Shown: positions 1 through 64,000 of the stretch, one piece after another
Layout of the letters: every line of letters starts with the position of its first letter
Position numbering within the stretch: position 1 is the stretch's first letter
Origin: a virus
Taxonomy: Duplodnaviria; Heunggongvirae; Uroviricota; Caudoviricetes
Length of the DNA stretch: 64,000 nt
Virus record (IMG/VR): IMGVR_UViG_3300021963_000025
Span: 64,001-128,000 of that record
Reading direction: 5' to 3' (one strand)
Position numbers and translations under genes: made by a program
The notes under the pieces: model-generated
What the model saw: only the letters and a program-made list of their open reading frames with translations
The model's database searches: none
What the model was told of the DNA's origin: nothing

Positions 1-270
1 GCACAGTCTAAAAACTTTTGGGGATTGTATGGTTATGGAATAACTTCTGATTTAATGCAGGAAGTAGTTGAAAGATACAATGCTGACTTTTCTATGGAAT
101 TAGACCGGTTTTTTGTAAAAGAGATTCAACCTCGAGGAAAATCATACGGAATTATACCACAGATTTTTGCAGCGGAAGACGGATATTCAGACAATAGTTT
201 GACAGTAGAACGTGGAATGATGGAACGTTCGGTAGACAGGAGATTTGGAAGTCTAACTGACTACTTATAA
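1..270 (+). CDS. Partial CDS (5' end outside window), possibly a glycosyltransferase family 25-like C-terminus
   Basis: Frame is open from base 1 to TAA at 270; YGIIPQIFAAEDGYSD resembles the GT25 C-terminal Y-x-x-P-x-l-x-x-x-x-g-x-SD pattern. Confidence 0.35.
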   Translation, partial: AQSKNFWGLYGYGITSDLMQEVVERYNADFSMELDRFFVKEIQPRGKSYGIIPQIFAAEDGYSDNSLTVERGMMERSVDRRFGSLTDYL

Positions 271-285
271 AATATTAATATAAAA

Positions 286-615
286 ATGGCAGAAGAGACG
301 GTAAATACAATAATACAAACACTTATTGCAGAATGGGGATGGACCATCGCAGTTGCAATGATTACTCTTGCCCTAAAAGATTCAGTTCTTAAACTATGGG
401 AAGGGTTAATGTTCCTATATGGAAATGATTTTAACATCGATGACATTGTTTGGATTAATGGAAACAAAAAAGCTAGAATTGTCCGTCAGGGAATATGGAA
501 AACCACATTTTATCTTTACGACCACAACCGAAAGTTCTTGGTACCTAACGATAGAATTTGGACACTTAATATTGAAAAAGAATTACCTAAAGACAGTCAA
601 CAAAACCTATTTTAA
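286..615 (+). CDS. Small MscS-like membrane protein (TM helix plus beta domain)
   Basis: N-terminal hydrophobic helix, then DDIVWING..ARIVRQGIWKTTF..RKFLVPNDRI matching the MscS middle-domain pattern. Confidence 0.5.
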   Translation: MAEETVNTIIQTLIAEWGWTIAVAMITLALKDSVLKLWEGLMFLYGNDFNIDDIVWINGNKKARIVRQGIWKTTFYLYDHNRKFLVPNDRIWTLNIEKELPKDSQQNLF

Positions 616-658
616 CAGATATATAAATTGGTACTAAAGCCTAAAATATCTTAATACA

Positions 659-826
659 ATGGAGTTTATCGAAGAAGAAGCCACTTTGATAGACATTTCA
701 AGGGTTAAAGGAAAGATTAATGGGGATCAAATTAATGAAGTAGTTCACCATGACTATGGATTAAATGATTTAGATTATTACGAATCAGAAGACTTGGTAA
801 TGTTTGGAGTTGGCGGTCCGGGTTAA
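659..826 (+). CDS. 55-aa acidic protein, absent from the ORF track (MEFIEEEATL...VMFGVGGPG)
   Basis: ATG 659 to TAA 826; GATATATA at 618-625 upstream and a terminator just downstream. Confidence 0.55.
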   Translation: MEFIEEEATLIDISRVKGKINGDQINEVVHHDYGLNDLDYYESEDLVMFGVGGPG

Positions 827-833
827 AAGAATT

Positions 834-860
834 AAGCGTACTTATGGTACGCTTTTTTAT
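834..860 (+). terminator. Rho-independent terminator
   Basis: aagcgtac-ttatg-gtacgctt followed by a T-tract. Confidence 0.8.
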
Positions 861-928
861 TTAAAAACATATCCTGAAGAAACTTTTTAATTAAGGGATA
901 TATAAATTATAAAAAAATAAATTAATTT

Positions 929-1426
929 ATGGTAAATCCAATCACTCTTAGTGATGCAGTAGTTAATGCTCTTAACGCCAGAATTGGTGACGAGTATACC
1001 GCACACTATTTTTACAATGCAGCATTTAATTGGTGCTCAGACAAAAACTACAAAAATGCAGCCGCTTTCTTTGCTGCAGAATCTATGGCTGAATTAGAGC
1101 ATGCCCAAAAACTACAAAAGTATTTAGTAGATTGGAATTGTACTCCAGTTTTACCATCTGTTGAATCAAATTTCAAATTCGCTACATTACCTGATATTGT
1201 TGAAAAAGCATATCAATTAGAATTAGACCTTTTTAACAAGTACGTTAAAGACTCGCAATCAATTTTTGCAATTGACTTAGCGACATTTGATTTCTTACAA
1301 GGTTACAGACAAATCCAAACGGATTCAGTCATTGAGTACTCTGACCTATTAGCAGCGTTGGAATTAATCAATGTTAATAATAAGTTAGACGTTCTTCATT
1401 TCGAAGAAATATATTTTAAAGCATAA
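929..1426 (+). CDS. ftnA: Ferritin (non-heme ferritin family)
   Basis: LNARIGDE..A..FY..A..W...AA.FF..ESMAELEHAQKL..YL ferroxidase helix pattern; 165 aa. Confidence 0.85.
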   Translation: MVNPITLSDAVVNALNARIGDEYTAHYFYNAAFNWCSDKNYKNAAAFFAAESMAELEHAQKLQKYLVDWNCTPVLPSVESNFKFATLPDIVEKAYQLELDLFNKYVKDSQSIFAIDLATFDFLQGYRQIQTDSVIEYSDLLAALELINVNNKLDVLHFEEIYFKA

Positions 1427-1448
1427 TCGAATAACATGGACCCCGATA

Positions 1449-1691
1449 GTGAAAATTATACCAAAAATAAAAATAACCAAATCGAATCTGGCAACATGGT
1501 GCATGATGTTAGCTCTATTTTTCAACCCTTTGGGGTTCGACGCCGTCCAATACTGGCTGATAGGGATGACTGGAAGTTTGTTACGAGCGAATTTCGCTTT
1601 GTATTGTATTGCGGGATCATTCTTTGGGCTCTCTATGGTTTTTCGAAGATTGTATAAAAGAGAAGAAAGAAGACGTAACGATAAATACTGA
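1449..1691 (+). CDS. Small two-TM membrane protein
   Basis: GTG start; LALFFNPLGFD...LTGS...LYCIAGSFF hydrophobic pattern. Confidence 0.6.
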   Translation: MKIIPKIKITKSNLATWCMMLALFFNPLGFDAVQYWLIGMTGSLLRANFALYCIAGSFFGLSMVFRRLYKREERRRNDKY

Positions 1692-1710
1692 AATTTTAAC
1701 AAAAATAATC

Positions 1711-1740
1711 AACCTGACATTTTACCGTGTCAGGTTTTTT
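1711..1740 (+). terminator. Terminator overlapping the next promoter
   Basis: aacctgaca-N8-tgtcaggtt followed by a T-tract. Confidence 0.7.
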
Positions 1741-1753
1741 GTTTATATTTACA
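1721..1753 (+). promoter_or_regulatory. Bacteroidota-type (early) promoter
   Basis: TTTA-N19-TATATTTACA. Confidence 0.75.
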
Positions 1754-1768
1754 CTATAATTAAACTAC

Positions 1769-2224
1769 ATGAAAAAAATACTTTATATTGACCTTGATGG
1801 CGTAATGGTAGACTTAGAGAGTCATGCAATCCGTAGACATGGACCAAAGGCAATTGAAAAACTTGGTATGTTAACATCAGTTGACAAAGAACTTTTTGAA
1901 GAACCAGAGCCGATGCCAGGTGCTATCGAAGCAGTTAAATACCTTTGGGATAAATTTGACATTTATTTCCTTACAACTGCCCCTTGGAGCAATGCAAACA
2001 GTTATTCATCTAAACGCAGATGGGTACAAAAGAACCTTGGCAAATATGCGCACAAGAGACTAATTATATCACATCGTAAAGACCTTTGTATTGGAGACTT
2101 CTTAATCGATGACCGTCCAAATAATGGTGCTTCCGAATTCCGTGGAGAATGGATTCAGTTTGGACAGCCAGGATTTGAGGGGTGGCCACAGATTATAAAC
2201 TATCTTGAAAATCTTGATATATAA
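1769..2224 (+). CDS. 5'(3')-deoxyribonucleotidase (NT5C family, HAD)
   Basis: YIDLDGVMVD, FLTTAPW, HRKDL..GDFLIDDR motifs. Confidence 0.9.
   Translation: MKKILYIDLDGVMVDLESHAIRRHGPKAIEKLGMLTSVDKELFEEPEPMPGAIEAVKYLWDKFDIYFLTTAPWSNANSYSSKRRWVQKNLGKYAHKRLIISHRKDLCIGDFLIDDRPNNGASEFRGEWIQFGQPGFEGWPQIINYLENLDI
2216..2223 (+). promoter_or_regulatory. Late-type promoter motif GATATATA ahead of leader array 1
   Basis: Recurrent GATA(T/A)ATA motif 25 nt before the ATG at 2248. Confidence 0.6.
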
Positions 2225-2247
2225 AACAAACATAATATATTAATACT

Positions 2248-2745
2248 ATGAAAAAAGTAAAACTATTTGAGGAATTTATCAATGAAGGAAAATCATTCCA
2301 ATTCTCTTTTGACTACAATACTGATGAAGATGATGTAGAATATATCCAAGACATTTTAATGAATGCTGGAGTAGATGCAATTGCAGAGCCTGGTACATTT
2401 GACGATGAAATGATAGTTAAAGCCCCAAATGCAGTTGAATTGCGTAAGGCTAAAAAAGCAATCCAGGCAGATGGATTTGAAATTAACGAATCGACACAAA
2501 TGCCTAAACCTATGAAAGGTTTAAAGTACGAAGTAGTTAAAGCAAAAGATTTAAAAATTGGTGACGAAATATCAGATGGACCAAAAGAAACTTGGGAAAT
2601 TTCTAAAGTTGTTTCTATTAATCCTGTTAAATTAGAAGTTGTTGAAACTATCGTTCCCGAAGATAATCCAAGATATAAAGCACCAGGAACTCTTATTAAC
2701 ATTGATTTTGGTCCATATGCAATGATGTTTAAAATAATCAGATAA
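2248..2745 (+). CDS. Leader-bearing putative virion internal protein, two modules
   Basis: MKKVKLFEEFINE leader; internal FEINE-S site. Confidence 0.75.
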   Translation: MKKVKLFEEFINEGKSFQFSFDYNTDEDDVEYIQDILMNAGVDAIAEPGTFDDEMIVKAPNAVELRKAKKAIQADGFEINESTQMPKPMKGLKYEVVKAKDLKIGDEISDGPKETWEISKVVSINPVKLEVVETIVPEDNPRYKAPGTLINIDFGPYAMMFKIIR

Positions 2746-2747
2746 TT

Positions 2748-3173
2748 ATGAAACATACTCAATTATTTAATGAGTTCTTAAATGAATCTCAGAACTTTAT
2801 CGGCGAATCCAGTATTGGAGACATTCATATTATGGCTCAAGAGGCAGATTCTTTCACTGCATTCCGAAAAGAATTCATGGACGAATATGGCAAACCAAAA
2901 TCAGTTAAAGAACTTAAAAGTTTAGAGGCTTGGTTGCAAGAAATTTGGAATGAAAACCAAACTAATGAAAGTGAATTACTTGAAGCTGAAAAGTTTCAAG
3001 CAATAGACATTCCTAAAAGTGCAGCTGCTGGTATAGAACGTATGATTAACACAATTGGAATTAATCAAGCTATTCGTGATGTATTAGGATTTGATAAAGT
3101 TTATCAGAGTTCTGTTGGTATTAACAAGAATAACATAGTTATAACTATTACACAAAAACCAAGAAAAGGATAA
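2748..3173 (+). CDS. Leader-bearing putative virion internal protein
   Basis: MKHTQLFNEFLNE leader; internal QTNE-SELLE-A. Confidence 0.75.
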   Translation: MKHTQLFNEFLNESQNFIGESSIGDIHIMAQEADSFTAFRKEFMDEYGKPKSVKELKSLEAWLQEIWNENQTNESELLEAEKFQAIDIPKSAAAGIERMINTIGINQAIRDVLGFDKVYQSSVGINKNNIVITITQKPRKG

Positions 3174-3451
3174 TGAAACACATTAAACTACACGGAGAAT
3201 TTATTAACGAGGCCAAATCTGAAGTATATCCAGAAGAGGTTCAAAATATAATTGATGGACTTATTGGTATTGGTATGAAAAAATATCAATTAGCAGCTCA
3301 TACTAACTATGGAGTTTGGTTTATTGAATTACCATTTACAGCAATACATATTGGTAATTTAAAGAAAATTGAAAAAATTATACCAGACTTCAACATTGGA
3401 ATCTGGAATGGTTATTCAGGACTATCAATTAGAACAAATATATCTGTATAA
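3173..3451 (+). CDS. Leader-bearing putative virion internal protein
   Basis: MKHIKLHGEFINE leader. Confidence 0.75.
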   Translation: MKHIKLHGEFINEAKSEVYPEEVQNIIDGLIGIGMKKYQLAAHTNYGVWFIELPFTAIHIGNLKKIEKIIPDFNIGIWNGYSGLSIRTNISV

Positions 3452-3885
3452 TGAAAAAGGTAAAACTATTTGAAGAATTTATCAGTGAAACATTATCGAT
3501 GGACGCTGTTTATATTCACCAAATCACTGGTTCAGGCCAGGACGCTGCACAGAACTTTATTGATGATAATAATATAGATTCGGCAAAATTAGTAGCATTT
3601 CTTAAACAACATAAAGACTCAAAAGAGAAATATGATGTTAGAGACATGATTAATGGCACTAATAAGAATAAAAGATTTATGAAGCAATTCATGAATGAGT
3701 CAATGAAGGCAAAAGACTACTTCAAAGACCCAATGCACCTCGCAGACGCTAAAGGATGGGTCATAAATCTTAAGCTATCTGATGATGAGATAAAAGCCAA
3801 GATAAAATCAGTAATGAAAGATCCGTCTAAATTTAATAACTTAATGGACGCAATGACTGACGAATTAAACCTAAAGTGGAAATAA
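3451..3885 (+). CDS. Leader-bearing putative virion internal protein, two modules
   Basis: MKKVKLFEEFISE leader; internal KQFMNE-S. Confidence 0.75.
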   Translation: MKKVKLFEEFISETLSMDAVYIHQITGSGQDAAQNFIDDNNIDSAKLVAFLKQHKDSKEKYDVRDMINGTNKNKRFMKQFMNESMKAKDYFKDPMHLADAKGWVINLKLSDDEIKAKIKSVMKDPSKFNNLMDAMTDELNLKWK

Positions 3886-3887
3886 TT

Positions 3888-4442
3888 ATGAAGCACATAA
3901 AACTATACGAAGAGTTTGTTAATGAACTTGAAATCCCGTCGAACCGTTGGATTGAGCTAGATTTAAAACAAATCGATGCAGCTGGTATGGAGAGTATATG
4001 GACTATGTACACTGATACGTATTTAGGTGCGGGTATGGACCTATCGGCAAATGATTGGCCCGAAATGCAGGCAAAGTACAAAGCAACTGCCCTAAAAGAC
4101 GTTGATGGTGACCATTTTGCGGATGCATTTATTATTTATAAGCCTACCAGATGGGGTAACAAAATCGCCCTATTAGGAACCAATGGTAAAAAAGAGGCAA
4201 AATCTGATGTGGTTAAAAAATTACTGCAATTGGTTAACACTAAAGGTTGGTTTATCGAAGCAAGTCTGAAAATGGAGGAAATCCTCTCTAAGTCAGGAGC
4301 TCCAGTTATAATGGATGAAGAAATGATTAAGGATGTAGTAGGAGCAGATAAAAAACCTGAATTTACAGGCGATGGATATTACACCCGATTCCTATCAAAG
4401 GCAGGTAAAAGAATAACAAAAAGAATATACGGTAAAATATGA
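3888..4442 (+). CDS. Leader-bearing putative virion internal protein (start corrected to 3888)
   Basis: MKHIKLYEEFVNE leader begins at ATG 3888. Confidence 0.75.
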   Translation: MKHIKLYEEFVNELEIPSNRWIELDLKQIDAAGMESIWTMYTDTYLGAGMDLSANDWPEMQAKYKATALKDVDGDHFADAFIIYKPTRWGNKIALLGTNGKKEAKSDVVKKLLQLVNTKGWFIEASLKMEEILSKSGAPVIMDEEMIKDVVGADKKPEFTGDGYYTRFLSKAGKRITKRIYGKI

Positions 4443-4693
4443 AAAAAGTAAAATTATTCGAGGAGTACATCCAAGAGGCGACTACTTCATGGAGCAAAAT
4501 GATGAAAGGTGTTAAAGACGGAGAAAGCGGACCTTGGACAATAGTTGCTATTGAAAACAATAAGGTTGTTGGACAAAAGAATATAGACATTAGAGACCTT
4601 TTACCTGCTGCATTCGAAGAAATGCGTAAAGAATTTCCAAGAGCCAAGTTTCATATTGAAGATAGTACAGGCGGAGTTGTTTGGAATATATAA
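4439..4693 (+). CDS. Leader-bearing putative virion internal protein
   Basis: MKKVKLFEEYIQE leader. Confidence 0.75.
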   Translation: MKKVKLFEEYIQEATTSWSKMMKGVKDGESGPWTIVAIENNKVVGQKNIDIRDLLPAAFEEMRKEFPRAKFHIEDSTGGVVWNI

Positions 4694-4699
4694 ATTGTT

Positions 4700-5125
4700 A
4701 TGGGAGTTATAATTAAAAATGCTATTAATAAAGAGGAACATGAAGCGCTACTTCGAGGAGATACTTCATTTGTTCATATAGCAGGAGAAACTAATCCAAC
4801 AATTTTAAAGATTATTGGAATTCTTAGAGAGCATTTTGATTTTGTAATTAAACCAGAATCATATTGGAGAATAGAACATACTCCTAATGGACATGATTGG
4901 CATATTGATACTGGAACAAATAACCACATGATGTGGTGCCAAGTTGGATGTTCAATATTGTTAACATCAACCAAAGAATTTGAAGGTGGTGAAACCTTTT
5001 ACAATAAAGAGGAACCTTACACAGTGGAACGAGACCTTTATGACATTGCAGCACATACATCGTCTGAATGGCACATGGTTAAACCACATACAGGAAATAG
5101 AGTAGTTCTGCTACTTTTTATTTAA
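4700..5125 (+). CDS. 2OG-Fe(II) oxygenase (P4H-like)
   Basis: WHID (H-x-D), FEGGETF, WHMVKP..GNRVVL motifs. Confidence 0.75.
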   Translation: MGVIIKNAINKEEHEALLRGDTSFVHIAGETNPTILKIIGILREHFDFVIKPESYWRIEHTPNGHDWHIDTGTNNHMMWCQVGCSILLTSTKEFEGGETFYNKEEPYTVERDLYDIAAHTSSEWHMVKPHTGNRVVLLLFI

Positions 5126-5139
5126 TAAAAAACAAAGAC

Positions 5140-5460
5140 ATGAAAAAAGTAAAATTATTTGAGCAGTTTGTCAATGAGGCAAAAGATGCTACTAGAGATG
5201 AATTAATGGACCTAATGGAAACCAAATACAAAATTAAATCTGTTAGACCTTCTGAAGATTTTGACGGTCAAACTGAAGGAATTTGGATTGCAGCTGATAA
5301 TGAGGAAGAGTTAAGTGGTAATAAAATATTTGACTACTACAATAAAAGTGCTAAATACAAAAATGGCGTACTTAAAAGTGTAGTAGATGCTGTAGAGAAA
5401 AAAGGTTGGTGGTTTTCATGGAACGACCCAGGAACAATGATGTGTTGGCCAAAAAATTAA
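5140..5460 (+). CDS. Leader-bearing putative virion internal protein
   Basis: MKKVKLFEQFVNE leader. Confidence 0.75.
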   Translation: MKKVKLFEQFVNEAKDATRDELMDLMETKYKIKSVRPSEDFDGQTEGIWIAADNEEELSGNKIFDYYNKSAKYKNGVLKSVVDAVEKKGWWFSWNDPGTMMCWPKN

Positions 5461-5466
5461 TAAGAT

Positions 5467-5808
5467 ATGAAAAAAGTAAAATTATTTGAAGAGTTCATTG
5501 ATGAATCTGCGACAGTTCTTCACCAACACGATTTCTTAGGAATGCAGGCTCAAGCCGCAAATATGTCTAGGGAGGAATGGATTGCTCACTACGGATCACC
5601 TGAAATTGGCTCTGGAATTGATGAATCAAAGAAAGGTATTTACACAGTCTATTTTGAAGACAGGGATGGAGAAATATGGGATTGGGACGTTCCAGCTAGT
5701 TCACCTGAAGAGGCAATTAAACTAGTACAGGACGGAAAGGCCCTAGGACCTTACGACCAAACACTTCCAAGAGGAGCCCGTAACTTTCACGCAAAGTTTT
5801 ATAAATAA
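5467..5808 (+). CDS. Leader-bearing putative virion internal protein, two modules
   Basis: MKKVKLFEEFIDE leader; internal GIDE-S. Confidence 0.75.
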   Translation: MKKVKLFEEFIDESATVLHQHDFLGMQAQAANMSREEWIAHYGSPEIGSGIDESKKGIYTVYFEDRDGEIWDWDVPASSPEEAIKLVQDGKALGPYDQTLPRGARNFHAKFYK

Positions 5809-5835
5809 CCCTACATACAACATAGTAAAACCCAC

Positions 5836-5883
5836 ATTGGGTCTTTTTAGTTTGATATATAATATAGACTAAAAAGACCCAAT
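5836..5883. promoter_or_regulatory. 16-bp inverted repeat with the late motif GATATATA in its loop
   Basis: attgggtctttttagt (5836-5851) pairs with actaaaaagacccaat (5868-5883); GATATATA at 5854-5861. Confidence 0.8.
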
Positions 5884-5891
5884 TGTTGTAA

Positions 5892-6275
5892 ATGAGCACA
5901 GAGAGAACCCCACAAGAGATGATTCTTGAACTATATGACCTGTTTTCTTCGTTTAAGAGACGAATCGAAGACCCTAATTATATTCAAATAGAGAACACCT
6001 TAGAAAAATTGGTGGAGAATCAAAATGAAATGAAAGAAGAGATTCGAGGATTGAAAAAACAACTCCTGAATCCTTTTGATGGTGTAATTGTGGAGAATAA
6101 AAAGAACACTGAATTTAGAGAGGAACAAGAGGCTTGGAGGGTTGAAAGGGATAAACTAATTGAAGAGCACAAACACTTAATGCGATGGAAAAACGGCGCT
6201 GTTAAGGTTCTAATTGCCCTATTAACCGCAAGTGGTGCAATAGTTACATTCTTTTTAACAAAATACTACCAATAA
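5892..6275 (+). CDS. Coiled-coil protein with a C-terminal TM helix
   Basis: Charged helical body; VLIALLTASGAIVTFFL C-terminus. Confidence 0.6.
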   Translation: MSTERTPQEMILELYDLFSSFKRRIEDPNYIQIENTLEKLVENQNEMKEEIRGLKKQLLNPFDGVIVENKKNTEFREEQEAWRVERDKLIEEHKHLMRWKNGAVKVLIALLTASGAIVTFFLTKYYQ

Positions 6276-6785
6276 ATGATACTTGATAGAATCACTCTTA
6301 ACGTTGCCTTAAAATACTTGGACCAAATTCAACAGAATGAGGGTCCTGTTTTCAATATACTTTTTTCATTAAAAGAACACCATAGCGATGTTACAAAGAC
6401 TGTTAAATTTGAAGACATTGATGTTCTACGAGCATTCATTGAAAGATGGGCAAAACCATCTGGATTTGAAAATTTAGATTGTAAGTCACTTAATCTTTTT
6501 GAGTTAAAATCATTTAGTTTTGATAAAAACAATACAGACAAGAATTTAGTCTATAATTCTGGACAGGAGTTTTTTACAAAGACCGCAAATGTTAATGGTA
6601 TTTCAATATTAAACTTGAATAAGGGATATTTGATTGACATGATAGAAATCAAAGAACTTTTTGATACATTTAAAATTGACGATTATATTCTACTACAGGA
6701 AAATTACATCGACTGCGGTTATATTGCACTACATTTTCAAAGTTCTGTAGAAAAACTAAAACAACTATACTATAAATATAAATAA
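6276..6785 (+). CDS. Hypothetical protein
   Basis: 169-aa ORF abutting the previous gene. Confidence 0.55.
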   Translation: MILDRITLNVALKYLDQIQQNEGPVFNILFSLKEHHSDVTKTVKFEDIDVLRAFIERWAKPSGFENLDCKSLNLFELKSFSFDKNNTDKNLVYNSGQEFFTKTANVNGISILNLNKGYLIDMIEIKELFDTFKIDDYILLQENYIDCGYIALHFQSSVEKLKQLYYKYK

Positions 6786-6790
6786 AAAAC

Positions 6791-9211
6791 ATGCCACAAG
6801 ATAATTTACAAAATTCTGGTGAAAGAGGACCTCAGGGTAAATACAATCCATTGTATCCTGGAGAGCTTGGAAGAGCACTATTTCACCCAGAAATGGATTA
6901 CAACTTGGACCTTATTGGACAAGTAATTCATGGATATAGAGTGATGGGAACCAACAATGATGGAACCATTAATATCAATGATGATGTTGATAAGGTACTT
7001 AAATTACACTTGGTAACTGTTGATGATACTGCCCTAATATTAGCTGGAGCTGAAATTGGTGACTATGTTTGGATTCCAATTGAAGTTACGCAGAATTTAG
7101 GACCTCAAGGATATCAAGGTCGTCAAGGTGCACAAGGTCGTCAAGGTGCGCAAGGAGCACAAGGAGCGCAAGGTAGACAAGGTACACAAGGAAATCAAGG
7201 AAATCAAGGACCTTCGGCAGTAGGTACACCCGGATCACCTGGAAGTGCTGGACCTCAAGGAGCTACAGGACCTCAAGGGGTACAAGGTGCTACCGGACCA
7301 CAAGGAACCCAAGGTTTAGTTGGAAATTACGGTGGAGACAGTTTACGATTCTTAGTTGGAAATTATAATGGAAGTTCTGCGGCTTCTGGAGCAATTACGT
7401 TCAGTAACATACTTACTCCACCTGCACCGAACCTCGATATTATTGTAAGTAATTTTGATGCAGATGGCGCTAACACATATGCTTGGTTTACTAGTATGGT
7501 TTCACAAGGAGGTCGTATAAGAATTACCAGACCAGGTAGAACAACAGAATACATAGACTACACAATAGATAGTGGAAGTACGGGAGGAAATACAACGCTT
7601 AACCTATCATACGTTGGAGGGACTATAACTGCAATCGGATCGGTATGGCCAGTAGGTACTGAACTTATAGTGTCCTATGCAAAGTCAGGAGAACAGGGAA
7701 ATAAAGGTGGCCTCTTATATGAATATAACGGAGGAATGTCTTTTAATGATCCGGATGCTTCTTTAACCACAAGTATTACGTTTAATGAAATTACTGAGGA
7801 TGGCGCTAATGTTGGAGACTACATAAATAATTGGTATGTTGGAGGAACTCTTTTTATACAGAGTAATACCAATGGAGATTCAACGTATACGATGTTCAAC
7901 GTTACAGGAGTAACAATTGATTCAATATTTCCATCAGGGTTTCAATACATCGTTGATGTTAATTATCTTGGAGGTAGTGCACCTACAACTGGTGAAATAT
8001 GCGTTGCTAATTTTAGTCCGGCAGGACCTCAAGGAGCCCAAGGTGTTCAAGGAGCACAAGGAGTCCAAGGTGCTCAAGGTCGTCAAGGAACACAAGGACC
8101 TCAAGGAGTTCAAGGATCAGTAGGAACTGGAACAACAGGACCTCAAGGAGACCAAGGACCTACAGGTTCAGGTTCATCTTTTACGTATGCAAAAACTCTT
8201 TTTGTTGACCCTAATGGAGATGACAGTATCGCTATTCCCGGAAGATTAGACAGACCGTGGCAACATATATCCGAAGCAATCCAATTTCTAGAAGCAGATT
8301 CTAGAGTTGGATGGACTATTTGGGTATTTCCAGGTGAATACACTGAAGACACCCCGTGGACATTTTTTGCTTCTAGCCAAACAACAGTTAAATTAAATGG
8401 AGGTGTTTCTATAGTATTTGACCTAAAGAATTATTCTGAACATGTAATAGAAGGAAATAATGATTTTTCAATAATTGGAGACGATAGAAGTATTGGCGGA
8501 GGTTTACCTAATGTAAGTATTACAACAAAAACAAGTAGCGAAGTGTTTGCTCCACCTATAATGTTAGTTAAATTATCTAGAAAAGATAAAAAATGTAGAA
8601 TTTCTAATGTTTCCCTTATAGGAGGTGAAAGTAAATATGCATTTATGTTAATAAATGCAGATAATCAAATCATACACGTTACAGATTGTTACATATACTC
8701 ACTGGAAAATAACATTAGAGTCTTGGACGAAACTCTTATTCCAAAGGTAGCAATCACTAATAGTATTCTTGTAAATGGTGATATAAATAATGCAAATCAA
8801 TTTGCAAATATAGTTACTAGACAAAATTACACAGTAGATCCAGGTGATACAAATTTTAATGGTATTTGGAACTTTGAAAATGTAAGATTTGTTATCCTTT
8901 GTATTAAGGCAGGTTCAATAGCTTATACTGAAAAGGGTCACATATTTTCAAATAATCAACAATCAACCAAAGGAGGTATGTATGTTACGTTCAGTAGTTG
9001 TAAATTTTATTGTTCATGGTGGAAATCAATTCAAGGAAATTGGGCTGATGAAGGAACTGGTGGAATAAACTTTATTGAAATAGTGGGAACAACTCTATCT
9101 AATGCAGATGCAAGTTACTGGACAAGTGGAGTTACATGGACTGAACTTGGAAATATAGGTTTTATAGTTAATCGAGCTGATATAATCGATCCAACCATAT
9201 TACTATTATAA
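6791..9211 (+). CDS. Collagen-like tail fibre/whisker protein
   Basis: G-x-Q triplet blocks; N-terminal LFHPEMDYNL anchor-like motif; beta-rich C-terminus; TATAAATA at 6771. Confidence 0.8.
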   Translation: MPQDNLQNSGERGPQGKYNPLYPGELGRALFHPEMDYNLDLIGQVIHGYRVMGTNNDGTININDDVDKVLKLHLVTVDDTALILAGAEIGDYVWIPIEVTQNLGPQGYQGRQGAQGRQGAQGAQGAQGRQGTQGNQGNQGPSAVGTPGSPGSAGPQGATGPQGVQGATGPQGTQGLVGNYGGDSLRFLVGNYNGSSAASGAITFSNILTPPAPNLDIIVSNFDADGANTYAWFTSMVSQGGRIRITRPGRTTEYIDYTIDSGSTGGNTTLNLSYVGGTITAIGSVWPVGTELIVSYAKSGEQGNKGGLLYEYNGGMSFNDPDASLTTSITFNEITEDGANVGDYINNWYVGGTLFIQSNTNGDSTYTMFNVTGVTIDSIFPSGFQYIVDVNYLGGSAPTTGEICVANFSPAGPQGAQGVQGAQGVQGAQGRQGTQGPQGVQGSVGTGTTGPQGDQGPTGSGSSFTYAKTLFVDPNGDDSIAIPGRLDRPWQHISEAIQFLEADSRVGWTIWVFPGEYTEDTPWTFFASSQTTVKLNGGVSIVFDLKNYSEHVIEGNNDFSIIGDDRSIGGGLPNVSITTKTSSEVFAPPIMLVKLSRKDKKCRISNVSLIGGESKYAFMLINADNQIIHVTDCYIYSLENNIRVLDETLIPKVAITNSILVNGDINNANQFANIVTRQNYTVDPGDTNFNGIWNFENVRFVILCIKAGSIAYTEKGHIFSNNQQSTKGGMYVTFSSCKFYCSWWKSIQGNWADEGTGGINFIEIVGTTLSNADASYWTSGVTWTELGNIGFIVNRADIIDPTILLL

Positions 9212-9215
9212 TACT

Positions 9216-9238
9216 AAAGGCCCTTAAGGGCCTTTTTT
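9216..9238 (+). terminator. Rho-independent terminator
   Basis: aaaggccc-ttaa-gggccttt followed by a T-tract. Confidence 0.85.
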
Positions 9239-9278
9239 AAACTTTTTAGGACGGCTTCATATAATATTAAACAATTGT

Positions 9279-9941
9279 ATGAATCAAAAAGCACTAGACC
9301 GTATCTCTTTAAAAATAACCGATGAGGTTTTTGCACACTGGAATCTTGACTGGAATTTGGGCAAAACCCATTCAAACTTTTACAAACAAATCAAGAGAAA
9401 GGGACTTGAGTTTGATATTGATGCAACCATTTATTTTGATAAGGTAGAAGACCAACCAATTGAAGGATTTATTTCATTTGACACTACAGGAGCCGACTCT
9501 AGAGACTTTGATGATGACGGCAACCCTCAAACACCTTTTATAATTATCGACTTTGGTATTGAAAATGGTTGGCTACCTCAATATTTTACTGAACTCTATG
9601 CACATCTTGTAGACGTTGTCCGACACGAGGTGGAACATATAACCCAAGGTGGTGAGAGTATTGGTAACTACCAACCTGGCAAGCCCTCTGATGATGATTC
9701 TATAGAACGTGAATTGATACACCAAGGGTTTCTTCCTCAATCAACCTACTTAATGCTACCCAAAGAGGTAGATGCAAATCTTGAAGGACTGCGATTAGAA
9801 TCACAAGTTCGCGGAGAAAAGATGATAAATACTTTAAATAGATATTTAGACTCACAAGGCTTAAACCAAGACGAAAGAATACAAGTGGTCCAACTTTGGA
9901 GAAATCGAGCTAAAAAAATTAGAGCAATTCCGGAATTTTAA
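9279..9941 (+). CDS. Hypothetical protein with an HExxH (zincin-like) motif
   Basis: VRHEVEHITQ and downstream KEVDA. Confidence 0.5.
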   Translation: MNQKALDRISLKITDEVFAHWNLDWNLGKTHSNFYKQIKRKGLEFDIDATIYFDKVEDQPIEGFISFDTTGADSRDFDDDGNPQTPFIIIDFGIENGWLPQYFTELYAHLVDVVRHEVEHITQGGESIGNYQPGKPSDDDSIERELIHQGFLPQSTYLMLPKEVDANLEGLRLESQVRGEKMINTLNRYLDSQGLNQDERIQVVQLWRNRAKKIRAIPEF

Positions 9942-9966
9942 ATATCGATAAATATACAAAAAACCA

Positions 9967-10266
9967 ATGAATTTAGTATTTCAAGGTACAATTGACGTAT
10001 CAAGTGGAACTCAAATAGATTGTGCGTATGACAATATGCTGATTTCCTTAATGGTTATCAATAACCAAACCGGAAATTATACTCTTACGGTTAAAAGACT
10101 AGAAACTGAGGCCGGAGGTTTAGAAACACTTCTTTATAAATTTCTATTAGACAATGGAGATTCTGTTAGGGACACAACCCAATATAAAATGTCTAAAGGT
10201 GATTATATTCATCTGGAATCTACTCAAGCCGACACAACTTATTATATCTCAGCAGAAGTAGAATGA
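9967..10266 (+). CDS. Small beta-rich protein, probably structural
   Basis: Follows GATAAATA (9947); overlaps the fibre gene start. Confidence 0.55.
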   Translation: MNLVFQGTIDVSSGTQIDCAYDNMLISLMVINNQTGNYTLTVKRLETEAGGLETLLYKFLLDNGDSVRDTTQYKMSKGDYIHLESTQADTTYYISAEVE

Positions 10267-12830
10267 TACAAAGACAGGACAAATATGGAAATACCAGCAC
10301 AGACCTTGGTCCAGTATTAGTTTATGACAAATATGGTAAACTAAAAAAGATAGGAGGATCCGGAGGTTCAGGAACACAAGGTCCGCAAGGACCTGCAGGT
10401 GGACCACAAGGGGTACAAGGTGCTCAAGGATTTCAAGGTCGACAAGGTGTTCAAGGAGATATTGGTGCTCAAGGGTATCAAGGAGACCAGGGATATCAAG
10501 GTGCTCAAGGTAACATAGGAGATCAGGGAACTCAAGGAGTTCAAGGTGATATTGGACCTCAAGGACGTCAAGGAACTCAAGGCGTTCAAGGTAACCAAGG
10601 AGTTCAAGGTAACCAAGGAGTACAAGGAGCATTGGGACCTCAAGGAGCCCAAGGAACTCAAGGTGTTCAAGGTGTTCAAGGAATACAAGGAGCATTAGGA
10701 CCTCAAGGTGCCCAAGGAACACAAGGTGTTCAAGGTGTTCAAGGTAACCAAGGAGTACAAGGAGCATTAGGACCTCAAGGAGCCCAAGGAACTCAAGGTG
10801 TTCAGGGAGTTCAAGGAACCCAAGGTAACCAAGGAGTTCAGGGAGACCAGGGAAATAGTGGTATCTCAGCAGGTGCCGTTTATTACTTTAATCAATCTCA
10901 ATCTTCTGATGTTTCACCATATAAGGTATTAGCAACACAACCAAATGGAGCACAACAAATAGTTACAACTAATTTAACAGGTTCTCAACAAAATGTACTA
11001 GTTTCACAATTTTTAACACCTCAATTAGGTTTTGCTGTAATTCCAGGAGGAACCCAAAGATTCCATTTTCATTATCTTAAACAGGCTTCAAATGATAGTA
11101 TTGAGACTTATGTAACAATACAATTAGCCAATTCTTCCGGGGTTGCAATTGGACCAGTTATTCAAACAGGTACTGATTTAATTGGATGGGTTGATGCATC
11201 CACTCCAGTAGAAATTACATTAGATTTAACCCTATCTACAACAGCAATTGATCCGACAAATCGAATGATCGTTAAGATATATTTAATGAATAATGATAGT
11301 AATGCCCATGTTGTTAATTGGTACACCGAGGGAAATCAATACTATGCATTTGTTATGACGTCTGTTGGTGTTGTTGGAAATCAAGGAGCTACAGGACCTC
11401 AAGGTTCTCAGGGAACTCAAGGTGTTCAGGGAGTACAAGGAGTCCAAGGTGATATTGGCCCTCAAGGTGTAATAGGACCGCAAGGTGCACAAGGAACGCA
11501 AGGAGTTGCTGGAGCCCAAGGTACAACAGGAGCCCAAGGACCACAAGGAGTTCAGGGAACTCAAGGAGTTCAAGGTGTCCAAGGAATTCTTGGTAACTTT
11601 GGAGGAGATTCTGTTTTAATGACAATGAATGGTTACACTGGCTTCTCCGGAGGTATGGCACCCGGTATTATTGAATTTTGGAATGGTACAAATCCTGCAA
11701 CAACTACTCAATTAGCTATTAGTAATACTGATGCACAAGGAGGTAACATTACTAATTGGAATAATGCCCTGGTAAGTAGTACTAATCCAATTAAAGGTAG
11801 TTTAAGAATAAGTGTTAATGGTTCTTCAAATAATTATGCAGATTATCAAATAAATTCAGGAACCAATAGCACAGGTCGTGAAGTATTGGATGTTACTTAT
11901 ATAGGAAGCAATGGTACTATATCTACAGGAGATTCTTTGGTTGTTTCTTTTGCTAGAAGTGGAGACTTTGGTCCTCAAGGACCTGGTGCATCAATTGTTG
12001 CTAGTGACTATGTAATGAAAGCAGTTAAAGGTGGTAGTACGCAAACAATATTAAACAACAATAACAATCAAGTTATAACATTTGTTGATGATTTTGACCC
12101 TCAAAACTGGTGGACTTCTAATAAGTTTCAACCAACAATCACAGGTTATTACATTTTGCAACTTGCAGTATGGTGGGATGCTGGAGCCATTACAACTAAC
12201 CAAACAAATATACAGTTGCAAAAGAATGGTAATACTCAAGTGGCTATTCAACAAACTCAAATTGTTACTGGTGCAGGATACGGACAAGAAATTGATACTA
12301 TAGTATATTTTAATGGAACTACTGATTATGTTGAAGCTACGGCATACACTGGAAATACAACATCACAAAATATAAATGGTACCAATACAGGTACATGGTT
12401 TACCGCATCACTAATAACAAATGGTACAGGACCTCAAGGGTTCCAAGGACCTACTGGAGTAACACCTTCAATTCCAAGAAGTTTTGGAATTACAATGGAC
12501 GGTGCAGGTACGGTTATATCAACAGGAATCCAAGGAGACATACAAATACCATATTCAATGACTATTGACTCTTGGAGCCTTATTTCCGATGTTGTTGGTT
12601 CAATTGTGGTAGATGTTTGGAAAGATACTTACGCAAATTATCCAGCAACTATTGCAGATACTATAACAGGTTCAGCAAAACCAACAATATCTTCTAGTAA
12701 TAAAGCCCAAAGTTCAACACTAACAGGATGGACAACATCTGTTAATGCTGGCGATATAATAAGATTCAATGTCGATTCAGTTTCGACAATAACAAAAGCA
12801 ACCCTAATAATACAAGGCTTACAAGTATGA
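10263..12830 (+). CDS. Collagen-like fibre protein with a C1q-like domain
   Basis: Long G-x-Q tracts; ITGYYILQLAVWW..IQLQKNG..VYFNGTTDYVE C1q-like segment. Confidence 0.8.
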   Translation: MIQRQDKYGNTSTDLGPVLVYDKYGKLKKIGGSGGSGTQGPQGPAGGPQGVQGAQGFQGRQGVQGDIGAQGYQGDQGYQGAQGNIGDQGTQGVQGDIGPQGRQGTQGVQGNQGVQGNQGVQGALGPQGAQGTQGVQGVQGIQGALGPQGAQGTQGVQGVQGNQGVQGALGPQGAQGTQGVQGVQGTQGNQGVQGDQGNSGISAGAVYYFNQSQSSDVSPYKVLATQPNGAQQIVTTNLTGSQQNVLVSQFLTPQLGFAVIPGGTQRFHFHYLKQASNDSIETYVTIQLANSSGVAIGPVIQTGTDLIGWVDASTPVEITLDLTLSTTAIDPTNRMIVKIYLMNNDSNAHVVNWYTEGNQYYAFVMTSVGVVGNQGATGPQGSQGTQGVQGVQGVQGDIGPQGVIGPQGAQGTQGVAGAQGTTGAQGPQGVQGTQGVQGVQGILGNFGGDSVLMTMNGYTGFSGGMAPGIIEFWNGTNPATTTQLAISNTDAQGGNITNWNNALVSSTNPIKGSLRISVNGSSNNYADYQINSGTNSTGREVLDVTYIGSNGTISTGDSLVVSFARSGDFGPQGPGASIVASDYVMKAVKGGSTQTILNNNNNQVITFVDDFDPQNWWTSNKFQPTITGYYILQLAVWWDAGAITTNQTNIQLQKNGNTQVAIQQTQIVTGAGYGQEIDTIVYFNGTTDYVEATAYTGNTTSQNINGTNTGTWFTASLITNGTGPQGFQGPTGVTPSIPRSFGITMDGAGTVISTGIQGDIQIPYSMTIDSWSLISDVVGSIVVDVWKDTYANYPATIADTITGSAKPTISSSNKAQSSTLTGWTTSVNAGDIIRFNVDSVSTITKATLIIQGLQV

Positions 12831-13039
12831 TAGCAATATATTTGAATAGATATGATGATTTACCATTAACCTATTTTGATTTGGCATTTAATGAGAATGA
12901 CGTTCAAACGCTAAGACTTGGAGGAGTTCCTTTCAACGAAGGATTTTCTGAACAAGATATGATTGATAGAGCAACAGAGATATTTGAAGGTAATTTTTCA
13001 ACTGTAGCATATCAATTAACTGAAATAATAACCCAATAA
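12827..13039 (+). CDS. Hypothetical protein
   Basis: 70-aa ORF translationally coupled on both sides. Confidence 0.6.
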   Translation: MIAIYLNRYDDLPLTYFDLAFNENDVQTLRLGGVPFNEGFSEQDMIDRATEIFEGNFSTVAYQLTEIITQ

Positions 13040-16000
13040 TGGCCACACTACTATCAATACAATCTGGTAACCTTTTAGATGCTTCTACATGGGCATTAGT
13101 TGATTCTACTTCATTTCTAGAAACCAGAACTACTGAACAAGCATTAACTACTGTCCAAACTAATGCAAGTGCTGCATTTATACCTGGTACAATAACGGTT
13201 GCGGGAGTAGCTGTGCAGGTAGGTACTAGATTGGCTGCTCCTACTGGGACAATGACTATAAGATTATACAATAATACGGCCGCTGCAGTTGTAAAAGACG
13301 TAGTGATTAACGTTACAGATTTGCCAAGTACGAATGGTACACTAAATGGATGCATTGTTGGTTGGACTTATTTTAAATTTGACACTAGTGTTACCTTAAT
13401 TGCAGGAAATCAATATTCAATTAGGGCATTTTCTTCGGTAAATAGCCAAGTAACTCTCTATAGAAATGCTGTAACTGGTAACTGGAACAGGGCTCTTGTT
13501 ACTACTACAACACAGGCACCTGTTGCTGCCGATGTTTTAATAACAGCAGGTGCGTATACGTCTGTTGGTGTTAATTCCAGCGTGACTGTTACCATGAATA
13601 GTACTTCTTTAGCAACTCAATATGGAAACTGTTATGTTGGAAGCAATGGAACCCTAAATTATGGAGTTGCGCCATCTACAAATTATGGTTTAAGATTGGC
13701 TGGAGATTTATGGATAGGTCGAGGAGGTACCTTTACGATTGGAACAGCCGCTAATCCAATACCTGCAACCTCTACTGCAATCCTAGAAATAAACTGTACT
13801 ACACCACTTCAATATCAGATAATTCAATTTGGTACTCTTGAAACAAAATACGAAACAACAGTACTACATAGAGCACTCCTAAATGCAGATATTGCAGTTG
13901 GTGCAACTTCAATGACGACTGATGTTTCTACTGGATGGAAACAAAACGATGTAATCGTTATTCCAAGTACGACAAGAACAACAACACAATTTGAAAGAGT
14001 TACACTAAGCGCAAATGCTTCTGGTACTTCGTTATCACATAATGCAACAACATACGCGCATGATGGGAATGCTGCAATTTATATACAAGCAGACCTTGCT
14101 AATCTTACTAGAAACATAAAAATAAGAAGTGTAAGTAGTACAAATAGAACCCGTTTTCGTCCGGGTTTATTAGGTGTAACAAATTTATTTGATGTTGAGT
14201 TTTTTGAAATGGGTTCTAATACACATGCATCTGGAACCGCGCAATATACTGGAACTTTAAATGTGCAACAATGTACATTTTGGCAAATAGCGTCTCCAGG
14301 TACAACAATATTGTTTGCAAACATTAATATTACTACATATGACGTATCTAATAATGTTTTTTATAATTATTCTGAATTCACTTCAACAATTAATAATAAT
14401 AATTTAATAATCGGATTCACTGGATTTGCCGCAATTAGCCAGGCTGCAATTGGTAACAATAATGTTATATCATCATGTAGCCAGGCAGGATACTCTGGAA
14501 CTATGTACGGATCAACAACAGGAAATCGATTTTATGCAACAGCTGGAAACGGAGCTTGGTATGCTACAAGTAATTCTCTTGGACATACTATTAGCAATAC
14601 TGTATTTTTTAATAATTCTCAAGCAATACGATACATACCCTCAACTGCTACAACTGCTTCAGATAGAACAGTATTTGATAAATTTGAAAATTGTTATTTT
14701 TATGGAAATGTAACTAATATTGATATAATTGCTTCCGGAAACGTAACAAATATGAGGAGATTATGGTTTAACAATTGTTTCTTTTGGGGAGGTAAAACAG
14801 GACTTTTAACAGCAATAGGGTATGCTCCATTTGCCGGAGACTATACACATTTTTCAAATTGTACATTTGGAAGAATGCCAATCGGAACTGATAGTTTTTT
14901 TACAACTTCATGTTTAAGAGGCGGTCATTATGGTTCTACTTTAACAAATTGCTTGTTTTATGGAACACAATACTCTTTCGTATCGCAAAATTTTTTTAGT
15001 ACGGTTCATGGTTTTAATGGACTGATATCTCTAAAACATAATGGAACAATCAATGAATACCGACTTGCTCAAAGTAACGGTCTAATACAAAATGACAACG
15101 TAATTACGTATAATGGAAATCCAAGTATAAGAATAACTCCTGCAGTATTAACAAATAAGACATTTTCAAGTCCTGTTAGGGTTGCTATTAAATCAGGAGA
15201 GACTTGTAATGTCTCAGTTGCAATTAGAAGATCGGTTCCCGCTGATGGTAGTATATACAATGGAGTTGCGCCTCGTCTAATGTATGCTTTTAATCCTCTT
15301 GCTGGAAATTTAACAGAAACTGTCGGAGCATCATATACAAATAACAATTTAATTAGTTATACACAAACTCTTGTCACAGGCTGGACCCAATCACAGTGTT
15401 TTGCTACACAAAATGCTACAATTGCCCCGAATGGTGAATTAGACGGTGATAAAATAATTCCATTTGGGACTACATCAGAACATCCTCTTTATCCAAATAT
15501 TGGATCGCCTGCTCTAGGTAATACTGAAACATACAGTGTATACGCAAAAGCTGGAGGATATAATTATCTAGGATTAAGGGTTCAGATATCTGGCGTTTGG
15601 AGTGTATCTTTTTTTAATTTAGCAACTGGGGTAATATCAACATCAAGTCCAAGCTTTATTTCAACAGATATTACAAGCGTTGGTAATGGATGGTACCGTT
15701 GTTCAATAACTTATGCAAATAGAAGTGTTGCCGGATTCCAAATTATACCAGCCCCTTCGGAACTGGTCACTTTTACAGGAAATAGTGTTGATGGTATCTT
15801 TGTATGGGGTGCAAAACTAGAAGTAGGAACATTAACTGATTATGTACCAGATGGAACATGGGAGACCCTGTCATACACAACACCTCCTGTCAATAATGAT
15901 TCAGTTTTAGAATTTTATGTAGATTGTGATGGCGTTACAGGTTGGATTAATATTGATAACTTTAAAACAACAACATCAAACGATACTAAAAGTATGAATT

Positions 16001-16074
16001 ATTGGTCAACTGTTGGAGTTTATGCAGAACCTGATTGGAGAAAACCAGGTGGAACTGTAACCTTTGTAAATTAA
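13039..16074 (+). CDS. Large tail/adhesin protein (G8-like domain, beta-helix, carbohydrate-binding-like domains)
   Basis: GGTFTIGTAANPIP and NLTRNIKIRS (G8/beta-helix pattern); N/T/S-rich repeats; VGNGWYRCSIT domain. Confidence 0.65.
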   Translation: MATLLSIQSGNLLDASTWALVDSTSFLETRTTEQALTTVQTNASAAFIPGTITVAGVAVQVGTRLAAPTGTMTIRLYNNTAAAVVKDVVINVTDLPSTNGTLNGCIVGWTYFKFDTSVTLIAGNQYSIRAFSSVNSQVTLYRNAVTGNWNRALVTTTTQAPVAADVLITAGAYTSVGVNSSVTVTMNSTSLATQYGNCYVGSNGTLNYGVAPSTNYGLRLAGDLWIGRGGTFTIGTAANPIPATSTAILEINCTTPLQYQIIQFGTLETKYETTVLHRALLNADIAVGATSMTTDVSTGWKQNDVIVIPSTTRTTTQFERVTLSANASGTSLSHNATTYAHDGNAAIYIQADLANLTRNIKIRSVSSTNRTRFRPGLLGVTNLFDVEFFEMGSNTHASGTAQYTGTLNVQQCTFWQIASPGTTILFANINITTYDVSNNVFYNYSEFTSTINNNNLIIGFTGFAAISQAAIGNNNVISSCSQAGYSGTMYGSTTGNRFYATAGNGAWYATSNSLGHTISNTVFFNNSQAIRYIPSTATTASDRTVFDKFENCYFYGNVTNIDIIASGNVTNMRRLWFNNCFFWGGKTGLLTAIGYAPFAGDYTHFSNCTFGRMPIGTDSFFTTSCLRGGHYGSTLTNCLFYGTQYSFVSQNFFSTVHGFNGLISLKHNGTINEYRLAQSNGLIQNDNVITYNGNPSIRITPAVLTNKTFSSPVRVAIKSGETCNVSVAIRRSVPADGSIYNGVAPRLMYAFNPLAGNLTETVGASYTNNNLISYTQTLVTGWTQSQCFATQNATIAPNGELDGDKIIPFGTTSEHPLYPNIGSPALGNTETYSVYAKAGGYNYLGLRVQISGVWSVSFFNLATGVISTSSPSFISTDITSVGNGWYRCSITYANRSVAGFQIIPAPSELVTFTGNSVDGIFVWGAKLEVGTLTDYVPDGTWETLSYTTPPVNNDSVLEFYVDCDGVTGWINIDNFKTTTSNDTKSMNYWSTVGVYAEPDWRKPGGTVTFVN

Positions 16075-16113
16075 ACAGATATATACCTTATAAAAAATAA
16101 TTAAACAATAAAG

Positions 16114-16362
16114 ATGGCAACAAAAGTTTGGAAGGTTGATAATCAACTAAGAATAGAAACAGATGGTGTAACAACCTATGGAAATGCAGCACTTTACTCA
16201 ATTTTAGAATTTACCGCAACATCAGTTACGTTAATCTATTCAGGAGTTTCTAACATCTCTACAAAAACTACAATTAATTTTACAGATTTTCAAGATGATG
16301 CTGAAGTACCTTATACAACAGAAGCTGCCATTGCAGATTATTTAGCACCACTAATTGGATGA
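16114..16362 (+). CDS. Hypothetical small protein, probably structural
   Basis: GATATATA at 16078; stop overlaps the next start. Confidence 0.55.
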   Translation: MATKVWKVDNQLRIETDGVTTYGNAALYSILEFTATSVTLIYSGVSNISTKTTINFTDFQDDAEVPYTTEAAIADYLAPLIG

Positions 16363-18332
16363 GACGTATAATATCATCAAGAAGAAAACAGGGACAATTT
16401 ACTTCCGCTCCGGTAGTAAGTGGGAATACAACAATCGGTTCAGTACTATCTGTAACTAATGGTGTATTCGACGGACCGTCATCAACATATACATACCAAT
16501 GGTTCCTAGACAGTAGTCCAATATCAGGAGCTACCAGTAGCACTTATACACTTCCAGCGCTTAGCAATGGAATATTAAGATGCATTGTTAAGGCAACAAA
16601 TGCGCTTGGTACCGTTAAATCTACAAGTAACTTTTTTACGATTAGAAATTCCTTTAATTTTGTAGTTAAAACTGATAATACTTCAACAGGGAGTAGTACT
16701 GTAACTCAGTTCAAATTACCATTAATTAGTACAGGTACTTACAACTTTACGGTTTACTGGGGAGATGGTACTTCAAATACAATAACAACTTGGAATCAAG
16801 CACAAACAACGCACACATACGCAACTGCTGGAACCTACAATATTTCGATAACAGGGACTATAACAGGATTTTGTTTTAATAATGCAGGTGATAAACTTAA
16901 AATTTTATCAGTTGGATGGTGGGGTCCTTTAAGACCTTCTAATAATTCCGGAACTTTCTTTGGATGTACTAATTTAACACTAGATAATGTTAAAGATGTT
17001 CTTAACCTTACAGGTATGACAGCTCTTAATAATTTCTTTTATGCATGCTCAAGTTTAGTTAAAGTTAACCGCATTGGTGAGTGGAACACGTCAAATATCA
17101 CTTCTTTGAATAGAATGTTTGAAAACTGCTATAATTTTAATGATAATGTAGGAGGATGGAATACTTCTAATGTTATAGATATGCAAAATGTTTTTGCTAA
17201 CGCTAGAAACTTTAATAATGGAGGTAGTCCAGATATTGGAAATTGGGACACTAGCAAAGTTACTACATTCAGATTTTTATTTGGTTCTGATGCGAATGGT
17301 GTATATCATAGTTTTAATCAATATATTGGAGACTGGAATACTTCAGCCGTTACAAATACATCATCAATGTTTGGAAGAAACATTAAGTTCAATCAAGACA
17401 TTAATACAAAATCCGTTACAAAAAATGGAGTTACCTATACCGCATGGGACACTAAAGAAATTACTAATATGGGTTTCATGTTTAATGGATATGCAGGAGA
17501 TGGAAACTACGGAGTATTTAATCAATATATTGGAGACTGGAATACCTCTAAAGTTACTACAATGGGATCTTTGTTCCAATCTCAACCTAAATTTAACCAA
17601 GATATATCAACAAAGGTTGTAACGGTTAATGGAGTTACATATACTGCATGGGACACTTTAAATGTTACTAATATGGGTTATACATTCTATGGTGACTCTT
17701 TTATTACTCCATCAGAATTTAATCAAAACATTGGAAATTGGAATACTTCTAAAGTAACAACGATGACTACTATGTTACAATTTAATACAAGTTTTAACCA
17801 AAATATTGGAACAAAAACAGTAACGGTAAATGGAACTACATATACTGCATGGAATACTTCTCTAGTTACAAATATGAATTATATGCTTGGTGGATGTTCA
17901 GTATTTAATAATGGTGGAAGTTCTTCAATTAATGATTGGAATGTTGCAAATGTAACAGGTATTACACAAACTTTTTGGAACGCGTCTGCTTTTAATCAAC
18001 CTCTTAATTCTTGGAACACTGTAAAAGTTACTAACATGGGTGGAACATTTTATAATGCAGCTAATTTTAACCAAAGCTTAAGCAATTGGAAAGCTAATTT
18101 AGTTACTACATTTATTGAAGGTAGTACTAATTTTATGCAGGGTAAAACATTCTATGATTATTCAACTGCTAATTATGATGCACTACTTATTGGATGGGCA
18201 TCAAGACCGGTATTGGCAAATAAGACAATCAATTTTGGTACCATTAAGTACACTTCAGCAGCCGTAGCCGCAAGAGCAATATTAACATCAGCACCAAATA
18301 ACTGGACAATAATAGACGGAGGACAAATATGA
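16359..18332 (+). CDS. Ig-like, PKD and BspA/DUF285 repeat surface protein
   Basis: TYTYQW..ISGATSSTYT; VYWGDGT..THTYATAGTY; many WNTSKVTTM..MF..FNQ repeats. Confidence 0.85.
   Translation: MRRIISSRRKQGQFTSAPVVSGNTTIGSVLSVTNGVFDGPSSTYTYQWFLDSSPISGATSSTYTLPALSNGILRCIVKATNALGTVKSTSNFFTIRNSFNFVVKTDNTSTGSSTVTQFKLPLISTGTYNFTVYWGDGTSNTITTWNQAQTTHTYATAGTYNISITGTITGFCFNNAGDKLKILSVGWWGPLRPSNNSGTFFGCTNLTLDNVKDVLNLTGMTALNNFFYACSSLVKVNRIGEWNTSNITSLNRMFENCYNFNDNVGGWNTSNVIDMQNVFANARNFNNGGSPDIGNWDTSKVTTFRFLFGSDANGVYHSFNQYIGDWNTSAVTNTSSMFGRNIKFNQDINTKSVTKNGVTYTAWDTKEITNMGFMFNGYAGDGNYGVFNQYIGDWNTSKVTTMGSLFQSQPKFNQDISTKVVTVNGVTYTAWDTLNVTNMGYTFYGDSFITPSEFNQNIGNWNTSKVTTMTTMLQFNTSFNQNIGTKTVTVNGTTYTAWNTSLVTNMNYMLGGCSVFNNGGSSSINDWNVANVTGITQTFWNASAFNQPLNSWNTVKVTNMGGTFYNAANFNQSLSNWKANLVTTFIEGSTNFMQGKTFYDYSTANYDALLIGWASRPVLANKTINFGTIKYTSAAVAARAILTSAPNNWTIIDGGQI
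17313..17880 (+). repeat. About 200-nt tandem internal duplication within the BspA gene
   Basis: 29-nt identical tttaatcaatatattggagactggaatac at 17313 and 17517; variant at 17718. Confidence 0.75.
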
Positions 18333-18538
18333 GTTACTTTTTAGCACACAACGAAACGGATGTTTTTCATTATGGAGAACTATTAGAAGGCCAGGTAATA
18401 GAAACTGGGCAACCGCATTTAGAATATTTTAATGCATTGCAAGAATTAAAAGATAGATTGGCTTTTTTTAATGTAGAGTATATTGAAAATATTGACGTAG
18501 ACCTTCCAGGTGGACCAAACGATGATTTAATAGAGTAA
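18329..18538 (+). CDS. Hypothetical protein
   Basis: 69-aa ORF overlapping the previous stop. Confidence 0.6.
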   Translation: MSYFLAHNETDVFHYGELLEGQVIETGQPHLEYFNALQELKDRLAFFNVEYIENIDVDLPGGPNDDLIE

Positions 18539-18549
18539 ACAATCTTAAA

Positions 18550-18580
18550 ATTTGATATATAATACTTGAATATATCAAAT
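18550..18580. promoter_or_regulatory. 11-bp inverted repeat with a late motif in the left arm
   Basis: atttgatatat / atatatcaaat; GATATATA at 18554-18561; ATG at 18584. Confidence 0.7.
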
Positions 18581-18583
18581 AAC

Positions 18584-19135
18584 ATGTTAAACGAAGCTTA
18601 CACCACTGACAAAATCCTTATTTTCGATATTGATGATACTATCGCAATTACCCCTGCGAAAATAGTAGTCACTGACACAAAAACTGGAAAGACATTCGAA
18701 CTGACTCCAGAAGAGTTTAACTCATACGAGAAAAACAAAAATCATCTTGTTAATTTCGACCAATTCAGATCACTAGAGATTATGAAAGCGGGTCGATTGA
18801 TTGATAAATACTTCAACGTACTCACTAAAAACTACAAGAGTGGCGTTGCAATCGGTGTTATTACAGCACGAGACAATAGAGAAATGATATACGAATGGTT
18901 CCGCTTTCACTTAGGATTCCATATCGATAAAAAACTGATCTGGGCAGTTAATGACCCAGTCCATGGACTTACCGGAAATATACAACAACGAAAACAGGAC
19001 GCAATGCGCTGGTTTATTGACCAGGGTTACACGGATATCACGTTCTTCGACGACGATAGAAACAATATAAAACTAATAAAACAATTAGAGAGTGAACTCG
19101 GTCAATCGATCAAGACACATCTTGCTAAACACTAG
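18584..19135 (+). CDS. HAD-superfamily hydrolase (start corrected to ATG 18584)
   Basis: IFDIDDT, VITAR, FFDDD motifs. Confidence 0.7.
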   Translation: MLNEAYTTDKILIFDIDDTIAITPAKIVVTDTKTGKTFELTPEEFNSYEKNKNHLVNFDQFRSLEIMKAGRLIDKYFNVLTKNYKSGVAIGVITARDNREMIYEWFRFHLGFHIDKKLIWAVNDPVHGLTGNIQQRKQDAMRWFIDQGYTDITFFDDDRNNIKLIKQLESELGQSIKTHLAKH

Positions 19136-19141
19136 GAAATT

Positions 19142-20323
19142 ATGGCAAATTTAGGAGATTTTAAAACAAGATTTGAAATGGCAGTTAATCAGGCCAATGC
19201 AGATCAACAAATAAATGAATCGATGGATTCACCTCTAAATGAGGCAAAAATTAATACAGAATCAATGCAAGGGGAGGTTGATAACCCAGGATCTATTCAT
19301 GGAAATATGGCCCTAATTGATGCGCTTACAAAAGCTAAAAAAATTGATGATTATAAAACTTTTGCAAAAAACTATCCAAATGGAATTCCAACAACTTTTA
19401 TCTTAAATCTTTTTGCATCACTGAATCCAAAAGAGTCAGAAGAACTTGCTAAAGATTTATACTCAAAATCAACTCCAAAAGACTTGAACGCTGGAATGTA
19501 CTCAAATAGAAATTCAGTACTTGGAAAGTTATTTGACCAAAAGCCAACTGGACTTGGAAAGGGAGAAGCACTTATTGCATGGTTAATTAGAGGTGCAGTA
19601 ATTCAAGGTGGAACAGAGAGTTATGATGTTATCATTAATGGAAAAGATACCTTTGAGGTTAAAGATTACAGTAAAAATAATGCAGCAATCCGAGCAGGAG
19701 TAAAATCAAAGGTTAGTAACTTTGAATTTTGGAGAGAGATTAGCGATACACTATCAAGAATCGATAAATTGACAGGATATTCTGCTGGAAAACCTAAATT
19801 TGATATAAGCAAATACTTCTCTCCGGAGATGACAACAGCAGCAAACTACCTAATGGGAAGAAGAGGTACTATCATGTCGGGTGAATGTAATAAAACCGAT
19901 TTTGCAAATATTAACAAATTCTATGAAGAGGCTCATAAGGTTGAAAATAATCTACATGGGTATACCAATGTGATTTTAAGAGGACCAAATGCAGCTCCTA
20001 TCGAGTTAAGTATTGACCTATTAGACCCTGCTGCGGTTAAAGGAGATACAATTACCTTTCATGTTGCAAAAACCGACCAAACTGCAACGTACATTCTAGC
20101 AGAATTGAAGCGATTAAAATATGTTAGAAATCCAAAAGACTTAGAAGTGGATATGCAAAAAGCGGTTGACCAAATACATTCAGGACTTGTGTATATCGTA
20201 TTCCGTAAAAACACAATAAATATTACAACAGATTTTGTACCAGCTCAGGTATCAACATCATCTCTCTACTTTGTAGAAAGAAACATTAAAGACCCTATAA
20301 TAGACACTACATTAGATGACTAA
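19142..20323 (+). CDS. PD-(D/E)xK nuclease-like protein with N-terminal INE/LNE sites
   Basis: GKGEALIAW...SYDVIING..FEVKD; QQINE-S, PLNE-A near the N-terminus. Confidence 0.5.
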   Translation: MANLGDFKTRFEMAVNQANADQQINESMDSPLNEAKINTESMQGEVDNPGSIHGNMALIDALTKAKKIDDYKTFAKNYPNGIPTTFILNLFASLNPKESEELAKDLYSKSTPKDLNAGMYSNRNSVLGKLFDQKPTGLGKGEALIAWLIRGAVIQGGTESYDVIINGKDTFEVKDYSKNNAAIRAGVKSKVSNFEFWREISDTLSRIDKLTGYSAGKPKFDISKYFSPEMTTAANYLMGRRGTIMSGECNKTDFANINKFYEEAHKVENNLHGYTNVILRGPNAAPIELSIDLLDPAAVKGDTITFHVAKTDQTATYILAELKRLKYVRNPKDLEVDMQKAVDQIHSGLVYIVFRKNTINITTDFVPAQVSTSSLYFVERNIKDPIIDTTLDD

Positions 20324-20495
20324 TGAGGAATGGAATAAATACGTTGACACTGGTTATGTACCACAAAGGTTCATAAAGGAAATAGTGACCAGAATTAAAC
20401 ACAATATGACGCTCAATATGAGACACATTCAAGTGTATATGACTCATAGTGCAATTATAGAATTATATTTAAAAAACGGAATAAAAAATAAATAA
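20316..20495 (+). CDS. 59-aa protein absent from the ORF track (MTNEEWNKYVDTG...)
   Basis: ATG overlaps the previous stop region; TAA ends 3 nt before the next ATG, filling the gap exactly. Confidence 0.6.
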   Translation: MTNEEWNKYVDTGYVPQRFIKEIVTRIKHNMTLNMRHIQVYMTHSAIIELYLKNGIKNK

Positions 20496-20498
20496 AGC

Positions 20499-21089
20499 AT
20501 GAAACATGTTAAACTATACGAACAATTCGTAAATGAGGCTAAAAGTTACAGTATCAAAGGAATGATAAAAAAGGCAACTACTGATAAAACAGACAGATTG
20601 CCATACGTAACACTTACATCAGATGTTGACCGATTTATTTCAAGATGGGCATATAGACAAGGTTTAGATGAAATTGATTTTACTCCAGAAATGAGAGCCG
20701 AATTTGAAGACGGAATCCGAGCAGCAGGCTATGATGTAGTTGATGCTAAAGACATTGAAAAGCAAAAAGTATTCAGTGCATTGATGAAGGACCTAAAAAA
20801 ATCATGGGATTGGGATGTTAAATTGACTCCACATAAAGATGAAAATTATACCACAAACTCTAGACCCCTGATTTATATTGAACTTAGAGGCGGAAAAGCA
20901 GGAAAACTAGAGAATGGAGAACCGATTATCGATCTTAATATTGGTAACAAAATGCCTTACTATTTCAATGGCACTAGTGAACAATTCAGTACTTGGTTAC
21001 ATGACAGAGGATTTGCAATTATTAGTACTAATGGTCAAAAATTCATTACTGAATTAAGTGCTACAAGAGGAGAACCATCATACTACTAA
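20499..21089 (+). CDS. Leader-bearing putative virion internal protein
   Basis: MKHVKLYEQFVNE leader. Confidence 0.75.
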   Translation: MKHVKLYEQFVNEAKSYSIKGMIKKATTDKTDRLPYVTLTSDVDRFISRWAYRQGLDEIDFTPEMRAEFEDGIRAAGYDVVDAKDIEKQKVFSALMKDLKKSWDWDVKLTPHKDENYTTNSRPLIYIELRGGKAGKLENGEPIIDLNIGNKMPYYFNGTSEQFSTWLHDRGFAIISTNGQKFITELSATRGEPSYY

Positions 21090-21105
21090 ATAAAAAATCA
21101 TAACA

Positions 21106-21618
21106 ATGAAACACATTAAAGTATTTGAAGACTTTGCAAATGAGGCAAAGAATAAAGGCCCGTTTATCTTTTACACGGCAGATGATTCAGTGATGAAATC
21201 CGCACAGTTTAAAAATAGCGCTGGATATGTTAAAGACATGGAGAAAGACCTAGGAGTCGATCCAAACCAAATTAACGACATCATAGTAAAAGAACTTGGC
21301 TCTTCAATTGATAAAGCATGTTACGTTACCGCTGACAACTATAATGAAATAACTTCACATGCAAAAGCTGCCATGATAAAAGGTATTAAATTTGTACAGC
21401 AAGGAGATTTTAAACTAAATGAACAATTTGTAAACGAGGCAATGGCACTAACCCAATATTACAGAAACTCTGACAAGGAGGTAAAAGATATTGCAAAACA
21501 AATAGATGCTATTATTAATACAGCAGATTTTGTAGTACCATCAAGTAAAGACAAGTTACTAGACCTGATCACTGACCTAACAGATGCATATCTAGCGGAT
21601 ATGCGTGACGAGGAATAA
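21106..21618 (+). CDS. Leader-bearing putative virion internal protein, two modules
   Basis: MKHIKVFEDFANE leader; internal KLNE-QFVNE-A. Confidence 0.75.
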   Translation: MKHIKVFEDFANEAKNKGPFIFYTADDSVMKSAQFKNSAGYVKDMEKDLGVDPNQINDIIVKELGSSIDKACYVTADNYNEITSHAKAAMIKGIKFVQQGDFKLNEQFVNEAMALTQYYRNSDKEVKDIAKQIDAIINTADFVVPSSKDKLLDLITDLTDAYLADMRDEE

Positions 21619-21759
21619 TATATCACATCAACTATGTCCCGTATAATATTCTCTAACTAGAATGGACCCTCAAATCCCCCTACCGCTTCTATACTCGATT
21701 CCCCTAATAATGGGAATCATTATCTTGATAAAAGACAGAAAACACTAAATAACTATAAC

Positions 21760-21969
21760 ATGGAAAACATTACACTAGGACAGAAAAGGGTACAAAGAAA
21801 CTTTAACCCTTCAGCAAACCCAGATGTCGAAAACATTAAAGAGCAATATGCTAATATTATCGACCATTTAGAAACCTTAAGAAACGACCGTAACGGTAGA
21901 GAGGTTTCAATAGCACAAACAGAGGCTGAAACCTCTTGTATGTATGCAGTAAAATCACTATTTGTATAA
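21760..21969 (+). CDS. Acb2/Tad1-like helical-hairpin protein (putative immune-signal sponge)
   Basis: FNPS..V..IK...A.II..LE..; REVSIAQTEAETSCMYAVKS fits the R..s.A.T..E...M.A.K hairpin pattern. Confidence 0.6.
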   Translation: MENITLGQKRVQRNFNPSANPDVENIKEQYANIIDHLETLRNDRNGREVSIAQTEAETSCMYAVKSLFV

Positions 21970-21971
21970 TC

Positions 21972-22499
21972 ATGAAACATGTAAAACTGTTCGAACAATT
22001 CATAAATGAAGGTTACATGGATAACTTTAAAGAGTATGAAAAGGAATTCAAAAAGAGAGGTTTGAATCGACACAGTGAAGGATGGTCAGAAGGTGGTTAT
22101 GAGGACATTTGGTATACAGATTTCGAATTAGGCCGTTTTGTTGTTAGTTTCTGGGGACTAAATATGGCCCTAACATCTGACATGTCAAAAACCCAACGTA
22201 ATAAACCAGAATACGAGTACAATGTATATTTCGAACCTTTCCCAAAATACAAAATGAAATTATTTGGTTTGATTAAAACTCAAGAGCGTCAATTAGGCAA
22301 ACAAATCGACTTTGCTAGAGGTTACATCGATTTTTCAGAAGGTAAATTTACAACAGATGATAAAACATTTATGAAGTACCTATTTAGTGTAGTTGATGAT
22401 GGATTAGAAAAATCTAAAGAAATTTCTAAAATTGAATACCTTTCTTTTGAAGACAGCGCAAAATGGGCACGTCCAGCAATCGATAATGTAAATAGATAA
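21972..22499 (+). CDS. Leader-bearing putative virion internal protein (start corrected to 21972)
   Basis: MKHVKLFEQFINE leader. Confidence 0.75.
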   Translation: MKHVKLFEQFINEGYMDNFKEYEKEFKKRGLNRHSEGWSEGGYEDIWYTDFELGRFVVSFWGLNMALTSDMSKTQRNKPEYEYNVYFEPFPKYKMKLFGLIKTQERQLGKQIDFARGYIDFSEGKFTTDDKTFMKYLFSVVDDGLEKSKEISKIEYLSFEDSAKWARPAIDNVNR

Positions 22500-22507
22500 A
22501 ACCAATT

Positions 22508-22915
22508 ATGAAACCTATAAAACTATTCGAAGAATTCCTTAATGAGTCCCAAAAACAGGATGCTGCTATGCAAAAGGTGGAAGCACTCCCTAAAGGGTCA
22601 ATATTTGATGATGCAAAACGAATAGACTCTATATTCAAAATTAACAATCGTACTTGGAGTGAAGTGGTTCAAGCCTGGGAAGAGAATGAAAAATCTGCAA
22701 AAAGCAAAACAATAAACCCTAAGGACGTACAAATAACCCAAAGGAATATACAATCAAGCAAGGTAGAGGAAATGATATACAGAAAGGGTCCTCTTAAAAC
22801 CATTAATGTTATTGAATTCCCAGAAGGAATGGTAATCCCCGATGGACACCACAGACTTACAACAGCATGGGCCCTAGGAGAAACCAAACTAAAAGTTAAC
22901 TACGTAAAAGCATGA
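22508..22915 (+). CDS. Leader-bearing ParB/Srx-like domain protein
   Basis: MKPIKLFEEFLNE leader; INPKDVQITQ..VIPDGHHRL..A..LG motif. Confidence 0.7.
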   Translation: MKPIKLFEEFLNESQKQDAAMQKVEALPKGSIFDDAKRIDSIFKINNRTWSEVVQAWEENEKSAKSKTINPKDVQITQRNIQSSKVEEMIYRKGPLKTINVIEFPEGMVIPDGHHRLTTAWALGETKLKVNYVKA

Positions 22916-23430
22916 AACATATAAAACTATTTGAAAACTTCCTAAATGAAGAAACCCAATTCCCAGCACAGTTTGGTATAGATGAACCAGTAGCTTTCAA
23001 AACCTCTCAGCAGGACCCTGAAAGATGGGGAACCGTAGTCAAAGTATCATTCACTAAAGCAAAAGTTTGGTATGATATACTGGATGATTATACAGCAACC
23101 GTAATTAGTGATGTAGATTCAGTATGGGTAAAATCATTAGCAGGAAAACCCCTACCAGAATCCTTCCTAAATGAAGGGGAAGATGCAGTAACCCTAAACG
23201 TAACTATTAGTAATATTGACCAATCTACAGCAGACGATTTCTTAAAGATGTTTGCATTCATGGAATATTGTGGAAACGTAGGAACTGCCCGAACGATGCA
23301 GGCTTTCTTTGATGGTGATGGACACTTCAGACCCCGTATCAAAGTTGAAGGCATCGACCTACAAGATATCGACCTAGGCCTAACTGATGAAGACAAGAAA
23401 ATCGACCTAGACTTGGACTTCGGAGCCTAA
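22912..23430 (+). CDS. Leader-bearing putative virion internal protein, two modules
   Basis: MKHIKLFENFLNE leader; internal ESFLNE-G. Confidence 0.75.
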   Translation: MKHIKLFENFLNEETQFPAQFGIDEPVAFKTSQQDPERWGTVVKVSFTKAKVWYDILDDYTATVISDVDSVWVKSLAGKPLPESFLNEGEDAVTLNVTISNIDQSTADDFLKMFAFMEYCGNVGTARTMQAFFDGDGHFRPRIKVEGIDLQDIDLGLTDEDKKIDLDLDFGA

Positions 23431-23454
23431 ACCCCCTAAAACAAACCAACTGCA

Positions 23455-23482
23455 GAGGACCCAAAAAAAGGTCCTCTTTTTT
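23455..23482 (+). terminator. Rho-independent terminator
   Basis: gaggacc-caaaaaaa-ggtcctc followed by a T-tract. Confidence 0.8.
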
Positions 23483-24098
23483 ATCGAGCCCGGCACGTCC
23501 GACAACCCCGTCCCCCACAATAAAAAACCGATAGAAATAAAAATCTAAAACAAAAACATCTAAGACACCTTATAAATCTATAACAGATACAAGATAATCT
23601 CTATATAGATAAGGATATAAACCCCCTAATAGAACCCCTATAAGGTATAATACTCCCCTCCCTGACCCCCGTTACTGTCCAGTTTTTAAGCCCTCAATTG
23701 CCCTTCGTACCCGTACCCGTAGGGGCCAATCCCCAGTCAACCAGGTACCCCAGTTCTACCTTTCTTAACAAAAGGATATATACCCACACTCCAAGCCCAG
23801 TAGGTCTCTCAATAGTTCCCTTCATGTCCCTCTAAGGGCCTTAAACCTCTCGTCGAGTTGGGTCACCCTCCGAGGCACTCCGGACCCTCTTTTCACTCCT
23901 GGGCACCTCCAAAACCATCCACCAATCCCAGTTCCTACCAAACGGGCGTTTGGATGCACCAAGTGCTAGTGCCCCTGCGGGCAAAACAATTCTGCCTTGC
24001 CCGGCCATTGGTCTACCGCGAAACGCACGAAATCCGGGAACACCACACTCCCGGAAATCGCTATCTAATTAAGGCAGTTTCGGGTGCCGGCCGTTATA

Positions 24099-25199
24099 TT
24101 ATAATTCTACTACCGTCTTTAATTCTTCTGGTATAGCGTCCTTGTCGAAACCGAATAATTTGTCGAAGGCATTACTTTCCCCAGCTAGAGCCTTTCTCTC
24201 TTCAGCTAATACCTCGTCATTAAAAAGGTCTCTTGTATATCGGCCTTCGTCAAAGGAGACTCCTTCTGATAATTCGTAATATAGTTTTTTACCTACCTGA
24301 CCGGTACGGTTTTTAGAGAACTCCATGAATCTTCTACCGCTATTTTCAGAACCGTCCCAGTCCAACATCATCATCGCGGTCGTCATGTGTTTCAGTTTAT
24401 TAGAACCAACGAAGTTACCACCTTTAGATAATTGCAGGATAGTTACGAAGGTTGTGTAAGTCTTAGTCTTATTACCACCTTTATTATGCTGGGTCATTAG
24501 GTCTAGGAACCACTTTTCAGTTTTTGAACGGGTCATGTTACATTCCTCCTTGATAGTGTCATTAACCTCTGTATAAGAGTCGGTTAATACTACGTCCCAT
24601 CCTTGGTTAAGTACACCTTCAATGACCCCTTTTGGACAAGACTCTGTATAGTCAGAAAGGAATAAGATAGGTAATTGTCCCCAGTGTGGGAAACGTTTTA
24701 AGTAACGGGCCATATCTATCTGGTTCATTTCAGCAGAGATGAATAGGACACGTTTTCCAGATGCATGTAGTTTAGAAAGTAATTCTAATAGCACTGTAGT
24801 TTTACCGACACCAGGAGCTCCAGCAGCCATTATATTTGTTCCAGGTAGGAAACCACCTTCAGTTGAACAAAACTGGTCGAAGATAGTTCCAGTTGGAAGA
24901 CTGGTGAATAGGGAATCATCGATATTTAAGTCGTCCAATTTGGTAAGTGTTACCTCAACTGGAGCACAAGGGTTAGAGGTTGATTGGGATGTTGAGGTTC
25001 CGTAATCGTTATTATAGTCTTTGTTACTTGTCCATCGCCCAGTTTCGGTGATGTTGATAACACGGTTTGCGTCTTGATTAGATATCCATTCGAATTTAGA
25101 GTGACCTGCTTCGATTAGGATGGTATTTGTAGGTGTCTTAGTGTTAACCAATAAGAAGTGGTTGTCTTGAGGGCGGATGATGTAAGATTGTCTGTTCAT
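24099..25199 (-). CDS. RadA/Sms-like RecA-fold ATPase
   Basis: AGAPGVGKTT, ISAEM, VVLTDS, QLSKGGNFVGSNKLKHM, FSKNR motifs; lacks Zn finger and Lon domains. Confidence 0.8.
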   Translation of the reverse strand: MNRQSYIIRPQDNHFLLVNTKTPTNTILIEAGHSKFEWISNQDANRVINITETGRWTSNKDYNNDYGTSTSQSTSNPCAPVEVTLTKLDDLNIDDSLFTSLPTGTIFDQFCSTEGGFLPGTNIMAAGAPGVGKTTVLLELLSKLHASGKRVLFISAEMNQIDMARYLKRFPHWGQLPILFLSDYTESCPKGVIEGVLNQGWDVVLTDSYTEVNDTIKEECNMTRSKTEKWFLDLMTQHNKGGNKTKTYTTFVTILQLSKGGNFVGSNKLKHMTTAMMMLDWDGSENSGRRFMEFSKNRTGQVGKKLYYELSEGVSFDEGRYTRDLFNDEVLAEERKALAGESNAFDKLFGFDKDAIPEELKTVVEL

Positions 25200-25221
25200 A
25201 ATGTGGTGTTTTAATTAGATA

Positions 25222-25254
25222 TGTAAATATAATACAATTTATGGAAACCGGAAA
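25222..25254 (-). promoter_or_regulatory. Bacteroidota-type early promoter
   Basis: TTTC-N19-TATATTTACA on the minus strand; TTAACA direct repeat at 25262-25284. Confidence 0.8.
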
Positions 25255-25282
25255 CTTTAAAGTGTTAAAGTTTTGTTAAAGT

Positions 25283-25756
25283 TTATGCAACTTTCTGGGT
25301 TTGAAGAGCCTTACCCCAGATAGGAGCAAGTTTCTTAGCAATCTCCTTACCGTAAGCAGAGTATGCTATACCTTGGCTCCAAAGGAAATGCTCATAGTCA
25401 TAACCATATTGTTCTACTGCACCTTCAGCGATCCAACGTAGGGCAGTAACCTCATCACCAGCACCCATTTGGATAGTATTAGTAATAAGGGTTTGGAAGG
25501 CCAAATCAGCTTCCATTTCGGCAACTAATTCCTCTTTACGGTTATCATCACAAACCTGTTCGAAACGGGCGAAATGGGCCTCTAACTCCTCAGTGGTTAA
25601 GGCATATAAATTAATAGTACGAGGACGGAAACCGTAGGCATCCTTATGAAAATCCGAATACAATAAAATCATATTCTCACGGTGAGTAAGTTCCTCACGA
25701 GAGTCTAACTTGTTAGAGATTGTTTCTTGTTCGGCGTAGTGTGCTTGAGTCATCAT
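25283..25756 (-). CDS. Conserved phage hypothetical protein (KDAYGFRPR type)
   Basis: LYSDFHKDAYGFRPR motif; has its own early promoter. Confidence 0.7.
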   Translation of the reverse strand: MMTQAHYAEQETISNKLDSREELTHRENMILLYSDFHKDAYGFRPRTINLYALTTEELEAHFARFEQVCDDNRKEELVAEMEADLAFQTLITNTIQMGAGDEVTALRWIAEGAVEQYGYDYEHFLWSQGIAYSAYGKEIAKKLAPIWGKALQTQKVA

Positions 25757-25781
25757 GGTGTTTCTTTGTTTTAATTAGATA

Positions 25782-25814
25782 TGTAAATATAATACAATTC
25801 CATGAATCCGGAAA
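25782..25814 (-). promoter_or_regulatory. Bacteroidota-type early promoter
   Basis: TTTC-N19-TATATTTACA on the minus strand. Confidence 0.8.
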
Positions 25815-25850
25815 CTTTAAAGTGTTAAATTTATGTTAAAATTTCACATA

Positions 25851-25875
25851 AAAAAAGGGACCTTTCGGTCCCTCT
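25851..25875 (-). terminator. Rho-independent terminator (minus strand)
   Basis: Minus strand reads agagggac-cgaaag-gtccc-tttttt. Confidence 0.75.
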
Positions 25876-25895
25876 ATCCGTCATGCAAACGGTGA

Positions 25896-27032
25896 TTAGT
25901 TCAATAATGAACCAGTACGTACTAATTCTCTACCTCCAAAAAGGTCTGGCATAGTATTTTCGTGGTCAAATGATTTTTTACCGAATAGATTACCAGATTT
26001 AACCATTAGGTCAGATGCATTATAGTCTTGCATGTTGGTATCGATAATACCAGCTCCATGGGTTGCAAAGTGAGTAACACCATTGATAACATCCCATACA
26101 GAAGTATTAGATTTAGCATGTTTCATTTGGTTACTATTTAAGGATTCGAAACCTGCTTTGTAGAACATGTTCATGTTTTCAGCTAAAGGAATCCAGTTAT
26201 CAGCTCTTTCTCCAGCGAATGGTTCAATAAGGTTATGTGCAAATTGTAATTCGTTTAAGGAAGCAGGAGTGTTATGAGCAGCTCTTACACGGTCAGCAAA
26301 TCCAGTAGGTGCAAAGTTATTCTTACGTAATTCGTTCATGTTTTCGAAGAACTTTTCCATAGAACCTTGGTCCAAAGAATTAAGAGTATAAGCCTCTTGT
26401 GCCATAGGAGCAGTTAAACCGTTAGTACACCATTGACGATTAATGTAAGGTAGTACTTGGAAACCATCTTTAGGTGAGTTTTGGAAAGTAACTCCTCCAG
26501 TAAATACCTCATTTGATAAACCTTGTACTGCAAAGTTAGCATTTGGGTTAAATGCATTAATAGTTACAATACCAGTTCCTGGGTCTACTGACCAGTTTGT
26601 TACGTCCATTCCGTGGTTATCGATGATGTTTTCAGCAACTCCCATGAATTGTTGATTAGATATACCAAATTGGTCTTTCTTAGTGATAGCCACTACCGAT
26701 TTACTAATAGGGTTAAGTACCAGTGTTACTTCAGAAAGTTTACCACTATTAGATGCCATTGCATTTTTCATAGTGTTGATAAACTGAGATTTAGCCTCTT
26801 TAGTAAAAAGAGATTCGAATTTCTGAGCGAATTGGTTTGACATCCCTAATAAACCTAAAAGGTTTTTGAATGCGTTCTTAGTCAAATTGATTTTTTGACC
26901 GTTATATTCGATAGATTCTCCATCAATCAAATTGATATCGCGGAAAGGTACTACTTTACGTAAGTTTTGAGCTTCTAAAGTAGCTACTTTGCGTTGTTCG
27001 ATTAATGAGCTAGAAAGTGTTTGAATTGCCAT
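25896..27032 (-). CDS. DUF932/DUF945-like protein
   Basis: GVTFQNSPKDG...YINRQWCTNG fits the NS..G...R.vC.NG pattern. Confidence 0.55.
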   Translation of the reverse strand: MAIQTLSSSLIEQRKVATLEAQNLRKVVPFRDINLIDGESIEYNGQKINLTKNAFKNLLGLLGMSNQFAQKFESLFTKEAKSQFINTMKNAMASNSGKLSEVTLVLNPISKSVVAITKKDQFGISNQQFMGVAENIIDNHGMDVTNWSVDPGTGIVTINAFNPNANFAVQGLSNEVFTGGVTFQNSPKDGFQVLPYINRQWCTNGLTAPMAQEAYTLNSLDQGSMEKFFENMNELRKNNFAPTGFADRVRAAHNTPASLNELQFAHNLIEPFAGERADNWIPLAENMNMFYKAGFESLNSNQMKHAKSNTSVWDVINGVTHFATHGAGIIDTNMQDYNASDLMVKSGNLFGKKSFDHENTMPDLFGGRELVRTGSLLN

Positions 27033-27081
27033 AGTTATAAGATTTTAGATTTATATATTAATTATTGATTTTGTTTCAAGA

Positions 27082-27276
27082 TTATTTGTTAACTTTTTCG
27101 AATGTACAGATTAATGACCCAGCGCCTATCATGAAGGCTACTAACATGGTAGCGGCTTCGTTAGCAGCACCAGCAAATGGTACAATAGATTGAAGAGTTC
27201 CAGTAGATATAGAATACGCTATAGCGAACGCGGATACGGCTACGATGGCTGGAAGGATGTTGATGGTGATTTTCAT
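27082..27276 (-). CDS. Small two-TM membrane protein
   Basis: Hydrophobic 64-aa ORF directly downstream of an early promoter. Confidence 0.65.
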   Translation of the reverse strand: MKITINILPAIVAVSAFAIAYSISTGTLQSIVPFAGAANEAATMLVAFMIGAGSLICTFEKVNK

Positions 27277-27299
27277 AAGTACATTGTTTAAATTAGATA

Positions 27300-27332
27300 T
27301 GTAAATATAATCAATAGTTTCAAATCCGGAAA
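27300..27332 (-). promoter_or_regulatory. Bacteroidota-type early promoter
   Basis: TTTC-N19-TATATTTACA; TTAACA repeat at 27340-27362. Confidence 0.8.
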
Positions 27333-27362
27333 CAAAAAAGTGTTAAAGTTTTGTTAAAGTTT

Positions 27363-27495
27363 CACCTAGTGCGGGCTCTTATTTCTATAAAGCAGGTCGG
27401 AGTCTACTCTTCCTCCCCTGGTTTAAAGGACCGCCCATGTCGAATCTTCCGATTCTTGGTGCTATACAGCCAATTATGTCATTTTGTTATTTTTC
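27363..27495 (-). ncRNA. Candidate small structured RNA
   Basis: Dedicated promoter (27499-27531) but no ORF over 17 codons; GC-richer; GAATC-GGAA-GATTC GNRA hairpin. Confidence 0.4.
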
Positions 27496-27498
27496 ATA

Positions 27499-27531
27499 TG
27501 TAAATATAATCAATTTCTATGAATCCGGAAA
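27499..27531 (-). promoter_or_regulatory. Bacteroidota-type early promoter
   Basis: TTTC-N19-TATATTTACA on the minus strand. Confidence 0.75.
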
Positions 27532-27597
27532 CAGCAGGCCCAAAAAGTTATTAACAATTTTCGGTCCAAACTTTAACAAAACTTTAACACTTCAGAT

Positions 27598-27630
27598 TTT
27601 ACCATGTCGCCAAAAATTGTTATTTTTACA
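27598..27630 (+). promoter_or_regulatory. Bacteroidota-type early promoter (divergent partner)
   Basis: TTTA-N19-TATTTTTACA; AAACTTTAACAAAACTTTAACAC at 27568-27590. Confidence 0.8.
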
Positions 27631-27655
27631 TATCTAATTTAAACAGTACACCATT

Positions 27656-28087
27656 ATGAAAAATCTAGTTAACATTGCCGGAATCAACACAGTAAACGTA
27701 TTAGGAGCCTATGCAAATACCAAAGGTAAATTCAGAATCATTACCAAATGTAGAGCGGGTTGGATGACCATAGTAGATGCTAGAGAAAACGATAACGAAT
27801 ATTACATGACCTACCCAGAAGCAATCATCGCTGGATATAAGAAAGGTGCCTTACAAACAGTTGAATTCCAACCAGAAGGATGGAACACTTATTTAACAGT
27901 ATTCGCCCGTAAAGGGAACAAAATCGTCTTAATAGATGAGGTTATCCTTGAACACCTAACAGTAGGTACTATCAACCAATTATTCTCAAATACAAATCTA
28001 TACAACCAAGCACAGTATAGTGCAGTAGGTGCTAAAACCTGGGCTGACCGTGCATTCGTTCCTTACCAAGTCCCAATGGAAGCATAA
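27656..28087 (+). CDS. Hypothetical early protein
   Basis: 143-aa ORF downstream of an early promoter. Confidence 0.7.
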   Translation: MKNLVNIAGINTVNVLGAYANTKGKFRIITKCRAGWMTIVDARENDNEYYMTYPEAIIAGYKKGALQTVEFQPEGWNTYLTVFARKGNKIVLIDEVILEHLTVGTINQLFSNTNLYNQAQYSAVGAKTWADRAFVPYQVPMEA

Positions 28088-28116
28088 TATATAGACTATA
28101 ACCAACACCCTATATT

Positions 28117-28251
28117 ATGAACAAACTGGAGCAAATAGCCGAATTACGCAACCAAATACTGGAGGCTAAACTAAAGGAACCAAACAATTTCCGTAAAATC
28201 CAAAAACTACAACAAGAGCTGGATAAACTATATGAAGATAAGTCTAACTAG
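28117..28251 (+). CDS. 44-aa coiled-coil peptide absent from the ORF track (MNKLEQIAELRNQ...)
   Basis: ATG 28117 to TAG 28251, overlapping the next start; heptad pattern. Confidence 0.5.
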   Translation: MNKLEQIAELRNQILEAKLKEPNNFRKIQKLQQELDKLYEDKSN

Positions 28252-28933
28252 TATAAGTATAGGGGACAGGGTAAATGCTGCAAAAACAGCACCATCCAAT
28301 ACCGATACCTCATCAATACCGGGCGAAATTAACCCGTCACCTGGGGATTCAACAACAGCCCCTATAGATGCTGGACAAATTAATAAGGCCGGAAGTGATG
28401 TTAACCAAAAGTCCCAAGAGGGTAATCGCGCAACAACTGATAGTGCACGTAAGACTCAAGGCCAAGAAGCGTCTAAGGTACAATATGAAAATCAACAAGT
28501 ATCAACAGATGACCAGGCACCAACTGCAGCAACCAAAGAGGAATTAGCAAACACTCCACCGCCAAAATCTAAGGGGTTCAAAGAATCTCTTATAGACCAA
28601 CAAATGGCAAGTATGATGGGTGATAAAACAGGAGGTGACCATCCAGCACCAGATAGGGATTATGGACATGATAATGGAAATCCAAATGAATACGTAAAAC
28701 CTCAACCAGAATCAGAACCCATAAGAAGGAATAAAATGGACCCTTATGATAATAGCGGTAATAAGGTAAAGGAACCTCAGAAATTCCCTATAACAAGTTT
28801 TGATAAGGAAAATGGTATGGAACCTTATAAGGCACCAGATCAAAACTTTGGTCCTGCCTATAAATCAAAAAATCTATCTGCCCCTAAGATAGCATTCAAA
28901 TCTCCCCGTATCAATACTCCCCGATTTAAGTAG
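28232..28933 (+). CDS. Hypothetical low-complexity, probably disordered protein
   Basis: Rich in P/Q/T/D/K, few hydrophobic residues; basic C-terminus. Confidence 0.6.
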   Translation: MKISLTSISIGDRVNAAKTAPSNTDTSSIPGEINPSPGDSTTAPIDAGQINKAGSDVNQKSQEGNRATTDSARKTQGQEASKVQYENQQVSTDDQAPTAATKEELANTPPPKSKGFKESLIDQQMASMMGDKTGGDHPAPDRDYGHDNGNPNEYVKPQPESEPIRRNKMDPYDNSGNKVKEPQKFPITSFDKENGMEPYKAPDQNFGPAYKSKNLSAPKIAFKSPRINTPRFK

Positions 28934-28937
28934 CCAG

Positions 28938-29232
28938 GATCAATGCCCGGCAAGTTGCCCCGGATCAATGCCCGGGATCAATGTACCAGGCAATGTCCCG
29001 GATCAATGTATTTCAATGCCCGGGCTCAATATATTCAATGTATTTCAATGCCCGGTGCAATAAATCAATGACCCAGGACAACATTTCAATCGGTATCAAT
29101 GTTTTCAATGAGGACTCAATAATTGCAATATGTGCTATAGGTCAATATGTTGTACTACCTGCATTGAACCTATCAACAGTTGTCACCTGCGCAATAATTC
29201 AATGCCTGCACAATGCAGGTCAATGCAGGTAG
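28938..29232 (+). repeat. Non-coding degenerate TCAATG / TCAATGCCCGG repeat cluster
   Basis: About a dozen TCAATG copies plus many CAAT, irregularly spaced, nearly all on one strand. Confidence 0.8.
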
Positions 29233-30422
29233 TTAACCTACAGTAATACCAATAATATCATCAGATGCAAGTAGGACTACAGGTGCATAGGGTCCTATAG
29301 GACTATTGACCCTTAACACGGTGGGCCAGGTCTGCTGGGTGCATTGAGTCCCCTGGGGAGTTGCTATAGCGGCCAGGTCTATGATTTTTCAAAGGGCTCC
29401 AGGGGAGCAGAGCATGGCCTTCCATCACTCTCAGTACTTCCTAACTAATATTGACCTATTGAAAAATGTGTTTCAAATATGTCAACGAATTATCCCTGGC
29501 CGGAAATAGTGCCCTCCGAGCATTGACCGACCCAATGGTCCTCAAATGGTCCTCCGATGGTAGCCAATGGTCCAACTGGGACCCTATAAGCGCTCAATGT
29601 TGCCCAGACCGAAAAAATTACCCGGTTCCGGAGTGGCCAAAAGACCAATTGCGACCGATAGAATCGTTACCACCGTTACAAGAAAACCCTAAGGACTATA
29701 ATTAACCAATAAGAGGGTACTCAATTCCCTATGGTTGGCTCAGATTGACCTGAGAGTACAGTGAAATACTTAGAGAATCTTGAAACTAAATGGTCCTATG
29801 AGAATATAAGAGATGTCCATGTCTCAAAGGTGAAAGGTAGGGCCATTCACCGAACTCTCACCTCTCTGAGGTACTCCAAGCCTTCAAAGGTCCTCAAAGG
29901 TCCCAAAAATATTCCAGTAGAAAAAAATAAATTGATCCCTATCCAAATAGTCCCAAAGGGGGCGGGGTGGGGGCGTGCTTAAGGGTTCTATTAGCGCTAT
30001 GTATATTATAGTATACAAAAGGTTGAATTGGTATTGATAATGTATATTATAGTATACAAAATCCGTTATTAATAAGAGGGATAGGAGGGACACACCCACT
30101 CTGATACTCGATAGGGGGAATCAGAAACATGTGACGACCAATAGTCCAATAGGTACTGTGTCAGGCACGAAGTGTACTTTGAGGGCTAGGATTGGTCCGC
30201 CCAATGGTTCTCAATGTACTTCAAAGAACCTCAACGGTTCAATCGTTCTGGTAGATTTTTTCCATTTTTTCGTGATTGAAACCCAAATTTTCCCACACCT
30301 ATTGGAGGGTGCACTTGGGTAGGGAATTACAGAAATAAAAATTTTCATCGAACCCAAAGAATCTTCAAGTCTACCCTGAAACAAATGGGAATTACTCAAT
30401 ATAAATCTAAAATAAGAATACT

Positions 30423-30632
30423 ATGTGGAAAACTAAAGAAACTGAAGTTAAAGGCCGTAAGGTCGTATCGATGATTTGTCAGAACTCCGAACCGGATAGG
30501 AGTAAATGGGCAGAATTTGCGCCTGAAGAGGGACCATGCGAGAACTGGACTGTTGTAGGAGCCGAGGCTACCGCATCACTTTGTCCTGAATGCGTCCAGC
30601 GTTCGGTTAATATTCGTATTCCTAACCAGTAA
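30423..30632 (+). CDS. Hypothetical small Cys-containing protein
   Basis: 69 aa with C..C..CPEC, possibly Zn-binding. Confidence 0.6.
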   Translation: MWKTKETEVKGRKVVSMICQNSEPDRSKWAEFAPEEGPCENWTVVGAEATASLCPECVQRSVNIRIPNQ

Positions 30633-30721
30633 CAGGGAACCGCGCATATTATGTTATTATAAGGATTAGGGTGTACAATGGGTTTGGGTTTTCAAATATA
30701 TAAAGAAAAACCCAATACAAT

Positions 30722-31069
30722 ATGGAAGTTACATTTTGGCCTATGCTAAGAGACGGAATTATCAAATTCTTCTCTGATATGAAATTCTTTTTTACGAAAG
30801 ATTTTATCAAACAAAACTACTACAAACATTTTTTATATTCTCTAGTCTTAACCATTCCATCGATTTGGTTCATGTATGAATATATGCACCTTAAAGATAC
30901 TGGAATTGGATTTACGGTTTTTATTGCCGGATTCGGGGCAAAAGCGGTAAACTTTGTACGCGAATGGTATTATGGAATTAAATACAAAGCACCATGGAGC
31001 GACGAAGATATTAACTTTGGTACTTATGGTGGAATCATCGGTGGTATTATCGCCGCATTAATATTTTAA
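30722..31069 (+). CDS. Membrane protein
   Basis: Several hydrophobic segments. Confidence 0.65.
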   Translation: MEVTFWPMLRDGIIKFFSDMKFFFTKDFIKQNYYKHFLYSLVLTIPSIWFMYEYMHLKDTGIGFTVFIAGFGAKAVNFVREWYYGIKYKAPWSDEDINFGTYGGIIGGIIAALIF

Positions 31070-31075
31070 CCGGTC

Positions 31076-31426
31076 ATGAGAAAGTTTTTAGTAAAACATT
31101 TTGTACTTGATTATACTGCAAATATATTTGGATGGCAGTATAATGCACCTAGAGCAAGTCGAATCATATTCCCATTAATGGTATTATCGGGATGGTTTTC
31201 AACTACCAATCCTGACTGGCCTACCCCAACACCGCTAGTTTGGGTTTTATATTCTCTATTGGCAACATCCCTATTTTTTGGATTTGTCTATTTTAGATTC
31301 TACCCTGCAAAATGGGAAGAACTTGATAAGTTTCAGAAATTCCAATATGGAGTTTTTAAACAAGAGGAATTATCTCTAGAACAGTTTGAGGAATGGAAGC
31401 GAATATTTGAGGAATTAGATATTTAA
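31076..31426 (+). CDS. Membrane protein
   Basis: Two hydrophobic helices. Confidence 0.65.
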   Translation: MRKFLVKHFVLDYTANIFGWQYNAPRASRIIFPLMVLSGWFSTTNPDWPTPTPLVWVLYSLLATSLFFGFVYFRFYPAKWEELDKFQKFQYGVFKQEELSLEQFEEWKRIFEELDI

Positions 31427-31447
31427 TTTTAACATATTATTATGATT

Positions 31448-31474
31448 AAGCTGGCTAAAAGGTCAGCTTTTTTT
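31448..31474 (+). terminator. Rho-independent terminator
   Basis: aagctggc...gtcagctt followed by a T-tract. Confidence 0.65.
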
Positions 31475-31546
31475 ATGCTTATAAATATAGGAACGCACGA
31501 AACAAACCTCAATTTTTCTATAAAATAATAAATTAATCTACACAAT

Positions 31547-33517
31547 ATGACCAAGAAGACAAATACTCCTTTCATTGACCAATTCGGAGAGGACTTAACC
31601 AAACTAGCGATGGATGGGAAACTTGACCCTATCATCGGAAGAGAAAAGGAAGTATATAGAATATGCCAAATCCTTTCTCGTAGAAAGAAAAACAACCCAA
31701 TTATTTTAGGGGATCCTGGTGTTGGTAAAACTGCACTAGTTGAGGCAATTGCCCAAAGAATTGTCGAAAAGAAAGTTGCAATGACTCTTCTTAATAAACG
31801 AATAATCGCCCTGAATATTGCAAACGTGGTAGCAGGTACAAAATACCGCGGAGAATTCGAAGAGCGAATGAAAAACATCGTCGATGAACTTAAAGAAAAC
31901 CCAGACGTTATTGTGTTTATTGATGAGATTCACACGATTGTAGGAGCTGGTGGTGTAAGTGGTTCATTAGACGCTAGTAACATCTTAAAGCCAGCATTGG
32001 CAAGAGGACAAGTACAATGTATTGGTGCCACAACAATCGATGAGTACCGTGAAAATATTGAAACAGATGGGGCTCTTACCCGAAGATTCCAAGAAATCTT
32101 TATAGACCCACCATCTCTTGATGATGCAATTGAAATCCTGGATAGAATCAAACCGAACTACGAAGACTTCCATTCAGTATCATATACACCTGAAGCAATC
32201 AAAGCATGCGTAATGCTATCTGACCGATACATCACTCAACGAGAATTACCGGATAAAGCAATTGACATTATGGACGAGGCAGGTGCAAAAGTCCACCTTA
32301 AAGAGGTTAAAATTCCGGAAATCATTAAAAAACTTGAAATCGAGGCTGACACTTTAAAATCTCAAAAATTGAAAGCTGCCGACGCGACTGATTATGAAAA
32401 AGCCGGTAAATTCAGAGACCTTGAAATTAGCAAACGAGAAGATATAACAAAAAGAACCAAAGAATGGGAGGAGACGCTTAGACTAAATAAGAAAGCAGTA
32501 ACTTATGAAGATATTGCTGAAGTAATTTCAGAATCTACTGGAATTCCGGTAACAAGAATGACCGACGATGAAAGTAGAATTGTTATCGACATGGAAAACG
32601 AATTAAAATCTATGATTATTGGACAAGATACTGCGGTTGAAGGTCTATGTAGAGTTATTAAAAGAAGTCGAACTGGTGTAAGTTCATCTAAAAAACCTAT
32701 CGGTTCATTTATGTTTATTGGACCTACTGGAGTTGGTAAAACTGAAACTGTTAAAGCACTTTCCGAATATTACTTCGGAAGCGAGGATTCTCTAATTAGA
32801 ATCGACATGTCAGAATACCAAGAAAAGTTTAATGTAAGTAGACTTATTGGTTCTCCTCCGGGATATGAAGGACATGAGGATGGTGGACAGTTAACCGAAC
32901 AAGTTAGACGTAAACCATATTCTGTAGTTCTATTTGATGAGGTTGAAAAAGCCCACCCAGATATTTTCAACATATTGTTACAAGTTTTAGACGAGGGTCG
33001 TTTAACCGATACTCTTGGTAGAACTATTGACTTTACGAATACTATCATTATTATGACTAGTAACGTTGGAGCAAAACGAGTTGCAGAATTCGGAGCTGGA
33101 ATTGGATTCTCAAGTTCAAGTTCTACTGCTACCCATAAAATGCAAATGGAAACAGTTATTCGAAAAGAACTTAAAAACAAATTCGCACCGGAATTCTTAA
33201 ATAGACTTGACGAAATTGTATTGTTCGACGGACTAAAACAAGAAGATGTTGCTAAAATCGCCGAAATCGAAATCGAAAAGGTAATTGAGAGAATGGCTGA
33301 GCAGGATTATGTTATTAAAGTTGCAAAAACTGCGATAGTATTTTTGGCAGAGCGTGGATATGATGCCCAATATGGAGCTAGACCTCTTAAAAGAGCAATT
33401 CAAACATACGTCGAAGACTTATTAGCGGATTGTATATTATCTAAAGAGGTAGTTAAAGGAAGTAAAGCCTACACAATATCGCATAAAAAAGGAGATGAGA
33501 AACTTTCTGTTAAATAA
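31547..33517 (+). CDS. clpC: ClpC-like Hsp100 AAA+ ATPase lacking the N-terminal domain
   Basis: GDPGVGKT/IDEIH, GPTGVGKT/LFDEVEK, UVR-type M-domain DYEKAGKFRD, IGF loop GAGIGF. Confidence 0.9.
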   Translation: MTKKTNTPFIDQFGEDLTKLAMDGKLDPIIGREKEVYRICQILSRRKKNNPIILGDPGVGKTALVEAIAQRIVEKKVAMTLLNKRIIALNIANVVAGTKYRGEFEERMKNIVDELKENPDVIVFIDEIHTIVGAGGVSGSLDASNILKPALARGQVQCIGATTIDEYRENIETDGALTRRFQEIFIDPPSLDDAIEILDRIKPNYEDFHSVSYTPEAIKACVMLSDRYITQRELPDKAIDIMDEAGAKVHLKEVKIPEIIKKLEIEADTLKSQKLKAADATDYEKAGKFRDLEISKREDITKRTKEWEETLRLNKKAVTYEDIAEVISESTGIPVTRMTDDESRIVIDMENELKSMIIGQDTAVEGLCRVIKRSRTGVSSSKKPIGSFMFIGPTGVGKTETVKALSEYYFGSEDSLIRIDMSEYQEKFNVSRLIGSPPGYEGHEDGGQLTEQVRRKPYSVVLFDEVEKAHPDIFNILLQVLDEGRLTDTLGRTIDFTNTIIIMTSNVGAKRVAEFGAGIGFSSSSSTATHKMQMETVIRKELKNKFAPEFLNRLDEIVLFDGLKQEDVAKIAEIEIEKVIERMAEQDYVIKVAKTAIVFLAERGYDAQYGARPLKRAIQTYVEDLLADCILSKEVVKGSKAYTISHKKGDEKLSVK

Positions 33518-33543
33518 TCATATAATATAATAAAATTATAAAT

Positions 33544-34398
33544 ATGAAAACATTCTCACACCAATTCAAACATATCATTTCAGATATAAAAATTCACGGA
33601 GAGGTCTCTAAGCCAAGAGACCTCGAAGTTACCGAATTACTTTATGCCGGTTATCAAATTAATCCTAAAGAACCATTTGCTAATTTTAATAGCAGAGAGT
33701 TTAATTGGAAGTATTTTGCCGGTGAATTAGCATGGTACCTTAATAAAGATACCAACATTGATTACATTAATAATTTTTCTGGATTCTGGAAAAACATAAC
33801 AAATCCTGGAACAAACGAAATTAATTCAAATTACGGTTCTCTTCTTTTCGGAGAACAATTACAATGGGTAGTCGATTCTCTTAAAAAAGACAAGAACACT
33901 CGCCAAGCAATTGCTTTCTTAAATCAGCCAAAATATCAGTTTGAAGGTAACAAAGATTTTGTATGTACTATGTACCTAAACTTTTCAATCAGAAACAACA
34001 AGCTAGATATGAAAGTTCAAATGCGTTCTAATGATATATTTTATGGGCTTACATTCGATGCACCATTCTTTGCATTTGTCCATCAACATGTTTATCTTTG
34101 GTTAAAATCAACCTATCCTGAATTAGAACTTGGAGTATACCACCACTGGGCAGATAACATTCATTTTTACGAGAGACATTTTGAACTAGCCGAAAAAATT
34201 GTTAATGAGCCTCTCCATGAAAAACAATATTCAATGGAGTTAATTGAACCACTTTTCAATATTGAAAATGGAATAATGCATTTGACTTCTCACGGAATTT
34301 CGATGATAAATAATATAAACGATACGATAGATAACGTCTTGACTAAAGAAACATATATTAACATATTATCAGAATATCTTAATATAAGAGAACTATGA
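33544..34398 (+). CDS. Thymidylate synthase-fold enzyme, T4 gp42 dCMP hydroxymethylase-like
   Basis: EINSNYG, DFVCT, MRSNDIFYGLTFD (Asp where ThyA has Asn). Confidence 0.8.
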   Translation: MKTFSHQFKHIISDIKIHGEVSKPRDLEVTELLYAGYQINPKEPFANFNSREFNWKYFAGELAWYLNKDTNIDYINNFSGFWKNITNPGTNEINSNYGSLLFGEQLQWVVDSLKKDKNTRQAIAFLNQPKYQFEGNKDFVCTMYLNFSIRNNKLDMKVQMRSNDIFYGLTFDAPFFAFVHQHVYLWLKSTYPELELGVYHHWADNIHFYERHFELAEKIVNEPLHEKQYSMELIEPLFNIENGIMHLTSHGISMINNINDTIDNVLTKETYINILSEYLNIREL

Positions 34399-34700
34399 TT
34401 GAGTGCATGAAAACCAAACTAAATATTCCAGAATTCTATATAAATGGTAAGAATTTCGATTCGATTACGAACGATTGCGAATTCCATAATAGAATTGTCG
34501 ATTTTATCGAGATGAATATTGAAAACGAAACTGAAGATACTTTGCTTTGTTATTTTGTCCATGAAAACGGAGCTATACAATACGCAGATCTTCCAAAAAG
34601 CTCATATAAGCAATCAATACTAAAAAGCCTGGAATTCTATACATTCCATGAAAAGTACGAGAGATGCGCTCAAATTAAAAACCTATTAAAGAAATTATAA
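34395..34700 (+). CDS. Small protein with a C-terminal UVR-like motif
   Basis: Ends FHEKYERCAQIKNLLKKL. Confidence 0.65.
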   Translation: MIECMKTKLNIPEFYINGKNFDSITNDCEFHNRIVDFIEMNIENETEDTLLCYFVHENGAIQYADLPKSSYKQSILKSLEFYTFHEKYERCAQIKNLLKKL

Positions 34701-35386
34701 TGAATCACGGAAAAGAATTCGAAAGATACGCAATGCTAGACAAGGGTGTAAGTTCAATGAACATGCACTACTATAAAAAACAAATCGAAAATTCAATGAC
34801 TCCATATATCTTGGAAGAGAGAGAAATGAGAGCAACTCAATTGGACATTTTTTCGAGATTAATGATGGATAGATTATTGTGGGTTGCAGGACCTGTGAAT
34901 GACAATATGTCAACTATAGTTCAAGCTCAATTAATGTTTTTAGATAGTACTGATGACCGAGATATAACGATGCATATTGACAGTCCTGGAGGTTCAGTAA
35001 AATCTGGACTTTCTATGGTCGATGTTATGGAATGGATTAAATCCGATATCAGAACTGTAAACACTGGTATGGCTGCTTCGATGGGTTCAGTACTACTAGG
35101 AGCTGGAACCAAAGGTAAAAGAAGTTCACTAAGACATTCAACAACGATGTTACACCAATCTTCAGGAGGATTCAGTGGAAATATACAAGACGCTGAAATC
35201 GACTGGGCAGAATGGCAAAAAGTTAACAAAGAACTATTTAATTTATTAGGAGCATATTGTGATAAAAAACCAGAACAGGTTATGAAAGATGCGACTAGAG
35301 ATTTATGGTTAAACGCCGAAGAAGCGCTTAGCTATGGTATAATCGACGAGATTATTAATCCTGGTAAATTAAAATCTAAAAAATAG
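34700..35386 (+). CDS. clpP: ATP-dependent Clp protease proteolytic subunit
   Basis: DIFSRLMMDR, IDSPGGSV, GMAASMG, MLHQ; Bacteroidota-style N-terminus. Confidence 0.95.
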   Translation: MNHGKEFERYAMLDKGVSSMNMHYYKKQIENSMTPYILEEREMRATQLDIFSRLMMDRLLWVAGPVNDNMSTIVQAQLMFLDSTDDRDITMHIDSPGGSVKSGLSMVDVMEWIKSDIRTVNTGMAASMGSVLLGAGTKGKRSSLRHSTTMLHQSSGGFSGNIQDAEIDWAEWQKVNKELFNLLGAYCDKKPEQVMKDATRDLWLNAEEALSYGIIDEIINPGKLKSKK

Positions 35387-35584
35387 ATGAAAGTCCATAT
35401 ATATGTACACGCCGAAGAGCTTGAATACTTGAACAAAATAATCAAAGGAAAGGCAGAAGCAGGAGAATACAAAGTTACGATATCTCCAATATACTTTAAA
35501 GATTCATACTTAATTGATATGCCCTATTCCGATTTTGTAAGATTAAACGACCAAAAAACATTTACTTCATTAATTTCATTATGA
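35387..35584 (+). CDS. Hypothetical protein
   Basis: 65-aa ORF abutting clpP. Confidence 0.55.
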   Translation: MKVHIYVHAEELEYLNKIIKGKAEAGEYKVTISPIYFKDSYLIDMPYSDFVRLNDQKTFTSLISL

Positions 35585-35892
35585 CGAACAGAGAAAAACA
35601 AAGAGAATTATTTGTTGAATTAATTAACCATCAACTCAAGGACCACGGCGTAACATACGAAGATGTTAAAACCAATCCATCATGGTACATGGAATATAAG
35701 ACTACTCCAGAGAAGGAAGAGGCATTTATTAAATATGCTGTCGAAAGAATCAGAGAAGTCCTTAAAATTTCAAAAGCTGCTGCCGAAAAAGAGGCAAGCT
35801 GGTTTATTCTACAATGGGGACTAACAACTGTTAACCCTAGAAAAACTCCAAACAAGGTGCAAACTGACGTTTCTAAAAGAACCAAATCTTAG
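35581..35892 (+). CDS. Hypothetical protein
   Basis: 103-aa coupled ORF. Confidence 0.6.
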   Translation: MTNREKQRELFVELINHQLKDHGVTYEDVKTNPSWYMEYKTTPEKEEAFIKYAVERIREVLKISKAAAEKEASWFILQWGLTTVNPRKTPNKVQTDVSKRTKS

Positions 35893-35953
35893 ATTATAGT
35901 AATATAAAGAAGGAATACTCATACCACCTATTATTCTTGAGATAAATACAGGT

Positions 35954-36655
35954 ATGAACGTCTTTGAACCTAATTGGCTAACTGAGCCTCCTCATGACTA
36001 TGAGCTAAAATATTACAAGTTATTAGCCGGAATCGATAAAATTAAAAAATTGATTTCTGCTAATAGTTTGTATTCTGCTATTTTAGAGGTAGAGACCGAA
36101 CTTGAAAAGTTATACAATATCAAATACGGTAAAGACGAAATTGAAAGCAAAACTAGAATAATCACTGGAATCGATGTTGATACAATGTCACTAAAATACG
36201 ATTATCCAGAAGAAAGCGAGGCAATCAATTCAATGTATGATGTATGTGATATTGCAATTGATAAATTAGAAGACCTATATCGAGTTATCCGAGATAAATG
36301 GAGACTTGTAGAATCTCAATGCACAATAACTGAAATTCCTGATAAAAAGCATCTCAACACTAAAGGGTATATTTTTTACATTGACGTTACCAGTCAAAAA
36401 ATCCACGTCTATTCTTATGTGGAACCTTCATCTTTTAAAATAAACTGGAGCGAGTTTCAACTAAAAAAAGTTGAAGAGCTAGAGAACTCAATTAAAGAAA
36501 TTTCTAAATTCATCGAAAAGGCAGAATTGGAAAGCACTTCTTATAGATTCTTTAGATTCGATACAAAATTTAAAACAGCCGCCCCACCATATGCTGATTG
36601 TATGTTACCAATTATGAAGAGCATGCTCTTCAACCGAATCAAACATGGTATCTAA
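35954..36655 (+). CDS. Hypothetical protein
   Basis: 233-aa ORF after GATAAATA (35941). Confidence 0.65.
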   Translation: MNVFEPNWLTEPPHDYELKYYKLLAGIDKIKKLISANSLYSAILEVETELEKLYNIKYGKDEIESKTRIITGIDVDTMSLKYDYPEESEAINSMYDVCDIAIDKLEDLYRVIRDKWRLVESQCTITEIPDKKHLNTKGYIFYIDVTSQKIHVYSYVEPSSFKINWSEFQLKKVEELENSIKEISKFIEKAELESTSYRFFRFDTKFKTAAPPYADCMLPIMKSMLFNRIKHGI

Positions 36656-36693
36656 AATATATAAACTAGTTTCATTTTTATAATATAACTAAT

Positions 36694-38532
36694 ATGAAAA
36701 TTAGTATAATAACGCGATGTACTCGTACTCAAAATTTGGAGATTATTAAAGAATCTATTTTTAATAACGTTCCAAATGGATTCAACCTGACATGGCACAT
36801 TTTATTCGACACTGCCGTCCTTAAGGACATCGATGCAGAACTATTAAGTCGACTTAACACTGATAATATAGTACTCCATTTTAAAAAGGGAGATGAATGG
36901 GGAAATTGGAATCGATTAAATGATTTAATCCAACAAATTTCTGGATGGATTTATAATTTAGATGATGACAACATCCTTCATGAAGATTTCTATCAAAAAG
37001 TTTCTGAAACAATAGCCAATAATCCAAAATGCTTGGGTTTAATATTCTCACAAAAGGTTGGAGGAATCGATTTTTCAGGAGTTGATGTTAGAGAAGCAGA
37101 CCCAAAAAATACAGTTGTCCAAAAAATTGATTTGGCGCAATGGTTAATACATTCAGAACTTCACTTAAATAATCTATATGGCAGCGGTTACCGAGCAGAC
37201 GGTGAATTTATAGAATCTCTGTATAAAGAGAATCCGGATTCTTTCGTTTTTATCAAAGACATATTATGTTATTATAATGCATTAGAAAAGAAGTCAACCG
37301 CAAAAGTTCCAAAAATTCTTTATGTTGGAACTGATAAGCCAGAACTTAAGTCTTTAAAAATATTAGACTATGAGGCAGACAATCTTGAAGTACTTCATTT
37401 AGAATCTGATGAGAATATTGGAGAACATTTGGCATCATTTAAACCAGATTGTATAATTACAAGAGAGGAACATTGGAACAGATTTAAAAACATGGCGTCA
37501 ATGCCACTCCAGTTTCGTAGAAAATGGATTAATCTTTCTGAAAATGAGTCAATTGAACATGTCGGGCAAATAGCATACCAATGTTCTATGGAGAGTATGT
37601 TGAACCCAGATGGATTGGAAGACAGCTCAATGATTTCATATTTTACCCCAATATATAATACTGGAGATAAACTATTCAATACCTACCAATCCTTGGTGAA
37701 TCAAACGTACAGCAATTGGGAATGGGTAATTGTAAATGATTCGACGGATGGAGGTAAAACATTAAAAATAGCAGAATCTATCGCGGCAAAAGACCCGAGA
37801 GTACGCCTTTACGATTTTAGAGAAAAGAGTGGTGGTAATATTGGTGAGGTTAAATGGAGATGTTGTGCACTTGCTAGAGGGTTTATTTTAGCAGAATTAG
37901 ACCATGACGATTTATTAGTTCCATGGTGTACCGAAGACCTTTATAAAGCGGCTAAAAAACATCCAGAAGCTGGATTCTTTTTTAACGATACGGTTGAAGT
38001 TGACGAGAACTGGAATTCTTTAACATATCCTGATGGATTTGCTCTTGGATATGGTTCATACCGAAAGGAAGAGTATGCTGGAAAGATGATGGATGTTTCT
38101 AATCAGCAAAATATTAATCCTAAAACAATTAGACATATAGTTGGAGTTCCAAATCATGTAAGAGCTTGGAGACGTTCTACCTATTTTGAAATTGGAGGAC
38201 ATAATAGAAGTCTTACAATAGCCGATGATTACGAATTGGTTGTAAGAACCTTCTTAAAAACAATAACATGTAAAATACCAAAACTAGGATACGTTCAATT
38301 CTTGTACAATAATGCAAATGGACAAAATACTCACAATTTATCCAGAGCAGATATTCAAAGAAGAGTTCGAACAATAGGTTACTACTATAACGAGCAAATT
38401 AAAAAACGTTTCGAAGAGTTAGGATTAAAAGATTGGGCTTATGATGAAAATCCAGGAGCACCGTTAAATACTGTTTCAAGATATGGCCAAGAAGAGATGG
38501 CCGCAAATATAATATACAACGAATATGACTGA
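36694..38532 (+). CDS. Glycosyltransferase with two GT2 (GT-A) domains
   Basis: ISIITRCTR..YNLDDDN; FTPIYNT..WEWVIVNDSTD..AELDHDD..ADDYEL. Confidence 0.85.
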   Translation: MKISIITRCTRTQNLEIIKESIFNNVPNGFNLTWHILFDTAVLKDIDAELLSRLNTDNIVLHFKKGDEWGNWNRLNDLIQQISGWIYNLDDDNILHEDFYQKVSETIANNPKCLGLIFSQKVGGIDFSGVDVREADPKNTVVQKIDLAQWLIHSELHLNNLYGSGYRADGEFIESLYKENPDSFVFIKDILCYYNALEKKSTAKVPKILYVGTDKPELKSLKILDYEADNLEVLHLESDENIGEHLASFKPDCIITREEHWNRFKNMASMPLQFRRKWINLSENESIEHVGQIAYQCSMESMLNPDGLEDSSMISYFTPIYNTGDKLFNTYQSLVNQTYSNWEWVIVNDSTDGGKTLKIAESIAAKDPRVRLYDFREKSGGNIGEVKWRCCALARGFILAELDHDDLLVPWCTEDLYKAAKKHPEAGFFFNDTVEVDENWNSLTYPDGFALGYGSYRKEEYAGKMMDVSNQQNINPKTIRHIVGVPNHVRAWRRSTYFEIGGHNRSLTIADDYELVVRTFLKTITCKIPKLGYVQFLYNNANGQNTHNLSRADIQRRVRTIGYYYNEQIKKRFEELGLKDWAYDENPGAPLNTVSRYGQEEMAANIIYNEYD

Positions 38533-38743
38533 TACTTTTGTAAAAATTTGGGTTCATAATAGAGAATCTGATTTAATGATGGATTTTTTATTAGATAGAG
38601 TTTCTGAACCACCCCACTACATAATTGACTATAAAGAGGTGCCAAAATCTATCACAGGAGGGTGGATTGAAATGAATATAACGTATGAAAGGTACCTTAA
38701 ACTTCGACAGTCTCATGACCATGTAGATACTACTCACATGTAA
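38525..38743 (+). CDS. Hypothetical protein
   Basis: 72-aa coupled ORF. Confidence 0.55.
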   Translation: MTDTFVKIWVHNRESDLMMDFLLDRVSEPPHYIIDYKEVPKSITGGWIEMNITYERYLKLRQSHDHVDTTHM

Positions 38744-38774
38744 ACTTTTTTATTTTTTCATATATAATTAGTAT

Positions 38775-39023
38775 ATGGCAAAAGATAAAAAAGAACCTAA
38801 AATGTATGTAGTTAAACCAAAGATTGGCGAGGACTACTATTTTAAATTCGCTGGAAGTATCATGTATGGTCCAATAGTTTCATTAAATGAAGCATTGACT
38901 AAAATCCATGGAGTTCCTCACTATTGGCTGACTCAAAAGTCAGATAAAAGTGCGAAAAAATGCACATATCCAGTATCAATTTATAAGATTTTTAAAGATT
39001 TAAACGACTCAAAGAATGTATAA
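38775..39023 (+). CDS. Hypothetical protein
   Basis: 82-aa ORF. Confidence 0.55.
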   Translation: MAKDKKEPKMYVVKPKIGEDYYFKFAGSIMYGPIVSLNEALTKIHGVPHYWLTQKSDKSAKKCTYPVSIYKIFKDLNDSKNV

Positions 39024-39747
39024 TACCACCGAATTAAAGTCAATGTTATTTATTGACATTGAAACAACTTCAGAATATCCAACTTATGAAGAATTTTGTT
39101 CTAAAAGACCGGGAGCAGTAAAGCACTGGGCAAAAAAAGCAGAACAACACAGAAATTCTGAATCCCATTTAGCAGAACTTTCAGATGCTGAAATGTATAC
39201 TCACATGTCAGCTCTTAGTCCTGAATTTAGCAAGGTTATTGTAATTTCTATGGGACAAATTAAATTTCTAGATAATTTTATAACATCAAAAATCCGTTCG
39301 TTTTACGGAGATAATGAGCGAGAAATTCTTAAAGAGTTTATGGGTACGGCGCAAGCTGTTTTTAATCAAAGTCCTTCAATTCAATTTACTGGACATAATA
39401 TTAAAAACTTTGATTTTCCGTATCTATTAAAACGAGCTATTGTGAACGGAGTTGCGACACCCCATCAATTTCATTTACAAAAGAAAAAACCATGGGAAAA
39501 CTGTCTTGTAGATACCTATGAAATTTGGAAATTTGCAGGTTGGAATAGCGCATCTCTAGATTTGATTTGCGATACTCTAAATATTCCATCTCCTAAAACT
39601 ATAATGGAGGCAAGTAGCACTACTGAAGAGTATTGGAATGGTAATCTTGAAAAGATAAAAACATATTGCGAAGGAGATGTTAAAGCAACTATGAACGTGA
39701 TGCTTAAAATATCCGGAATGGATATGGTTGATGAAGTACCATTTTAA
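39016..39747 (+). CDS. DEDDy 3'-5' exonuclease (PolB-exonuclease-related)
   Basis: FIDIET, GHNIKNFDFPY, YCEGDV. Confidence 0.9.
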   Translation: MYNTTELKSMLFIDIETTSEYPTYEEFCSKRPGAVKHWAKKAEQHRNSESHLAELSDAEMYTHMSALSPEFSKVIVISMGQIKFLDNFITSKIRSFYGDNEREILKEFMGTAQAVFNQSPSIQFTGHNIKNFDFPYLLKRAIVNGVATPHQFHLQKKKPWENCLVDTYEIWKFAGWNSASLDLICDTLNIPSPKTIMEASSTTEEYWNGNLEKIKTYCEGDVKATMNVMLKISGMDMVDEVPF

Positions 39748-39774
39748 ATTGTTAATAACTTTTTAAATAAAAGT

Positions 39775-39807
39775 TTTACCGTGTCAGGAATTTGTATTAT
39801 ATTTACA
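39775..39807 (+). promoter_or_regulatory. Bacteroidota-type early promoter
   Basis: TTTA-N19-TATATTTACA; upstream AATTGTTAATAAC. Confidence 0.8.
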
Positions 39808-39830
39808 TATCAAATTAAAACCTTATAATC

Positions 39831-40121
39831 ATGGACGAAAACTTTGACCTTTTTGAAGACCAAGAAAACGAAATCGACACTATTAAAAAAGAAGCCGAAA
39901 TGAATAACATAATGTATGATTTGAAAATCAAACTTGCAAATGAGAATTATGATTCGATAATTTCTAAAGGAGTTGATTTTAAATTAATGGAAAGACAAAA
40001 CATCGAGATTGAACCCGTTGTTAAAATTCTCGGAGACATGTTAGAGCTCTTTGAAGAGCTTGAAGAGTACGAAAAGTGCGCAGAAATAAATAAAATACTT
40101 AAGAAAGCGCCGGTCCTATAA
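39831..40121 (+). CDS. Small protein with a C-terminal UVR-like motif
   Basis: Ends ELEEYEKCAEINKILKK. Confidence 0.65.
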   Translation: MDENFDLFEDQENEIDTIKKEAEMNNIMYDLKIKLANENYDSIISKGVDFKLMERQNIEIEPVVKILGDMLELFEELEEYEKCAEINKILKKAPVL

Positions 40122-40132
40122 GACCGGTTTTT
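40110..40132 (+). terminator. Rho-independent terminator
   Basis: ccggtc-ctataa-gaccgg followed by a T-tract. Confidence 0.7.
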
Positions 40133-40167
40133 CTTTAATATATAACATACTAATAAAGTATATCAAT

Positions 40168-40377
40168 ATGGACGAGGAAATATTAAAGAAGATTGCGGAC
40201 AGTCTAGAAAGAATCGCAATTTGCATGGAAAATAAACAATTGAGAGAGATTGCAACCTATCGAAAAGGTCAGGCTGCCCTTATTGCTGAGAAAAAAGCAG
40301 ATAATAAAAAGCAGGCAAAATCTCAACCAATTATTCCAGTAGTAAAACAAACAGTTAGAGTTAGAAAATCCAATTAA
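40168..40377 (+). CDS. Hypothetical basic protein
   Basis: 69-aa ORF. Confidence 0.55.
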   Translation: MDEEILKKIADSLERIAICMENKQLREIATYRKGQAALIAEKKADNKKQAKSQPIIPVVKQTVRVRKSN

Positions 40378-40386
40378 TAAACTCTA

Positions 40387-41214
40387 ATGAATTACTACGA
40401 AACTCTTAACGTTTCAAAAGATGCCACTCCAGAAGAAATCAAAAAATCTTATAGGAAGCTTGTAAAAGAGCATCATCCCGACAAAACAGGGGGAGACGAT
40501 TCAAAATTTAAACAAATATCCGAAGCATACGAAACTCTTTCTGACCCTGTCAAAAAAGAGCAATATGATAATAAGTCTAGTGGATATTCCTCATTCAATA
40601 ACTTCCGCAGAAATCAGGAATACACATCAGCTTGGCAAAGTGCATTTTCCGGGTTTGGTGGTGATTTTAGTGACATGTTTAATCAGTCATTCGGCGGAGA
40701 GGCAAAAGGATATGACGTCCGAATTTCAATTAGCATAACTCTCGAAGAATGTTACGAAGGTGTTAGAAAGTATATTGACGTCGGGACAGGTGGATTTAAT
40801 ATCAATGTCCCTCGAGGAATTCCAAATGGAACAAAACTTAAGATTCCAGGTAGAGGAGCTAGCCATCCTATAAATTCATCTGCACCTCCTGGTGATATTA
40901 TTCTGACTGTCAATGTTTTACCAGACCCTGAACTTATTGTTAACGGAAGTGATATTTATGTTGACTTAAACCTAAGCTGGATTGACCTCTTACTTGGAGG
41001 AGAATTTGAAGTCCATACCAAACTAAATTCCATAAAAATTAAGGTTCCTCAAGGTTCCCATGATTCAAAACTCCTGCGAGTTGTTGGAAAAGGAATGCCA
41101 ATATATAACGCAGAAGGATTCGGAAATCTTATGGTAAAACTTAGAACACTTCCCGTAAATTTATCCGAATCTGAAATAGAATTACTCAAAAAAATAAAAA
41201 ATCAAAATGAGTAG
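40387..41214 (+). CDS. dnaJ: DnaJ-class (type II) co-chaperone
   Basis: NYYETL..IKKSYRKL..HHPDK J-domain, G/F-rich region, C-terminal domain, no Zn finger. Confidence 0.92.
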   Translation: MNYYETLNVSKDATPEEIKKSYRKLVKEHHPDKTGGDDSKFKQISEAYETLSDPVKKEQYDNKSSGYSSFNNFRRNQEYTSAWQSAFSGFGGDFSDMFNQSFGGEAKGYDVRISISITLEECYEGVRKYIDVGTGGFNINVPRGIPNGTKLKIPGRGASHPINSSAPPGDIILTVNVLPDPELIVNGSDIYVDLNLSWIDLLLGGEFEVHTKLNSIKIKVPQGSHDSKLLRVVGKGMPIYNAEGFGNLMVKLRTLPVNLSESEIELLKKIKNQNE

Positions 41215-41461
41215 CATTGAAGAAAGTCCGGAAGAATCTAGAAAATTTATAAAAAAACTACACGAGGCCTCCAAAGAAGACATGATGGATGCAATGTACT
41301 CCTCTATTATTAATGGCAGAATGGGTGCCTTAAAGTATGATGGAAGTATTAAAGAAAAAATAGAAGGAGTCCAAACAGTTCTTAATTTTTTTAAAGAGAA
41401 TGAAGACTATGAAAAATGTAAAGAACTCAAGAAAATTATCGATGACCTATCGGTAATATAA
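41207..41461 (+). CDS. Small protein with a C-terminal UVR-like motif
   Basis: Ends ENEDYEKCKELKKIIDDL. Confidence 0.65.
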   Translation: MSSIEESPEESRKFIKKLHEASKEDMMDAMYSSIINGRMGALKYDGSIKEKIEGVQTVLNFFKENEDYEKCKELKKIIDDLSVI

Positions 41462-41555
41462 TATAGTAACCTTTTTAGGCCGGTTATACCAGAAATAGCC
41501 ATCTATTAATATATACTATATGCAACAATTGTTGCTTTAAAAACATTACGGCAAG

Positions 41556-41813
41556 ATGGGAGATATAACAGGGGAGGAAAGAGATTCTCTGATGAGGTCC
41601 AGCTACTACATACTTACTAGAAATTTTACAAAAACCATTAATAGATTTGTTGTTTATAATGATGGTAGTCACACAATAGACATTCCGCACGGAATCGGGC
41701 AGCGAAGTAAATTCGTAGATGTCCTAATAGAATATTTTGTTGAGTTAGAGGAATATGAAAAATGTGAATCGCTCAAAAAATTAAAAGAGCTAGTCATGAT
41801 GACTGGCGACTAA
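41556..41813 (+). CDS. Small protein with a C-terminal UVR-like motif
   Basis: Ends ELEEYEKCESLKKLKEL. Confidence 0.65.
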   Translation: MGDITGEERDSLMRSSYYILTRNFTKTINRFVVYNDGSHTIDIPHGIGQRSKFVDVLIEYFVELEEYEKCESLKKLKELVMMTGD

Positions 41814-41829
41814 ATATATACAAATTTGT

Positions 41830-42585
41830 ATGCAAAAAAGAACGGTGGAAAGTAAATCAAGGTCAACTAAGGCAAAACCAAAAACTACAACTTCTAATCC
41901 GGTTGGAAGACCTAAAAAGACAGTAGTTAAAGAATTAGATTTGGTAGGAGTTCAATTAAAACCAGGACAATATGATTATTTTGAAAAAATTAAAAAGAAT
42001 GAAATAACATTCTGTTCAGGTCCAGCAGGTACTTCAAAAACATTTACTGCATGCTACACTTCACTATGGTTACTAGCAACTCAAGCAGTTTCAAAAATTA
42101 TATTATGTAAGCCAATTCAAGAATCCGGAGAAAAACTTGGATTCTTACCTGGAGATATTGCAGACAAGGTCGACCCTTACATGCAATCATACATTTCGAA
42201 CTTTAAAAAAATAGTAGGTGACGAATTAACAGAAGGACTAATTGCTTCAGGCGCTATTGAATTTAAGCCACTTGCATTTATGAGAGGTGATACATTTGAC
42301 GATTCATTCATGATTCTAGACGAAGCCCAAAATGCTTCATTTAAGCAATTAATGTTATTTACAACCCGTATGGGTAAAAATTCTAAAGTTCTGGTAACTG
42401 GAGATGTTAGTCAATATGATATACCAAAAGCAAGTGCCGGACTTCCAGGATTCATGCAATTGATGAAAGGAATTAAAGGAACTGCAGAACATGTTTTTGA
42501 GAATAAAGATATTGTAAGAGCTAAAATACTTCAAGACGTTGTAGACCGATACGACAAATGGAGAGTTGAAAATCCTGAAAAATAA
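41830..42585 (+). CDS. phoH: PhoH-family ATPase
   Basis: GPAGTSKT, LGFLPG, FMRGDTF, ILDEAQN, TGDVSQ. Confidence 0.95.
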   Translation: MQKRTVESKSRSTKAKPKTTTSNPVGRPKKTVVKELDLVGVQLKPGQYDYFEKIKKNEITFCSGPAGTSKTFTACYTSLWLLATQAVSKIILCKPIQESGEKLGFLPGDIADKVDPYMQSYISNFKKIVGDELTEGLIASGAIEFKPLAFMRGDTFDDSFMILDEAQNASFKQLMLFTTRMGKNSKVLVTGDVSQYDIPKASAGLPGFMQLMKGIKGTAEHVFENKDIVRAKILQDVVDRYDKWRVENPEK

Positions 42586-42599
42586 GAAACTATCTGGAA

Positions 42600-42635
42600 T
42601 CCATCTATATAATACTTATAAAATATATAGATGGA
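42600..42635. promoter_or_regulatory. 12-bp hairpin covering the RNase HII start codon
   Basis: tccatctatata / tatatagatgga; ATG at 42631 lies in the right arm. Confidence 0.7.
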
Positions 42636-43263
42636 AACCAGACAAATACTACTAAAGCACTCCTACTCAGGAGACGAATCAATCATAGAAATTGGTGTTG
42701 ATGAGGCCGGCCGAGGTTCACTAAGTGGACCTGTTACGGTTGCCGCATGCATAATGCCATTTGGATTTGAAAACCCTCTAATCAAAGATTCAAAACTATT
42801 AAACGAACAACAGAGAAAAGATGCTCGTAGAATCATTGAGGAAAACGCAATTGCGTATCACATTGAACATATCTCTCCTGAAGATATTGAAGCAACTAAT
42901 ATCTTAAAAGCAACCTTAATTGGAATGCAAAGATGTTTAGAAGGGGTACAAAAGACAAATCAATTTAACTTTATTTTAATCGATGGCGATCAATTCCATG
43001 GATTCGAGGGAATTCCTTTTGAAACTGTGGTAGGAGGAGACAATAAATACATATCAATTGCAGCAGCCAGTATTTTAGCCAAAACTGAACGGGATTCTGT
43101 AATGAAAGATTTGGACATTGAGATCCCTGGATATGGTTGGAATTCAAATAAAGGATATGGGACTAAGCAACATATTGATGCAATTAAAACATTAGGTCCT
43201 AGTAAACAACACCGTATGAGTTTCATTTCTCATCTACTAACCGAAACTGGAGCCCTATTTTGA
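42631..43263 (+). CDS. rnhB: Ribonuclease HII
   Basis: GVDEAGRG, DSKLL, LIDG, IAAASILAK, GYGT..H. Confidence 0.95.
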   Translation: METRQILLKHSYSGDESIIEIGVDEAGRGSLSGPVTVAACIMPFGFENPLIKDSKLLNEQQRKDARRIIEENAIAYHIEHISPEDIEATNILKATLIGMQRCLEGVQKTNQFNFILIDGDQFHGFEGIPFETVVGGDNKYISIAAASILAKTERDSVMKDLDIEIPGYGWNSNKGYGTKQHIDAIKTLGPSKQHRMSFISHLLTETGALF

Positions 43264-43604
43264 GAGCGCTAATTTATGGTATTCTTTTGTTCTTGTTCGG
43301 ACAATCGTTTATATGGTTTCAAACGAATGGTCAGTTTATTTGGCCATGGTTTAAAAAGAATCCGCTCCTAGTTGCAATAATAGGAGGTTCAACAATATCA
43401 TACGTCTTTATAGTAGCGACTAGAATGATTGCAGAATATTATGATGGTCAACTCTGGCCTGGTAGATTTATTGGATTTGCAATGGGTATGATTTCTTTTT
43501 CAGTCCTAACTTATTTGATAATGGATGAACCTTTAAATGCAAAGACCATAATTTGTTTACTACTTTCACTTGTTATCATTTGTGTCCAGTTATTCTGGAA
43601 GTAA
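43260..43604 (+). CDS. Four-TM membrane protein (SMR/DMT-like size)
   Basis: TTG start; four hydrophobic helices in 114 aa. Confidence 0.6.
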   Translation: MRALIYGILLFLFGQSFIWFQTNGQFIWPWFKKNPLLVAIIGGSTISYVFIVATRMIAEYYDGQLWPGRFIGFAMGMISFSVLTYLIMDEPLNAKTIICLLLSLVIICVQLFWK

Positions 43605-43640
43605 ATTGTTAATAACTTTTTTAAATTATTTGCCCGGCAT

Positions 43641-43673
43641 TTTCATATGTCGGGTTTTTTGATTATATTTACA
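43641..43673 (+). promoter_or_regulatory. Early promoter overlapped by a terminator hairpin (43633-43660)
   Basis: TTTC-N19-TATATTTACA; cccggca..tgtcggg followed by a T-tract. Confidence 0.8.
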
Positions 43674-43696
43674 TATCTAATTAAAACAAAAAAATC

Positions 43697-43966
43697 ATGA
43701 CACACACCGAATTTATTTTAGTAGCAAATCAAGACATTAAAGAATTTAGTAGAGGTATTGAAGTAGTAAGTATTGCAAAAGGAAGTAGTATTACGGTTAC
43801 CGAAGAGGTATTTAATAAACTACAGAAAAATGAGACCATTAAAATCTATACTAGAGAAGGTATATTAGAGTATGATAAGTATATGTTCGAAAATGAGGTC
43901 AATTATACGGCAGTAACTATTGAATATGGTACTAGAAAACTTGGACAAAGAAAAAATAAACTTTAA
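43697..43966 (+). CDS. Hypothetical early protein
   Basis: ORF after an early promoter. Confidence 0.65.
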   Translation: MTHTEFILVANQDIKEFSRGIEVVSIAKGSSITVTEEVFNKLQKNETIKIYTREGILEYDKYMFENEVNYTAVTIEYGTRKLGQRKNKL

Positions 43967-43987
43967 CAAAACTTTAACACTTAAAGT

Positions 43988-44020
43988 TTTCCCGATTCAA
44001 CAATATTGATTATATTTACA
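43988..44020 (+). promoter_or_regulatory. Bacteroidota-type early promoter
   Basis: TTTC-N19-TATATTTACA; TTAACA repeat at 43958-43980. Confidence 0.8.
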
Positions 44021-44045
44021 TATCTAATTAAAACAAAGAAATATT

Positions 44046-44306
44046 ATGAGTTACACAAATTTTGACAGACACGAATTTATGGCCGCTGAAACTAGAAGCG
44101 AAATCATGGAAATCATTAGAGAACTTAGAGATAACAACAGCTCTAGAAACTTAGAAAACATGATGTACGGTTTATTTGATGGATATTTGTATGATAACAT
44201 TCAAATTGAAGCCCTTCAATTACCTACCGAATTAGCATCAAAAGTTATGCGAATCTTTGATATCTGTAACCGTTACCCTAAATACGAACCTCAAACAAAT
44301 TACTAA
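44046..44306 (+). CDS. Hypothetical early protein
   Basis: ORF after an early promoter. Confidence 0.65.
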   Translation: MSYTNFDRHEFMAAETRSEIMEIIRELRDNNSSRNLENMMYGLFDGYLYDNIQIEALQLPTELASKVMRIFDICNRYPKYEPQTNY

Positions 44307-44307
44307 T

Positions 44308-44838
44308 ATGGAAACTTTCAAAAAAATAGAAGTAGTAAAAGAATTAGTTGTAAAATATCTTAAAGAAAATGGTGCGCATGCTGGATTATCCGAAGCGGAT
44401 TGTCAAAATGACCATATTGTTCAAATCGGAACTTCAATCTTATGTACTAGATGGGAAATTGGTTATGCCGGCGGCGGATTTGTTCAAGCTGTTGTAGATA
44501 ATGATTTACAAGGTGCAATTGCTCGAGCAGATGGTACTAACATTCGGGCTCTTAAATTCTATTGTCAATTGATGTATAACGTTGGCATGCCCTATTTTGA
44601 TGAAGATACTTTAGACCCGATGGAGCAATTTATTAAAGATATCGCAAATGATTATCAATTCGACAAGTCTCATTCTGAATACTGCGGATTCTTAAACATT
44701 AATCCATCTGAGCATATCATGGGTACATCTTTTGTAAACCAATTTAAAACACAACAAGTTACTGCACTATTACGTAAATACGGAATCTGGTATGAATCAG
44801 TACCTAACTTAGAGGAAGTGGTATTTATAGAACTATAA
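44308..44838 (+). CDS. Hypothetical protein (start corrected to ATG 44308)
   Basis: ATG 1 nt after the previous stop. Confidence 0.6.
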   Translation: METFKKIEVVKELVVKYLKENGAHAGLSEADCQNDHIVQIGTSILCTRWEIGYAGGGFVQAVVDNDLQGAIARADGTNIRALKFYCQLMYNVGMPYFDEDTLDPMEQFIKDIANDYQFDKSHSEYCGFLNINPSEHIMGTSFVNQFKTQQVTALLRKYGIWYESVPNLEEVVFIEL

Positions 44839-44867
44839 ACTTTTAAAATTAACTTAATATAATATAC

Positions 44868-45785
44868 ATGGGAGCTAACTACGGATATTGTTGCATAAAT
44901 TTAACTCTAGATAAGAGTGGTATTAAAATCGGACGTTCAATGATTAAAAAAACTTTTGATGCAAAAGGTATCAAGTACGCTGGTGAACTTGCCGAAGCAA
45001 ATATCCGAGACATGATAGAAATCATTAAATGGAACCACAAAAATGGTGTCAAAGTGTACCGTATGTCTTCAAGTATGTTTCCATGGATGTCAGAGTACGA
45101 ACTTACTGATTTGCCAAATTGGTCAACAATCCAAAATTTACTAAAAGGTGCCGGTTCTCTAGTACAAAAATACGAGCAACGTGTTGGTTTTCATCCTGGT
45201 CAGTTTTGCGTACTTCCAAGTCCAAGTCAAAAAACAGTCAATGCTTCTATCAAAGAACTTGACCAGCACGCATTTATCATGGATACGATGGGCCTTCCGG
45301 CAAATCATTACTATTCTATGAATATCCATGTTGGTGGTTCTTACGGCGACAAAGAAGCTGCAATACTTCGATTCATCGAAAACTTCAAATTGTTATCACC
45401 TTCTGCTCAGTCTCGTTTGATTCTAGAAAATGATGACAAGCCAGCACAGTACTCTGTTAATGACCTTTACCGAATCTATCAATCAATAGGAACACCAATT
45501 ACATTTGATTACCATCATCATAGATGTTACGAAGACCCGATGCCAGAAGAAGATGCACTCCGTTTGGCAGCATCTACCTGGCCTAAAGGAATTCGTCAGT
45601 TGTGTCACTATTCAAGCGCCAAAAAATTACACGAGGATGCTTCTGTTATTATCAGGGCCCATGCTGATTACTTATACGAATCAATCAATACTTATGGTAT
45701 GGAAATAGATATCGAAATCGAGGCCAAAGCAAAAGAATTGGCCCTACAAAAATACCAAAAAGAATATATACTCTGTGAAAAATAA
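44868..45785 (+). CDS. uvsE: UV damage endonuclease
   Basis: GYCCIN, YRMSS, GFHPGQF, LENDD, FDYHHH. Confidence 0.93.
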   Translation: MGANYGYCCINLTLDKSGIKIGRSMIKKTFDAKGIKYAGELAEANIRDMIEIIKWNHKNGVKVYRMSSSMFPWMSEYELTDLPNWSTIQNLLKGAGSLVQKYEQRVGFHPGQFCVLPSPSQKTVNASIKELDQHAFIMDTMGLPANHYYSMNIHVGGSYGDKEAAILRFIENFKLLSPSAQSRLILENDDKPAQYSVNDLYRIYQSIGTPITFDYHHHRCYEDPMPEEDALRLAASTWPKGIRQLCHYSSAKKLHEDASVIIRAHADYLYESINTYGMEIDIEIEAKAKELALQKYQKEYILCEK

Positions 45786-46092
45786 AAAGATTGAGTTAGA
45801 AAATCTTAAAAAAGAAGCTAACTTATTTTTAGAGGCTCTTAAAAAGGAAGGCATTGAAACAAAATCAATGTCTAAACTTGTAACTACATGCTTGATAGAG
45901 CGTAGAAAATTAACAGACGAAGAGGGAAAGAAGTTTGCAAAGCAATTAAAGAATCTTGTTAAAACGCTCGGACTGACAACCATAATCCTAATGCCAGGAG
46001 GTTCTATAATTTTTATATTGATACACTATTTAAAACTTCGGGACTACTTCCTATCGGACAGTTTCAGTTATTTAAAAAATAAAGATATATAA
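45775..46092 (+). CDS. Hypothetical protein, LETM1-like hydrophobic motif
   Basis: QLKNLVKTLGL..IILMPGG. Confidence 0.45.
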   Translation: MKNKKIELENLKKEANLFLEALKKEGIETKSMSKLVTTCLIERRKLTDEEGKKFAKQLKNLVKTLGLTTIILMPGGSIIFILIHYLKLRDYFLSDSFSYLKNKDI

Positions 46093-46119
46093 AATCTAAA
46101 CAAAAATACAAATAAAACT

Positions 46120-46602
46120 ATGGCAAGTATTAAAAAATTCGAGGAATTTGTTTCAGAAATGGACAGAGCCGAGGAAATAGAACAAGAAGTTGTTGACAAA
46201 GGAACTCCTGAAGTAAAATCTGAAGAGGAAACTGAAGAGGAAGCAGAAGAAGTTCAAGGAGTAGATGAGGCTGGAGAAGCAATCATCGGAGATGACGCTG
46301 AAAAAATTAAAGAGGAAACTAAACCAGTTGCCGACATGTTAAAAGCATGTTACGAAGCGGTTATTAAAGAGGCTAAAACTTGGGAAGAAGATGCGCATGA
46401 CGAACATACCGTAGAAACTTATATGGCTGAAAACGCATCACTTGTTGCTGGTATGGCAGCTAATTGTGTTAAAGAGATGAAAGAAGATATGGCATCTGAA
46501 GCATACGAAGCATGTTTAAATAAAATGAGCGAGGCTTTCACTAAGAAAATTAATGAAAGCAAAGAAGCTACTGTCGCTACTGACGCAGAAGATATTAAGT
46601 AA
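46120..46602 (+). CDS. Acidic leader-bearing protein (putative prohead core/internal protein)
   Basis: MASIKKFEEFVSE leader; Glu-rich; KKINE-S near the C-terminus; GATATATA at 46084. Confidence 0.65.
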   Translation: MASIKKFEEFVSEMDRAEEIEQEVVDKGTPEVKSEEETEEEAEEVQGVDEAGEAIIGDDAEKIKEETKPVADMLKACYEAVIKEAKTWEEDAHDEHTVETYMAENASLVAGMAANCVKEMKEDMASEAYEACLNKMSEAFTKKINESKEATVATDAEDIK

Positions 46603-46630
46603 TAAATCCGGTTCTACCGGTAAACTAAAT

Positions 46631-46667
46631 AAAAAGTCTATATATAATAAACATATATAGACTTTTT
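46631..46667. promoter_or_regulatory. 15-bp inverted repeat upstream of the homing endonuclease gene
   Basis: aaaaagtctatatat / atatatagacttttt with a 7-nt loop and T-tract. Confidence 0.7.
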
Positions 46668-46716
46668 TTATGCCAAAAATAAAACCAAAAATTCTAATTA
46701 AATTAGAATATATAAT

Positions 46717-47511
46717 ATGAAATATCATTATGTTTATATAATAACCAATTTAAAAAATTCAATGAAATATATTGGATGTAGAACCTCATCAATTTTGCCG
46801 GAATTAGATTTAGGACATAAATATTTTTCAAGTAGTAGTAATGTTGAATTTGTAAAAGAACAAAAAGAGAATCCTAGCCAATTTTTGTATGAAATATTAT
46901 CGATTCATGCCTCTAGAGAAGATGCACTTTCCATGGAAGTTAAACTCCATAAAGAATCAAATGTAGGAAAAAATGACATGTTTTATAATAAATCAAATCA
47001 AACATCAAATGGATTTGACTTCGATATTACAGGAAATAAAGATATAGCTAAAAAAATATCTGAATCAATGAAAGGAAAACCTGCGCATAATAAAGGTTTA
47101 AAACAATCTGAAGAGACTAAAAATAAAAGATCTGAATCTCTTAAGGGTAGAAAATCTCCTATGAATGGCAGAACTCATAGCGAAGATACTAAATTAAAAA
47201 TGTCAGAATCGAGAAAAGGTAAATTACATAATGAAGAAACAAAAAGAAAAATGTCTGCTTCTCATAAATTAGTATTAAGAAAACCGTGTAGTGAAGAAAC
47301 TAAAAGAAAATTGTCAGAATCTCATAAAGGACTTCCGGGAACAATGTTAGGAAAATCACATAAAGAAGAAACTAAAAAGAAGATGTCAATTGCAAAAATA
47401 GGTAAAAGATGGGATCAAAATAATATTGAATGTCCACATTGTAATAAAATAGGAGGAGCTTCAAATATGAAAAGGTATCATTTTGATAATTGTAAACACT
47501 TAAATAAATAA
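46717..47511 (+). mobile_element. Free-standing GIY-YIG homing endonuclease with NUMOD3 repeats
   Basis: HYVYIITN..KYIG.R; repeated HSEETK.KMS..HKG. Confidence 0.88.
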
Positions 47512-47513
47512 TA

Positions 47514-48029
47514 ATGCCTCGAATAGACATAGAAAAAATATACATGCAAGTAGCATATCAATTTGCAAAACTTAGTTACGCCGAACGCCGAAAGGTAGGT
47601 TGTGTTATTGTTAAAGACAAACAAGTAATTTCGTTTGGATATAATGGTACACCGCATGGTTTCGAAAATGAATGCGAGAGTATCGAAACAACTGGATGGG
47701 ATTTTCCAGAGCATGCAGAACTTTTAGAGGAAAATGGATGGACACTTTCAACCGATAATTTATGTTGCGCACATCGAAGTGTTACTAAAAGAGAAGTACT
47801 TCATGCAGAATCTAATGCAATTATGAAGGTCGCAAAATCGACTATGAGCTGCGAAGGTGCCGATTTATATACTACAACATGCCCTTGTTTTGATTGCGCA
47901 AAATTAATCATACAAGCCGGAATAAAAAAGGTATACTACACGGAAGATTATAGAGACATGAGTGGAGTTGAACTACTTGAAAGGGCAGGGATTGAAGTTG
48001 AACAAGTAATAGTTTGGAATGAGTATTAA
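47514..48029 (+). CDS. cd: dCMP deaminase
   Basis: KVG.VIV..GYNG.P, HAESNAI, PCFDCAKLIIQAGI. Confidence 0.95.
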   Translation: MPRIDIEKIYMQVAYQFAKLSYAERRKVGCVIVKDKQVISFGYNGTPHGFENECESIETTGWDFPEHAELLEENGWTLSTDNLCCAHRSVTKREVLHAESNAIMKVAKSTMSCEGADLYTTTCPCFDCAKLIIQAGIKKVYYTEDYRDMSGVELLERAGIEVEQVIVWNEY

Positions 48030-48219
48030 TAAAGTGTTTGTCCCGGAGAGAAAGTCACTTAAAGAATTTCTTAAACAAAATGGCAGCGAATTATTCTATT
48101 CAAGATACGCTAAAAACGTGGATGCCTTAATTGGTAGTTCAAAGTCGATAGACTACATCGATAAATTTATAAATAAATACAGAAATGAGAATGATTCAGT
48201 CTTTTTTAAAATGGACTAG
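48019..48219 (+). CDS. Hypothetical protein
   Basis: 66-aa coupled ORF. Confidence 0.5.
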   Translation: MSINKVFVPERKSLKEFLKQNGSELFYSRYAKNVDALIGSSKSIDYIDKFINKYRNENDSVFFKMD

Positions 48220-48265
48220 GAAACATTTTTTTAAAAAACAATATAATTATAAAAATACATTAAAA

Positions 48266-48787
48266 ATGGAACTAGTGAAAGATAATGTAAAACAATACCA
48301 ATGGAAAGCTGGAGATAACTTCGGTAAAATAGTTGAAGTTGAATCAGTCGACTCGGAATTTACAAACTTTACTGATGGTAGTAAAATATACAATGAAGTT
48401 TTACCAGAATTTCTAGAACAAATCATAGATGGTGTTATTCCATTTCCGGGAGCTGATCAATTATCTGGAATATCACAAGGGCTTAATGTAACAAAGAATG
48501 CTCCTGTAAATACTCCAATAACCCCTGCTCAACCTAAAGAATCTCCATTAGAACAATTAATAAACAAACTATCTAAAAAGAATGTTGAACCTTTTGAAGC
48601 CAAAATTAATCTAAACATACCAAATAAGAAAGTATTTGATATGCTAATAGAAAATGCCGATGAAGACAGAGAAGAATTAATTAAGACTATTGCAAAAGTT
48701 GCAGTGTCTCAAATCGAGATAGATAAACTACAAGAATATTTAACTGAAGAAGTATCAATTTTTATAAACAATTACTATAATGGCTAA
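48266..48787 (+). CDS. Hypothetical protein (start corrected to ATG 48266)
   Basis: A-rich leader before ATG 48266. Confidence 0.6.
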   Translation: MELVKDNVKQYQWKAGDNFGKIVEVESVDSEFTNFTDGSKIYNEVLPEFLEQIIDGVIPFPGADQLSGISQGLNVTKNAPVNTPITPAQPKESPLEQLINKLSKKNVEPFEAKINLNIPNKKVFDMLIENADEDREELIKTIAKVAVSQIEIDKLQEYLTEEVSIFINNYYNG

Positions 48788-49172
48788 AACAGCAACAGTC
48801 TCTAGAAGACAAAGAAGAGCTCAATTGAGCGCAATGGGTTATTTGAAAATCAAAAACCAATTAAGTCCATTTTCTACCGAAGGTATTGAACTAAGAAATA
48901 GTTTAAGAGCAAACTCTAAGGCGGCAAAAGAAGCATTTGAAAAAAGAATCATGGACCAAATCGAAGAACAATTAGCTCAAAAGGCTGAAGGTTTAAAAAG
49001 TACCTGGAAGGAAATTGGGTATAATGATGCAGAAATCGAAATGCTAAGCGAGGCTTTCTTTACGCTATCTGTTAAAAATAAACAAACCCTTAAAGAGGAC
49101 AAAAAAGCGGCTAGAAAATTAATGAAAGACGCAAAGGATTCACTAATAGGGAGATTAAATGCAAACAGTTAA
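48780..49172 (+). CDS. Hypothetical basic helical protein
   Basis: Coupled ORF. Confidence 0.6.
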   Translation: MAKTATVSRRQRRAQLSAMGYLKIKNQLSPFSTEGIELRNSLRANSKAAKEAFEKRIMDQIEEQLAQKAEGLKSTWKEIGYNDAEIEMLSEAFFTLSVKNKQTLKEDKKAARKLMKDAKDSLIGRLNANS

Positions 49173-49494
49173 GATAACACTAGCAGACAACGGTGTTATT
49201 AAAACGGTAGTAGATGATAATATTAATGCTGGAGGGGAAAGTTATGAATCAACAGTAGTATATGATTTCACTGACCAAATTTCCAAAATTAAATTCATTG
49301 AAGATTTATGCATCGACATAGGTCTTTCTTTTGGTAATTCCAAAAGTAAAAACCAAATCAAAATTATCGAAACATGGGGAAATGATTATATTCCAAATGA
49401 CAAAGATAAAAATGAAAAAATAGAAGCTTTAAAGTCCGATCTTAAAAGATTATCGGGCGGCAAGTTAACAATTAATGAACAACCTACAAATTGA
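49159..49494 (+). CDS. Hypothetical protein
   Basis: Coupled ORF. Confidence 0.6.
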   Translation: MQTVKITLADNGVIKTVVDDNINAGGESYESTVVYDFTDQISKIKFIEDLCIDIGLSFGNSKSKNQIKIIETWGNDYIPNDKDKNEKIEALKSDLKRLSGGKLTINEQPTN

Positions 49495-49882
49495 TTGCAT
49501 TTGGTGTCCATCACGCAGAGATTTTAATAGGTTTATAAAAGGTACAATAAAAGAGTCGACTAAAATAATCGACTTTTTTAGTATCAAAAATAAACTAGTG
49601 AAAGCTGACCCGTACTGTGGAGACCCTAATGACTCAATAATTGGTTTGACTATAATAAACGAGATTACGCGATGCTTACGATCCGATACAAAGGACGTAG
49701 ATCGCGTAATTTACGTATTTAGGAGCCTCGATTCTGATATTGTAGGTAACTTTAAAAAATTAATTCAATCAAATACTGAAAGAGAATTCTCTATCTCTTT
49801 AATCGTTATCGATAAAAATAAAAAGATTGATGATACAATACTATCTCAATTCGACAGTATCAAATTAATCCAAAATGATTAG
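49475..49882 (+). CDS. Hypothetical protein
   Basis: Coupled ORF. Confidence 0.6.
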   Translation: MNNLQIDCIWCPSRRDFNRFIKGTIKESTKIIDFFSIKNKLVKADPYCGDPNDSIIGLTIINEITRCLRSDTKDVDRVIYVFRSLDSDIVGNFKKLIQSNTEREFSISLIVIDKNKKIDDTILSQFDSIKLIQND

Positions 49883-50462
49883 ACATAAACTTTTTTCAAA
49901 GGGTGAATATATCAATGTTCTAATAACTAATAATAGATATAGCAATATTGTTTTCCCTGTTAAAGCAATTATCCACGATATTGAGTTTAACGATAAAATG
50001 CCGAGATACCAGATCAGAATCGTTAAATTCTATGACGACATAGACTTTCTTAAAAGATACATGTTTGATATGAAATTTGACCGAAATTTCGAGGGTGGAC
50101 ATACAATCTTTAGAATTTCTAGAGCAAATGTACCGAGTGTAAAAGAACTTCAGAACTATATTGATTCAAAATGGGAAACTTTCCTAATGGTTGTAGACTC
50201 GGTAATGTGTGTTAGAACCTATGATGAACTTAATGAGTTACAGAATAACATCCAAGACTTCCTGGTTGAAAAGTCTATTAGAGACCTTTATGAACTTACT
50301 ACTCGATCGACGTATTCAAAGGGTAAGTATTACTATGAAAGTCGAGGAGTATTTGAAGCGCATATTAAAAAATTCTTGGACAAACGAGCCGGAACTCAAA
50401 AAGATTATTTTGATAAATTACTATATAGACCGCTCTCTGTCGACTACGATAATTTAGAATAG
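49875..50462 (+). CDS. Hypothetical protein
   Basis: Coupled 195-aa ORF. Confidence 0.6.
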   Translation: MIRHKLFSKGEYINVLITNNRYSNIVFPVKAIIHDIEFNDKMPRYQIRIVKFYDDIDFLKRYMFDMKFDRNFEGGHTIFRISRANVPSVKELQNYIDSKWETFLMVVDSVMCVRTYDELNELQNNIQDFLVEKSIRDLYELTTRSTYSKGKYYYESRGVFEAHIKKFLDKRAGTQKDYFDKLLYRPLSVDYDNLE

Positions 50463-50505
50463 CCTGTTTCTGTGATATATACTTAAACAAATATATTTAA
50501 TAGGA

Positions 50506-52350
50506 ATGGCTGAAGAAAAGGGCTTTTTTGATAAAGTAAAAGAAAAGGCTGGATCGGCGTTTAAAACTACTAAAGATTCTTCAATAGGAAAAGGGTTTAT
50601 TAGCGCTGTTAAAAATGTATCTGGATTAGACCTTGAAAATTTAGATGGTTCTAATCCTGATGGTGTACATTCTGGCTCAAAAGGTAAAGGAAAACCTGTT
50701 GCAAAAAGTAAACAAAGTACAGATTTAACTCAATTAAGAGCAGCCTCGCAAGATGCTCCTTTTGGTATACTTAATTCAAAAACAGGTTCTAAATATTATA
50801 GTGACATTGTTGATTCTGAAGTATACAAATCAACTCAACCAGGAACTGAAGGTAAAAAGATAACAGTTGGTCCAAGACCATATTCTGCTTTTAATAAATA
50901 TTCTCTAATTAATTATAGAGGAAATCCGTTAGATTCTACTAAAGATGGATTTATATCTAACTCTGGTGGAACTACCGTTTATCAAAAAATAAATATCAAT
51001 GACCTTCAAAATCCAACAGTAACTCAGATCATTGAAAGAACCTCAGCACTTACTGATAATTACGCATATAGATACCAATACTCAGATTTTGCATTGGCTA
51101 AATACTATGGAAAATTACCGAACAATATGCTTATTACTCTTCGTAGATTTGCGTATCCTGCCGCTGATGACATCGTAACACCACAAGCACTTTCTGCCGA
51201 TGGGAAGACCATGGAAAAAATCCAGCAACCAGATATTGCGCGTGCAGTAACTTGGCTTGGTGAGGCTCCTGGTAATAACATGGCAGACATCCTAAAATTT
51301 TCAAATGGTTTCAATTGGAAAGATGCTGAAGCTGCAGTACAGACATTAAATTCTAAACAAGGAGCTTCATCCGGAAAATTTGGTAGTATTGTTGAAGGAA
51401 ACAAAGTGCTTTCTGCAATGGCAAATGCCGGAGCTGGTAGAGATGCGGTTGCTGCAAATGCTAATAAACAAAATGCAGACTACGATTCATTCACTAACAC
51501 ATATCCAAATCACACATTCGGTCCATTAAATGTTATTAAAAATGTTCTTGTTAGAGAGCAAGGTCTTAAATTCGAACAGGAATTTAAACTTAAGTTTGAA
51601 TATGAATTAAGAGCTTTTGAAGGAGCCAATCCTAAAATTATGATGCTCGATCAACTTGCAAATATTTTAGCATTAACATATAACAATGCTCCTTTCTGGG
51701 GAGGTTCTGTTAGATATATTGGAGATGGGGCAGTTGCAAAACCTCTAGGTAATTTAAGTAAACTTCGAGAAGGAGATTATCTTGGATTTGCTGGAAGTAT
51801 TGTAGATGATATGGGTAAAATGTTTAAAGGAGCTGGAGCTGGATTTAGTGGAGCAGCTGGTGCATTAATGAATGGTGATGTGGGAGGAGCATTAGGAGCC
51901 CTTAAAGATAATAAGTTCCTAAATAATCTTATTGGAGGAGCCGCGATGGATATGTTTAATACGCCTCAAGGTGGACAAGCGGTCGCTTCATTACTTACAG
52001 GAGATCCGACAGGACAATGGCATGTAACAATCGGAAATCCTCTTAATCCAATAATGGTAGTTGGTAATTTATGTATGCAAGATTGTAATATTACATTTGA
52101 AGGTGGAATGGGAATTCAAGATTTTCCAGAACATATGACTGTAGAAATTACATTAAAACCAGGTCGACCAAGAGATAAAGCAGAAATTGAATCAATGTTC
52201 AACTCAGGAAGAGGAAGATTTTATGTTCAACCCGATGATGTTGCAGATATTAACAAAACAGTTGATGTTAGTGCTTACGGTAATAAAGACCGAAAAGGCG
52301 GTGGTAAAGACGTCTTTGTAAACAATTTCAGAAAATTAAGTAACGGATAA
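50506..52350 (+). CDS. Putative baseplate/tail-tube junction protein (gp48/gp54-like)
   Basis: First gene of the baseplate block after GATATATA (50474); C-terminal WHVTIGNP..FP..MTVEITLKPGRPRD. Confidence 0.5.
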   Translation: MAEEKGFFDKVKEKAGSAFKTTKDSSIGKGFISAVKNVSGLDLENLDGSNPDGVHSGSKGKGKPVAKSKQSTDLTQLRAASQDAPFGILNSKTGSKYYSDIVDSEVYKSTQPGTEGKKITVGPRPYSAFNKYSLINYRGNPLDSTKDGFISNSGGTTVYQKININDLQNPTVTQIIERTSALTDNYAYRYQYSDFALAKYYGKLPNNMLITLRRFAYPAADDIVTPQALSADGKTMEKIQQPDIARAVTWLGEAPGNNMADILKFSNGFNWKDAEAAVQTLNSKQGASSGKFGSIVEGNKVLSAMANAGAGRDAVAANANKQNADYDSFTNTYPNHTFGPLNVIKNVLVREQGLKFEQEFKLKFEYELRAFEGANPKIMMLDQLANILALTYNNAPFWGGSVRYIGDGAVAKPLGNLSKLREGDYLGFAGSIVDDMGKMFKGAGAGFSGAAGALMNGDVGGALGALKDNKFLNNLIGGAAMDMFNTPQGGQAVASLLTGDPTGQWHVTIGNPLNPIMVVGNLCMQDCNITFEGGMGIQDFPEHMTVEITLKPGRPRDKAEIESMFNSGRGRFYVQPDDVADINKTVDVSAYGNKDRKGGGKDVFVNNFRKLSNG

Positions 52351-52841
52351 TGCAGTTCAATACATTAAATGGTAAAAAATTAATAGATGGTAAATATAAA
52401 TTTACCAAACCTACTCTTGTGTTTTTAGAAACAAATGAAGTAATTGCGGAGCATACTGTCACTGAAGACCAAGTCGGTAGAATTGATTTAATTTCACTAC
52501 TATATTATAGAAGTGCAAACTACTGCGATTATATACTAAAATGGAACGGTATTTCAAATCCATTCTCTTTAAAATTCGGGGATGTTATTGAAATTCCAAA
52601 TAATAGAGAGGCTCTTAAATCTGTTAAAGAATTTAAAGTCTTAAATTCAACAAACGAACCTTCAATTAGAGACCAATTCGTCGATACTAAAAGACTTCCA
52701 GTTAAAGACGCGAAGAGAATTGAATATCTACAAAGAAAGGCTGCTCAAAAACCAAATGGAGCAAAACAAATTTTGCCTCCAAATATCTTAAAAGAAGGAG
52801 ATACAAATATTAAAATCGGTAACGGTAAAATCATAATCTAA
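52350..52841 (+). CDS. LysM-like baseplate wedge protein (gp53-like)
   Basis: GRIDLISLLYY....DYILKWNGISNPF.L..GD.I.IP. Confidence 0.75.
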   Translation: MQFNTLNGKKLIDGKYKFTKPTLVFLETNEVIAEHTVTEDQVGRIDLISLLYYRSANYCDYILKWNGISNPFSLKFGDVIEIPNNREALKSVKEFKVLNSTNEPSIRDQFVDTKRLPVKDAKRIEYLQRKAAQKPNGAKQILPPNILKEGDTNIKIGNGKIII

Positions 52842-52843
52842 GA

Positions 52844-54964
52844 ATGGCATCAATCAATAATCATATTCTTACAATAACAGAACCGACTATTAAGTTAGAT
52901 GAGGTTGTTTTTGAATCGTTTGGCGAAGGTGAAGGAGATGCAACTAAAGCAAATACCAGCAAGGGCTATCTATTAATGGTTTCCATCAATGGGTATGTTT
53001 TTAGTGATAAAGATGTTTTAAAAATGACATTGGATTGTAATGGTCCTCTTCCGACAATAGACCTTACTCTTTCCGATAATCAAGGACTATTTACAATTGA
53101 TACCTTTCCTAGAGATGGAGATGTTATTAATTTTAGAATGGGTACGCTAGACAAGAACTCATATAAAGATATTCGAATTGATTTCGATATTACAACAGCT
53201 GACCAACCTAAACAAAACTCAAATGTTAAAGGAGGAAAGTATAACTTTTCGGGTAGAATAAAAGTTCCAGGTTTATACGCAGATGAATGTAAATCTTATG
53301 GGACTGGTACTTCATTAGACCATATTGAATCAATTGCAAATGATTTAAAACTTGGAGTTGCAACCAATATTGATTCTGCTGATGATAAGATGAATCTGAT
53401 CCTACCTTATAATAGTAGATTTGATACATTGGAAGATTTGGTAAGACACTCGTACATTGATGAGGATAGTTTCCAAGTATATTGTATTGACCAATTCTAT
53501 TATGTTAACTATGTTAATTTGAACACACTATTAGAATCAGAAGAATCTATTGAGGAAGTTATTGCTGCTTATGAGCAAGAACTTAATGATATGCCTGGAA
53601 ATGGATCAGACGATTCAGCGAATCAAACCAAAAAACCACTTATATTAACTAACCATAAGAGGGATGCAGGTACAAACCTATTTATTGAAGCACAGTCTCT
53701 AGCAAATAGCGCTGGAAATAAAACCAAAAAGAATGGTTATAAAAGAACCCTTCAATTTTTTGAAAATGATTCTGATGAGGGACTGGTAAGTCATGACATT
53801 GAACCACTTGCAAGTAAAAAAATGTCAGATATCGAAGAACCTATGAAGGGTCGAAGAGATGAAGACCGATATAAAGGTGAAACTAAAACAAAGTATACTG
53901 GTAGAAAAAACTCAGATCCAGAAACTTCACATACTCATCTAAATTATGAATATGCTGCGATAAGTAATGCACAAAACTTAGACGAGGTTAAAAAAATGTC
54001 GTTAGAAGTTTCATTGGCATCTTTTAATCCCGCAATCCACTTGTACCAAAAATTACCGGTTGCAATTTATACAAATCAACAAGATAAATTAGGTGCGGAT
54101 AAAGTAATTAAAGATGCTAAAAAAGAAAAGGGATTCGAAACTACAGTAGAAGAGGATTCATCAACTGTTGAACCTGGTAAATTTGTACTTGATGAATTTT
54201 TATCAGCGTATTATGTAGTTGGAGGTATTGAATATACCTTCAAAGCAGGGGATTCTTCTGTTAAACAAAAATTAAAATTGTTACGAAGAGAATGGCCAAG
54301 TAGAATTAATAACATTAATCCAGAGACTGTTGCGGCTCAACCAACACCTGCAACTGCTCCTCCTACTCCGCCACCTACTCCGGAACCAGTTGAACCACCA
54401 CCGCCGCCAGAACCACCAGCAAAACCAGAGTATACTGTTAGCGGTAAAATAGAAAGTAAAATCAAAAATTGGACGGCAAGCGTGGTACAAGGAGAATGGA
54501 AAGTTACACCAGAAGGTTCTCCAGCGCCTACTAAAATCAATATTGAATTTAAAGACACAAAAACTAGTGCATACAATCTACAACCTGCTCAAGTTGCGGC
54601 AGACGGTAAATGGACTCTAAATATTGCGAAAGAACAAATACCAGTTGGAAGATATAGTGTAACTGCTAAATTAGAAGGCCCTGGAGGAGAAACAGCAGAA
54701 GGTACTTTAGGAAATACTTCAGTTGTTAAATGGACACCAGATAGTGTTATAAGCGGACCTGATGTTATTAGACTTGGAAATGTATTCTTTAGAAATGAAG
54801 TTAAAAATGGAAAAGAGCCAGACACATTCGTTGGAACGTACACTAAGAAAGGTGAAGCAACCGATAATGGAAATACTTCTCCAATGTCTGGAAAAGTAGA
54901 AGGAACTAGTTCACAACAAGTAATTTCAGACACCCAAGCCGCTATGAGGTCAGAAATGTCGTAA
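52844..54964 (+). CDS. Baseplate hub protein (gp27/gp44-like) with a Pro-rich linker and C-terminal extension
   Basis: Lies between the LysM and spike genes; SGYYVVGGIEY-like C-terminal barrel (AYYVVGGIEY); PPTPPPTPEP linker. Confidence 0.6.
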   Translation: MASINNHILTITEPTIKLDEVVFESFGEGEGDATKANTSKGYLLMVSINGYVFSDKDVLKMTLDCNGPLPTIDLTLSDNQGLFTIDTFPRDGDVINFRMGTLDKNSYKDIRIDFDITTADQPKQNSNVKGGKYNFSGRIKVPGLYADECKSYGTGTSLDHIESIANDLKLGVATNIDSADDKMNLILPYNSRFDTLEDLVRHSYIDEDSFQVYCIDQFYYVNYVNLNTLLESEESIEEVIAAYEQELNDMPGNGSDDSANQTKKPLILTNHKRDAGTNLFIEAQSLANSAGNKTKKNGYKRTLQFFENDSDEGLVSHDIEPLASKKMSDIEEPMKGRRDEDRYKGETKTKYTGRKNSDPETSHTHLNYEYAAISNAQNLDEVKKMSLEVSLASFNPAIHLYQKLPVAIYTNQQDKLGADKVIKDAKKEKGFETTVEEDSSTVEPGKFVLDEFLSAYYVVGGIEYTFKAGDSSVKQKLKLLRREWPSRINNINPETVAAQPTPATAPPTPPPTPEPVEPPPPPEPPAKPEYTVSGKIESKIKNWTASVVQGEWKVTPEGSPAPTKINIEFKDTKTSAYNLQPAQVAADGKWTLNIAKEQIPVGRYSVTAKLEGPGGETAEGTLGNTSVVKWTPDSVISGPDVIRLGNVFFRNEVKNGKEPDTFVGTYTKKGEATDNGNTSPMSGKVEGTSSQQVISDTQAAMRSEMS

Positions 54965-54984
54965 TAAATAAAGATAAATAGTAT

Positions 54985-56190
54985 ATGTCAGATTTTAAAA
55001 CACCCATGGATTTTAGAAAGGGTTCCTATAGGAAATATCCTTACCAAGATCCAACATACCTTTCTTTTGCTCTATTATTCGATTTTTTTGATATAGAGAG
55101 TTCACCTCTTCTTGCAGGAGGTGCTGAGGCATTTTTAAAACCATTGGCAGAACAGGACTCTTTTTATGCAGAACGACTTAATGACTTACAGAATTTTATA
55201 AAAACATTAAAGGAAATTAATCAAGAATTGCCATGGTTTTGGCAATCATTAAAGGGACTTGAAAGATTACAACAATACAACCCTGAAAATGCGTACATGG
55301 GAGGTGATGATGCAAAATTAGAAATTGAAACCTTAGAATCTTTGAATCTTACAATTTCAGGTTTAATGCACTTATACAGAAGAGCAATATTCGACGAGAG
55401 AAAATGGACCTATATTATTCCTGCCAATCTAAGACTTTTTAGAATGTGGGTATATGTTACTGAAGTACGTTCAATTGCAATTGTAGAAAATGTAAAGGTT
55501 AATGGTATACCTAAAAAAATAGACAAAAATGCAATTAAAGGATTTCCTGATAACTTTAAGCCATCTCTTGATGTTGAAAACAAAAATGCAGGAATTTCTG
55601 GAACCGAAGGTCGACCTTACTTTTTAGTAGGAGCAAAATATTGCGAGTTTGATTTATCCTCAGGTACCACTGTTTTTGCTGATCTTAATAAAAACCCTGA
55701 AATGGCAAAAGAAGCCCTTACTATAAAATATCAAAAAATAGAAAAGGTTGAAGCAAGAGTATTGAATGGAATTATTACGCAAAGTTATGCTGAAGCTCAA
55801 TTGTCTCCAGCGCCAGATCAAGAAATGCTTGCAAATGAAAGTAAAACTCCTGCCCAGTTTGCTAAAGATAAAATTAAAGGTAGAATTGATAAGTTTGCGG
55901 AAAAAGCAAAAGAAGACCTTAAAGCCCTTGCAGATTCTAAGAAAAAAGAATTATTGCAAAAATTAAAGGATGAAACAATAAATAGAGTTCCAACATTTGA
56001 AAATGTATTTTCAAACATTATGAGAAGAGCAGATCAAAATTCTACTGCTGCCCTAAATGATGTGGTTGCTGGAAGAAACATAGGAGCTGCAATTCAAGCT
56101 AACGTTTATGGAATCCTACCAGGTACTACAATAGGACAAGGACTAAATAAAGCGGCAATTAATAACTTAGGTAACGTTTATACTAAATAA
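54985..56190 (+). CDS. Tail tube-like/baseplate protein
   Basis: QDPTYLSF, LESLNLTISGLMHLYR tube-like segments; GATAAATA at 54973. Confidence 0.5.
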   Translation: MSDFKTPMDFRKGSYRKYPYQDPTYLSFALLFDFFDIESSPLLAGGAEAFLKPLAEQDSFYAERLNDLQNFIKTLKEINQELPWFWQSLKGLERLQQYNPENAYMGGDDAKLEIETLESLNLTISGLMHLYRRAIFDERKWTYIIPANLRLFRMWVYVTEVRSIAIVENVKVNGIPKKIDKNAIKGFPDNFKPSLDVENKNAGISGTEGRPYFLVGAKYCEFDLSSGTTVFADLNKNPEMAKEALTIKYQKIEKVEARVLNGIITQSYAEAQLSPAPDQEMLANESKTPAQFAKDKIKGRIDKFAEKAKEDLKALADSKKKELLQKLKDETINRVPTFENVFSNIMRRADQNSTAALNDVVAGRNIGAAIQANVYGILPGTTIGQGLNKAAINNLGNVYTK

Positions 56191-56909
56191 TGGCTACAGA
56201 TACTGAATTAGAAAAGGATAATCTTAGAGAAACTCACTGGCTAGGTGAGGTTGTTGATAATGCGGATCCTAAAGACTGGGGAAGATGTAGAGTTAAGGTA
56301 TTTGGAAAGTTTGATAAACTGCCAAATGATGCCATTCCATGGGCAACACCAATGAATAGAGATTTTGTTGGATCGCACCACACCCCAAATATTGGAACAA
56401 TTGTTGCCGTTCGTTTTGACAATGGAAATCTTTATCACCCTGAATATTGGTTTCAAATCAATCAAAGTAAAGCCCTTAAAGCAGACATTCTTGAAAAATC
56501 AGGAACTGCACATAATGTTGTTTCACTAGTTTATGACGAAGTAAGAAACATAAGAATCTATCATTCGCCAGAAGATGGACTTGTAATTACCCGAGGAACT
56601 GGAGCTAAAGAGAGACCATTGATTCAAATCGATGAAAAGGGATATATTAAAATTTCGACTAGTGAAAAGATATTTTTAGACTCTGGAAACGTATTCTTAA
56701 GTAACACTGGAGAGGCAAGCGAAAATGAAGATGAACCTACAGTACGTGGAGTTTCTCTAGAAAAATGGTTAAATAAATTATTGGATGACTATAAAGCACA
56801 TATCCATCCAACGCCAACTGGTCCTTCAGGACCTCCTTCACCACCGACTCCTTCGACTGTTTCAAGTCTTAAGAGCTCACATATTACATACCAGCAAAAG
56901 AATAAATAA
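56190..56909 (+). CDS. Baseplate central spike (gp5/VgrG OB-fold)
   Basis: WLGEVVDNADP..GRCRVKVFG..IPWA; C-terminal HIHPTPTGPSGPP. Confidence 0.88.
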   Translation: MATDTELEKDNLRETHWLGEVVDNADPKDWGRCRVKVFGKFDKLPNDAIPWATPMNRDFVGSHHTPNIGTIVAVRFDNGNLYHPEYWFQINQSKALKADILEKSGTAHNVVSLVYDEVRNIRIYHSPEDGLVITRGTGAKERPLIQIDEKGYIKISTSEKIFLDSGNVFLSNTGEASENEDEPTVRGVSLEKWLNKLLDDYKAHIHPTPTGPSGPPSPPTPSTVSSLKSSHITYQQKNK

Positions 56910-56940
56910 TTGGGATAAATATCCTATAAATTAAATCAAT

Positions 56941-59154
56941 ATGCCTGCACAGTGGCCAATATTCATTAATAATCTTTCCAAAAAACTGGCCAGTAGAACT
57001 TCTAAGGGTCCAGATGATATTGGCATGTTTGTTGCTAACGAATATTATAAGGCCGTAAAAACTGCTCAAACTCCATTTGGAAACATCCATAAGTCTGGAC
57101 AAAAACCAATTCTTGAAGAGGGATTTAAAAAGGCATTCAATATGCTATTCAAATCTCTTGAACCCCAATTAGAAGATAAATTTGGAAACCCACTATATGA
57201 TGATATGCTTGAAAGACTTCCTGGAGTAGATTTAAGTGTAAATCCAGACTGTGATTTTGAGGAGTGGACTATTAAAAACAAGGAAACAATAGAACCTTTT
57301 CAGTTTTATCCGCTATTTCCTACAACATGTATAATTCCAAAACCTCCAGTTGTTGAAACAAATCTCTATGGAGATATTGACATTACTTCTGAAAATATCG
57401 ACAATCAGCCAGATTTGAGATATGTCACAATGTCCGTTATTGGCGGGGATGGAACTTCTCCATACGAATTTACATATTCATTAAATGGAGAAATACAACC
57501 GGTATTGACTTCAGATAGCGCAGGAGTTGTAAGGTTTTTGGCTCCTACGGATCCTGGTAAATATGAGTATACTTTTATTAGTGCAATGGATGCTTCTAAA
57601 AAAGCAGAAATTAAAAATATAGATAGAAGTGCTTCTATTGAAATAAAAGAGGATTCAAAGGCGGTTGAAATTAAAGTCGACCCACCAAAACCACATCAAC
57701 TTGTAAAACCAATGACTGAGGCGGAACAAATCGATGAAATCGCTAATAGAGTTTACTATCAAAATGATGGAAGCGAAGAGTATTTAGATTGGGTTGAAAG
57801 ACTTCCATATCATGGTAAATTTGCAACTAAGGTAAGCAAAAAAGTTTTGGAACTTCTAGACAAAGAAACTGCAGATATAAAAAAGAGCACTGGACTTAGT
57901 GGAATACCTAAATCAAATGCAACTGGAACAGTAAGTGTTAATAGTTTTAATTATGAAGATAGAATACGATCAGCCCGTGATAGTTATCGAAAATTAAGAG
58001 AAAAGTTTGATAAGTTAAATGCAAAAGATAATAAGCCATCAATCGAAAAGCGGTATGCATGGGTTGAAGTACTTCAATCTGAAATTTTAATAGAAAGAAT
58101 CGAATTATCTTATAAAAATAATACCAATTATAGTCAAACAGCGGCTTCAACAACGGATAGAATTGAAAACCTATCTAAACAACTTGCAAAAGAATTGGAA
58201 TTAATTAACATAGAAACTATCAAAAAAAATGTTAACGAAATTAAAGAAGTTGATTCTCTTGACTACATAATGGCTAAGATTAAGTTATACCAAACTGAGT
58301 TGATAGTTGCCCGACTTGATAAAGATGAGAAAAAAATAGATACTTTAAATAGAGAGTTAACAGTGCAGTCGCTTAGAGTTCTTAAACTTAAAAATAAAAT
58401 CAAAAAAGAAGCGGCTACAAACGATAGACTTTTCCAAGAGGAATACGATGATCGACCTGATAGTTTACCAAAATTTATAACTGCGAATTTGATTTGTATA
58501 TTTTCGTATGTTGAAGGAATCGATAGTAATCAAAAAGGAGCTCCAGATAAAAATCCATTGATTGCATTAACAACGCCAACATCTACTTCTGGTTACAATA
58601 ATATTAATAGTAACTTGTTTAACAATAATAAAACTCCAGAAACTTATAAAGAATGGGGCGCTAGAACAGAACCTGCTCGTTTAAGAGCAAAGTTGCTTAG
58701 ATATGAAATTGAAAAAGTTAGATTCAGAGAACTAAAAATACGATATGTTAACAAAATAGCAGAAGATAATAAGAAAGCTGGAAATGCGTGTGGAGCTGAT
58801 GATGCATATTGTGTAATGGCAAAATGTATACTTGACTATTGGAAGTCGACTGCGGCTCAGCCATTTGCAACATCACCCCCAATATTGCCTTGTTTAATAC
58901 CAGATCCTGGAAGTTACATTCCAATATATTATGGAGATGAAGCAAAATTAGGAGGAGACTTAAGAAGAGCATGGAATTCCGGTAAAAGATTTAAACTTGA
59001 ACCAAATTTACAAACAGCTACCAGGGTAGTTGCAACTGCGGTAGCAGTTTCTTGTGCAAAACATCTTAAAGACCTTAAATTCATATACAATGGTAAAATT
59101 CCTGCCGGAACTGGAACCGCTCCAATGATAGGATTTTCTCCATTGGCCCTATAA
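56941..59154 (+). CDS. Large hypothetical protein, probably structural
   Basis: Follows the spike gene and GATAAATA (56914); central coiled coil. Confidence 0.55.
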   Translation: MPAQWPIFINNLSKKLASRTSKGPDDIGMFVANEYYKAVKTAQTPFGNIHKSGQKPILEEGFKKAFNMLFKSLEPQLEDKFGNPLYDDMLERLPGVDLSVNPDCDFEEWTIKNKETIEPFQFYPLFPTTCIIPKPPVVETNLYGDIDITSENIDNQPDLRYVTMSVIGGDGTSPYEFTYSLNGEIQPVLTSDSAGVVRFLAPTDPGKYEYTFISAMDASKKAEIKNIDRSASIEIKEDSKAVEIKVDPPKPHQLVKPMTEAEQIDEIANRVYYQNDGSEEYLDWVERLPYHGKFATKVSKKVLELLDKETADIKKSTGLSGIPKSNATGTVSVNSFNYEDRIRSARDSYRKLREKFDKLNAKDNKPSIEKRYAWVEVLQSEILIERIELSYKNNTNYSQTAASTTDRIENLSKQLAKELELINIETIKKNVNEIKEVDSLDYIMAKIKLYQTELIVARLDKDEKKIDTLNRELTVQSLRVLKLKNKIKKEAATNDRLFQEEYDDRPDSLPKFITANLICIFSYVEGIDSNQKGAPDKNPLIALTTPTSTSGYNNINSNLFNNNKTPETYKEWGARTEPARLRAKLLRYEIEKVRFRELKIRYVNKIAEDNKKAGNACGADDAYCVMAKCILDYWKSTAAQPFATSPPILPCLIPDPGSYIPIYYGDEAKLGGDLRRAWNSGKRFKLEPNLQTATRVVATAVAVSCAKHLKDLKFIYNGKIPAGTGTAPMIGFSPLAL

Positions 59155-59201
59155 AACAAATATATAACTTATAATTTATTAACCTTTTAAAAATAAAAAC
59201 A

Positions 59202-60416
59202 ATGTCACAAGACGTTTTAACAAAACAAAACGAGAATCAATCAAACGATATCTCTAACTTCGATTGGGATGCATATTCTGCAGATTGCCCATCTACTCTT
59301 AGAAAAGTAAACAAACATGTTAAAGCACCTGCTGGTGTTAAAGTCTATTCTAGAGAGCCTTATGCTCAAGAGCTTCTTAATTTAATGGAAAGTCACTGGA
59401 GCGAAAATAACCAAACGCATGAAGTACATGCCGGAGAAACCCACACTGGTAAAGTCTACGCAGTAGATATGGAATGGGCATCGATCGATATTGGATATCG
59501 TGAAATGGTATATGTTCAATTGTCAAAGGAATCTGCTATTTCAAGAGCAAAATTAATTCCTGGAACTGAAATTGCAGTTGAAATTACTGCAGAGAAAAGT
59601 AAAAGTACTAGAGGATTCTTATTAGGGTCTGTTGAAGCTGGTATTAAAGCCGCTACTTTAAGAGAAATCTTAGCGTCTGCTGAAACTGGAAATACTGCCT
59701 ATATGGGAACTGTAACAAGTATGATTCCGGGTGGAGGTTACTTTGTTAACGTACAAGGAGTTGATTGTTTCATGCCAGGATCCCTTGCTGGTATTAATAA
59801 ACTTGCAGACTTTGGTTCTGTAATTAACACTCAAATGTACGTTGTACCTATGAGTTACTCTCCTGAAAAAGGAACAGTAATTGTATCTCACCGAAAATAT
59901 CTCCAAGCCTTGATTCCAAATGCGATTGAAGACCTTAGAAATACTCCTGGAGAAACTAAAGAGGGTAACGTAACAGGTTCTACAAAATACGGAGTATTTG
60001 TTGAATTTGATAATTGTTTAACTGGAATGATTCATGCAAATGATTTAAACCCAGAAATGGCAAGAAAACATAAGGCCAGAGAAATTAACCCTGGTGATGT
60101 TATTGAGTTCAAGATTAAAGAAATAATCAGCAATGATAAAATAACATTGACTCAATTAGAGCATGTAGAAATAAATGACCCATGGGCTGATGTTGCTACT
60201 AAGTACAAAAGCTTTCCAGTTGAAGTCAAAGGTACGATAAAATCTGTTAAAGATTATGGAGTATTTGTAGATGTTGGAGATGGAATTGTTGGATTACTTC
60301 ATGTTTCAGAACTTCCTGATAATGTTAAAGTTGATTCACTTGCAAAGAACGATAACATCACAGTTCAGATCACAAGAATGGACGTGGCTAGCAGAAAGGT
60401 TTTCTTAAAACTATAA
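59202..60416 (+). CDS. rpsA: Ribosomal protein S1-like protein (about 4 S1 domains)
   Basis: GYFVNVQGVDCFMPGS, KYGVFVEF..GMIH, DYGVFVDVGDGIVGLLHVSEL. Confidence 0.88.
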   Translation: MSQDVLTKQNENQSNDISNFDWDAYSADCPSTLRKVNKHVKAPAGVKVYSREPYAQELLNLMESHWSENNQTHEVHAGETHTGKVYAVDMEWASIDIGYREMVYVQLSKESAISRAKLIPGTEIAVEITAEKSKSTRGFLLGSVEAGIKAATLREILASAETGNTAYMGTVTSMIPGGGYFVNVQGVDCFMPGSLAGINKLADFGSVINTQMYVVPMSYSPEKGTVIVSHRKYLQALIPNAIEDLRNTPGETKEGNVTGSTKYGVFVEFDNCLTGMIHANDLNPEMARKHKAREINPGDVIEFKIKEIISNDKITLTQLEHVEINDPWADVATKYKSFPVEVKGTIKSVKDYGVFVDVGDGIVGLLHVSELPDNVKVDSLAKNDNITVQITRMDVASRKVFLKL

Positions 60417-60453
60417 TTGTTAATAACTTTAACATAATTTTAACAACCCAGAT

Positions 60454-60486
60454 TTTCGGATCTGGGTTTTTTTGTTTATATTTACA
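60454..60486 (+). promoter_or_regulatory. Early promoter overlapped by a terminator (60445-60473), with a late motif at 60501
   Basis: TTTC-N19-TATATTTACA; aacccagat..atctgggtt followed by a T-tract; GATATATA. Confidence 0.78.
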
Positions 60487-60512
60487 TTATAATTAAAACA
60501 GATATATAAAGC

Positions 60513-61316
60513 ATGAACAAATTTAAAACCTTCGGACAATTCATAAACGAATCTAAACAAGACAATATTGTTAATGTTATTTTAAATTCATTGGAGCATA
60601 CAATCATTGAGATGTTAGCTGCAACTGAAAAATGGTTTGTTGAGACCTTTAAACAGGAATTCACCAAATATGACAGAGAGATGGCTAGAATCAATTTAAC
60701 CTACGATATGGTTAAATCTATTGAAATGTATACATTGCCAACCGATTCACTGTTATCAATGAACGTACGTAAGAGCGTTAAAGGAAATATTCAAATTGAT
60801 GCTCAAATCCAAAGAGGAGAAGAGACTTATAGTTTTTCTACCGAGGCTATTTATGCAGGAGGACACAATATCCAAAGACTTCACTATAGATATATTGTTA
60901 AGACAAACATTCTAAAAACTGGTGCTAGTGAAATTGCTAAAGAATACGCTGAGAAGATTAAGAAAATGTCTAAGCTTGAAAAACTTAATAAAGAAATCGA
61001 AAGTTACGAGATTAGAATTAAAAGAACCGAAGAAAAAATTGAAGTAAATTCAAAATTGAATGATGATGAAATACTAAATGTTTTAAAGTCTGGTAAAGAT
61101 TGGTATGAATGGCCAACATGGTCTGAAATCGTAGATAGAGGTGCTGCTAAAAATTATGATAATGATGAAAATATATTCAATCAAAAACAAAAAGAGCATT
61201 TAGATTTCAAGATAAAATTCTGGAAGGATATGAATGTTGATTCACAAAGAAAACACCTTGCTGATTATCAAAAAACTGTTAAAAAATTACAAGTAAAACG
61301 AGATTCTATGGTATAG
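60513..61316 (+). CDS. Leader-bearing putative virion internal protein
   Basis: MNKFKTFGQFINE-S leader. Confidence 0.65.
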   Translation: MNKFKTFGQFINESKQDNIVNVILNSLEHTIIEMLAATEKWFVETFKQEFTKYDREMARINLTYDMVKSIEMYTLPTDSLLSMNVRKSVKGNIQIDAQIQRGEETYSFSTEAIYAGGHNIQRLHYRYIVKTNILKTGASEIAKEYAEKIKKMSKLEKLNKEIESYEIRIKRTEEKIEVNSKLNDDEILNVLKSGKDWYEWPTWSEIVDRGAAKNYDNDENIFNQKQKEHLDFKIKFWKDMNVDSQRKHLADYQKTVKKLQVKRDSMV

Positions 61317-61325
61317 TTATTTTAC

Positions 61326-61362
61326 TTGGATATATACTTTAACCTAAGTTTAATATATCCAA
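61326..61362. promoter_or_regulatory. 10-bp inverted repeat with a late motif in the left arm
   Basis: ttggatatat / atatatccaa; GATATATA at 61329. Confidence 0.7.
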
Positions 61363-61367
61363 ATTGA

Positions 61368-62660
61368 ATGAACAATCTAAATGAATCTAATATTTTGCAA
61401 AATGCTCTGATAGGCGTTGAATTTGAATTTTATTCAAATTTTAGTGCTGAAGAAACTGCAAAAAAACTTGAAAAATTACTTGGCAAAAAGATTCATGTCG
61501 AGGACAAAGCACATAGTGATTTTGAAGTAACTCGCGACGAATTTAAAATAGAACCTGACATGTCAGGTGGTGCCAAACTTCTTGAATTGGTTACTGGAGC
61601 CCTTCCATATACTGCGGCTCGTTTAATGATAATTAATGTTTGTCAATGGATTCAAGAGAATGGATATACAAATGACAGGTCTTCGATTCACTTAAACCTT
61701 TCGTTTGATAAATCAAAAATTGAAAACAAATATCGTATCTCTAAAATGAACGTTCTTAAATTCATTTTAGATTTTAATGAAGAGCAAGTCTTCAAATTCT
61801 TTCCTAAAAGAGAAAACTCAGCCTACGCAAAATCTATCAAATTTGTCCTACCAAAAGAGGACACTTACTTCTTTGATGGAAAACATATCAATCAACAGAA
61901 TTTTATTTACCCAGATACAAAATATTACGGGATAAATTTCGATAAAAGACACAAAAACTATCTTGAATTCCGATACATTGGTGGAGCAGACTGGGAAAAG
62001 AAAACAACTACAATTCTTTATTTAGTTGACCGTTTCCTACTACAATTATGGAAATCAACCGAAAATACAAACTTCACGGAATTAAATGCAATTGAATTAA
62101 AAAAGATAGTTGCAGAAAATCAAAGAATAATCGACGCTAGAAAGGACTGGAAGACAATTAAAGATAATTGGAAAAATGTCAAGTTCACTGTCGATATGAA
62201 TGATGACCCTAAAGTAGTTGACCTTTACTGGAATGCTGTTAAAGAAAGAGTGATAAGACTATTTACACATGGAGACCTTAGCAAAGGACATATTAATTAC
62301 GATTCTGATGCGGGTAGGGTTCAAGTAAATGGTGGTCGTTTAGAATATTGTGTTGACCTTAGAGGATATGAATTTGTAAGTTGCTTCCTAAGAGGAGAAT
62401 TTACAGAATGTGATATTTATGGATGTGACATTAATGGTTCTGATATTCACTATTGTAATTTCTATCAATCAACGCAAATTACAAGTTCCAAAGTAGATGG
62501 TTCATATATTCACGGTACATGTACCGCAAATGATTGTTACATTTATGGTAAAGGAACGTTTAAAGGAACAATGAATGGCGGAATCTTTAGAGAGGGTTCA
62601 TTTGATAAAAAACTAGCTAGATTTAATGACGTTGAAATTGTTAAATCTAGAGGAATATAA
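61368..62660 (+). CDS. Putative amidoligase (COOH-NH2 ligase type 2) with a C-terminal beta-helix
   Basis: GVEFEF, IEPD, ELVTG, SSIHLNLS, KYYGIN, LEFRYIGG; pentapeptide-like tail. Confidence 0.7.
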   Translation: MNNLNESNILQNALIGVEFEFYSNFSAEETAKKLEKLLGKKIHVEDKAHSDFEVTRDEFKIEPDMSGGAKLLELVTGALPYTAARLMIINVCQWIQENGYTNDRSSIHLNLSFDKSKIENKYRISKMNVLKFILDFNEEQVFKFFPKRENSAYAKSIKFVLPKEDTYFFDGKHINQQNFIYPDTKYYGINFDKRHKNYLEFRYIGGADWEKKTTTILYLVDRFLLQLWKSTENTNFTELNAIELKKIVAENQRIIDARKDWKTIKDNWKNVKFTVDMNDDPKVVDLYWNAVKERVIRLFTHGDLSKGHINYDSDAGRVQVNGGRLEYCVDLRGYEFVSCFLRGEFTECDIYGCDINGSDIHYCNFYQSTQITSSKVDGSYIHGTCTANDCYIYGKGTFKGTMNGGIFREGSFDKKLARFNDVEIVKSRGI

Positions 62661-62675
62661 AAATAAAATAAAAAG

Positions 62676-63506
62676 ATGGGTAATATATTAATAGGCGACG
62701 CGTCGTATCAAGAACATCCAGAATGGGACACGGAATGCTTTAACAATTTTGTAGATGAACTTGCTGCAGATATAACAGGTTCGTGTATGATACCGATGAA
62801 CCTTCCAAAACAAGAGGTTCAAAACATAGTTAAAAGAGCAAAAAAATGGTTCTATAAAAACTATGAGTATTCAGTACAAGAAAACTTCTTGGTAATTCCA
62901 GCCGAGATGTTTGCATCAGATCATTTTAAATATTCTAGGTCTTTTACACTTCCTGGAATGGACCCTGTAACTGGAGGTGGTGAGATATTTTCAGTATTCG
63001 CAGTGCTTGAAAAAGGAAACACGTGGGGTGGAAGTATGGACATTAACTTTACTCAAGGAGATTTTGCAATCGAAAGAATGTTAATGGGTGGAATTTATGG
63101 TGGTTCTAAAACTGGACAAGCCGCAGAAAATTTACAATACTATGTTATTAATGAATCTTTTTTCGATTTAGCTCGACAAATTTTTAAGAATCCTTACAGT
63201 TTTCATTACAGCCAATTAACACATGAGCTAAAGTTCATGGGAGAAACTCCTAAAAAAGATACAATTTTAAAGGTGTATCAAACTATTCCGGAATGCGCAC
63301 TATTCCAAGATGAGGCATTTTTTAGATATTGTTCAGCTAAGATTAAAATTTCACTAGGACAAAAACTTGGAATATTTGGATTCTCCCTTCCTGGAAATAT
63401 TCAAATTAATCCAGATTTAATTAAAGGTCTTGGTGAAGAGGAACTTTCTGCATTAATCGAAGAGATTAAGAGCGACGAAGGTACTGACTGGATGTTCCAT
63501 TCTTAA
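62676..63506 (+). CDS. Neck protein (T4 gp13-like)
   Basis: RAKKWFY..Y; YCSAKIK..LG..L..F...LPG..QIN...IK..GEEE. Confidence 0.72.
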   Translation: MGNILIGDASYQEHPEWDTECFNNFVDELAADITGSCMIPMNLPKQEVQNIVKRAKKWFYKNYEYSVQENFLVIPAEMFASDHFKYSRSFTLPGMDPVTGGGEIFSVFAVLEKGNTWGGSMDINFTQGDFAIERMLMGGIYGGSKTGQAAENLQYYVINESFFDLARQIFKNPYSFHYSQLTHELKFMGETPKKDTILKVYQTIPECALFQDEAFFRYCSAKIKISLGQKLGIFGFSLPGNIQINPDLIKGLGEEELSALIEEIKSDEGTDWMFHS

Positions 63507-63522
63507 ACAAATATATAATATT

Positions 63523-63876
63523 ATGGAATTATACATAAAAGCGTTAGAAGACCCTAATTACGATGAAAATCAATTACAAATCGATGAGGATATTGCGCTG
63601 ATAATATCTCAAATCGAGACATTGATATTTACCGAGAAGGGCGATGTGATGGGAGACCCTGATTTTGGGCTTAACCTTGAAGATTACGTGTATTCTTTTA
63701 TGTATAATGATACAATGTTACAAGGTGTTGTTCAAAGTGCTATTTCAAGATACGTTCCATTAGCTGCAAAAATACCAGTCCACGTTACTGTTGAATTTGC
63801 TGAATTGACCGAAAAGAATATGGTTTTTATAGATATATCTATTGACTATAGATTTGGAATAACAATCGCTATATAA
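63523..63876 (+). CDS. Baseplate wedge subunit (gp25-like)
   Basis: LIFTEKGDVMGDPDFGLNLEDYVY. Confidence 0.82.
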   Translation: MELYIKALEDPNYDENQLQIDEDIALIISQIETLIFTEKGDVMGDPDFGLNLEDYVYSFMYNDTMLQGVVQSAISRYVPLAAKIPVHVTVEFAELTEKNMVFIDISIDYRFGITIAI

Positions 63877-63889
63877 AAAAATAAATGAG

Positions 63890-64000
63890 ATGACTGAATT
63901 AAAATTTTTATCAAGAGCCAGAATTAAGGTTACTGAAATGATTGCCGATACTCGAACATATATTTCAAGAGTATATGGTCGATCAAGCGATTTATTTACA
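63890..64000 (+). CDS. Partial baseplate wedge protein (gp6-like N-terminus)
   Basis: MTELKFLSRARIKVTEMIADTRTYISRVY, open to the window end, directly after the gp25-like gene. Confidence 0.5.
   Translation, partial: MTELKFLSRARIKVTEMIADTRTYISRVYGRSSDLFT

Follow-up and report, generated by a model that had tools for sequence, protein, structure and literature searches.

A short N-terminal leader shared by unrelated, modular phage proteins resembles the T4 capsid-targeting sequence

About 30 genes on a 200-kb fragment of an uncultured tailed phage genome, i.e., roughly 11% of its genes or about one in nine, encode proteins that share a short N-terminal leader and are otherwise unrelated. Comparison with T4 and with related sequences leads us to believe that this leader is probably the lineage's own T4-like capsid-targeting sequence, so that the tagged proteins would be loaded into the prohead, cleaved by an S77 protease, kept there and most likely injected. 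The leader would act as a short helix at the N-terminus, bringing proteins made late to the scaffolding core while the prohead assembles, and a gp21-type Peptidase_S77 would cut it off after the invariant Glu13 of [IVL]-x-E. Because an x-N-E-type site also joins small modules within many of the tagged proteins, one leader could load a whole string of modules that the protease would then separate. The freed proteins, some of which seem to be enzymes, would remain inside the capsid and most likely pass into the host together with the DNA. That the tagged proteins are targeted, cleaved, retained in the virion and injected, or act against host defences, is what we infer from sequence.

Results

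The leader is a peptide-level signature

The window, a stretch of 64,000 nt (positions 64,001 to 128,000 of IMG/VR record IMGVR_UViG_3300021963_000025), had been described in an initial annotation as containing an array of eight genes with a common leader and seven further copies elsewhere. The consensus of this leader is M-K-[KH]-x-[KQ]-L-[FY]-E-x-F-[IVL]-x-E (13 residues). All eight ORFs of the array (at 2248, 2748, 3173, 3451, 3888, 4439, 5140 and 5467) indeed carry it, but the array has nine genes, the one at 4700-5125 being without leader. The additional copies at 20499, 21106, 21972, 22508 and 22912 are equally strong, while those at 46120 and 60513 are weaker, with the core F-x-[EQ]-F-[IV]-x-E still intact.

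When every possible start of the 199,669-bp contig (3,133 in total) was scored with a PSSM trained on 13 leaders, the 15 copies noticed initially grew to 26 ORFs, all with an ATG start and on the + strand, which score 17.8-47.9 compared to 3.7 for the best remaining start. About five shorter variants are found in the 199.7-kb contig besides these 26 genes. The core motif occurs 39 times in the 58,337 residues of + strand ORFs, 24 times within the first ten residues. This N-terminal placement and the gap in scores (17.8 vs 3.7) rule out chance as an explanation of the leader family.

As had been proposed, the DNA of the leaders varies synonymously, with near-invariant codon positions 1 and 2 and a free position 3 (TTT/TTC at 12:11 and 13:10 for Phe, CTA/TTA at 13:8 for Leu6 and GAA/GAG at 14:9 for Glu13), and no conservation was found among the leader genes 5' of the ATG or past base +39. 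The leader is selected at the peptide level. All 23 strong copies have Glu13, and nearly all have I, V or L at position 11 (one Ala); the residue after Glu13 is not always small, as 8 of the 26 copies have K, E, L or M there. The bodies behind the leader are unrelated as described, i.e., no mutual BLASTP match falls below E = 0.02. Since the mature bodies are largely acidic or neutral, a role in DNA binding gets no support.

Leader genes of the window

Array 1 (2248-5808) and its flanking elements are composed as follows, with a slash marking the end of a leader or module:

2216..2223, + strand: promoter-like motif GATATATA, 32 nt 5' of the first gene of the array
2248..2745, + strand: leader gene 1, 165 aa, MKKVKLFEEFINE/G; two modules, internal INE/S at residues 82-84
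2748..3173, + strand: leader gene 2, 141 aa, MKHTQLFNEFLNE/S; internal LLE/A at about residue 80
3173..3451, + strand: leader gene 3, 92 aa, MKHIKLHGEFINE/A
3451..3885, + strand: leader gene 4, 144 aa, MKKVKLFEEFISE/T; modules A and Z joined by MNE/S at residues 84-86
3888..4442, + strand: leader gene 5, 184 aa, MKHIKLYEEFVNE/L; predicted GNAT-fold body
4439..4693, + strand: leader gene 6, 84 aa, MKKVKLFEEYIQE/A
4700..5125, + strand: gene without leader, 141 aa; H-x-D ... H ... R pattern
5140..5460, + strand: leader gene 7, 106 aa, MKKVKLFEQFVNE/A
5467..5808, + strand: leader gene 8, 113 aa, MKKVKLFEEFIDE/S; weak match to phrog_23854
5827..5845, + strand: terminator-like hairpin ending the array; a new GATATATA follows at 5854

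Pfam and PHROG searches returned no match for leader gene 1 or for the gene at 4700-5125, which resembles a 2OG-Fe(II) oxygenase in its sequence pattern, and family searches with leader genes 3 and 6 were likewise without match.

The second array and the single leader genes of the window are:

20499..21089, + strand: array 2, 196 aa, MKHVKLYEQFVNE/A; 81% identity to an L073 homologue
21106..21618, + strand: array 2, 170 aa, MKHIKVFEDFANE/A; internal leader-like EQFVNE/A at about residue 109
21972..22499, + strand: array 2, 175 aa, MKHVKLFEQFINE/G
22508..22915, + strand: array 2, 135 aa, MKPIKLFEEFLNE/S; DGHHR ParB/Srx-like motif in the body
22912..23430, + strand: array 2, 172 aa, MKHIKLFENFLNE/E; internal SFLNE/G at about residue 86
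46120..46602, + strand: weaker leader MASIKKFEEFVSE/M, 160 aa; very acidic (net charge about -28), GATATATA 36 nt upstream
60513..61316, + strand: weaker leader MNKFKTFGQFINE/S, 267 aa; GATATATA 12 nt upstream

The gene at 22508 has a weak ParB-like match (phrog_1033, E 6.6e-4) and an L123 homologue with 67% identity, and residues 103-146 of the gene at 22912 match phrog_10928 (E 1.9e-9). The L095 homologue of the gene at 60513 (36% identity, E 6e-50) has a strict leader.

Small modules are joined at leader-like sites

The capsid-targeting reading of the initial annotation, supported by comparison, is incomplete, since many of the leader genes encode several smaller modules in a row that are linked at this site. 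Counting as a junction any place at which a protein's mature N-terminus aligns to the interior of another protein, we found [ILVMFTA]-x-E within 3 residues at 56 of 59 junctions, compared to 11.9 +/- 2.9 for random internal positions. Most often the site reads x-N-E with Ala, Ser or Gly next, and the modules are about 60-90 residues long. As judged from these alignments, modules are shuffled at the x-N-E-type site, and separate genes of the window correspond to beads of single polyproteins in relatives, which is a new observation. Residues 1-82 of leader gene 1 align with the first bead of polyprotein P0158 (86.6% identity), and residues 14-80 of leader gene 2 with another bead of P0158, its residues 1-80 recurring in P0194 and P0228. 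Modules A and Z of leader gene 4 are recombined with four other modules in relatives (alignment A4). Leader gene 7 is a paralogue of the N-terminal module of the relatives' head-module leader protein (BLASTP matches to proteins of L068, L061, L072, L111 and L080, E 1e-24 to 3e-12), and in L080 this module is fused to a homologue of the portal-adjacent protein.

In the AlphaFold model of the gene at 3451, pLDDT is below 50 at the leader boundary (residues 11-15) and at the junction (81-95), and the same is true for residues 1-12 in the model of the gene at 3888. The leader boundary and the junctions are thus predicted to be likely flexible in these models.

A T4-order head module with a prohead protease

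A gp21-like prohead protease, the absence of which would speak against capsid targeting, is encoded at the end of the contig, where Peptidase_S77 (PF03420) matches at 45.6 bits (cut-off 27; contig 199029-199373) in an ORF that is truncated because the contig is a fragment. It is part of a head module in T4 order, beginning with the portal (phrog_213, E 8.6e-58) and continuing with a leader-like small protein and the protease. The small protein (116 aa) is acidic (charge about -19), lies at the position of T4 gp67 and gp68 and has, in this contig, a leader ending in T-N-S without the Glu. The order of portal, small protein and protease is kept in ten IMG/VR relatives, in which the small protein has a strict leader. 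A capsid gene is absent from the 199.7-kb contig and would lie past its end; in the syntenic relative L080, the module goes on with a 644-aa protease-scaffold fusion and then a Gp23-family capsid protein (Pfam Gp23, E 8e-42). Capsid proteins of this family start with M-A-x-L-[IL]-N-E/[AS] in at least 12 relatives, and the protease domain is followed by R-V-N-E/[AS]. Peptidase_S77 was detected in all five large leader-bearing contigs tested, which contain 2-21 leaders each compared to 0 for reversed-pattern controls.

The contig has 29 copies of the motif GATATATA on its + strand, only about 1.7-fold over the mononucleotide-shuffle expectation for that strand, and none on the - strand. Of the 29 copies, 25 sit 12-42 nt before a gene start, including those of the protease gene and of large virion-like ORFs, and [AG]ATATATA is found 5' of the protease, capsid-protein and leader-core genes in relatives. 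Leader arrays, single leader genes, protease and capsid genes hence have this motif in common, and we read it as a putative late promoter.

The leader is an exchangeable label on diverse cargo

The proposal of an interchangeable set holds well beyond the window: in IMG/VR the leader is an exchangeable label on at least 97 unrelated body families (186 bodies in 97 BLAST clusters), and the same body can be found with other leaders in other clades. For example, the GNAT-like body of the gene at 3888 follows a leader of 10 residues, MI[KR]LxxIL[NK]E, in cyanophage-like contigs, where an unrelated neighbour of the 3888-like gene has the same leader. This cargo has 229 homologues. When a cultured relative was looked for with it, the matches were to uncultured huge phages only. 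Structure prediction and Foldseek, which the initial annotation had suggested for the bodies, were run on this one (pLDDT 88.8): the top 50 PDB matches are all GNAT acetyltransferases (best E 2.5e-4, TM about 0.5), and matches among AFDB clusters reach TM 0.7, some of them named N-acetyltransferase. Pfam gave no match at E below 0.01, and from the model we predict a GNAT-fold protein.

The bodies with a recognisable family are enzymes (Acb1-like, at 31.5 bits vs a cut-off of 27, GNAT, CHAP, methyltransferase and nucleotidyltransferases), which fits the idea of injected effectors. It seems unlikely to us that the leader targets the prohead core and is cleaved there but delivers assembly material, i.e., scaffold-like filler or internal peptides that would be degraded or just take up space in the head, and no effectors. 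Many bodies are small helical modules without enzyme signature, some are very acidic like T4 gp67/gp68 (46120 and the portal-adjacent protein), one leader family resides within the head module itself, and the internal sites would cut proteins into small pieces, all of which would suit such material. However, the enzymes among the cargo would be sensible only inside the host cell, and at least 97 body families suit an arms-race repertoire better than a structural need.

Discussion

Explanations of the leader other than capsid targeting

Another explanation, which we regard as quite improbable, is that the leader tags proteins for a phage Clp system (ClpC-like ATPase, ClpP and DnaJ) that would unfold them, degrade them in a timed manner or provide chaperone handling. 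A ClpC-like ATPase is encoded in the window (31547-33517; phrog_4871, E 1e-241), ClpP is found in five of five leader-bearing relatives tested, and moraphages, which resemble this phage, commonly encode ClpA and DnaK/DnaJ (PMC12619734). With the ATPase in the window and ClpP in all five relatives, co-occurrence cannot separate this explanation from capsid targeting. However, a Clp tag would not account for the T4 protease motif at the end of the leader, for the leader on the gene that lies between portal and protease, for the L-I-N-E/[AS] start of the capsid protein or for the use of the same site at module junctions, and analogous leaders exist in T4, where their capsid-targeting role is established, and in cyanophage-like contigs.

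We see very little chance that the conserved start is an expression device that, as an A-rich, weakly structured 5' coding region or as a favourable nascent peptide, would ensure strong translation initiation in a Bacteroidota-type host and do nothing once the protein is made. The first codons (ATG AAA MAY RTN AAA) and the upstream regions are indeed A-rich, and a conserved Shine-Dalgarno sequence was not found there. Yet it is the amino-acid sequence that is conserved, third codon positions being free, and residues 6-13 (L-F-E-x-F-[IVL]-x-E), which lie well behind the start, are conserved most strongly. In addition, about 240 other genes on the contig manage without leader, and the terminal part of the motif recurs at internal junctions, where initiation is irrelevant. 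Finally, it is hardly credible that the leader is the RiPP-like recognition sequence of a modifying enzyme, e.g., a radical-SAM protein, because the Radical_SAM gene near leader genes in the cyanophage-like contig L133 has no counterpart above the PF04055 cut-off in our contig (sole match at 13.8 bits, with stop codons) or in the complete 256-kb relative G002 with its 16 leaders, which contradicts the radical-SAM version.

Comparison with known systems

The closest relatives of the contig's protease are found in moraphages, Lak megaphages and Mahaphage-type genomes (LR756500-LR756504, MK2500xx), the protease being 57% identical to that of LR756500 and 46% identical to those of Lak phages. The gene content also matches the description of moraphages with T4-like core genes, Clp and DnaJ (PMC12619734), a paper in which the terms "N-terminal", "leader" and "internal protein" are absent. 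LR756500 has 14 leaders of the form MKYIKEYEEF[IV]xE, while Lak-A1 appears to use a different one, MNKNIKxLxExLF[DN][ED] (5 matches vs 0 in the control).

The giant phages phiKZ, 201phi2-1 and SPN3US have processed inner-body and ejection proteins, and their propeptides are thought to direct prohead incorporation (PMC5694885, PMC7411985, PMC10052503). Common to these phages and, if capsid targeting is correct, to ours are many internal head proteins that a gp21-type protease cuts after x-E, in many cases more than once in a protein. However, giant-phage propeptides measure about 80-160 residues or more and are protein-specific instead of one shared short leader, and the preference at P3 is A, S or G instead of I, V or L. 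To our knowledge, no combinatorial reuse of modules has been described for these propeptide proteins.

Polyvalent proteins combine unrelated effector domains, including GNAT and nucleotide-signal-degrading enzymes, in one polypeptide (PMC5512222, PMC7824862) and are presumed to be delivered along with the DNA (Iyer et al. 2017, PMC5512222). Several unrelated effector domains also seem to be strung together in the polyproteins of this phage. Polyvalent proteins are described in that literature as very large, whereas the beads of this phage are small, would share one N-terminal capsid label and would be separated by the site of the head protease.

For T4, we confirmed MKTYQEFIAE twice in NC_000866; it is the capsid-targeting sequence of IPII and IPIII that gp21 removes (Mullaney and Black 1996, cited in PMC5694885 and PMC3012670). 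In addition, T4 gp24 starts with MAKINELLRE/S and Alt with MELITELFDE/D. Our leader has the initial M-K and [FY]-[QE]-E-F-I-x-E in common with MKTYQEFIAE, a likeness of 7-9 residues that is too short for a homology statistic. Both phages have a short N-terminal leader ending in [ILV]-x-E on unrelated proteins and a head module in the order of portal, core protein, S77 protease and Gp23 capsid protein, and the bodies are diverse with only the leader conserved, as in T-even phages (PMC3012670). The leader is longer here (13 vs 10 residues), and about 30 tagged genes on a 200-kb fragment compare to a handful in T4, i.e., three internal proteins and Alt. Further differences are that the tagged genes form operon-like arrays, that many encode multi-module polyproteins with a putative cut site at every junction, that the protease is fused to the scaffold in this lineage, and that the lineage is related to Bacteroidota-infecting huge phages and known from sequence alone. 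If the leader does load the capsid, this phage would employ T4-like tagging on a far larger and more modular scale.

Leader-bearing genes of the contig

The window spans bases 64001-128000 of one IMG/VR virus contig. This source contig is linear and comprises 199,669 bp with 34% G+C and an estimated completeness of 74% (CheckV), and a greedy ORF call places ca. 269 genes on it, 255 of them on the + strand. The initial annotation had described eight genes of a first array (array 1, window 2248-5808; genes are named by their window start coordinate) as sharing a 13-residue N-terminal leader, and ORFs 2248, 2748, 3173, 3451, 3888, 4439, 5140, and 5467 indeed all start with M-K-[KH]-x-[KQ]-L-[FYH]-x-[EQ]-[FY]-[IVL]-x-E. 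There is little space between them: the stop codon of one gene overlaps the start codon of the next or sits 1-7 bases from it. A ninth gene (4700-5125) in the array lacks the leader. Among seven further proposed copies, those at 20499, 21106, 21972, 22508, and 22912 (array 2) are as clear as in array 1, while 46120 and 60513 are weaker. The profile scan suggested earlier, for which we scored every possible start on the contig with a leader PSSM, gave a bimodal distribution with 26 ORFs at 17.8-47.9 and the next best at 3.7; all 26 have ATG starts and lie on the + strand. A looser core motif occurs 39 times in + strand ORFs of the contig, in 24 cases within the first ten residues, and picks up shorter variants such as MKTFLDYIAE (contig coordinate 153972), MKTFNEFIIDE (contig coordinate 63376), MNFNQFLNE on a 701-aa protein, or MKTKILNFNQFITE on a 429-aa protein. 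Taken together with these variants, the 26 ORFs bring the number of tagged genes to ca. 30, i.e., about one in nine. The bodies behind the leader are unrelated, as had been claimed, with no mutual BLASTP similarity (best E-value 0.02), and array 1 has no DNA match, near or distant, among GenBank phages.

The peptide is what is kept, in line with the earlier reading of its synonymous variation: the 23 strong copies hardly differ at codon positions 1 and 2, while position 3 is free (Phe TTT/TTC 12:11; Glu13 GAA/GAG 14:9; Leu6 CTA/TTA 13:8). The conserved stretch breaks off at base 39, and the upstream region of 45 bases is only A-rich. Since third positions vary freely and the flanks are unconserved, a repeated DNA cassette or mobile-cassette origin of the shared start is ruled out. 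After Glu13, 18 of the 26 copies have A, G, S, or T.

A T4-like head module with related putative cleavage sites

Capsid targeting is a textbook principle of T4 biology: this phage packs a handful of proteins via a capsid-targeting sequence, i.e., three internal proteins and Alt, and such capsid-packed proteins are classic counter-defence and takeover factors. The T4 sequence MKTYQEFIAE, which we confirmed in genome NC_000866, serves in targeting and is removed by gp21 (PMC3012670, PMC5694885). A capsid-targeting role of the leader calls for a gp21-like protease, and a Peptidase_S77 domain (the T4 gp21-type prohead protease family) is indeed encoded at contig coordinates 199029-199373 (45.6 bits, cut-off 27) in an ORF truncated by the contig end. 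Directly upstream are genes for a portal protein (phrog_213, E 8.6e-58) and for an acidic protein of 116 aa whose start resembles the leader, which is the order of T4 genes 20, 67/68, and 21. The capsid gene is absent from the contig. On the related contig L080 the module goes on with a 644-aa protease-scaffold fusion and then a Gp23-family capsid protein (Pfam E 8e-42).

The strict leader is present on the small protein encoded between portal and protease in at least 10 related contigs. The capsid protein of at least 12 relatives starts with M-A-x-L-[IL]-N-E and then has A or S; this start has the same ending as the leader and resembles that of T4 gp24, MAKINELLRE|S (the bar marks the putative cut point). 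Another such site, R-V-N-E|[AS], comes right after the protease domain. In this clade it lies at the boundary to a long, coiled-coil-like scaffold region that is fused to the protease (L080:1938-3872; ORFs of 606-831 aa in the five large related genomes G001-G005) and rich in DQSIQY[ST]E-type repeats; G003 and G004 encode an additional short S77-like ORF of 132 aa. For the protease domain and leader protein 4439 (84 aa), complex prediction gave no answer (score 0.00) and speaks neither for nor against binding.

Separately, a 393-aa protein without Pfam or PHROG match (window 19142-20323, +) starts with MANLGDF and contains QQINE|S, PLNE|A, and INTE|S within its first 40 residues; possibly this is a head protein whose propeptide is longer and cut at several sites.

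Expression context and neighborhood

The motif GATATATA occurs 29 times on the + strand of the contig and never on the - strand, and 25 of the 29 copies lie 12-42 nt before a gene start. It precedes the protease gene and array 1 as well as eight further leader genes and some very large ORFs; in relatives, it is found upstream of protease, capsid, and leader-core genes. Its excess is modest (29 versus 17 +/- 4 in a mononucleotide shuffle), and the bias in strand and position is the stronger argument. The motif is probably the late promoter of this lineage (T4 sequence for comparison: TATAAATA). Together with a terminator-like hairpin that closes array 1, this makes late co-expression of leader and head genes plausible.

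Features of the window around the leader genes
618, 897, 2216 (before array 1), 5854, 16078, 18554, 23775, 46084, 50474, 60501, 61329 (+): GATATATA
1769-2224 (+): NT5C-type 5'-nucleotidase just before array 1
4700-5125 (+): sole leaderless gene of array 1, without Pfam or PHROG match; its H-x-D ... H ... R pattern is reminiscent of small 2OG-Fe(II) dioxygenases
5827-5845: terminator-like hairpin
6791-9211 and 10263-12830 (+): two large collagen-repeat tail-fibre proteins (phrog_5073, E 1e-29 and 4e-59)
20499-23430 (+): leader genes of array 2
23600-24200: C-rich stretch of 50% G+C directly after array 2, without convincing ORF (genome 34% G+C)
29300-29600: additional G+C-rich patch
59202-60416 (+): S1-domain protein on one side of leader gene 60513
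61368-62660 (+): Amidoligase_2 protein on its other side

The two leader arrays thus flank the fibre genes. Scans of the window for tRNAs and Rfam families (at gathering score, including 23600-24200) found nothing.

Distribution of the leader among relatives

The protease is closest to those of uncultured huge phages, i.e., LR756500 (462 kb; 57% identity) and others of 634-735 kb, and is 46% identical to that of Lak megaphages. The gene content of the contig fits the recently described aquatic moraphages, which are predicted to infect Flavobacteriia, and the paper describing them does not mention any leader (PMC12619734); our literature search likewise found no paper describing such a leader in huge or jumbo phages. 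In LR756500, 14 genes start with MKYIKEYEEF[IV]xE (control pattern: 0). Searching IMG/VR with a degenerate DNA pattern for the leader returned at least 120 stretches; among the matches listed, 160 of 166 start ORFs of at least 50 aa, and positions left unconstrained by the pattern are still biased (H3, I/V4, N12, A/S/G14). Five of five large leader-bearing contigs tested, two of them complete (482 kb and 256 kb), encode Peptidase_S77, with 2-21 leaders per genome. The leader type of this contig was not found in Lak-A1 (MK250016.1), where five genes (at 22451, 34240, 184235, 189728, and 304508) instead start with MNKNIKxLxExLF[DN][ED], which looks like a separate, Lak-specific leader. One of these five genes adjoins the prohead protease.

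An exchangeable label on diverse candidate cargo

Among the matches listed, 186 tagged bodies form 97 BLAST clusters, 64 of them singletons. The homologues of gene 3888 (n=229) show that labels differ as well: those of the same clade start with MKHIKLYEEFVNE|LEIPS, and many others with MIRLTEILNE|LEIPS, MISLSNILNE|LEIPS, or MIKLNDILKE|FEIPS. On two contigs with such an alternative leader, one of which (L133) has cyanophage marker genes, the adjoining unrelated gene bears the same alternative 10-residue leader. One cargo family thus appears with different clade-specific labels, each common to unrelated neighboring genes. On L133, the leader genes starting MIKLRNILNE and MIKLNDILKE (9678-10549) stand as a + strand islet in a - strand neighborhood with genes for heme oxygenase, bilin reductase, and a radical-SAM protein of 593 aa.

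Pfam and PHROG scans of the 15 leader proteins in the window gave no informative family, and no Pfam family for their bodies, with only weak matches (ParB-like for 22508, phrog_10928 for 22912, and Dit_C below cut-off for 60513); an ESM Atlas look-up of gene 2248 gave no usable match. Structure prediction, proposed earlier for the bodies, succeeded in part: the model of gene 3888 is confident (pLDDT 88.8) with a predicted GNAT-type domain, while the AlphaFold model of gene 3451 is moderate (pLDDT 61.6). Cargo like gene 3888 was found in no cultured phage and matched solely three uncultured huge phages. Outside the window, the gene at contig coordinate 2478 matches Acb1 (31.5 bits, cut-off 27), an anti-CBASS phosphodiesterase family, and metagenomes hold many leader-bearing Acb1-like proteins among the matches listed. 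In a profile search of 5.8 billion proteins with a leader-anchored alignment, body families dominate, mainly Acb1-like, and essentially all 119 hits among the matches listed carry the leader or a close variant. The few recognizable families among 80 cluster representatives are CHAP, GNAT, methyltransferase, Pol-beta-type and cytidylyl-type nucleotidyltransferases, ATP-grasp, Peptidase_C25, DUF5661, and DUF5824.

Modules are joined at putative protease sites

Module shuffling at the putative protease site goes beyond the initial annotation. Separate genes of the window are beads of one polypeptide in relatives, and internal sites of window genes coincide with the relatives' module junctions.

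Module composition of two proteins of relatives and internal sites of window genes
P0158 (358 aa): leader + 2248(1-82) + 2748(14-80) + 3451(8-84) + another module + 3451(56-144)
P0194: leader + 2748(1-80) + 3451(8-88) + body of the gene at contig coordinate 184721
Gene 2248, residues 82-84: INE|S
Gene 2748, residue 80: LLE|A
Gene 3451, residues 84-86: MNE|S

An alignment of architectures contains at least 10 arrangements of ca. seven modules with x-N-E|[AS] at every junction. Across 413 proteins, we found 59 distinct junctions at which the predicted mature N-terminus of a protein aligns to an internal position of a different one. In 56 of them, [ILVMFTA]-x-E is no more than three residues away, compared to 11.9 +/- 2.9 for random internal positions (maximum 20 in 200 trials). 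In the structure models of genes 3888 and 3451, leader and junction are low-confidence segments beside confident domains.

Interpretation

Comparative sequence evidence supports the capsid-targeting interpretation put forward initially. Our wider proposal, to which we give slightly less than even chances, is that a widespread lineage of large and huge phages, probably infecting Bacteroidota, uses plug-and-play cargo: a 13-residue label with a head-protease site would make any small module loadable into the capsid, shuffling exactly at this site would create bead-on-a-string polyproteins that the protease separates, and at least a tenth of the proteome would consist of effectors made in advance and injected, among them anti-CBASS (Acb1-like) and protein-modifying enzymes.

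The most serious alternative, which we consider unlikely, retains targeting and cleavage and denies the effector role. Less probable still, the leader could be a tag for a phage Clp system, given a ClpC/ClpA-type AAA+ ATPase (window 31547-33517, +; phrog_4871, E 1e-241) and ClpP in five of five related huge phages tested; however, this would account for none of the links to the head module. A purely translational role is very improbable, being at odds with both the amino-acid-level conservation and the internal junctions, and a radical-SAM recognition tag is contradicted by the absence of the enzyme from the contig and from a complete relative.

If plug-and-play packaging is true, sequence could directly reveal which proteins uncultured phages inject, and relatives with genomes of 250-480 kb would have scaled up packing, with cargo genes numbering in the dozens per genome and cargo families in the hundreds. 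The leader together with the x-N-E rule would then predict virion-borne proteins from metagenomes and supply a ready list of candidate first-strike effectors (Acb1-like, GNAT, CHAP, methyltransferase). The junction rule shows where domains naturally begin and end in many functionally uncharacterized proteins, and engineered Bacteroidota phages could use the leader as a packaging tag. Compared to T4, the evidence supports a system that would follow the same capsid-targeting principle with a longer leader, about ten times as many cargo genes, an arrangement in operon-like arrays, and polyproteins of combinatorial make-up.

Follow-up and report, generated by a model that had tools for sequence, protein, structure and literature searches.

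In the window, the whole 64,000-nt stretch of viral DNA analysed here, the leader genes encode proteins built of small modules. Across relatives these modules undergo gene fusion and fission, a common motif lies at their joints, and the phage carries a gene for a gp21-type head protease. Judged from these sequences, the leader genes probably encode modular head cargo, whose joints the prohead protease would cut to give separate, ejected proteins. The first phage proteins at work in an infection are those injected together with the DNA. Anti-defence factors are among them, yet in uncultured phages such proteins are difficult to identify. Should leader and joint motif be marks of head cargo, each genome would yield dozens of candidates for injection from its sequence, with domain boundaries set by the joints.

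Leader genes of the window

The source phage is uncultured and T4-like. Its genome (199.7 kb) is 74% complete; the scaffold genes and the major capsid gene are absent from the contig, the latter lying beyond the contig end. A megablast search of window positions 2000-6000 against cultured and deposited phages gave no match. About 26 genes (at least 26, the genome being incomplete) share an N-terminal peptide of 13 residues (consensus MKHIKLFEEFxNE, the next residue being A, S or G) in front of otherwise unrelated bodies. This leader is amphipathic and acidic and is not a hydrophobic signal peptide. It ends in Φ-N-E and a small residue, matching the hydrophobic-x-Glu plus small residue looked for in a T4-type capsid targeting sequence (CTS), and by analogy it most likely acts as the T4 CTS does for head cargo. 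Among 16 leader proteins no Pfam family was found above cut-off, ORF 22508 giving a sub-threshold match to DUF1015 only, and in four large neighbouring proteins the only domain above cut-off was cytidylyltransferase-like (L001:12284-14152). The name 'effectors' for modules without known function is an assumption. The T4 late-promoter motif TATAAATA was not enriched in the window (9 seen, 11 expected).

The seven internal motifs named in the original prediction were all found in the ORFs to which they had been assigned. The coordinates quoted there with the motifs are ORF starts and not site positions. The genes concerned are listed below; a slash follows the Glu of each leader or joint.

2248..2745, plus strand: two-module leader gene; leader MKKVKLFEEFINE at 2248-2286; joint GFEINE/S at Glu81 (FEINE/S at nt 2476-2493)
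2748..3173, plus strand: two-module leader gene; double joint QTNE/SELLE/A at nt 2958-2987 (Glu74 and Glu79)
3173..3451, plus strand: single-module leader gene, MKHIKLHGEFINE/AKSEVYPEE...
3451..3885, plus strand: two-module leader gene; joint KQFMNE/S at nt 3682-3702 (Glu83)
3888..4442, plus strand: single-module leader gene of array 1, without a strong internal site
4439..4693, plus strand: single-module leader gene, MKKVKLFEEYIQE/ATTSW...
5140..5460, plus strand: single-module leader gene, MKKVKLFEQFVNE/AKDAT...
5467..5808, plus strand: two-module leader gene; joint GIDE/S at nt 5614-5628 (Glu53)
19142..20323, plus strand: 393-aa protein without leader; N-terminal propeptide with QQINE/S (Glu26, nt 19217-19219) and PLNE/A (Glu34, nt 19241-19243)
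20499-21089, 21972-22499 and 22508-22915, plus strand: single-module leader genes of array 2
21106..21618, plus strand: two-module leader gene; KLNE/QFVNE/A (Glu106 and Glu111), remnant KLNEQFVNE/A at nt 21412-21441
22912..23430, plus strand: two-module leader gene; remnant KPLPESFLNE/G at nt 23146-23178 (Glu88)

Modules in fused and stand-alone genes

The leader proteins had been predicted to be polyproteins of stitched modules. This was borne out for the two-part genes of the window, six of six of which break in relatives at the proposed Glu, the motif standing exactly at the homology breakpoints; as the prediction expected, their halves were found as separate leader genes or with other partners. 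It was not borne out for ORF 19142, which is neither a leader protein nor a fusion. Its full-length homologues (60-83% identity) carry xINE/S...LNE/[AG], or VLNE/A only, near the N terminus, indicating a conserved N-terminal propeptide with the same motif, and a Pfam search with this protein gave no match.

The N module of 2248 (residues 14-81) is followed in relatives by three different partners (one in L021 and L054, one in L022 and L053, one in L020 and L052) and in L023 is preceded by another module. The N module of 2748 lies inside polyproteins of L020, L021 and L027 and is joined directly to the 3173 module in L023_2947; its C module forms a stand-alone leader gene in eight clusters, P0147-P0154 (MKHIKLFEEHVNE/SINE/ATEQF...). 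The N module of 3451 stands alone in L035 and the C module, with its own leader, in L039_742 (MKHIKLYEQFITE/STNIK...), and both occur in other combinations in L027, L028, L033, L036 and L029. The N module of 5467 closes a different protein exactly at ...GSGIE in L048 and L049. In L050 it has almost nothing else beside it, in L051 its partner is a different one, and in L041 an inserted module precedes it.

Three single-module genes of the window, 3173, 4439 and 5140, are fused in relatives. Fused ORFs end with the 3173 module in L023_2947 (...ESLTNE/AKSEVY), P0004 (...EEPTNE/AKNSQYP) and P0143. The 4439 module is fused to the 5140 module in L040_1945 (...GVVWNE/AVTNE/AKNST), L048_1338 and L041_1687, to the C module of 21106 in L007, P0138 and P0141, and to the N module of 3451 in L036. 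The 5140 module is C-terminal in ORFs of two to four modules (L039, L040, L041, L048, L049, P0009), and xNE/A always precedes it in the fused ORFs of relatives. Full-length homologues were found for 3888 (L012_4559 and L016_5832, 84% identity), 21972 (L019_3318) and 22508 (L011, L055 and L060).

The N module of 21106 stands alone in P0131-P0133, and the C module, alone in L006 (77 aa), is joined elsewhere to at least seven other partners. Comparison of 22912 with 127 cluster representatives gave 49 with the N module only, 74 with the C module only and none that truly had both. Four representatives flagged with both halves were rejected, the alignments being over-extended or zero-score. As separate genes, the C module of 22912 is found behind a leader of its own in L010, L012-L017 and L019, and the N module in L018 and P0005. 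QFVNE and FLNE had been proposed to be remnants of fused leaders, and the leaders of stand-alone homologues indeed align onto both. The KLNEQFVNE/A remnant of 21106 scored like a true leader in a matrix scan; its DNA and that of the two nearest leaders agree at 83% of positions, and a single base separates its Asn codon, AAT, from TAT, the Tyr codon in the KLYEEFVNEA leader (window 104287). By sequence, the internal leaders in 21106 and 22912 are still recognisable, with the first four residues alone lost. Predicted folds do not span the joints in either of the two AF2 models tested, in line with the expected domain boundaries: confidence in 21106 is lowest at residues 101-112, a linker between separate domains, and in 22912 (pLDDT 88) two domains flank residues 81-90, where pLDDT falls to 57. 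Foldseek comparison of the 22912 model with the PDB gave only weak matches to Tudor/SH3-like barrels (E at least 0.01).

Across relatives, 21 of 22 distinct internal module starts fall directly after [ILVMFTA]-x-E, the background being 4.2% per residue, and at least 15 of the starts that follow a joint have an unrelated module upstream. Two neighbouring genes of L066 (1501-1854 and 1864-2196) correspond to a single ORF in P0134, in which LESVAE/A replaces the leader. Three grades of joint were observed: complete internal leaders with Met (L020, P0011), partial leader remnants (window ORFs 21106 and 22912; P0135) and the minimal ESVVNE, to which joints often shrink, with seven distinct internal occurrences in five sources. 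Residues K5, L6 and F7 of the leader decay at joints and P3 and P1 persist, P3 being hydrophobic or Thr, P2 in most cases Asn and P1 Glu, with a small residue next. This fusion and fission series would show a route from targeting signal to processing site. The modules measure about 40-100 residues and are independent units by homology and AF2, with up to five in one ORF (L027/L053_2501).

It had also been suggested that conserved leader DNA could act as a recombination anchor, and the data do not support this. Nucleotide identity between leaders is about 70%, the longest shared exact run is 23 nt, and codons are the same in 58% of cases against 56% expected from codon usage. As this gives no excess of shared synonymous codons, the leader is conserved at the peptide level. 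Short microhomology in leader DNA may still serve as an anchor.

The joint motif and the head protease

A chance test was performed on 23 leader proteins against 250 other called genes of the 199.7-kb genome. The generic (I/L/V/M)-x-E of the original prediction does not itself distinguish leader proteins: under motif definitions picked post hoc, on data already seen, [ILVM]xE was found 50 times where 61.8 were expected. As generic Φ-x-E is about as common inside modules as in other proteins, any specificity of cutting would have to depend on context or accessibility. Narrower motifs, equally post hoc, were commoner in leader proteins: xNE[SAG] occurred 8 times against 2.9-3.1 expected, as had been anticipated for xNE; [ILVMF][NDQS]E[SAG] occurred 10 times against 3.0 expected by shuffling (0 of 2000 shuffles reached 10) and 4.3 expected from the background rate (P=0.012); and F[ILVMA][NDQST]E occurred 5 times against about 1. 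A P6-P1' matrix for which both the weights and the threshold were taken from the leaders gave 1.57 sites per 1000 residues in leader-protein bodies and 0.33 elsewhere (4.8x, Fisher P=0.004), 8 of the 19 background sites being in two large proteins that adjoin other leader genes. Three of the six window joints, those of 2248, 2748 and 5467, fall below this leader-derived threshold.

At the end of the contig, the portal gene and a small core-like gene are followed immediately by the gp21-type prohead protease gene (Peptidase_S77, PF03420, 45.6 bits for a cut-off of 27; G000:C1:199029-199373). The C-terminal part of the protease itself carries GFLNE/G, a leader-type motif is also present in a small protein beside the portal gene, and the capsid proteins of relatives carry M-x-LINE/AEI but align with T4 gp23 too poorly around Glu65, the known cleavage site, for the position of a cut to be fixed. 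In T4, the CTS directs packaging and gp21 cuts after Glu, in core proteins at several sites (PMC9026906). Similarly, the 13-residue leader would dock a cargo protein into the prohead core, and the gp21-type protease would then remove it by cutting after the final Glu. We infer that the protease also cuts the module joints inside the prohead and that the separated module proteins are ejected with the DNA. If so, a single targeting peptide would load two or more proteins in equal numbers, to be released separately. For distant T4-like phages generally, we lean slightly towards a cassette system in which modules move between stand-alone and fused states, the leader erodes to ESVVNE, one tag loads a string of proteins in fixed proportion and the protease releases them. 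Were this true, sequence alone could be enough to predict which proteins an uncultured large phage injects. It would also extend to dsDNA phages a polyprotein strategy usually linked with RNA viruses, and would suggest natural rules by which a single tag could bring several foreign proteins into a T4-type capsid.

The joints might instead be no more than flexible linkers left over from gene fusion. The fused proteins would then be packaged intact, if at all, and lose only the N-terminal leader. Fusion history alone accounts for leader-like remnants at joints; however, neutral relics should decay evenly, yet 21 of 22 joints have retained P3 and the P1 Glu. Although three of the window joints match the leader terminus poorly, as relics could, ESVVNE, LESVAE, KVLE/SE and SIDE/A resemble the leader only at P1 and P3, and one hexapeptide recurs at unrelated joints with codons that differ across genomes. 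We consider this explanation unlikely.

Very little weight can be given to the idea that the shared N-terminal peptide is another signal (for export, membrane association or translation) and that the internal motifs are unrelated to the head protease. The leader sequence is unlike the T4 CTS and no Pfam family describes it, but its end fits the Glu-specific cleavage of gp21-type proteases (PMC9026906), its amphipathic and acidic character differs from that of a hydrophobic signal peptide, and the motif recurs in the protease, the small portal-adjacent protein and the capsid proteins of relatives. It is scarcely credible that ordinary proteins show the internal motifs by chance and that the fusions are assembly or gene-calling errors. 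The lack of enrichment of the generic motif and an in-frame stop within a fused ORF of the relative L011 might suggest this, but the same module combinations appear in many independent assemblies and databases, 21 of 22 breakpoints coincide with the motif, and an intact version of the L011 fusion exists (P0004).

Comparison with known systems

The proposed head cargo, modular and cut at its joints by the prohead protease, has its closest known parallels in polyvalent proteins (see below) and in T4, where the internal proteins IPI, IPII, IPIII and Alt carry a CTS that gp21 removes (Mullaney and Black 1996; PMC9026906, PMC3012670) and the internal proteins are injected anti-defence proteins (PMC12373910). 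As in T4, a short N-terminal peptide with a hydrophobic-x-Glu end is found on unrelated proteins, a gp21-family protease gene lies beside the portal gene, and the putative cargo genes form variable arrays. Unlike T4, which has a handful of tagged genes, this incomplete genome has at least 26, and the leader has 13 residues and a different sequence. Many putative precursors contain two to five modules with internal joint sites, and a module may be fused in one genome and separate in another, whereas each T4 internal protein consists of a single module.

The gp21-like proteases of the giant phages phiKZ, 201phi2-1 and SPN3US process head and ejection proteins at multiple sites (PMC10052503, PMC5694885, PMC9026906). 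Those cuts fall after Glu in many head proteins, often several per protein, as is proposed for the joints here; unlike the proposed joint cuts, they mainly remove and fragment long propeptides. The giant-phage papers searched report no cleavage products matching modules known elsewhere as separate tagged genes, and we found no published description of tagged head cargo in this polyprotein form in the literature searched. Set against the generic concept of a viral polyprotein, the units here are independent by homology and AF2, and the putative protease sites between them match the leader terminus.

Packaging and delivery with DNA are also predicted for the polyvalent proteins of phages and conjugative elements (Iyer, Burroughs, Anand, de Souza and Aravind 2017, PMC5512222). 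Known domains, enzymatic and anti-restriction, define them (MuF, ParB-like, ART, zincin-like peptidase), and their processing is predicted from an embedded peptidase (PMC5512222). The leader proteins resemble them in a probable phage virion context, and many of them in having at least two unrelated modules per polypeptide, shuffled into combinatorial architectures across genomes. They differ in that the modules are small and without a Pfam family, in the N-terminal leader and in the putative joint sites for a trans-acting protease; none of the hallmark domains (MuF, DdrB-like ParB, ART, zincin-like peptidase) was found above the Pfam cut-off in the leader proteins of the window.

Finally, modular shuffling through intergenic promoter/terminator cassettes has been described for the internal-protein loci of T-even phages (Repoila et al. 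1994, as cited in PMC2839356). On that account, cargo genes are swapped as cassettes in hypervariable loci, as appears to be the case here; the anchors proposed there are intergenic and regulatory, whereas the breakpoints here lie within coding sequence, at the leader or the joint.

Leader genes and the prohead protease

The contig of this uncultured phage (199,669 bp, of which bases 64001-128000 form the window) was estimated to be about 74% complete. Judged by portal similarity, the nearest relatives are uncultured huge phages (LR756500, 58% identity), Sphingomonas phage PAU and the Prevotella Lak phages being more remote. At the extreme contig end, the portal gene is followed by a small acidic protein and then by a gp21-family prohead protease (Pfam Peptidase_S77, 45.6 bits for a cut-off of 27); the major capsid gene is located past this end. 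About 26 genes of the genome, 15 of them within the window, begin with a 13-residue leader (consensus MKHIKLFEEFxNE), after which the next residue is mostly Ala, Ser or Gly. No Pfam family scored above its cut-off in the leader proteins of the window and a fold search returned only weak Tudor/SH3-like matches, and the name "effectors" given to the modules by the original prediction is an assumption. The C-terminal part of the protease (L005:8969-9667) contains ...VNE↓AYGFLNE↓G (arrows, proposed cuts after Glu), which suggests self-processing. The major capsid proteins of relatives (L061-L064) all start with M-x-LINE↓(A/Q)EI, suggesting a very short first cut. Other loci of the phage considered here were:

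Window 46120-46602: variant-leader gene (MASIKKFEEFVSE↓M), very acidic, with several Φ-x-E↓A/S sites
Window 60513-61316: variant-leader gene (MNKFKTFGQFINE↓S)
L001:1972-2340 (G000:C1:153972-154340): 122-residue protein starting MKTFLDYIAE↓QNITETELQVLNE↓S
L001:7553-10030 (G000:C1:159553-162030), outside the window: protein of 825 residues, with many sites of the type ES[IV][ND]E↓A
L001:14180-16285 (G000:C1:166180-168285), outside the window: 701-residue protein starting MNFNQFLNE↓N
Window 4700-5125: 141-residue gene without leader, lying within leader array 1 and flanked by ORFs 4439 and 5140
Window 6791-9211: 806-residue protein in which two long tracts consist of collagen-like G-x-x repeats (GAQGRQGAQG...)

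On account of its acidity and its several sites, the first of these genes may encode a scaffold- or core-like protein. The N terminus of the 122-residue protein is nearer than the main leader to the T4 capsid targeting sequence (MKTYQEFIAE), and it may represent a second leader type within the same phage. The 825-residue protein, without any Pfam match, has modules in common with leader polyproteins of relatives, namely residues 467-560 (L053_1803) and residues 738-825 (C-terminal module of P0140, P0142 and P0145), and is probably one large cargo polyprotein drawn from the same module pool. The 701-residue protein contains internal ESVTNE↓A, LNESVVNE↓R and KLNE↓GTLNE↓A, and its homologues in L056-L058 carry an additional N-terminal segment ending in ...ELDE↓A. 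In the 141-residue gene, whose two flanking ORFs occur fused in relatives, an HxD...H pattern recalls 2OG-Fe(II) oxygenases. The 806-residue protein, between the two leader arrays, is likely a fibre protein.

Modules in separate and fused genes

The check attached to the original prediction, namely whether the segments between sites occur independently, was run on relatives. For every two-part gene, segments were found as stand-alone leader genes or with other partners. The C part of ORF 22912 (GEDAVTLNV...; ORFs are named by their start in the window) is a stand-alone leader gene of 98-99 residues in eight related contigs (MKHIKLFENFLTE↓AEDGTVTLNV...), while the N part is a gene by itself in L018 and P0005 and is joined instead to the module of window ORF 3173 in L011 and P0004. 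A search of 1.84 billion proteins gave 127 representatives, of which 49 matched the N part only, 74 the C part only and none (0/127) truly both parts together, so that this fusion was found in no other cluster. The N part of ORF 21106 stands alone in P0131-P0133, ending in ...QGDFILDxKA; its C part is found by itself in L006 (77 residues) and lies behind at least seven different partners, each time immediately after x-N-E. Both parts of ORF 3451 also occur singly, the N part in L035 and the C part, with its own leader, in L039_742. The N part of ORF 2748 is found inside several polyproteins, and eight clusters have its C part, starting after the second site (LLE↓A), as a leader gene of its own; ORFs 2248 and 5467 show several alternative partners for each N part. 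Conversely, the single-module genes 3173, 4439 and 5140 of the window occur fused in relatives, 4439 and 5140 being linked in L040_1945 via ...GVVWNE↓AVTNE↓AKNST. Read from their sequences, the leader proteins are thus modular, and separate and fused genes interconvert. The fusion step itself is visible at sequence level in L066, where two adjacent leader genes (...QGDFILDPKETV stop, then MKKIKLYEQFVGE↓AIETAVNTF...) have as counterparts a single ORF in P0134 (...QGDFILDPTVLESVAE↓AAETAVNQF...).

The fused ORF of L011 (3001-3510), with the modules of 22912 N and 3173, is interrupted by an in-frame stop where KAKVWYDIL has its Trp, P0004 being intact; the explanation may be a pseudogene, suppression of the stop or an error in sequencing. 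With 74 cluster representatives, the C module of ORF 22912 (window 23176-23430), which has an FDGDGxFR motif and ends in LDLGFGA, is widely distributed. P0082 and P0113 carry it joined to the end of a 2H-phosphoesterase-like domain, of a kind also present in another leader protein of the phage genome.

Two ORFs were modelled by AlphaFold2 with homologue alignments. ORF 22912 (mean pLDDT 88) was resolved into two domains whose pLDDT exceeds 90, one beta-rich (20-75) and one alpha/beta (97-150), and pLDDT fell to 57 at residues 81-90, the joint; the pTM of only 0.51 is expected for two domains without fixed arrangement. The model of ORF 21106 was weaker (mean pLDDT 64), and its sole internal stretch below 50 (residues 101-112) is the joint. 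In these two ORFs, therefore, predicted folds do not cross the sites. ORF 19142 had been wrongly included among the leader proteins: it has 393 residues, is whole in all relatives and carries both motifs in a conserved N-terminal propeptide.

Sequence of the joints

Projection of the window module starts onto ORFs of relatives yielded 22 distinct internal starts. All but one (21/22) lay immediately after [ILVMFTA]-x-E, for a chance of 4.2% per residue, and the sole exception was offset by two residues; as judged from sequence, the motif thus sits at the joints. At least 15 joints have an unrelated module upstream, indicating that the Glu is not merely inherited with the neighbouring module.

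The seven internal motifs originally predicted were all present in the ORFs named (7/7), the coordinates being ORF starts. Enrichment held for the leader-terminus-like form, [ILVMF][NDQS]E[SAG], with 10 seen in leader bodies against 3.0 in shuffles (0/2000 reached 10) or 4.3 at the background rate, but not for the generic (I/L/V/M)-x-E (50 against about 62 expected from 250 other genes, shuffles being alike). Related forms gave 8 against about 3 (xNE[SAG]) and 5 against about 1 (F[ILVMA][NDQST]E). Because these three expressions were defined post hoc, on data already seen, a matrix of positions P6-P1', derived from the leaders, was scored as a further test. The density of sites per 1000 residues was 1.57 in leader bodies and 0.33 elsewhere (Fisher P=0.004); two large proteins, encoded outside the window in the midst of other leader genes, account for 8 of the 19 background sites. 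When ORF 21106 was scanned with a 14-column matrix, the score of its internal QGDFKLNEQFVNEA resembled that of a real leader.

Joints were graded from a complete internal leader with its Met (L020, ...QTNE↓NNMKYATTFEGFVTE↓S, and P0011), through partial remnants (KLNEQFVNE and KPLPESFLNE in the window, SNEQFVNE in P0135), to a minimal hexapeptide, most commonly ESVVNE (7 distinct internal occurrences from 5 sources, with codons differing across genomes). Leaders of stand-alone homologues aligned (MAFFT) onto the internal remnants of the window. In DNA, the ORF 21106 remnant has 83% identity with the two leaders nearest to it, and a single base separates its Asn codon (AAT) from the Tyr codon (TAT) in the KLYEEFVNEA leader at window 104287. 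This pattern fits fusion by loss of the stop codon and of the first four codons of the downstream gene, after which the leader would wear down to the cleavage-specifying positions alone.

The proposal that leader DNA acts as a recombination anchor was not borne out. Leaders share 70% DNA identity, and no two of them have an exact run longer than 23 nt in common; where residues agree, the codon is also the same in 58% of pairs, codon usage predicting 56%. It is the peptide that is conserved. The shuffling anchors proposed for T-even phages are intergenic regulatory cassettes, according to the passage of PMC2839356 describing Repoila et al. 1994.

Proposed processing and known systems

The T4 capsid targeting sequence sends internal proteins into the prohead core, and gp21 cuts after Glu, takes off this sequence, has several cut sites per core protein and is itself processed (PMC9026906; PMC3012670). 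By analogy, the gp21-type protease encoded here would cut the joints inside the prohead, and a single leader would thereby load several proteins in equal numbers. The main reason for favouring cutting over mere linkage is selective retention: the joints keep P1 Glu, P3 and, in most cases, P2 Asn, while K5, L6 and F7 of the leader are lost.

A literature search on polyproteins with prohead protease or capsid targeting sequence did not find leader-tagged cargo polyproteins with protease-site joints. In T-even phages, the leader is the sole common part of the internal proteins, which are injected anti-restriction proteins (PMC12373910). The combinatorial multi-module architecture is common to polyvalent proteins (PMC5512222), but these have hallmark domains and an embedded peptidase, both lacking here. 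The system would work like T4 capsid targeting with gp21, both features of the latter that sequence can show being present, and the window contributes unusually clear fusion/fission pairs together with intermediate stages.

What the first reader, a model, noticed from the sequence alone, without database searches (positions are those of the whole stretch)
20499..23430. Second cargo array mixing leader proteins with a putative anti-defence gene
Seen: five leader genes, about 15 kb from array 1 and separated from it by fibre genes, with an Acb2/Tad1-like gene inside and a nuclease-like gene just upstream. Inference: a counter-defence island whose products are delivered with the genome.
Basis: partly seen in the sequence, partly recalled or inferred. 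Interest (0 to 1): 0.7.

Follow-up and report, generated by a model that had tools for sequence, protein, structure and literature searches.

The report
Variable array of capsid-tagged phage proteins
Five neighbouring genes of a large uncultured T4-like phage share a 13-residue tag that most likely loads their otherwise unrelated products into the virus head for injection; their content differs between close relatives, and an untagged immune-signal "sponge" gene has landed among them.

Summary
Five genes at 20499-23430 start with MKH[IV]K[LV][FY]E.F.NE, and a leaderless 69-aa gene among them (21760-21969) matches Pfam Acb2_Tad1_hairpin above its cut-off. The "nuclease" upstream rests on a motif only.

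The leader most likely works like the T4 capsid-targeting sequence. The genome encodes a T4-type prohead protease. The leader's last residues recur just after the protease domain and, in relatives, at the capsid protein's N-terminus. The same cargo carries three lineage-specific leaders. A promoter-like motif heads both this operon and the protease gene.

Five syntenic relatives carry five different cassettes. Only the ParB/Srx-fold gene is constant. Two genes are two-module fusions joined at a retained leader end.

"Counter-defence" is only partly supported. No body in this array belongs to a known anti-defence family, though a tagged Acb1-like enzyme lies elsewhere in the genome. The Acb2-like gene has no tag and moves between unrelated elements, so it is probably made in the cell, not injected.

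This scan had already reported the same leader system for array 1 and for another pair in this genome. It is a new variant of a known kind. No protein-level data exist.

The parts
18554..18562 (+). GATATATAA promoter-like motif heading the operon that contains array 2
   Evidence: Seven copies in the window, all on the + strand (expected 1.7; 0 of 100 shuffles reach 7). Eighteen in the genome, all + strand. Sixteen lie 3-33 nt before an ORF start and two lie 61 and 116 nt before one. Downstream genes include the prohead protease gene and 8 leader-type genes.
18584..19135 (+). HAD/polynucleotide-kinase-phosphatase-like gene, first gene of the operon
   Evidence: phrog_415 E 1.6e-8. Weak Pfam DUF2608/HAD_2 hits. 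90-95% identical in syntenic relatives.
19142..20323 (+). 393-aa conserved protein with a PD-(D/E)xK-like E...D...ExK pattern ('nuclease-like')
   Evidence: E142, D162, E172 and K174 are invariant in 5 homologues. A conserved [IL]-x-E followed by S/A lies near residue 26. No family or PDB match.
20316..20495 (+). 59-aa conserved small gene, left flank of the variable cassette
   Evidence: 71-87% identical in all syntenic relatives. No family.
20499..21089 (+). Leader gene 1 (196 aa; leader MKHVKLYEQFVNE, body pI 6.2, no family)
   Evidence: Its body is found only in the L009-L012 lineage (76%), again directly after the 59-aa gene.
21106..21618 (+). Leader gene 2 (170 aa), a two-module fusion: leader, then module 1 (aa 14-111, ending KLNEQFVNE), then module 2 (from A112, nt 21439)
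   Evidence: Module 2 is a stand-alone 77-aa leader gene in the close relative L008 (2094-2327). The aligned stretch is 83% identical, and the last 57 residues are identical.
21619..21759 (+). 141-nt spacer unique to this genome, with a hairpin at 21697-21718, upstream of the sponge-like gene
   Evidence: No nucleotide match in any related locus. Hairpin listed.
21760..21969 (+). Leaderless 69-aa Acb2/Tad1-hairpin-family gene (candidate immune-signal sponge)
   Evidence: Pfam PF24729, 36.9 bits against a cut-off of 27. 354 homologue clusters, of which the best 120 listed are 74-100% identical to the query. Absent from three syntenic lineages, present in L028. Homodimer model passes.
21972..22499 (+). 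Leader gene 3 (175 aa; body pI 5.6, rare module)
   Evidence: Only 9 representatives among 1.84 billion proteins. Some sit behind a type C leader, others inside 245-572-aa multi-module proteins joined at ESVVNE.
22508..22915 (+). Leader gene 4 (135 aa): ParB/sulfiredoxin-fold protein with invariant DGHHRL, the only constant member of the cassette
   Evidence: 80 homologue clusters. Invariant motifs. AF2 pLDDT 89.9. All top-50 Foldseek PDB hits are Srx, ParB-N, Noc, SbnI, SerK or KorB. Found in 42 viral loci behind three leader types.
22912..23430 (+). Leader gene 5 (172 aa), a two-module fusion: leader, then module 1 (aa 14-88, ending ESFLNE), then module 2 (from G89, nt 23176; VTLNVTISNID...DGDGHFRP)
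   Evidence: Module 2 is a stand-alone leader gene of about 98 aa in most of the 133 homologue clusters, and matches phrog_10928. Module 1 is joined to a different second module in L028. A leaderless homologue exists in Staphylococcus Twortvirinae phages.
23454..23487 (+). Intrinsic-terminator-like hairpin plus T-run ending the operon
   Evidence: 8-bp stem (5 GC pairs) followed by TTTTTT.

Best explanation
Array 2 is the variable tail of one probably late operon, running from the promoter-like GATATATAA at 18554 to the terminator at 23454. Its five tagged genes encode capsid-targeted proteins. The 13-residue N-terminal leader docks each precursor into the assembling prohead core. The phage's T4-type prohead protease then cuts after the terminal Glu of ...F-[VIL]-N-E, before A, S, G or E. 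The mature bodies stay in the head and enter the cell with the DNA. This works like the T4 internal proteins Ip1-3 and Alt. Two genes (21106, 22912) are two-module polyproteins that keep a leader end at the junction, so one tag probably loads two products. New cargo is gained, lost and fused by recombination at the leaders. This leaves one constant member, a ParB/Srx-fold nucleotide-binding protein, and a changing set of accessory modules whose likeliest role is to act at the first moments of infection (counter-defence or host takeover). The Acb2/Tad1-family gene is a separate, horizontally mobile insertion without a tag. Its product most likely forms an oligomeric sponge made inside the infected cell. 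Shown here: the leaders, the protease gene, motif sharing, cassette variability, fusion and fission of modules, the ParB/Srx fold, and Pfam membership of the sponge-like gene. Inferred: packaging, cleavage, injection, late timing and every cargo function.
For: (1) About 25 leader genes occur in the 199.7-kb record, five of them here. Among 20 leaders, 41% of same-residue codon pairs use different codons, so selection acts on the peptide and not on the DNA. (2) A Peptidase_S77 (T4 gp21-type) protease is encoded in this genome (45.6 bits; 46.2 bits). It is also in 5 of 5 large relatives covering all leader types. (3) The leader's end recurs where a prohead protease is expected to cut. RVNE-A and GF[LV]NE-G lie directly after the protease domain. 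In a relative they are followed by 14-residue scaffold-like repeats of the form Y.E.[LIV]AE. The gp23-like capsid proteins of relatives begin MANLINE-A (type A) and MYLINE-S (type B). The type C capsid propeptide carries LLE motifs like the type C leader LL.E. (4) One cargo, the ParB/Srx fold, carries leaders of type A (MKHIKLFEEFVNE), type B (MKHIHTYEDFLNE in L017; the L018-L020 copy begins MKPIKLYKEFINE) or type C (MIRLKSLLKE), depending on the phage lineage. (5) The last six leader residues, EEF[VIL]NE, resemble the T4 CTS MKTYQEFIAE (PMC8442874). T4 CTS peptides are 10-20 residues and are removed by gp21 (PMC5694885). (6) Five syntenic lineages have flanks 71-96% identical but five different cassettes of 2-5 leader genes. 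(7) Module fusion and fission: 21106 against L008; 22912 module 2; 21972 module. For 22912 module 2, a [LIVFM]-x-E lies 4-6 residues before the module in 71 of 73 stand-alone forms and 17 of 23 fused forms. For the 21972 module, junctions read ESVVNE, and one protein has a complete internal MKHVKLFEEFVNE. (8) GATATATAA precedes this operon, the protease gene and 8 other leader-type genes. (9) Another tagged protein of this genome matches Pfam Acb1, an anti-CBASS family (31.5 bits, cut-off 27). (10) T4 Ip1-3 share only the leader, lie in a genomic hotspot, and each blocks a different GmrSD type IV restriction enzyme (PMC12373910). (11) Sponge-like gene: Pfam hit. A homologue sits next to a Sequestin sponge gene (Sequestin shown to block Thoeris in bioRxiv 10.1101/2025.07.12.664507). 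The homodimer model scored 0.56 against a best of 3 controls of 0.02. That mark was reached by 20 of 30 proteins solved as pairs and by 1 of 23 solved as single chains. The runs agree in 100% of contacts and partner pLDDT is at least 84. The pass may reflect memory of solved Acb2 complexes.
Against: There is no protein-level evidence: no virion proteome, no observed N-termini and no cultured relative. tblastn of the 393-aa and ParB-like proteins against 50,697 phage records found nothing. None of the five bodies matches a known anti-defence family. Four of the five bodies are acidic (pI 4.2-6.2), unlike the basic T4 Ip2 and Ip3 (the T4 property is from PMC8442874). The loose internal [FLIVM][ILVFAM]NE motif is only about 2-fold enriched in leader proteins genome-wide. 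The polyprotein reading therefore rests on comparisons, not statistics. The capsid protein of this genome lies off the contig, so its N-terminus was read in relatives only. Late timing is inferred from one shared motif. Membership of the sponge-like gene rests on the Pfam profile alone. PDB sequence and profile searches and Foldseek did not recover Acb2 or Tad1, and the monomer model was mediocre (pLDDT 69.5).
Confidence: 0.68

Rival explanations
1. The tagged proteins are standing internal head or core components (scaffold-like, DNA-packing or ejection machinery). They are loaded by the same tag but serve virion assembly rather than counter-defence.
For: The ParB/Srx-fold protein is present in every syntenic relative and in 42 viral loci across three leader lineages, with constant length. 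The VTLNVTISNID module has over 130 homologue clusters. The genes appear co-regulated with the protease. No anti-defence family hit for any body.
Against: Three of the five genes and two of the four fused modules are absent from relatives whose flanks are 71-96% identical. The 21972 module has only 9 representatives in 1.84 billion proteins. The VTLNVTISNID module occurs leaderless among small accessory genes of Staphylococcus Twortvirinae phages. T4 precedent makes such variable tagged proteins anti-restriction factors (PMC12373910).
Confidence: 0.2
2. The whole island, including the Acb2/Tad1-like product and the upstream nuclease-like protein, is packaged and delivered with the genome.
For: The Acb2-like gene lies inside leader arrays in two lineages, the window and L028. 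The 393-aa protein has a conserved [IL]-x-E followed by S/A near residue 26, which could end a divergent propeptide. The first operon gene starts MLNE-A.
Against: The Acb2-like protein has no leader or cleavage motif. Homologues 77-78% identical to it lie in a crAss-like phage, a 96-kb phage and a Flavobacterium contig beside PcfJ/PcfK, none in a leader array. It has its own 141-nt upstream spacer. Known sponges act by stoichiometric sequestration after expression in the cell (PMC12393519; 10.1101/2025.07.12.664507).
Confidence: 0.08
3. The shared N-terminus is not a packaging tag. It would be a translation-initiation or mRNA element, a recombination scar, or a tag for another fate such as degradation or membrane association.
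For: No direct evidence of packaging. Leaders clearly serve as recombination points.
Against: Conservation is at the peptide level with free synonymous change. The leader is hydrophilic and charged, so it is not a signal peptide or membrane anchor (seen directly in the sequence). The leader type changes with the phage lineage and with the type of its prohead protease and capsid N-terminus, while the cargo stays the same. The leader end is retained at internal junctions at a fixed distance from the next module.
Confidence: 0.05

Closest known systems
Capsid-targeting sequence (CTS) and internal-protein (ip) loci of T4 and other T-even phages (Ip1, Ip2, Ip3, Alt; cut by the gp21 prohead protease)
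   Same: A short N-terminal leader is shared by otherwise unrelated small proteins. It ends in hydrophobic-x-Glu, and its last six residues resemble T4's QEFIAE. A gp21-family protease is present. The genes cluster in hypervariable hotspots. T4 Ip1-3 are injected inhibitors of type IV restriction (PMC8442874, PMC3012670, PMC5694885, PMC12373910). The phage also carries a thymidylate-synthase-fold gene that an earlier report reads as a dCMP hydroxymethylase, as in T4.
   Different: The scale differs: about 25 tagged genes per genome against 3-4 in T4 and about 10 known types across T-evens. The leader is longer (13 residues) and has lineage-specific variants. There are multi-module polyproteins with internal leader ends. 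Cargo is mostly acidic. In types A and B the protease sits in a 635-647-aa ORF with a repeat-rich scaffold-like tail. The host is probably Flavobacteriia. Nothing has been shown at protein level.
Long propeptides of ejection/inner-head proteins of giant phages (SPN3US, phiKZ, 201phi2-1), processed by a gp21-like protease
   Same: Many inner-head proteins are processed after Glu by a T4-related protease. The protease autoprocesses its own C-terminus. Paralogues share identical N-termini (PMC5694885).
   Different: Those propeptides are mostly over 100 residues and are not one portable tag. Here a single 13-residue tag is reused on dozens of unrelated modules.
Acb2 and Tad1 sponge proteins (anti-CBASS, anti-Thoeris)
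   Same: The 69-aa ORF matches the shared Acb2/Tad1 hairpin Pfam domain above its cut-off. It is small and predicted to self-associate through its helical hairpin. A homologue lies beside another sponge gene (Sequestin).
   Different: It is shorter than the Acb2 and Tad1 I recall (about 90-140 aa; from memory). No PDB Acb2 or Tad1 was recovered by sequence or fold search. Hexamer formation, ligand and pocket residues are untested. The subfamily is unusually conserved (the best 120 clusters listed are 74-100% identical to the query).
ParB/Srx superfamily (ParB-N CTPase domain, sulfiredoxin, SbnI/SerK kinases, Noc, KorB)
   Same: The predicted fold of residues ~60-135 matches these proteins. The DGHHR motif aligns with the DGvHR of SbnI.
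   Different: This is a minimal single domain preceded by a conserved ~50-residue segment and a capsid-type leader. It has no DNA-binding HTH or dimerisation domain. The ParB GERR box was not looked for, and the substrate is unknown.
P1 Dar (defence against restriction) head proteins
   Same: Anti-restriction proteins are incorporated into the head during assembly and injected (PMC12810830 abstract).
   Different: Dar proteins are large and are loaded through a protein-protein hierarchy (my recollection), not through a common cleavable leader.

Membership tests
T4-type CTS / internal proteins | Short N-terminal peptide shared by otherwise unrelated proteins | tested here: met
   Five genes here and about 25 in the genome. 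Bodies are mutually unrelated.
T4-type CTS / internal proteins | Leader ends in the prohead protease cleavage motif (hydrophobic-x-Glu), and the same motif occurs in other head substrates | tested here: met
   [VILA]-N-E at leader residues 11-13. RVNE/F[LV]NE follows the protease domain. LINE ends the first residues of the capsid protein in relatives. Motif level only.
T4-type CTS / internal proteins | gp21-family prohead protease encoded by the phage | tested here: met
   PF03420, 45.6-46.2 bits against a cut-off of 27. Present in 5 of 5 relatives.
T4-type CTS / internal proteins | Proteins are physically packaged in the head, the leader is removed, and they are injected with the DNA | not testable with these tools
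   Needs virion proteomics or reporter packaging. No cultured relative found.
T4-type CTS / internal proteins | Sequence homology of the leader to the T4 CTS | tested here: inconclusive
   EEF[VIL]NE against QEFIAE: 3 of 6 identical plus conservative changes. Too short for statistics.
Acb2/Tad1 sponges | Match to the Acb2_Tad1_hairpin profile above the curated threshold | tested here: met
   36.9 bits against 27, covering 50 of 58 profile positions. Nearly all listed homologues carry PF24729.
Acb2/Tad1 sponges | Homo-oligomer (hexamer) with ligand pockets at protomer interfaces | tested here: inconclusive
   Only a dimer was modelled. Score 0.56 against a best of 3 controls of 0.02; that mark was reached by 20 of 30 solved pairs and 1 of 23 single chains; 100% contact agreement; pLDDT at least 84; may be from memory. 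Hexamer and pocket not modelled.
Acb2/Tad1 sponges | Structural similarity to solved Acb2 or Tad1 | tested here: not met
   Monomer model pLDDT 69.5. Foldseek PDB gave no hit at E<=0.001 and no Acb2 or Tad1. PDB phmmer and profile searches were also negative. A weak model makes this a weak negative.
Acb2/Tad1 sponges | Binds cyclic oligonucleotides or gcADPR and rescues phage from CBASS or Thoeris | not testable with these tools
   Needs binding assays and plaque assays.
ParB/Srx superfamily | ParB/Srx fold | tested here: met
   AF2 pLDDT 89.9. All 50 best Foldseek PDB hits belong to this superfamily: probability 0.82-1.00 (0.96-1.00 for the top 31), best E 3.5e-3, TM to target about 0.6.
ParB/Srx superfamily | Conserved nucleotide-binding motif (DGHHR-type) | tested here: met
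   D112 G113 H114 H115 R116 L117 are invariant in 20 homologues. They align to DGvHR of SbnI 5uje (E 0.28).
PD-(D/E)xK nucleases (393-aa upstream gene) | E...D...(D/E)xK catalytic pattern on the restriction-endonuclease fold | tested here: inconclusive
   The pattern is invariant in 5 homologues. There is no profile, PHROG or PDB match, and the fold was not predicted.

The most novel reading that the evidence does not exclude
A clade of large T4-related phages, probably of Flavobacteriia, runs a plug-and-play protein-injection system. A portable 10-13-residue address tag co-evolves with the lineage's prohead protease and scaffold. Dozens of small accessory modules are drawn from the general phage gene pool; one also occurs untagged in Staphylococcus phages. 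They are tagged singly or strung into polyproteins that the protease cuts at retained tag ends. Each virion would then deliver a customised cocktail of effectors, including a universal ParB/Srx-fold enzyme and an Acb1-like nuclease, ahead of any gene expression.
Probability: 0.45. Interest if true: 0.8.

Novelty: new variant of a known kind. Interest (0 to 1): 0.62.

Why it matters
If the tag works as in T4, it marks which proteins these uncultured phages inject with their DNA. These are the proteins that act before any phage gene is expressed, when restriction and other first-line defences strike. That would turn many genes of unknown function into a defined, testable class. It would show injected cargo evolving by cassette exchange and polyprotein fusion. 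It would single out a conserved ParB/Srx-fold protein as a candidate universal injected effector. Lineage-specific tags paired with their proteases would also be natural parts for loading foreign proteins into capsids, as is already done with the T4 CTS. The untagged Acb2-like gene shows that the same hotspot also collects anti-defence genes that act after expression.

Tried and rejected
- DNA search (blastn) of 18500-24500 against 50,697 phage records: no match. tblastn of the 393-aa and ParB-like proteins: no match. No cultured relative is on hand.
- Pfam and PHROG scans of the five bodies: nothing for 20499, 21106 and 21972. Only weak ParB hits for 22508. An unknown-function PHROG for the 22912 C-module.
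- ESM Atlas look-ups of the 20499 and 21972 bodies: no usable hit.
- Acb2-like protein against PDB by phmmer and by an 18-sequence profile: only chance-level hits. Its AF2 monomer (pLDDT 69.5) gave no Foldseek PDB match.
- PDB profile search with the 393-aa family: nothing. The nuclease reading stays at motif level.
- Genome-wide count of the loose internal motif [FLIVM][ILVFAM]NE: about 2-fold enriched in leader proteins (5 against about 2.6 expected), too weak to carry the polyprotein idea alone.
- Sigma-70-type promoter and terminator scan: not above shuffles. Only the terminator at 23454 is convincing.
- Sequestin (PF21825) in this genome: no hit over the cut-off.
- gp23 capsid family in this genome: not on the contig, which ends at the protease gene.
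- Rfam on the ORF-free blocks at 23431-24098 and 28934-30721: nothing credible.
- I considered that the Acb2-like gene is specifically linked to leader arrays. I rejected this, because near-identical homologues sit in unrelated contexts.


Full report
OBSERVATION. The window is bases 64001-128000 of a 199,669-bp linear IMG/VR virus record estimated 74% complete. At 20499-23430 there are five same-strand ORFs: 20499-21089, 21106-21618, 21972-22499, 22508-22915 and 22912-23430. Their first 13 residues are MKHVKLYEQFVNE, MKHIKVFEDFANE, MKHVKLFEQFINE, MKPIKLFEEFLNE and MKHIKLFENFLNE. The ORF at 21972 is listed from an upstream TTG, but the leader Met is the credible start. A leaderless 69-aa ORF (21760-21969) lies between genes 2 and 3. 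It matches Pfam Acb2_Tad1_hairpin (E 4.1e-9, 36.9 bits, cut-off 27). Array 1 (2248-5808) is about 15 kb upstream, beyond tail-fibre-like and DUF285-repeat genes. The exception is the 'nuclease-like' label for 19142-20323, which rests on an invariant E142...D162...E172-x-K174 pattern only, with no family, PHROG or PDB support.

THE LEADER IS A PEPTIDE-LEVEL SIGNAL TIED TO HEAD MATURATION. About 25 ORFs of the record carry the leader or a close variant. Across 20 leaders, 41% of codon pairs that encode the same residue use different codons. Conservation therefore acts on the peptide, not on DNA or RNA.

The record encodes a T4 gp21-type prohead protease (Peptidase_S77). Directly after the protease domain the ORF reads ...RVNE-AYGFLNE-G..., which is the leader's terminal motif. 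In a close relative, where the ORF is complete (635 aa), this is followed by scaffold-like 14-residue repeats Y.E.[LIV]AE. This genome's capsid gene lies off the contig. In relatives the gp23-like capsid protein starts MANLINE-A (type A leader lineage) or MYLINE-S (type B). In the type C lineage its propeptide carries LLE motifs that mirror the type C leader.

T4 gp21 removes 10-20-residue CTS propeptides from the internal proteins, Alt, gp23 and gp24. It cuts core proteins to fragments and autoprocesses its own C-terminus (PMC5694885). The T4 CTS is MKTYQEFIAE (PMC8442874), and its last six residues resemble the EEF[VIL]NE found here.

SAME CARGO, DIFFERENT TAGS. The 135-aa protein of 22508 has 80 homologue clusters of nearly constant length, with invariant DGHHRL and ITQ.N.Q..K. 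Its AF2 model (pLDDT 89.9) matches only sulfiredoxin, ParB-N, Noc, SbnI, SerK or KorB among the top 50 PDB hits. It is therefore a minimal ParB/Srx-fold domain.

A scan of viral contigs returned 42 loci. The same body carries MKHIKLFE.F.NE in the window's lineage and MKHIHTYEDFLNE in L017; the L018-L020 copy begins MKPIKLYKEFINE while its neighbours carry MKHI.TF..FLNE. A third lineage carries MIRLKSLLKE or MIRLRNLLNE. Some phages have a further module inserted between tag and body. All five large relatives tested encode the S77 protease. It is a 635-647-aa ORF in types A and B and a ~210-aa protein in type C. A tag that changes with the head machinery while the cargo stays fixed is what an address label predicts.

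CASSETTE CONTENT VARIES. Five lineages share the flanks. These are the HAD-like gene (90-95% identical), the 393-aa gene (82-83%, but 26% in L028), the 59-aa gene (71-87%) and the KaiC-like gene on the other strand (91-92%). Between the flanks they differ:
- Window: six genes.
- L009-L012: the 20499 orthologue plus ParB/Srx.
- L002/L008: a 209-aa repeat protein, a 77-aa gene and ParB/Srx.
- L007/L015: a 154-aa gene plus ParB/Srx.
- L028: ParB/Srx, three other leader genes, a 22912-module-1 gene with an in-frame stop, and the Acb2-like gene.
Only ParB/Srx is constant.

MODULES ARE FUSED AT RETAINED TAG ENDS. Residues 112-170 of the 21106 protein are a stand-alone 77-aa leader gene in L008. The aligned stretch is 83% identical, and the last 57 residues are identical. 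In the window an extra ~98-residue module sits between the leader and a second leader end, KLNEQFVNE-A.

The C-module of 22912 (from G89, after ESFLNE) is a ~98-aa stand-alone leader gene in most of 133 clusters. In others it follows varied N-modules. A [LIVFM]-x-E lies 4-6 residues before the module in 71 of 73 stand-alone forms and 17 of 23 fused forms. In L028 the 22912 N-module is joined to a different second module after PTNE-A.

The rare 21972 module (9 representatives in 1.84 billion proteins) occurs behind a type C leader. It also occurs in 245-, 358- and 572-aa multi-module proteins joined at ESVVNE, one of which has a complete internal MKHVKLFEEFVNE. The genome-wide motif count alone is weak, at about 2-fold. 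The comparative evidence is what supports polyproteins.

REGULATION. GATATATAA occurs 18 times in the record, always on the + strand. Sixteen copies lie 3-33 nt before an ORF and two lie 61 and 116 nt before one. It precedes the prohead protease gene, 8 leader-type genes, and (at 18554) the HAD-like gene that opens the unit 18584-23430. That unit ends at a hairpin plus T-run at 23454-23487. I read it as one promoter class shared with head genes, hence probably late. That timing is inferred.

WHAT THE CARGO DOES. No body in array 2 matches an anti-defence family. Bodies are acidic (pI 4.2-6.2), except ParB/Srx at 9.3. Four things favour accessory-effector roles:
- The variability described above.
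- A tagged protein elsewhere in this genome (2478-3017) matches Pfam Acb1 above its cut-off.
- The 22912 C-module occurs untagged among small accessory genes of Staphylococcus Twortvirinae phages (32% identity, E 3e-12 pairwise).
- In T4, Ip1-3 share only the leader, sit in a hotspot, and each blocks a different GmrSD enzyme (PMC12373910).
The phage has a thymidylate-synthase-fold gene, which an earlier report reads as a dCMP hydroxymethylase. I did not test that reading, so any link to type IV restriction is speculation.

THE ACB2/TAD1-LIKE GENE. It belongs to a family of 354 clusters of 69-70 aa; the best 120 listed are 74-100% identical to the query. tblastn hits 146 Flavobacterium phage records at 44% identity. 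Near-identical copies lie right after the capsid gene of a crAss-like phage and in a 96-kb phage. Another lies in a 310-kb 'uncultured Flavobacterium' contig beside PcfJ/PcfK and directly before a Sequestin gene. Sequestin is a proven anti-Thoeris sponge family. Three syntenic relatives lack the gene, and its 141-nt upstream spacer is unique.

A homodimer model passed. It scored 0.56 against a best of 3 controls of 0.02. That mark was reached by 20 of 30 solved pairs and 1 of 23 single chains. The runs agree in 100% of contacts and pLDDT is at least 84. The pass may reflect memory of solved Acb2 complexes. PDB sequence, profile and fold searches did not recover Acb2 or Tad1. I file it as a Pfam-level family member and candidate sponge. 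It was inserted into a recombination hotspot and is not itself packaged.

VERDICT. The finding is real. It extends a system that this scan had already described for array 1 and for a gene pair at the start of the same genome. New here are the cassette comparison, the tag swapping on one cargo, the match between tag end and the protease and capsid motifs, the documented fusions, the shared promoter motif and the mobility of the sponge-like gene. No paper in the searched library contains the leader strings. It is a new variant of the T4 CTS/internal-protein principle. Packaging, cleavage and cargo functions remain inferred.

Noticed in passing
window 23431-24098: A C-rich, ORF-free 668-bp block between the array's terminator and the convergent KaiC-like gene. 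It is conserved at 67-74% nucleotide identity in three syntenic lineages. Rfam gives no hit. It could be a structured RNA on the - strand or a regulatory region.
   Followed up: partly
window 28934-30721: A 1.8-kb ORF-free block with raised G+C (0.43), conserved at about 76% identity in L002 and L007. No credible Rfam match.
   Followed up: partly
genome 198969-199669 (L001:1441-2142); L054 and L053 in relatives: The prohead protease is the N-terminal ~160 residues of a 635-647-aa ORF. Its tail holds 14-residue repeats of the form Y.E.[LIV]AE[SK], so it looks like a protease-scaffold fusion.
   Followed up: partly
genome-wide; window 618, 897, 2216, 5854, 18554, 46084, 60501: GATATATAA occurs 18 times, all on the + strand, mostly 3-33 nt upstream of ORF starts. 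It is a candidate phage promoter class shared by head, tail (Dit-like, 60513) and leader genes.
   Followed up: partly
L059:4001-4422 (NCBI GCA_963513585.1 contig, 310 kb): An Acb2-like gene lies directly upstream of a Sequestin (PF21825) gene and near PcfJ/PcfK genes in an 'uncultured Flavobacterium' contig. This looks like a two-sponge anti-defence pair on a conjugative-element-like region.
   Followed up: no
L062:2446-4213 (ENA k141_261472, 92 kb): The same 70-aa Acb2-like gene sits between the crAss-type major capsid gene and the ring-protein genes of a crAss-like phage, inside the structural module.
   Followed up: no
genome 2478-3017 (L068): A leader-bearing 180-aa protein matches Pfam Acb1, the anti-CBASS phosphodiesterase family (31.5 bits, cut-off 27). 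The neighbouring leader protein (1790-2488) matches DUF5824.
   Followed up: partly
L033, L035, L039, L043-L045, L047, L049; L034-L042: A third leader type (MI[KR]L..[LI]L.E) marks arrays of small genes in phages with ~210-aa gp21-like proteases. In some, ParB/Srx is fused behind an extra ~60-residue Cys-containing module.
   Followed up: partly
L028:6623-6900: The orthologue of the 22912 N-module carries an in-frame stop where the window has Trp. This could be a pseudogene, a sequencing error or a read-through.
   Followed up: no
window 18584-19135 and 19142-20323: The two untagged genes at the head of the operon have cleavage-like motifs near their N-termini. The first starts MLNE-A. The second has [IL]-x-E followed by S/A near residue 26, conserved in 5 homologues. 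They might be processed head proteins too.
   Followed up: no
P0325 (572 aa, metagenomic): A multi-module leader protein combines a P-loop (GGAGSGKG) module with the 21972-type module and a third module, joined at ESVVNE sites.
   Followed up: no
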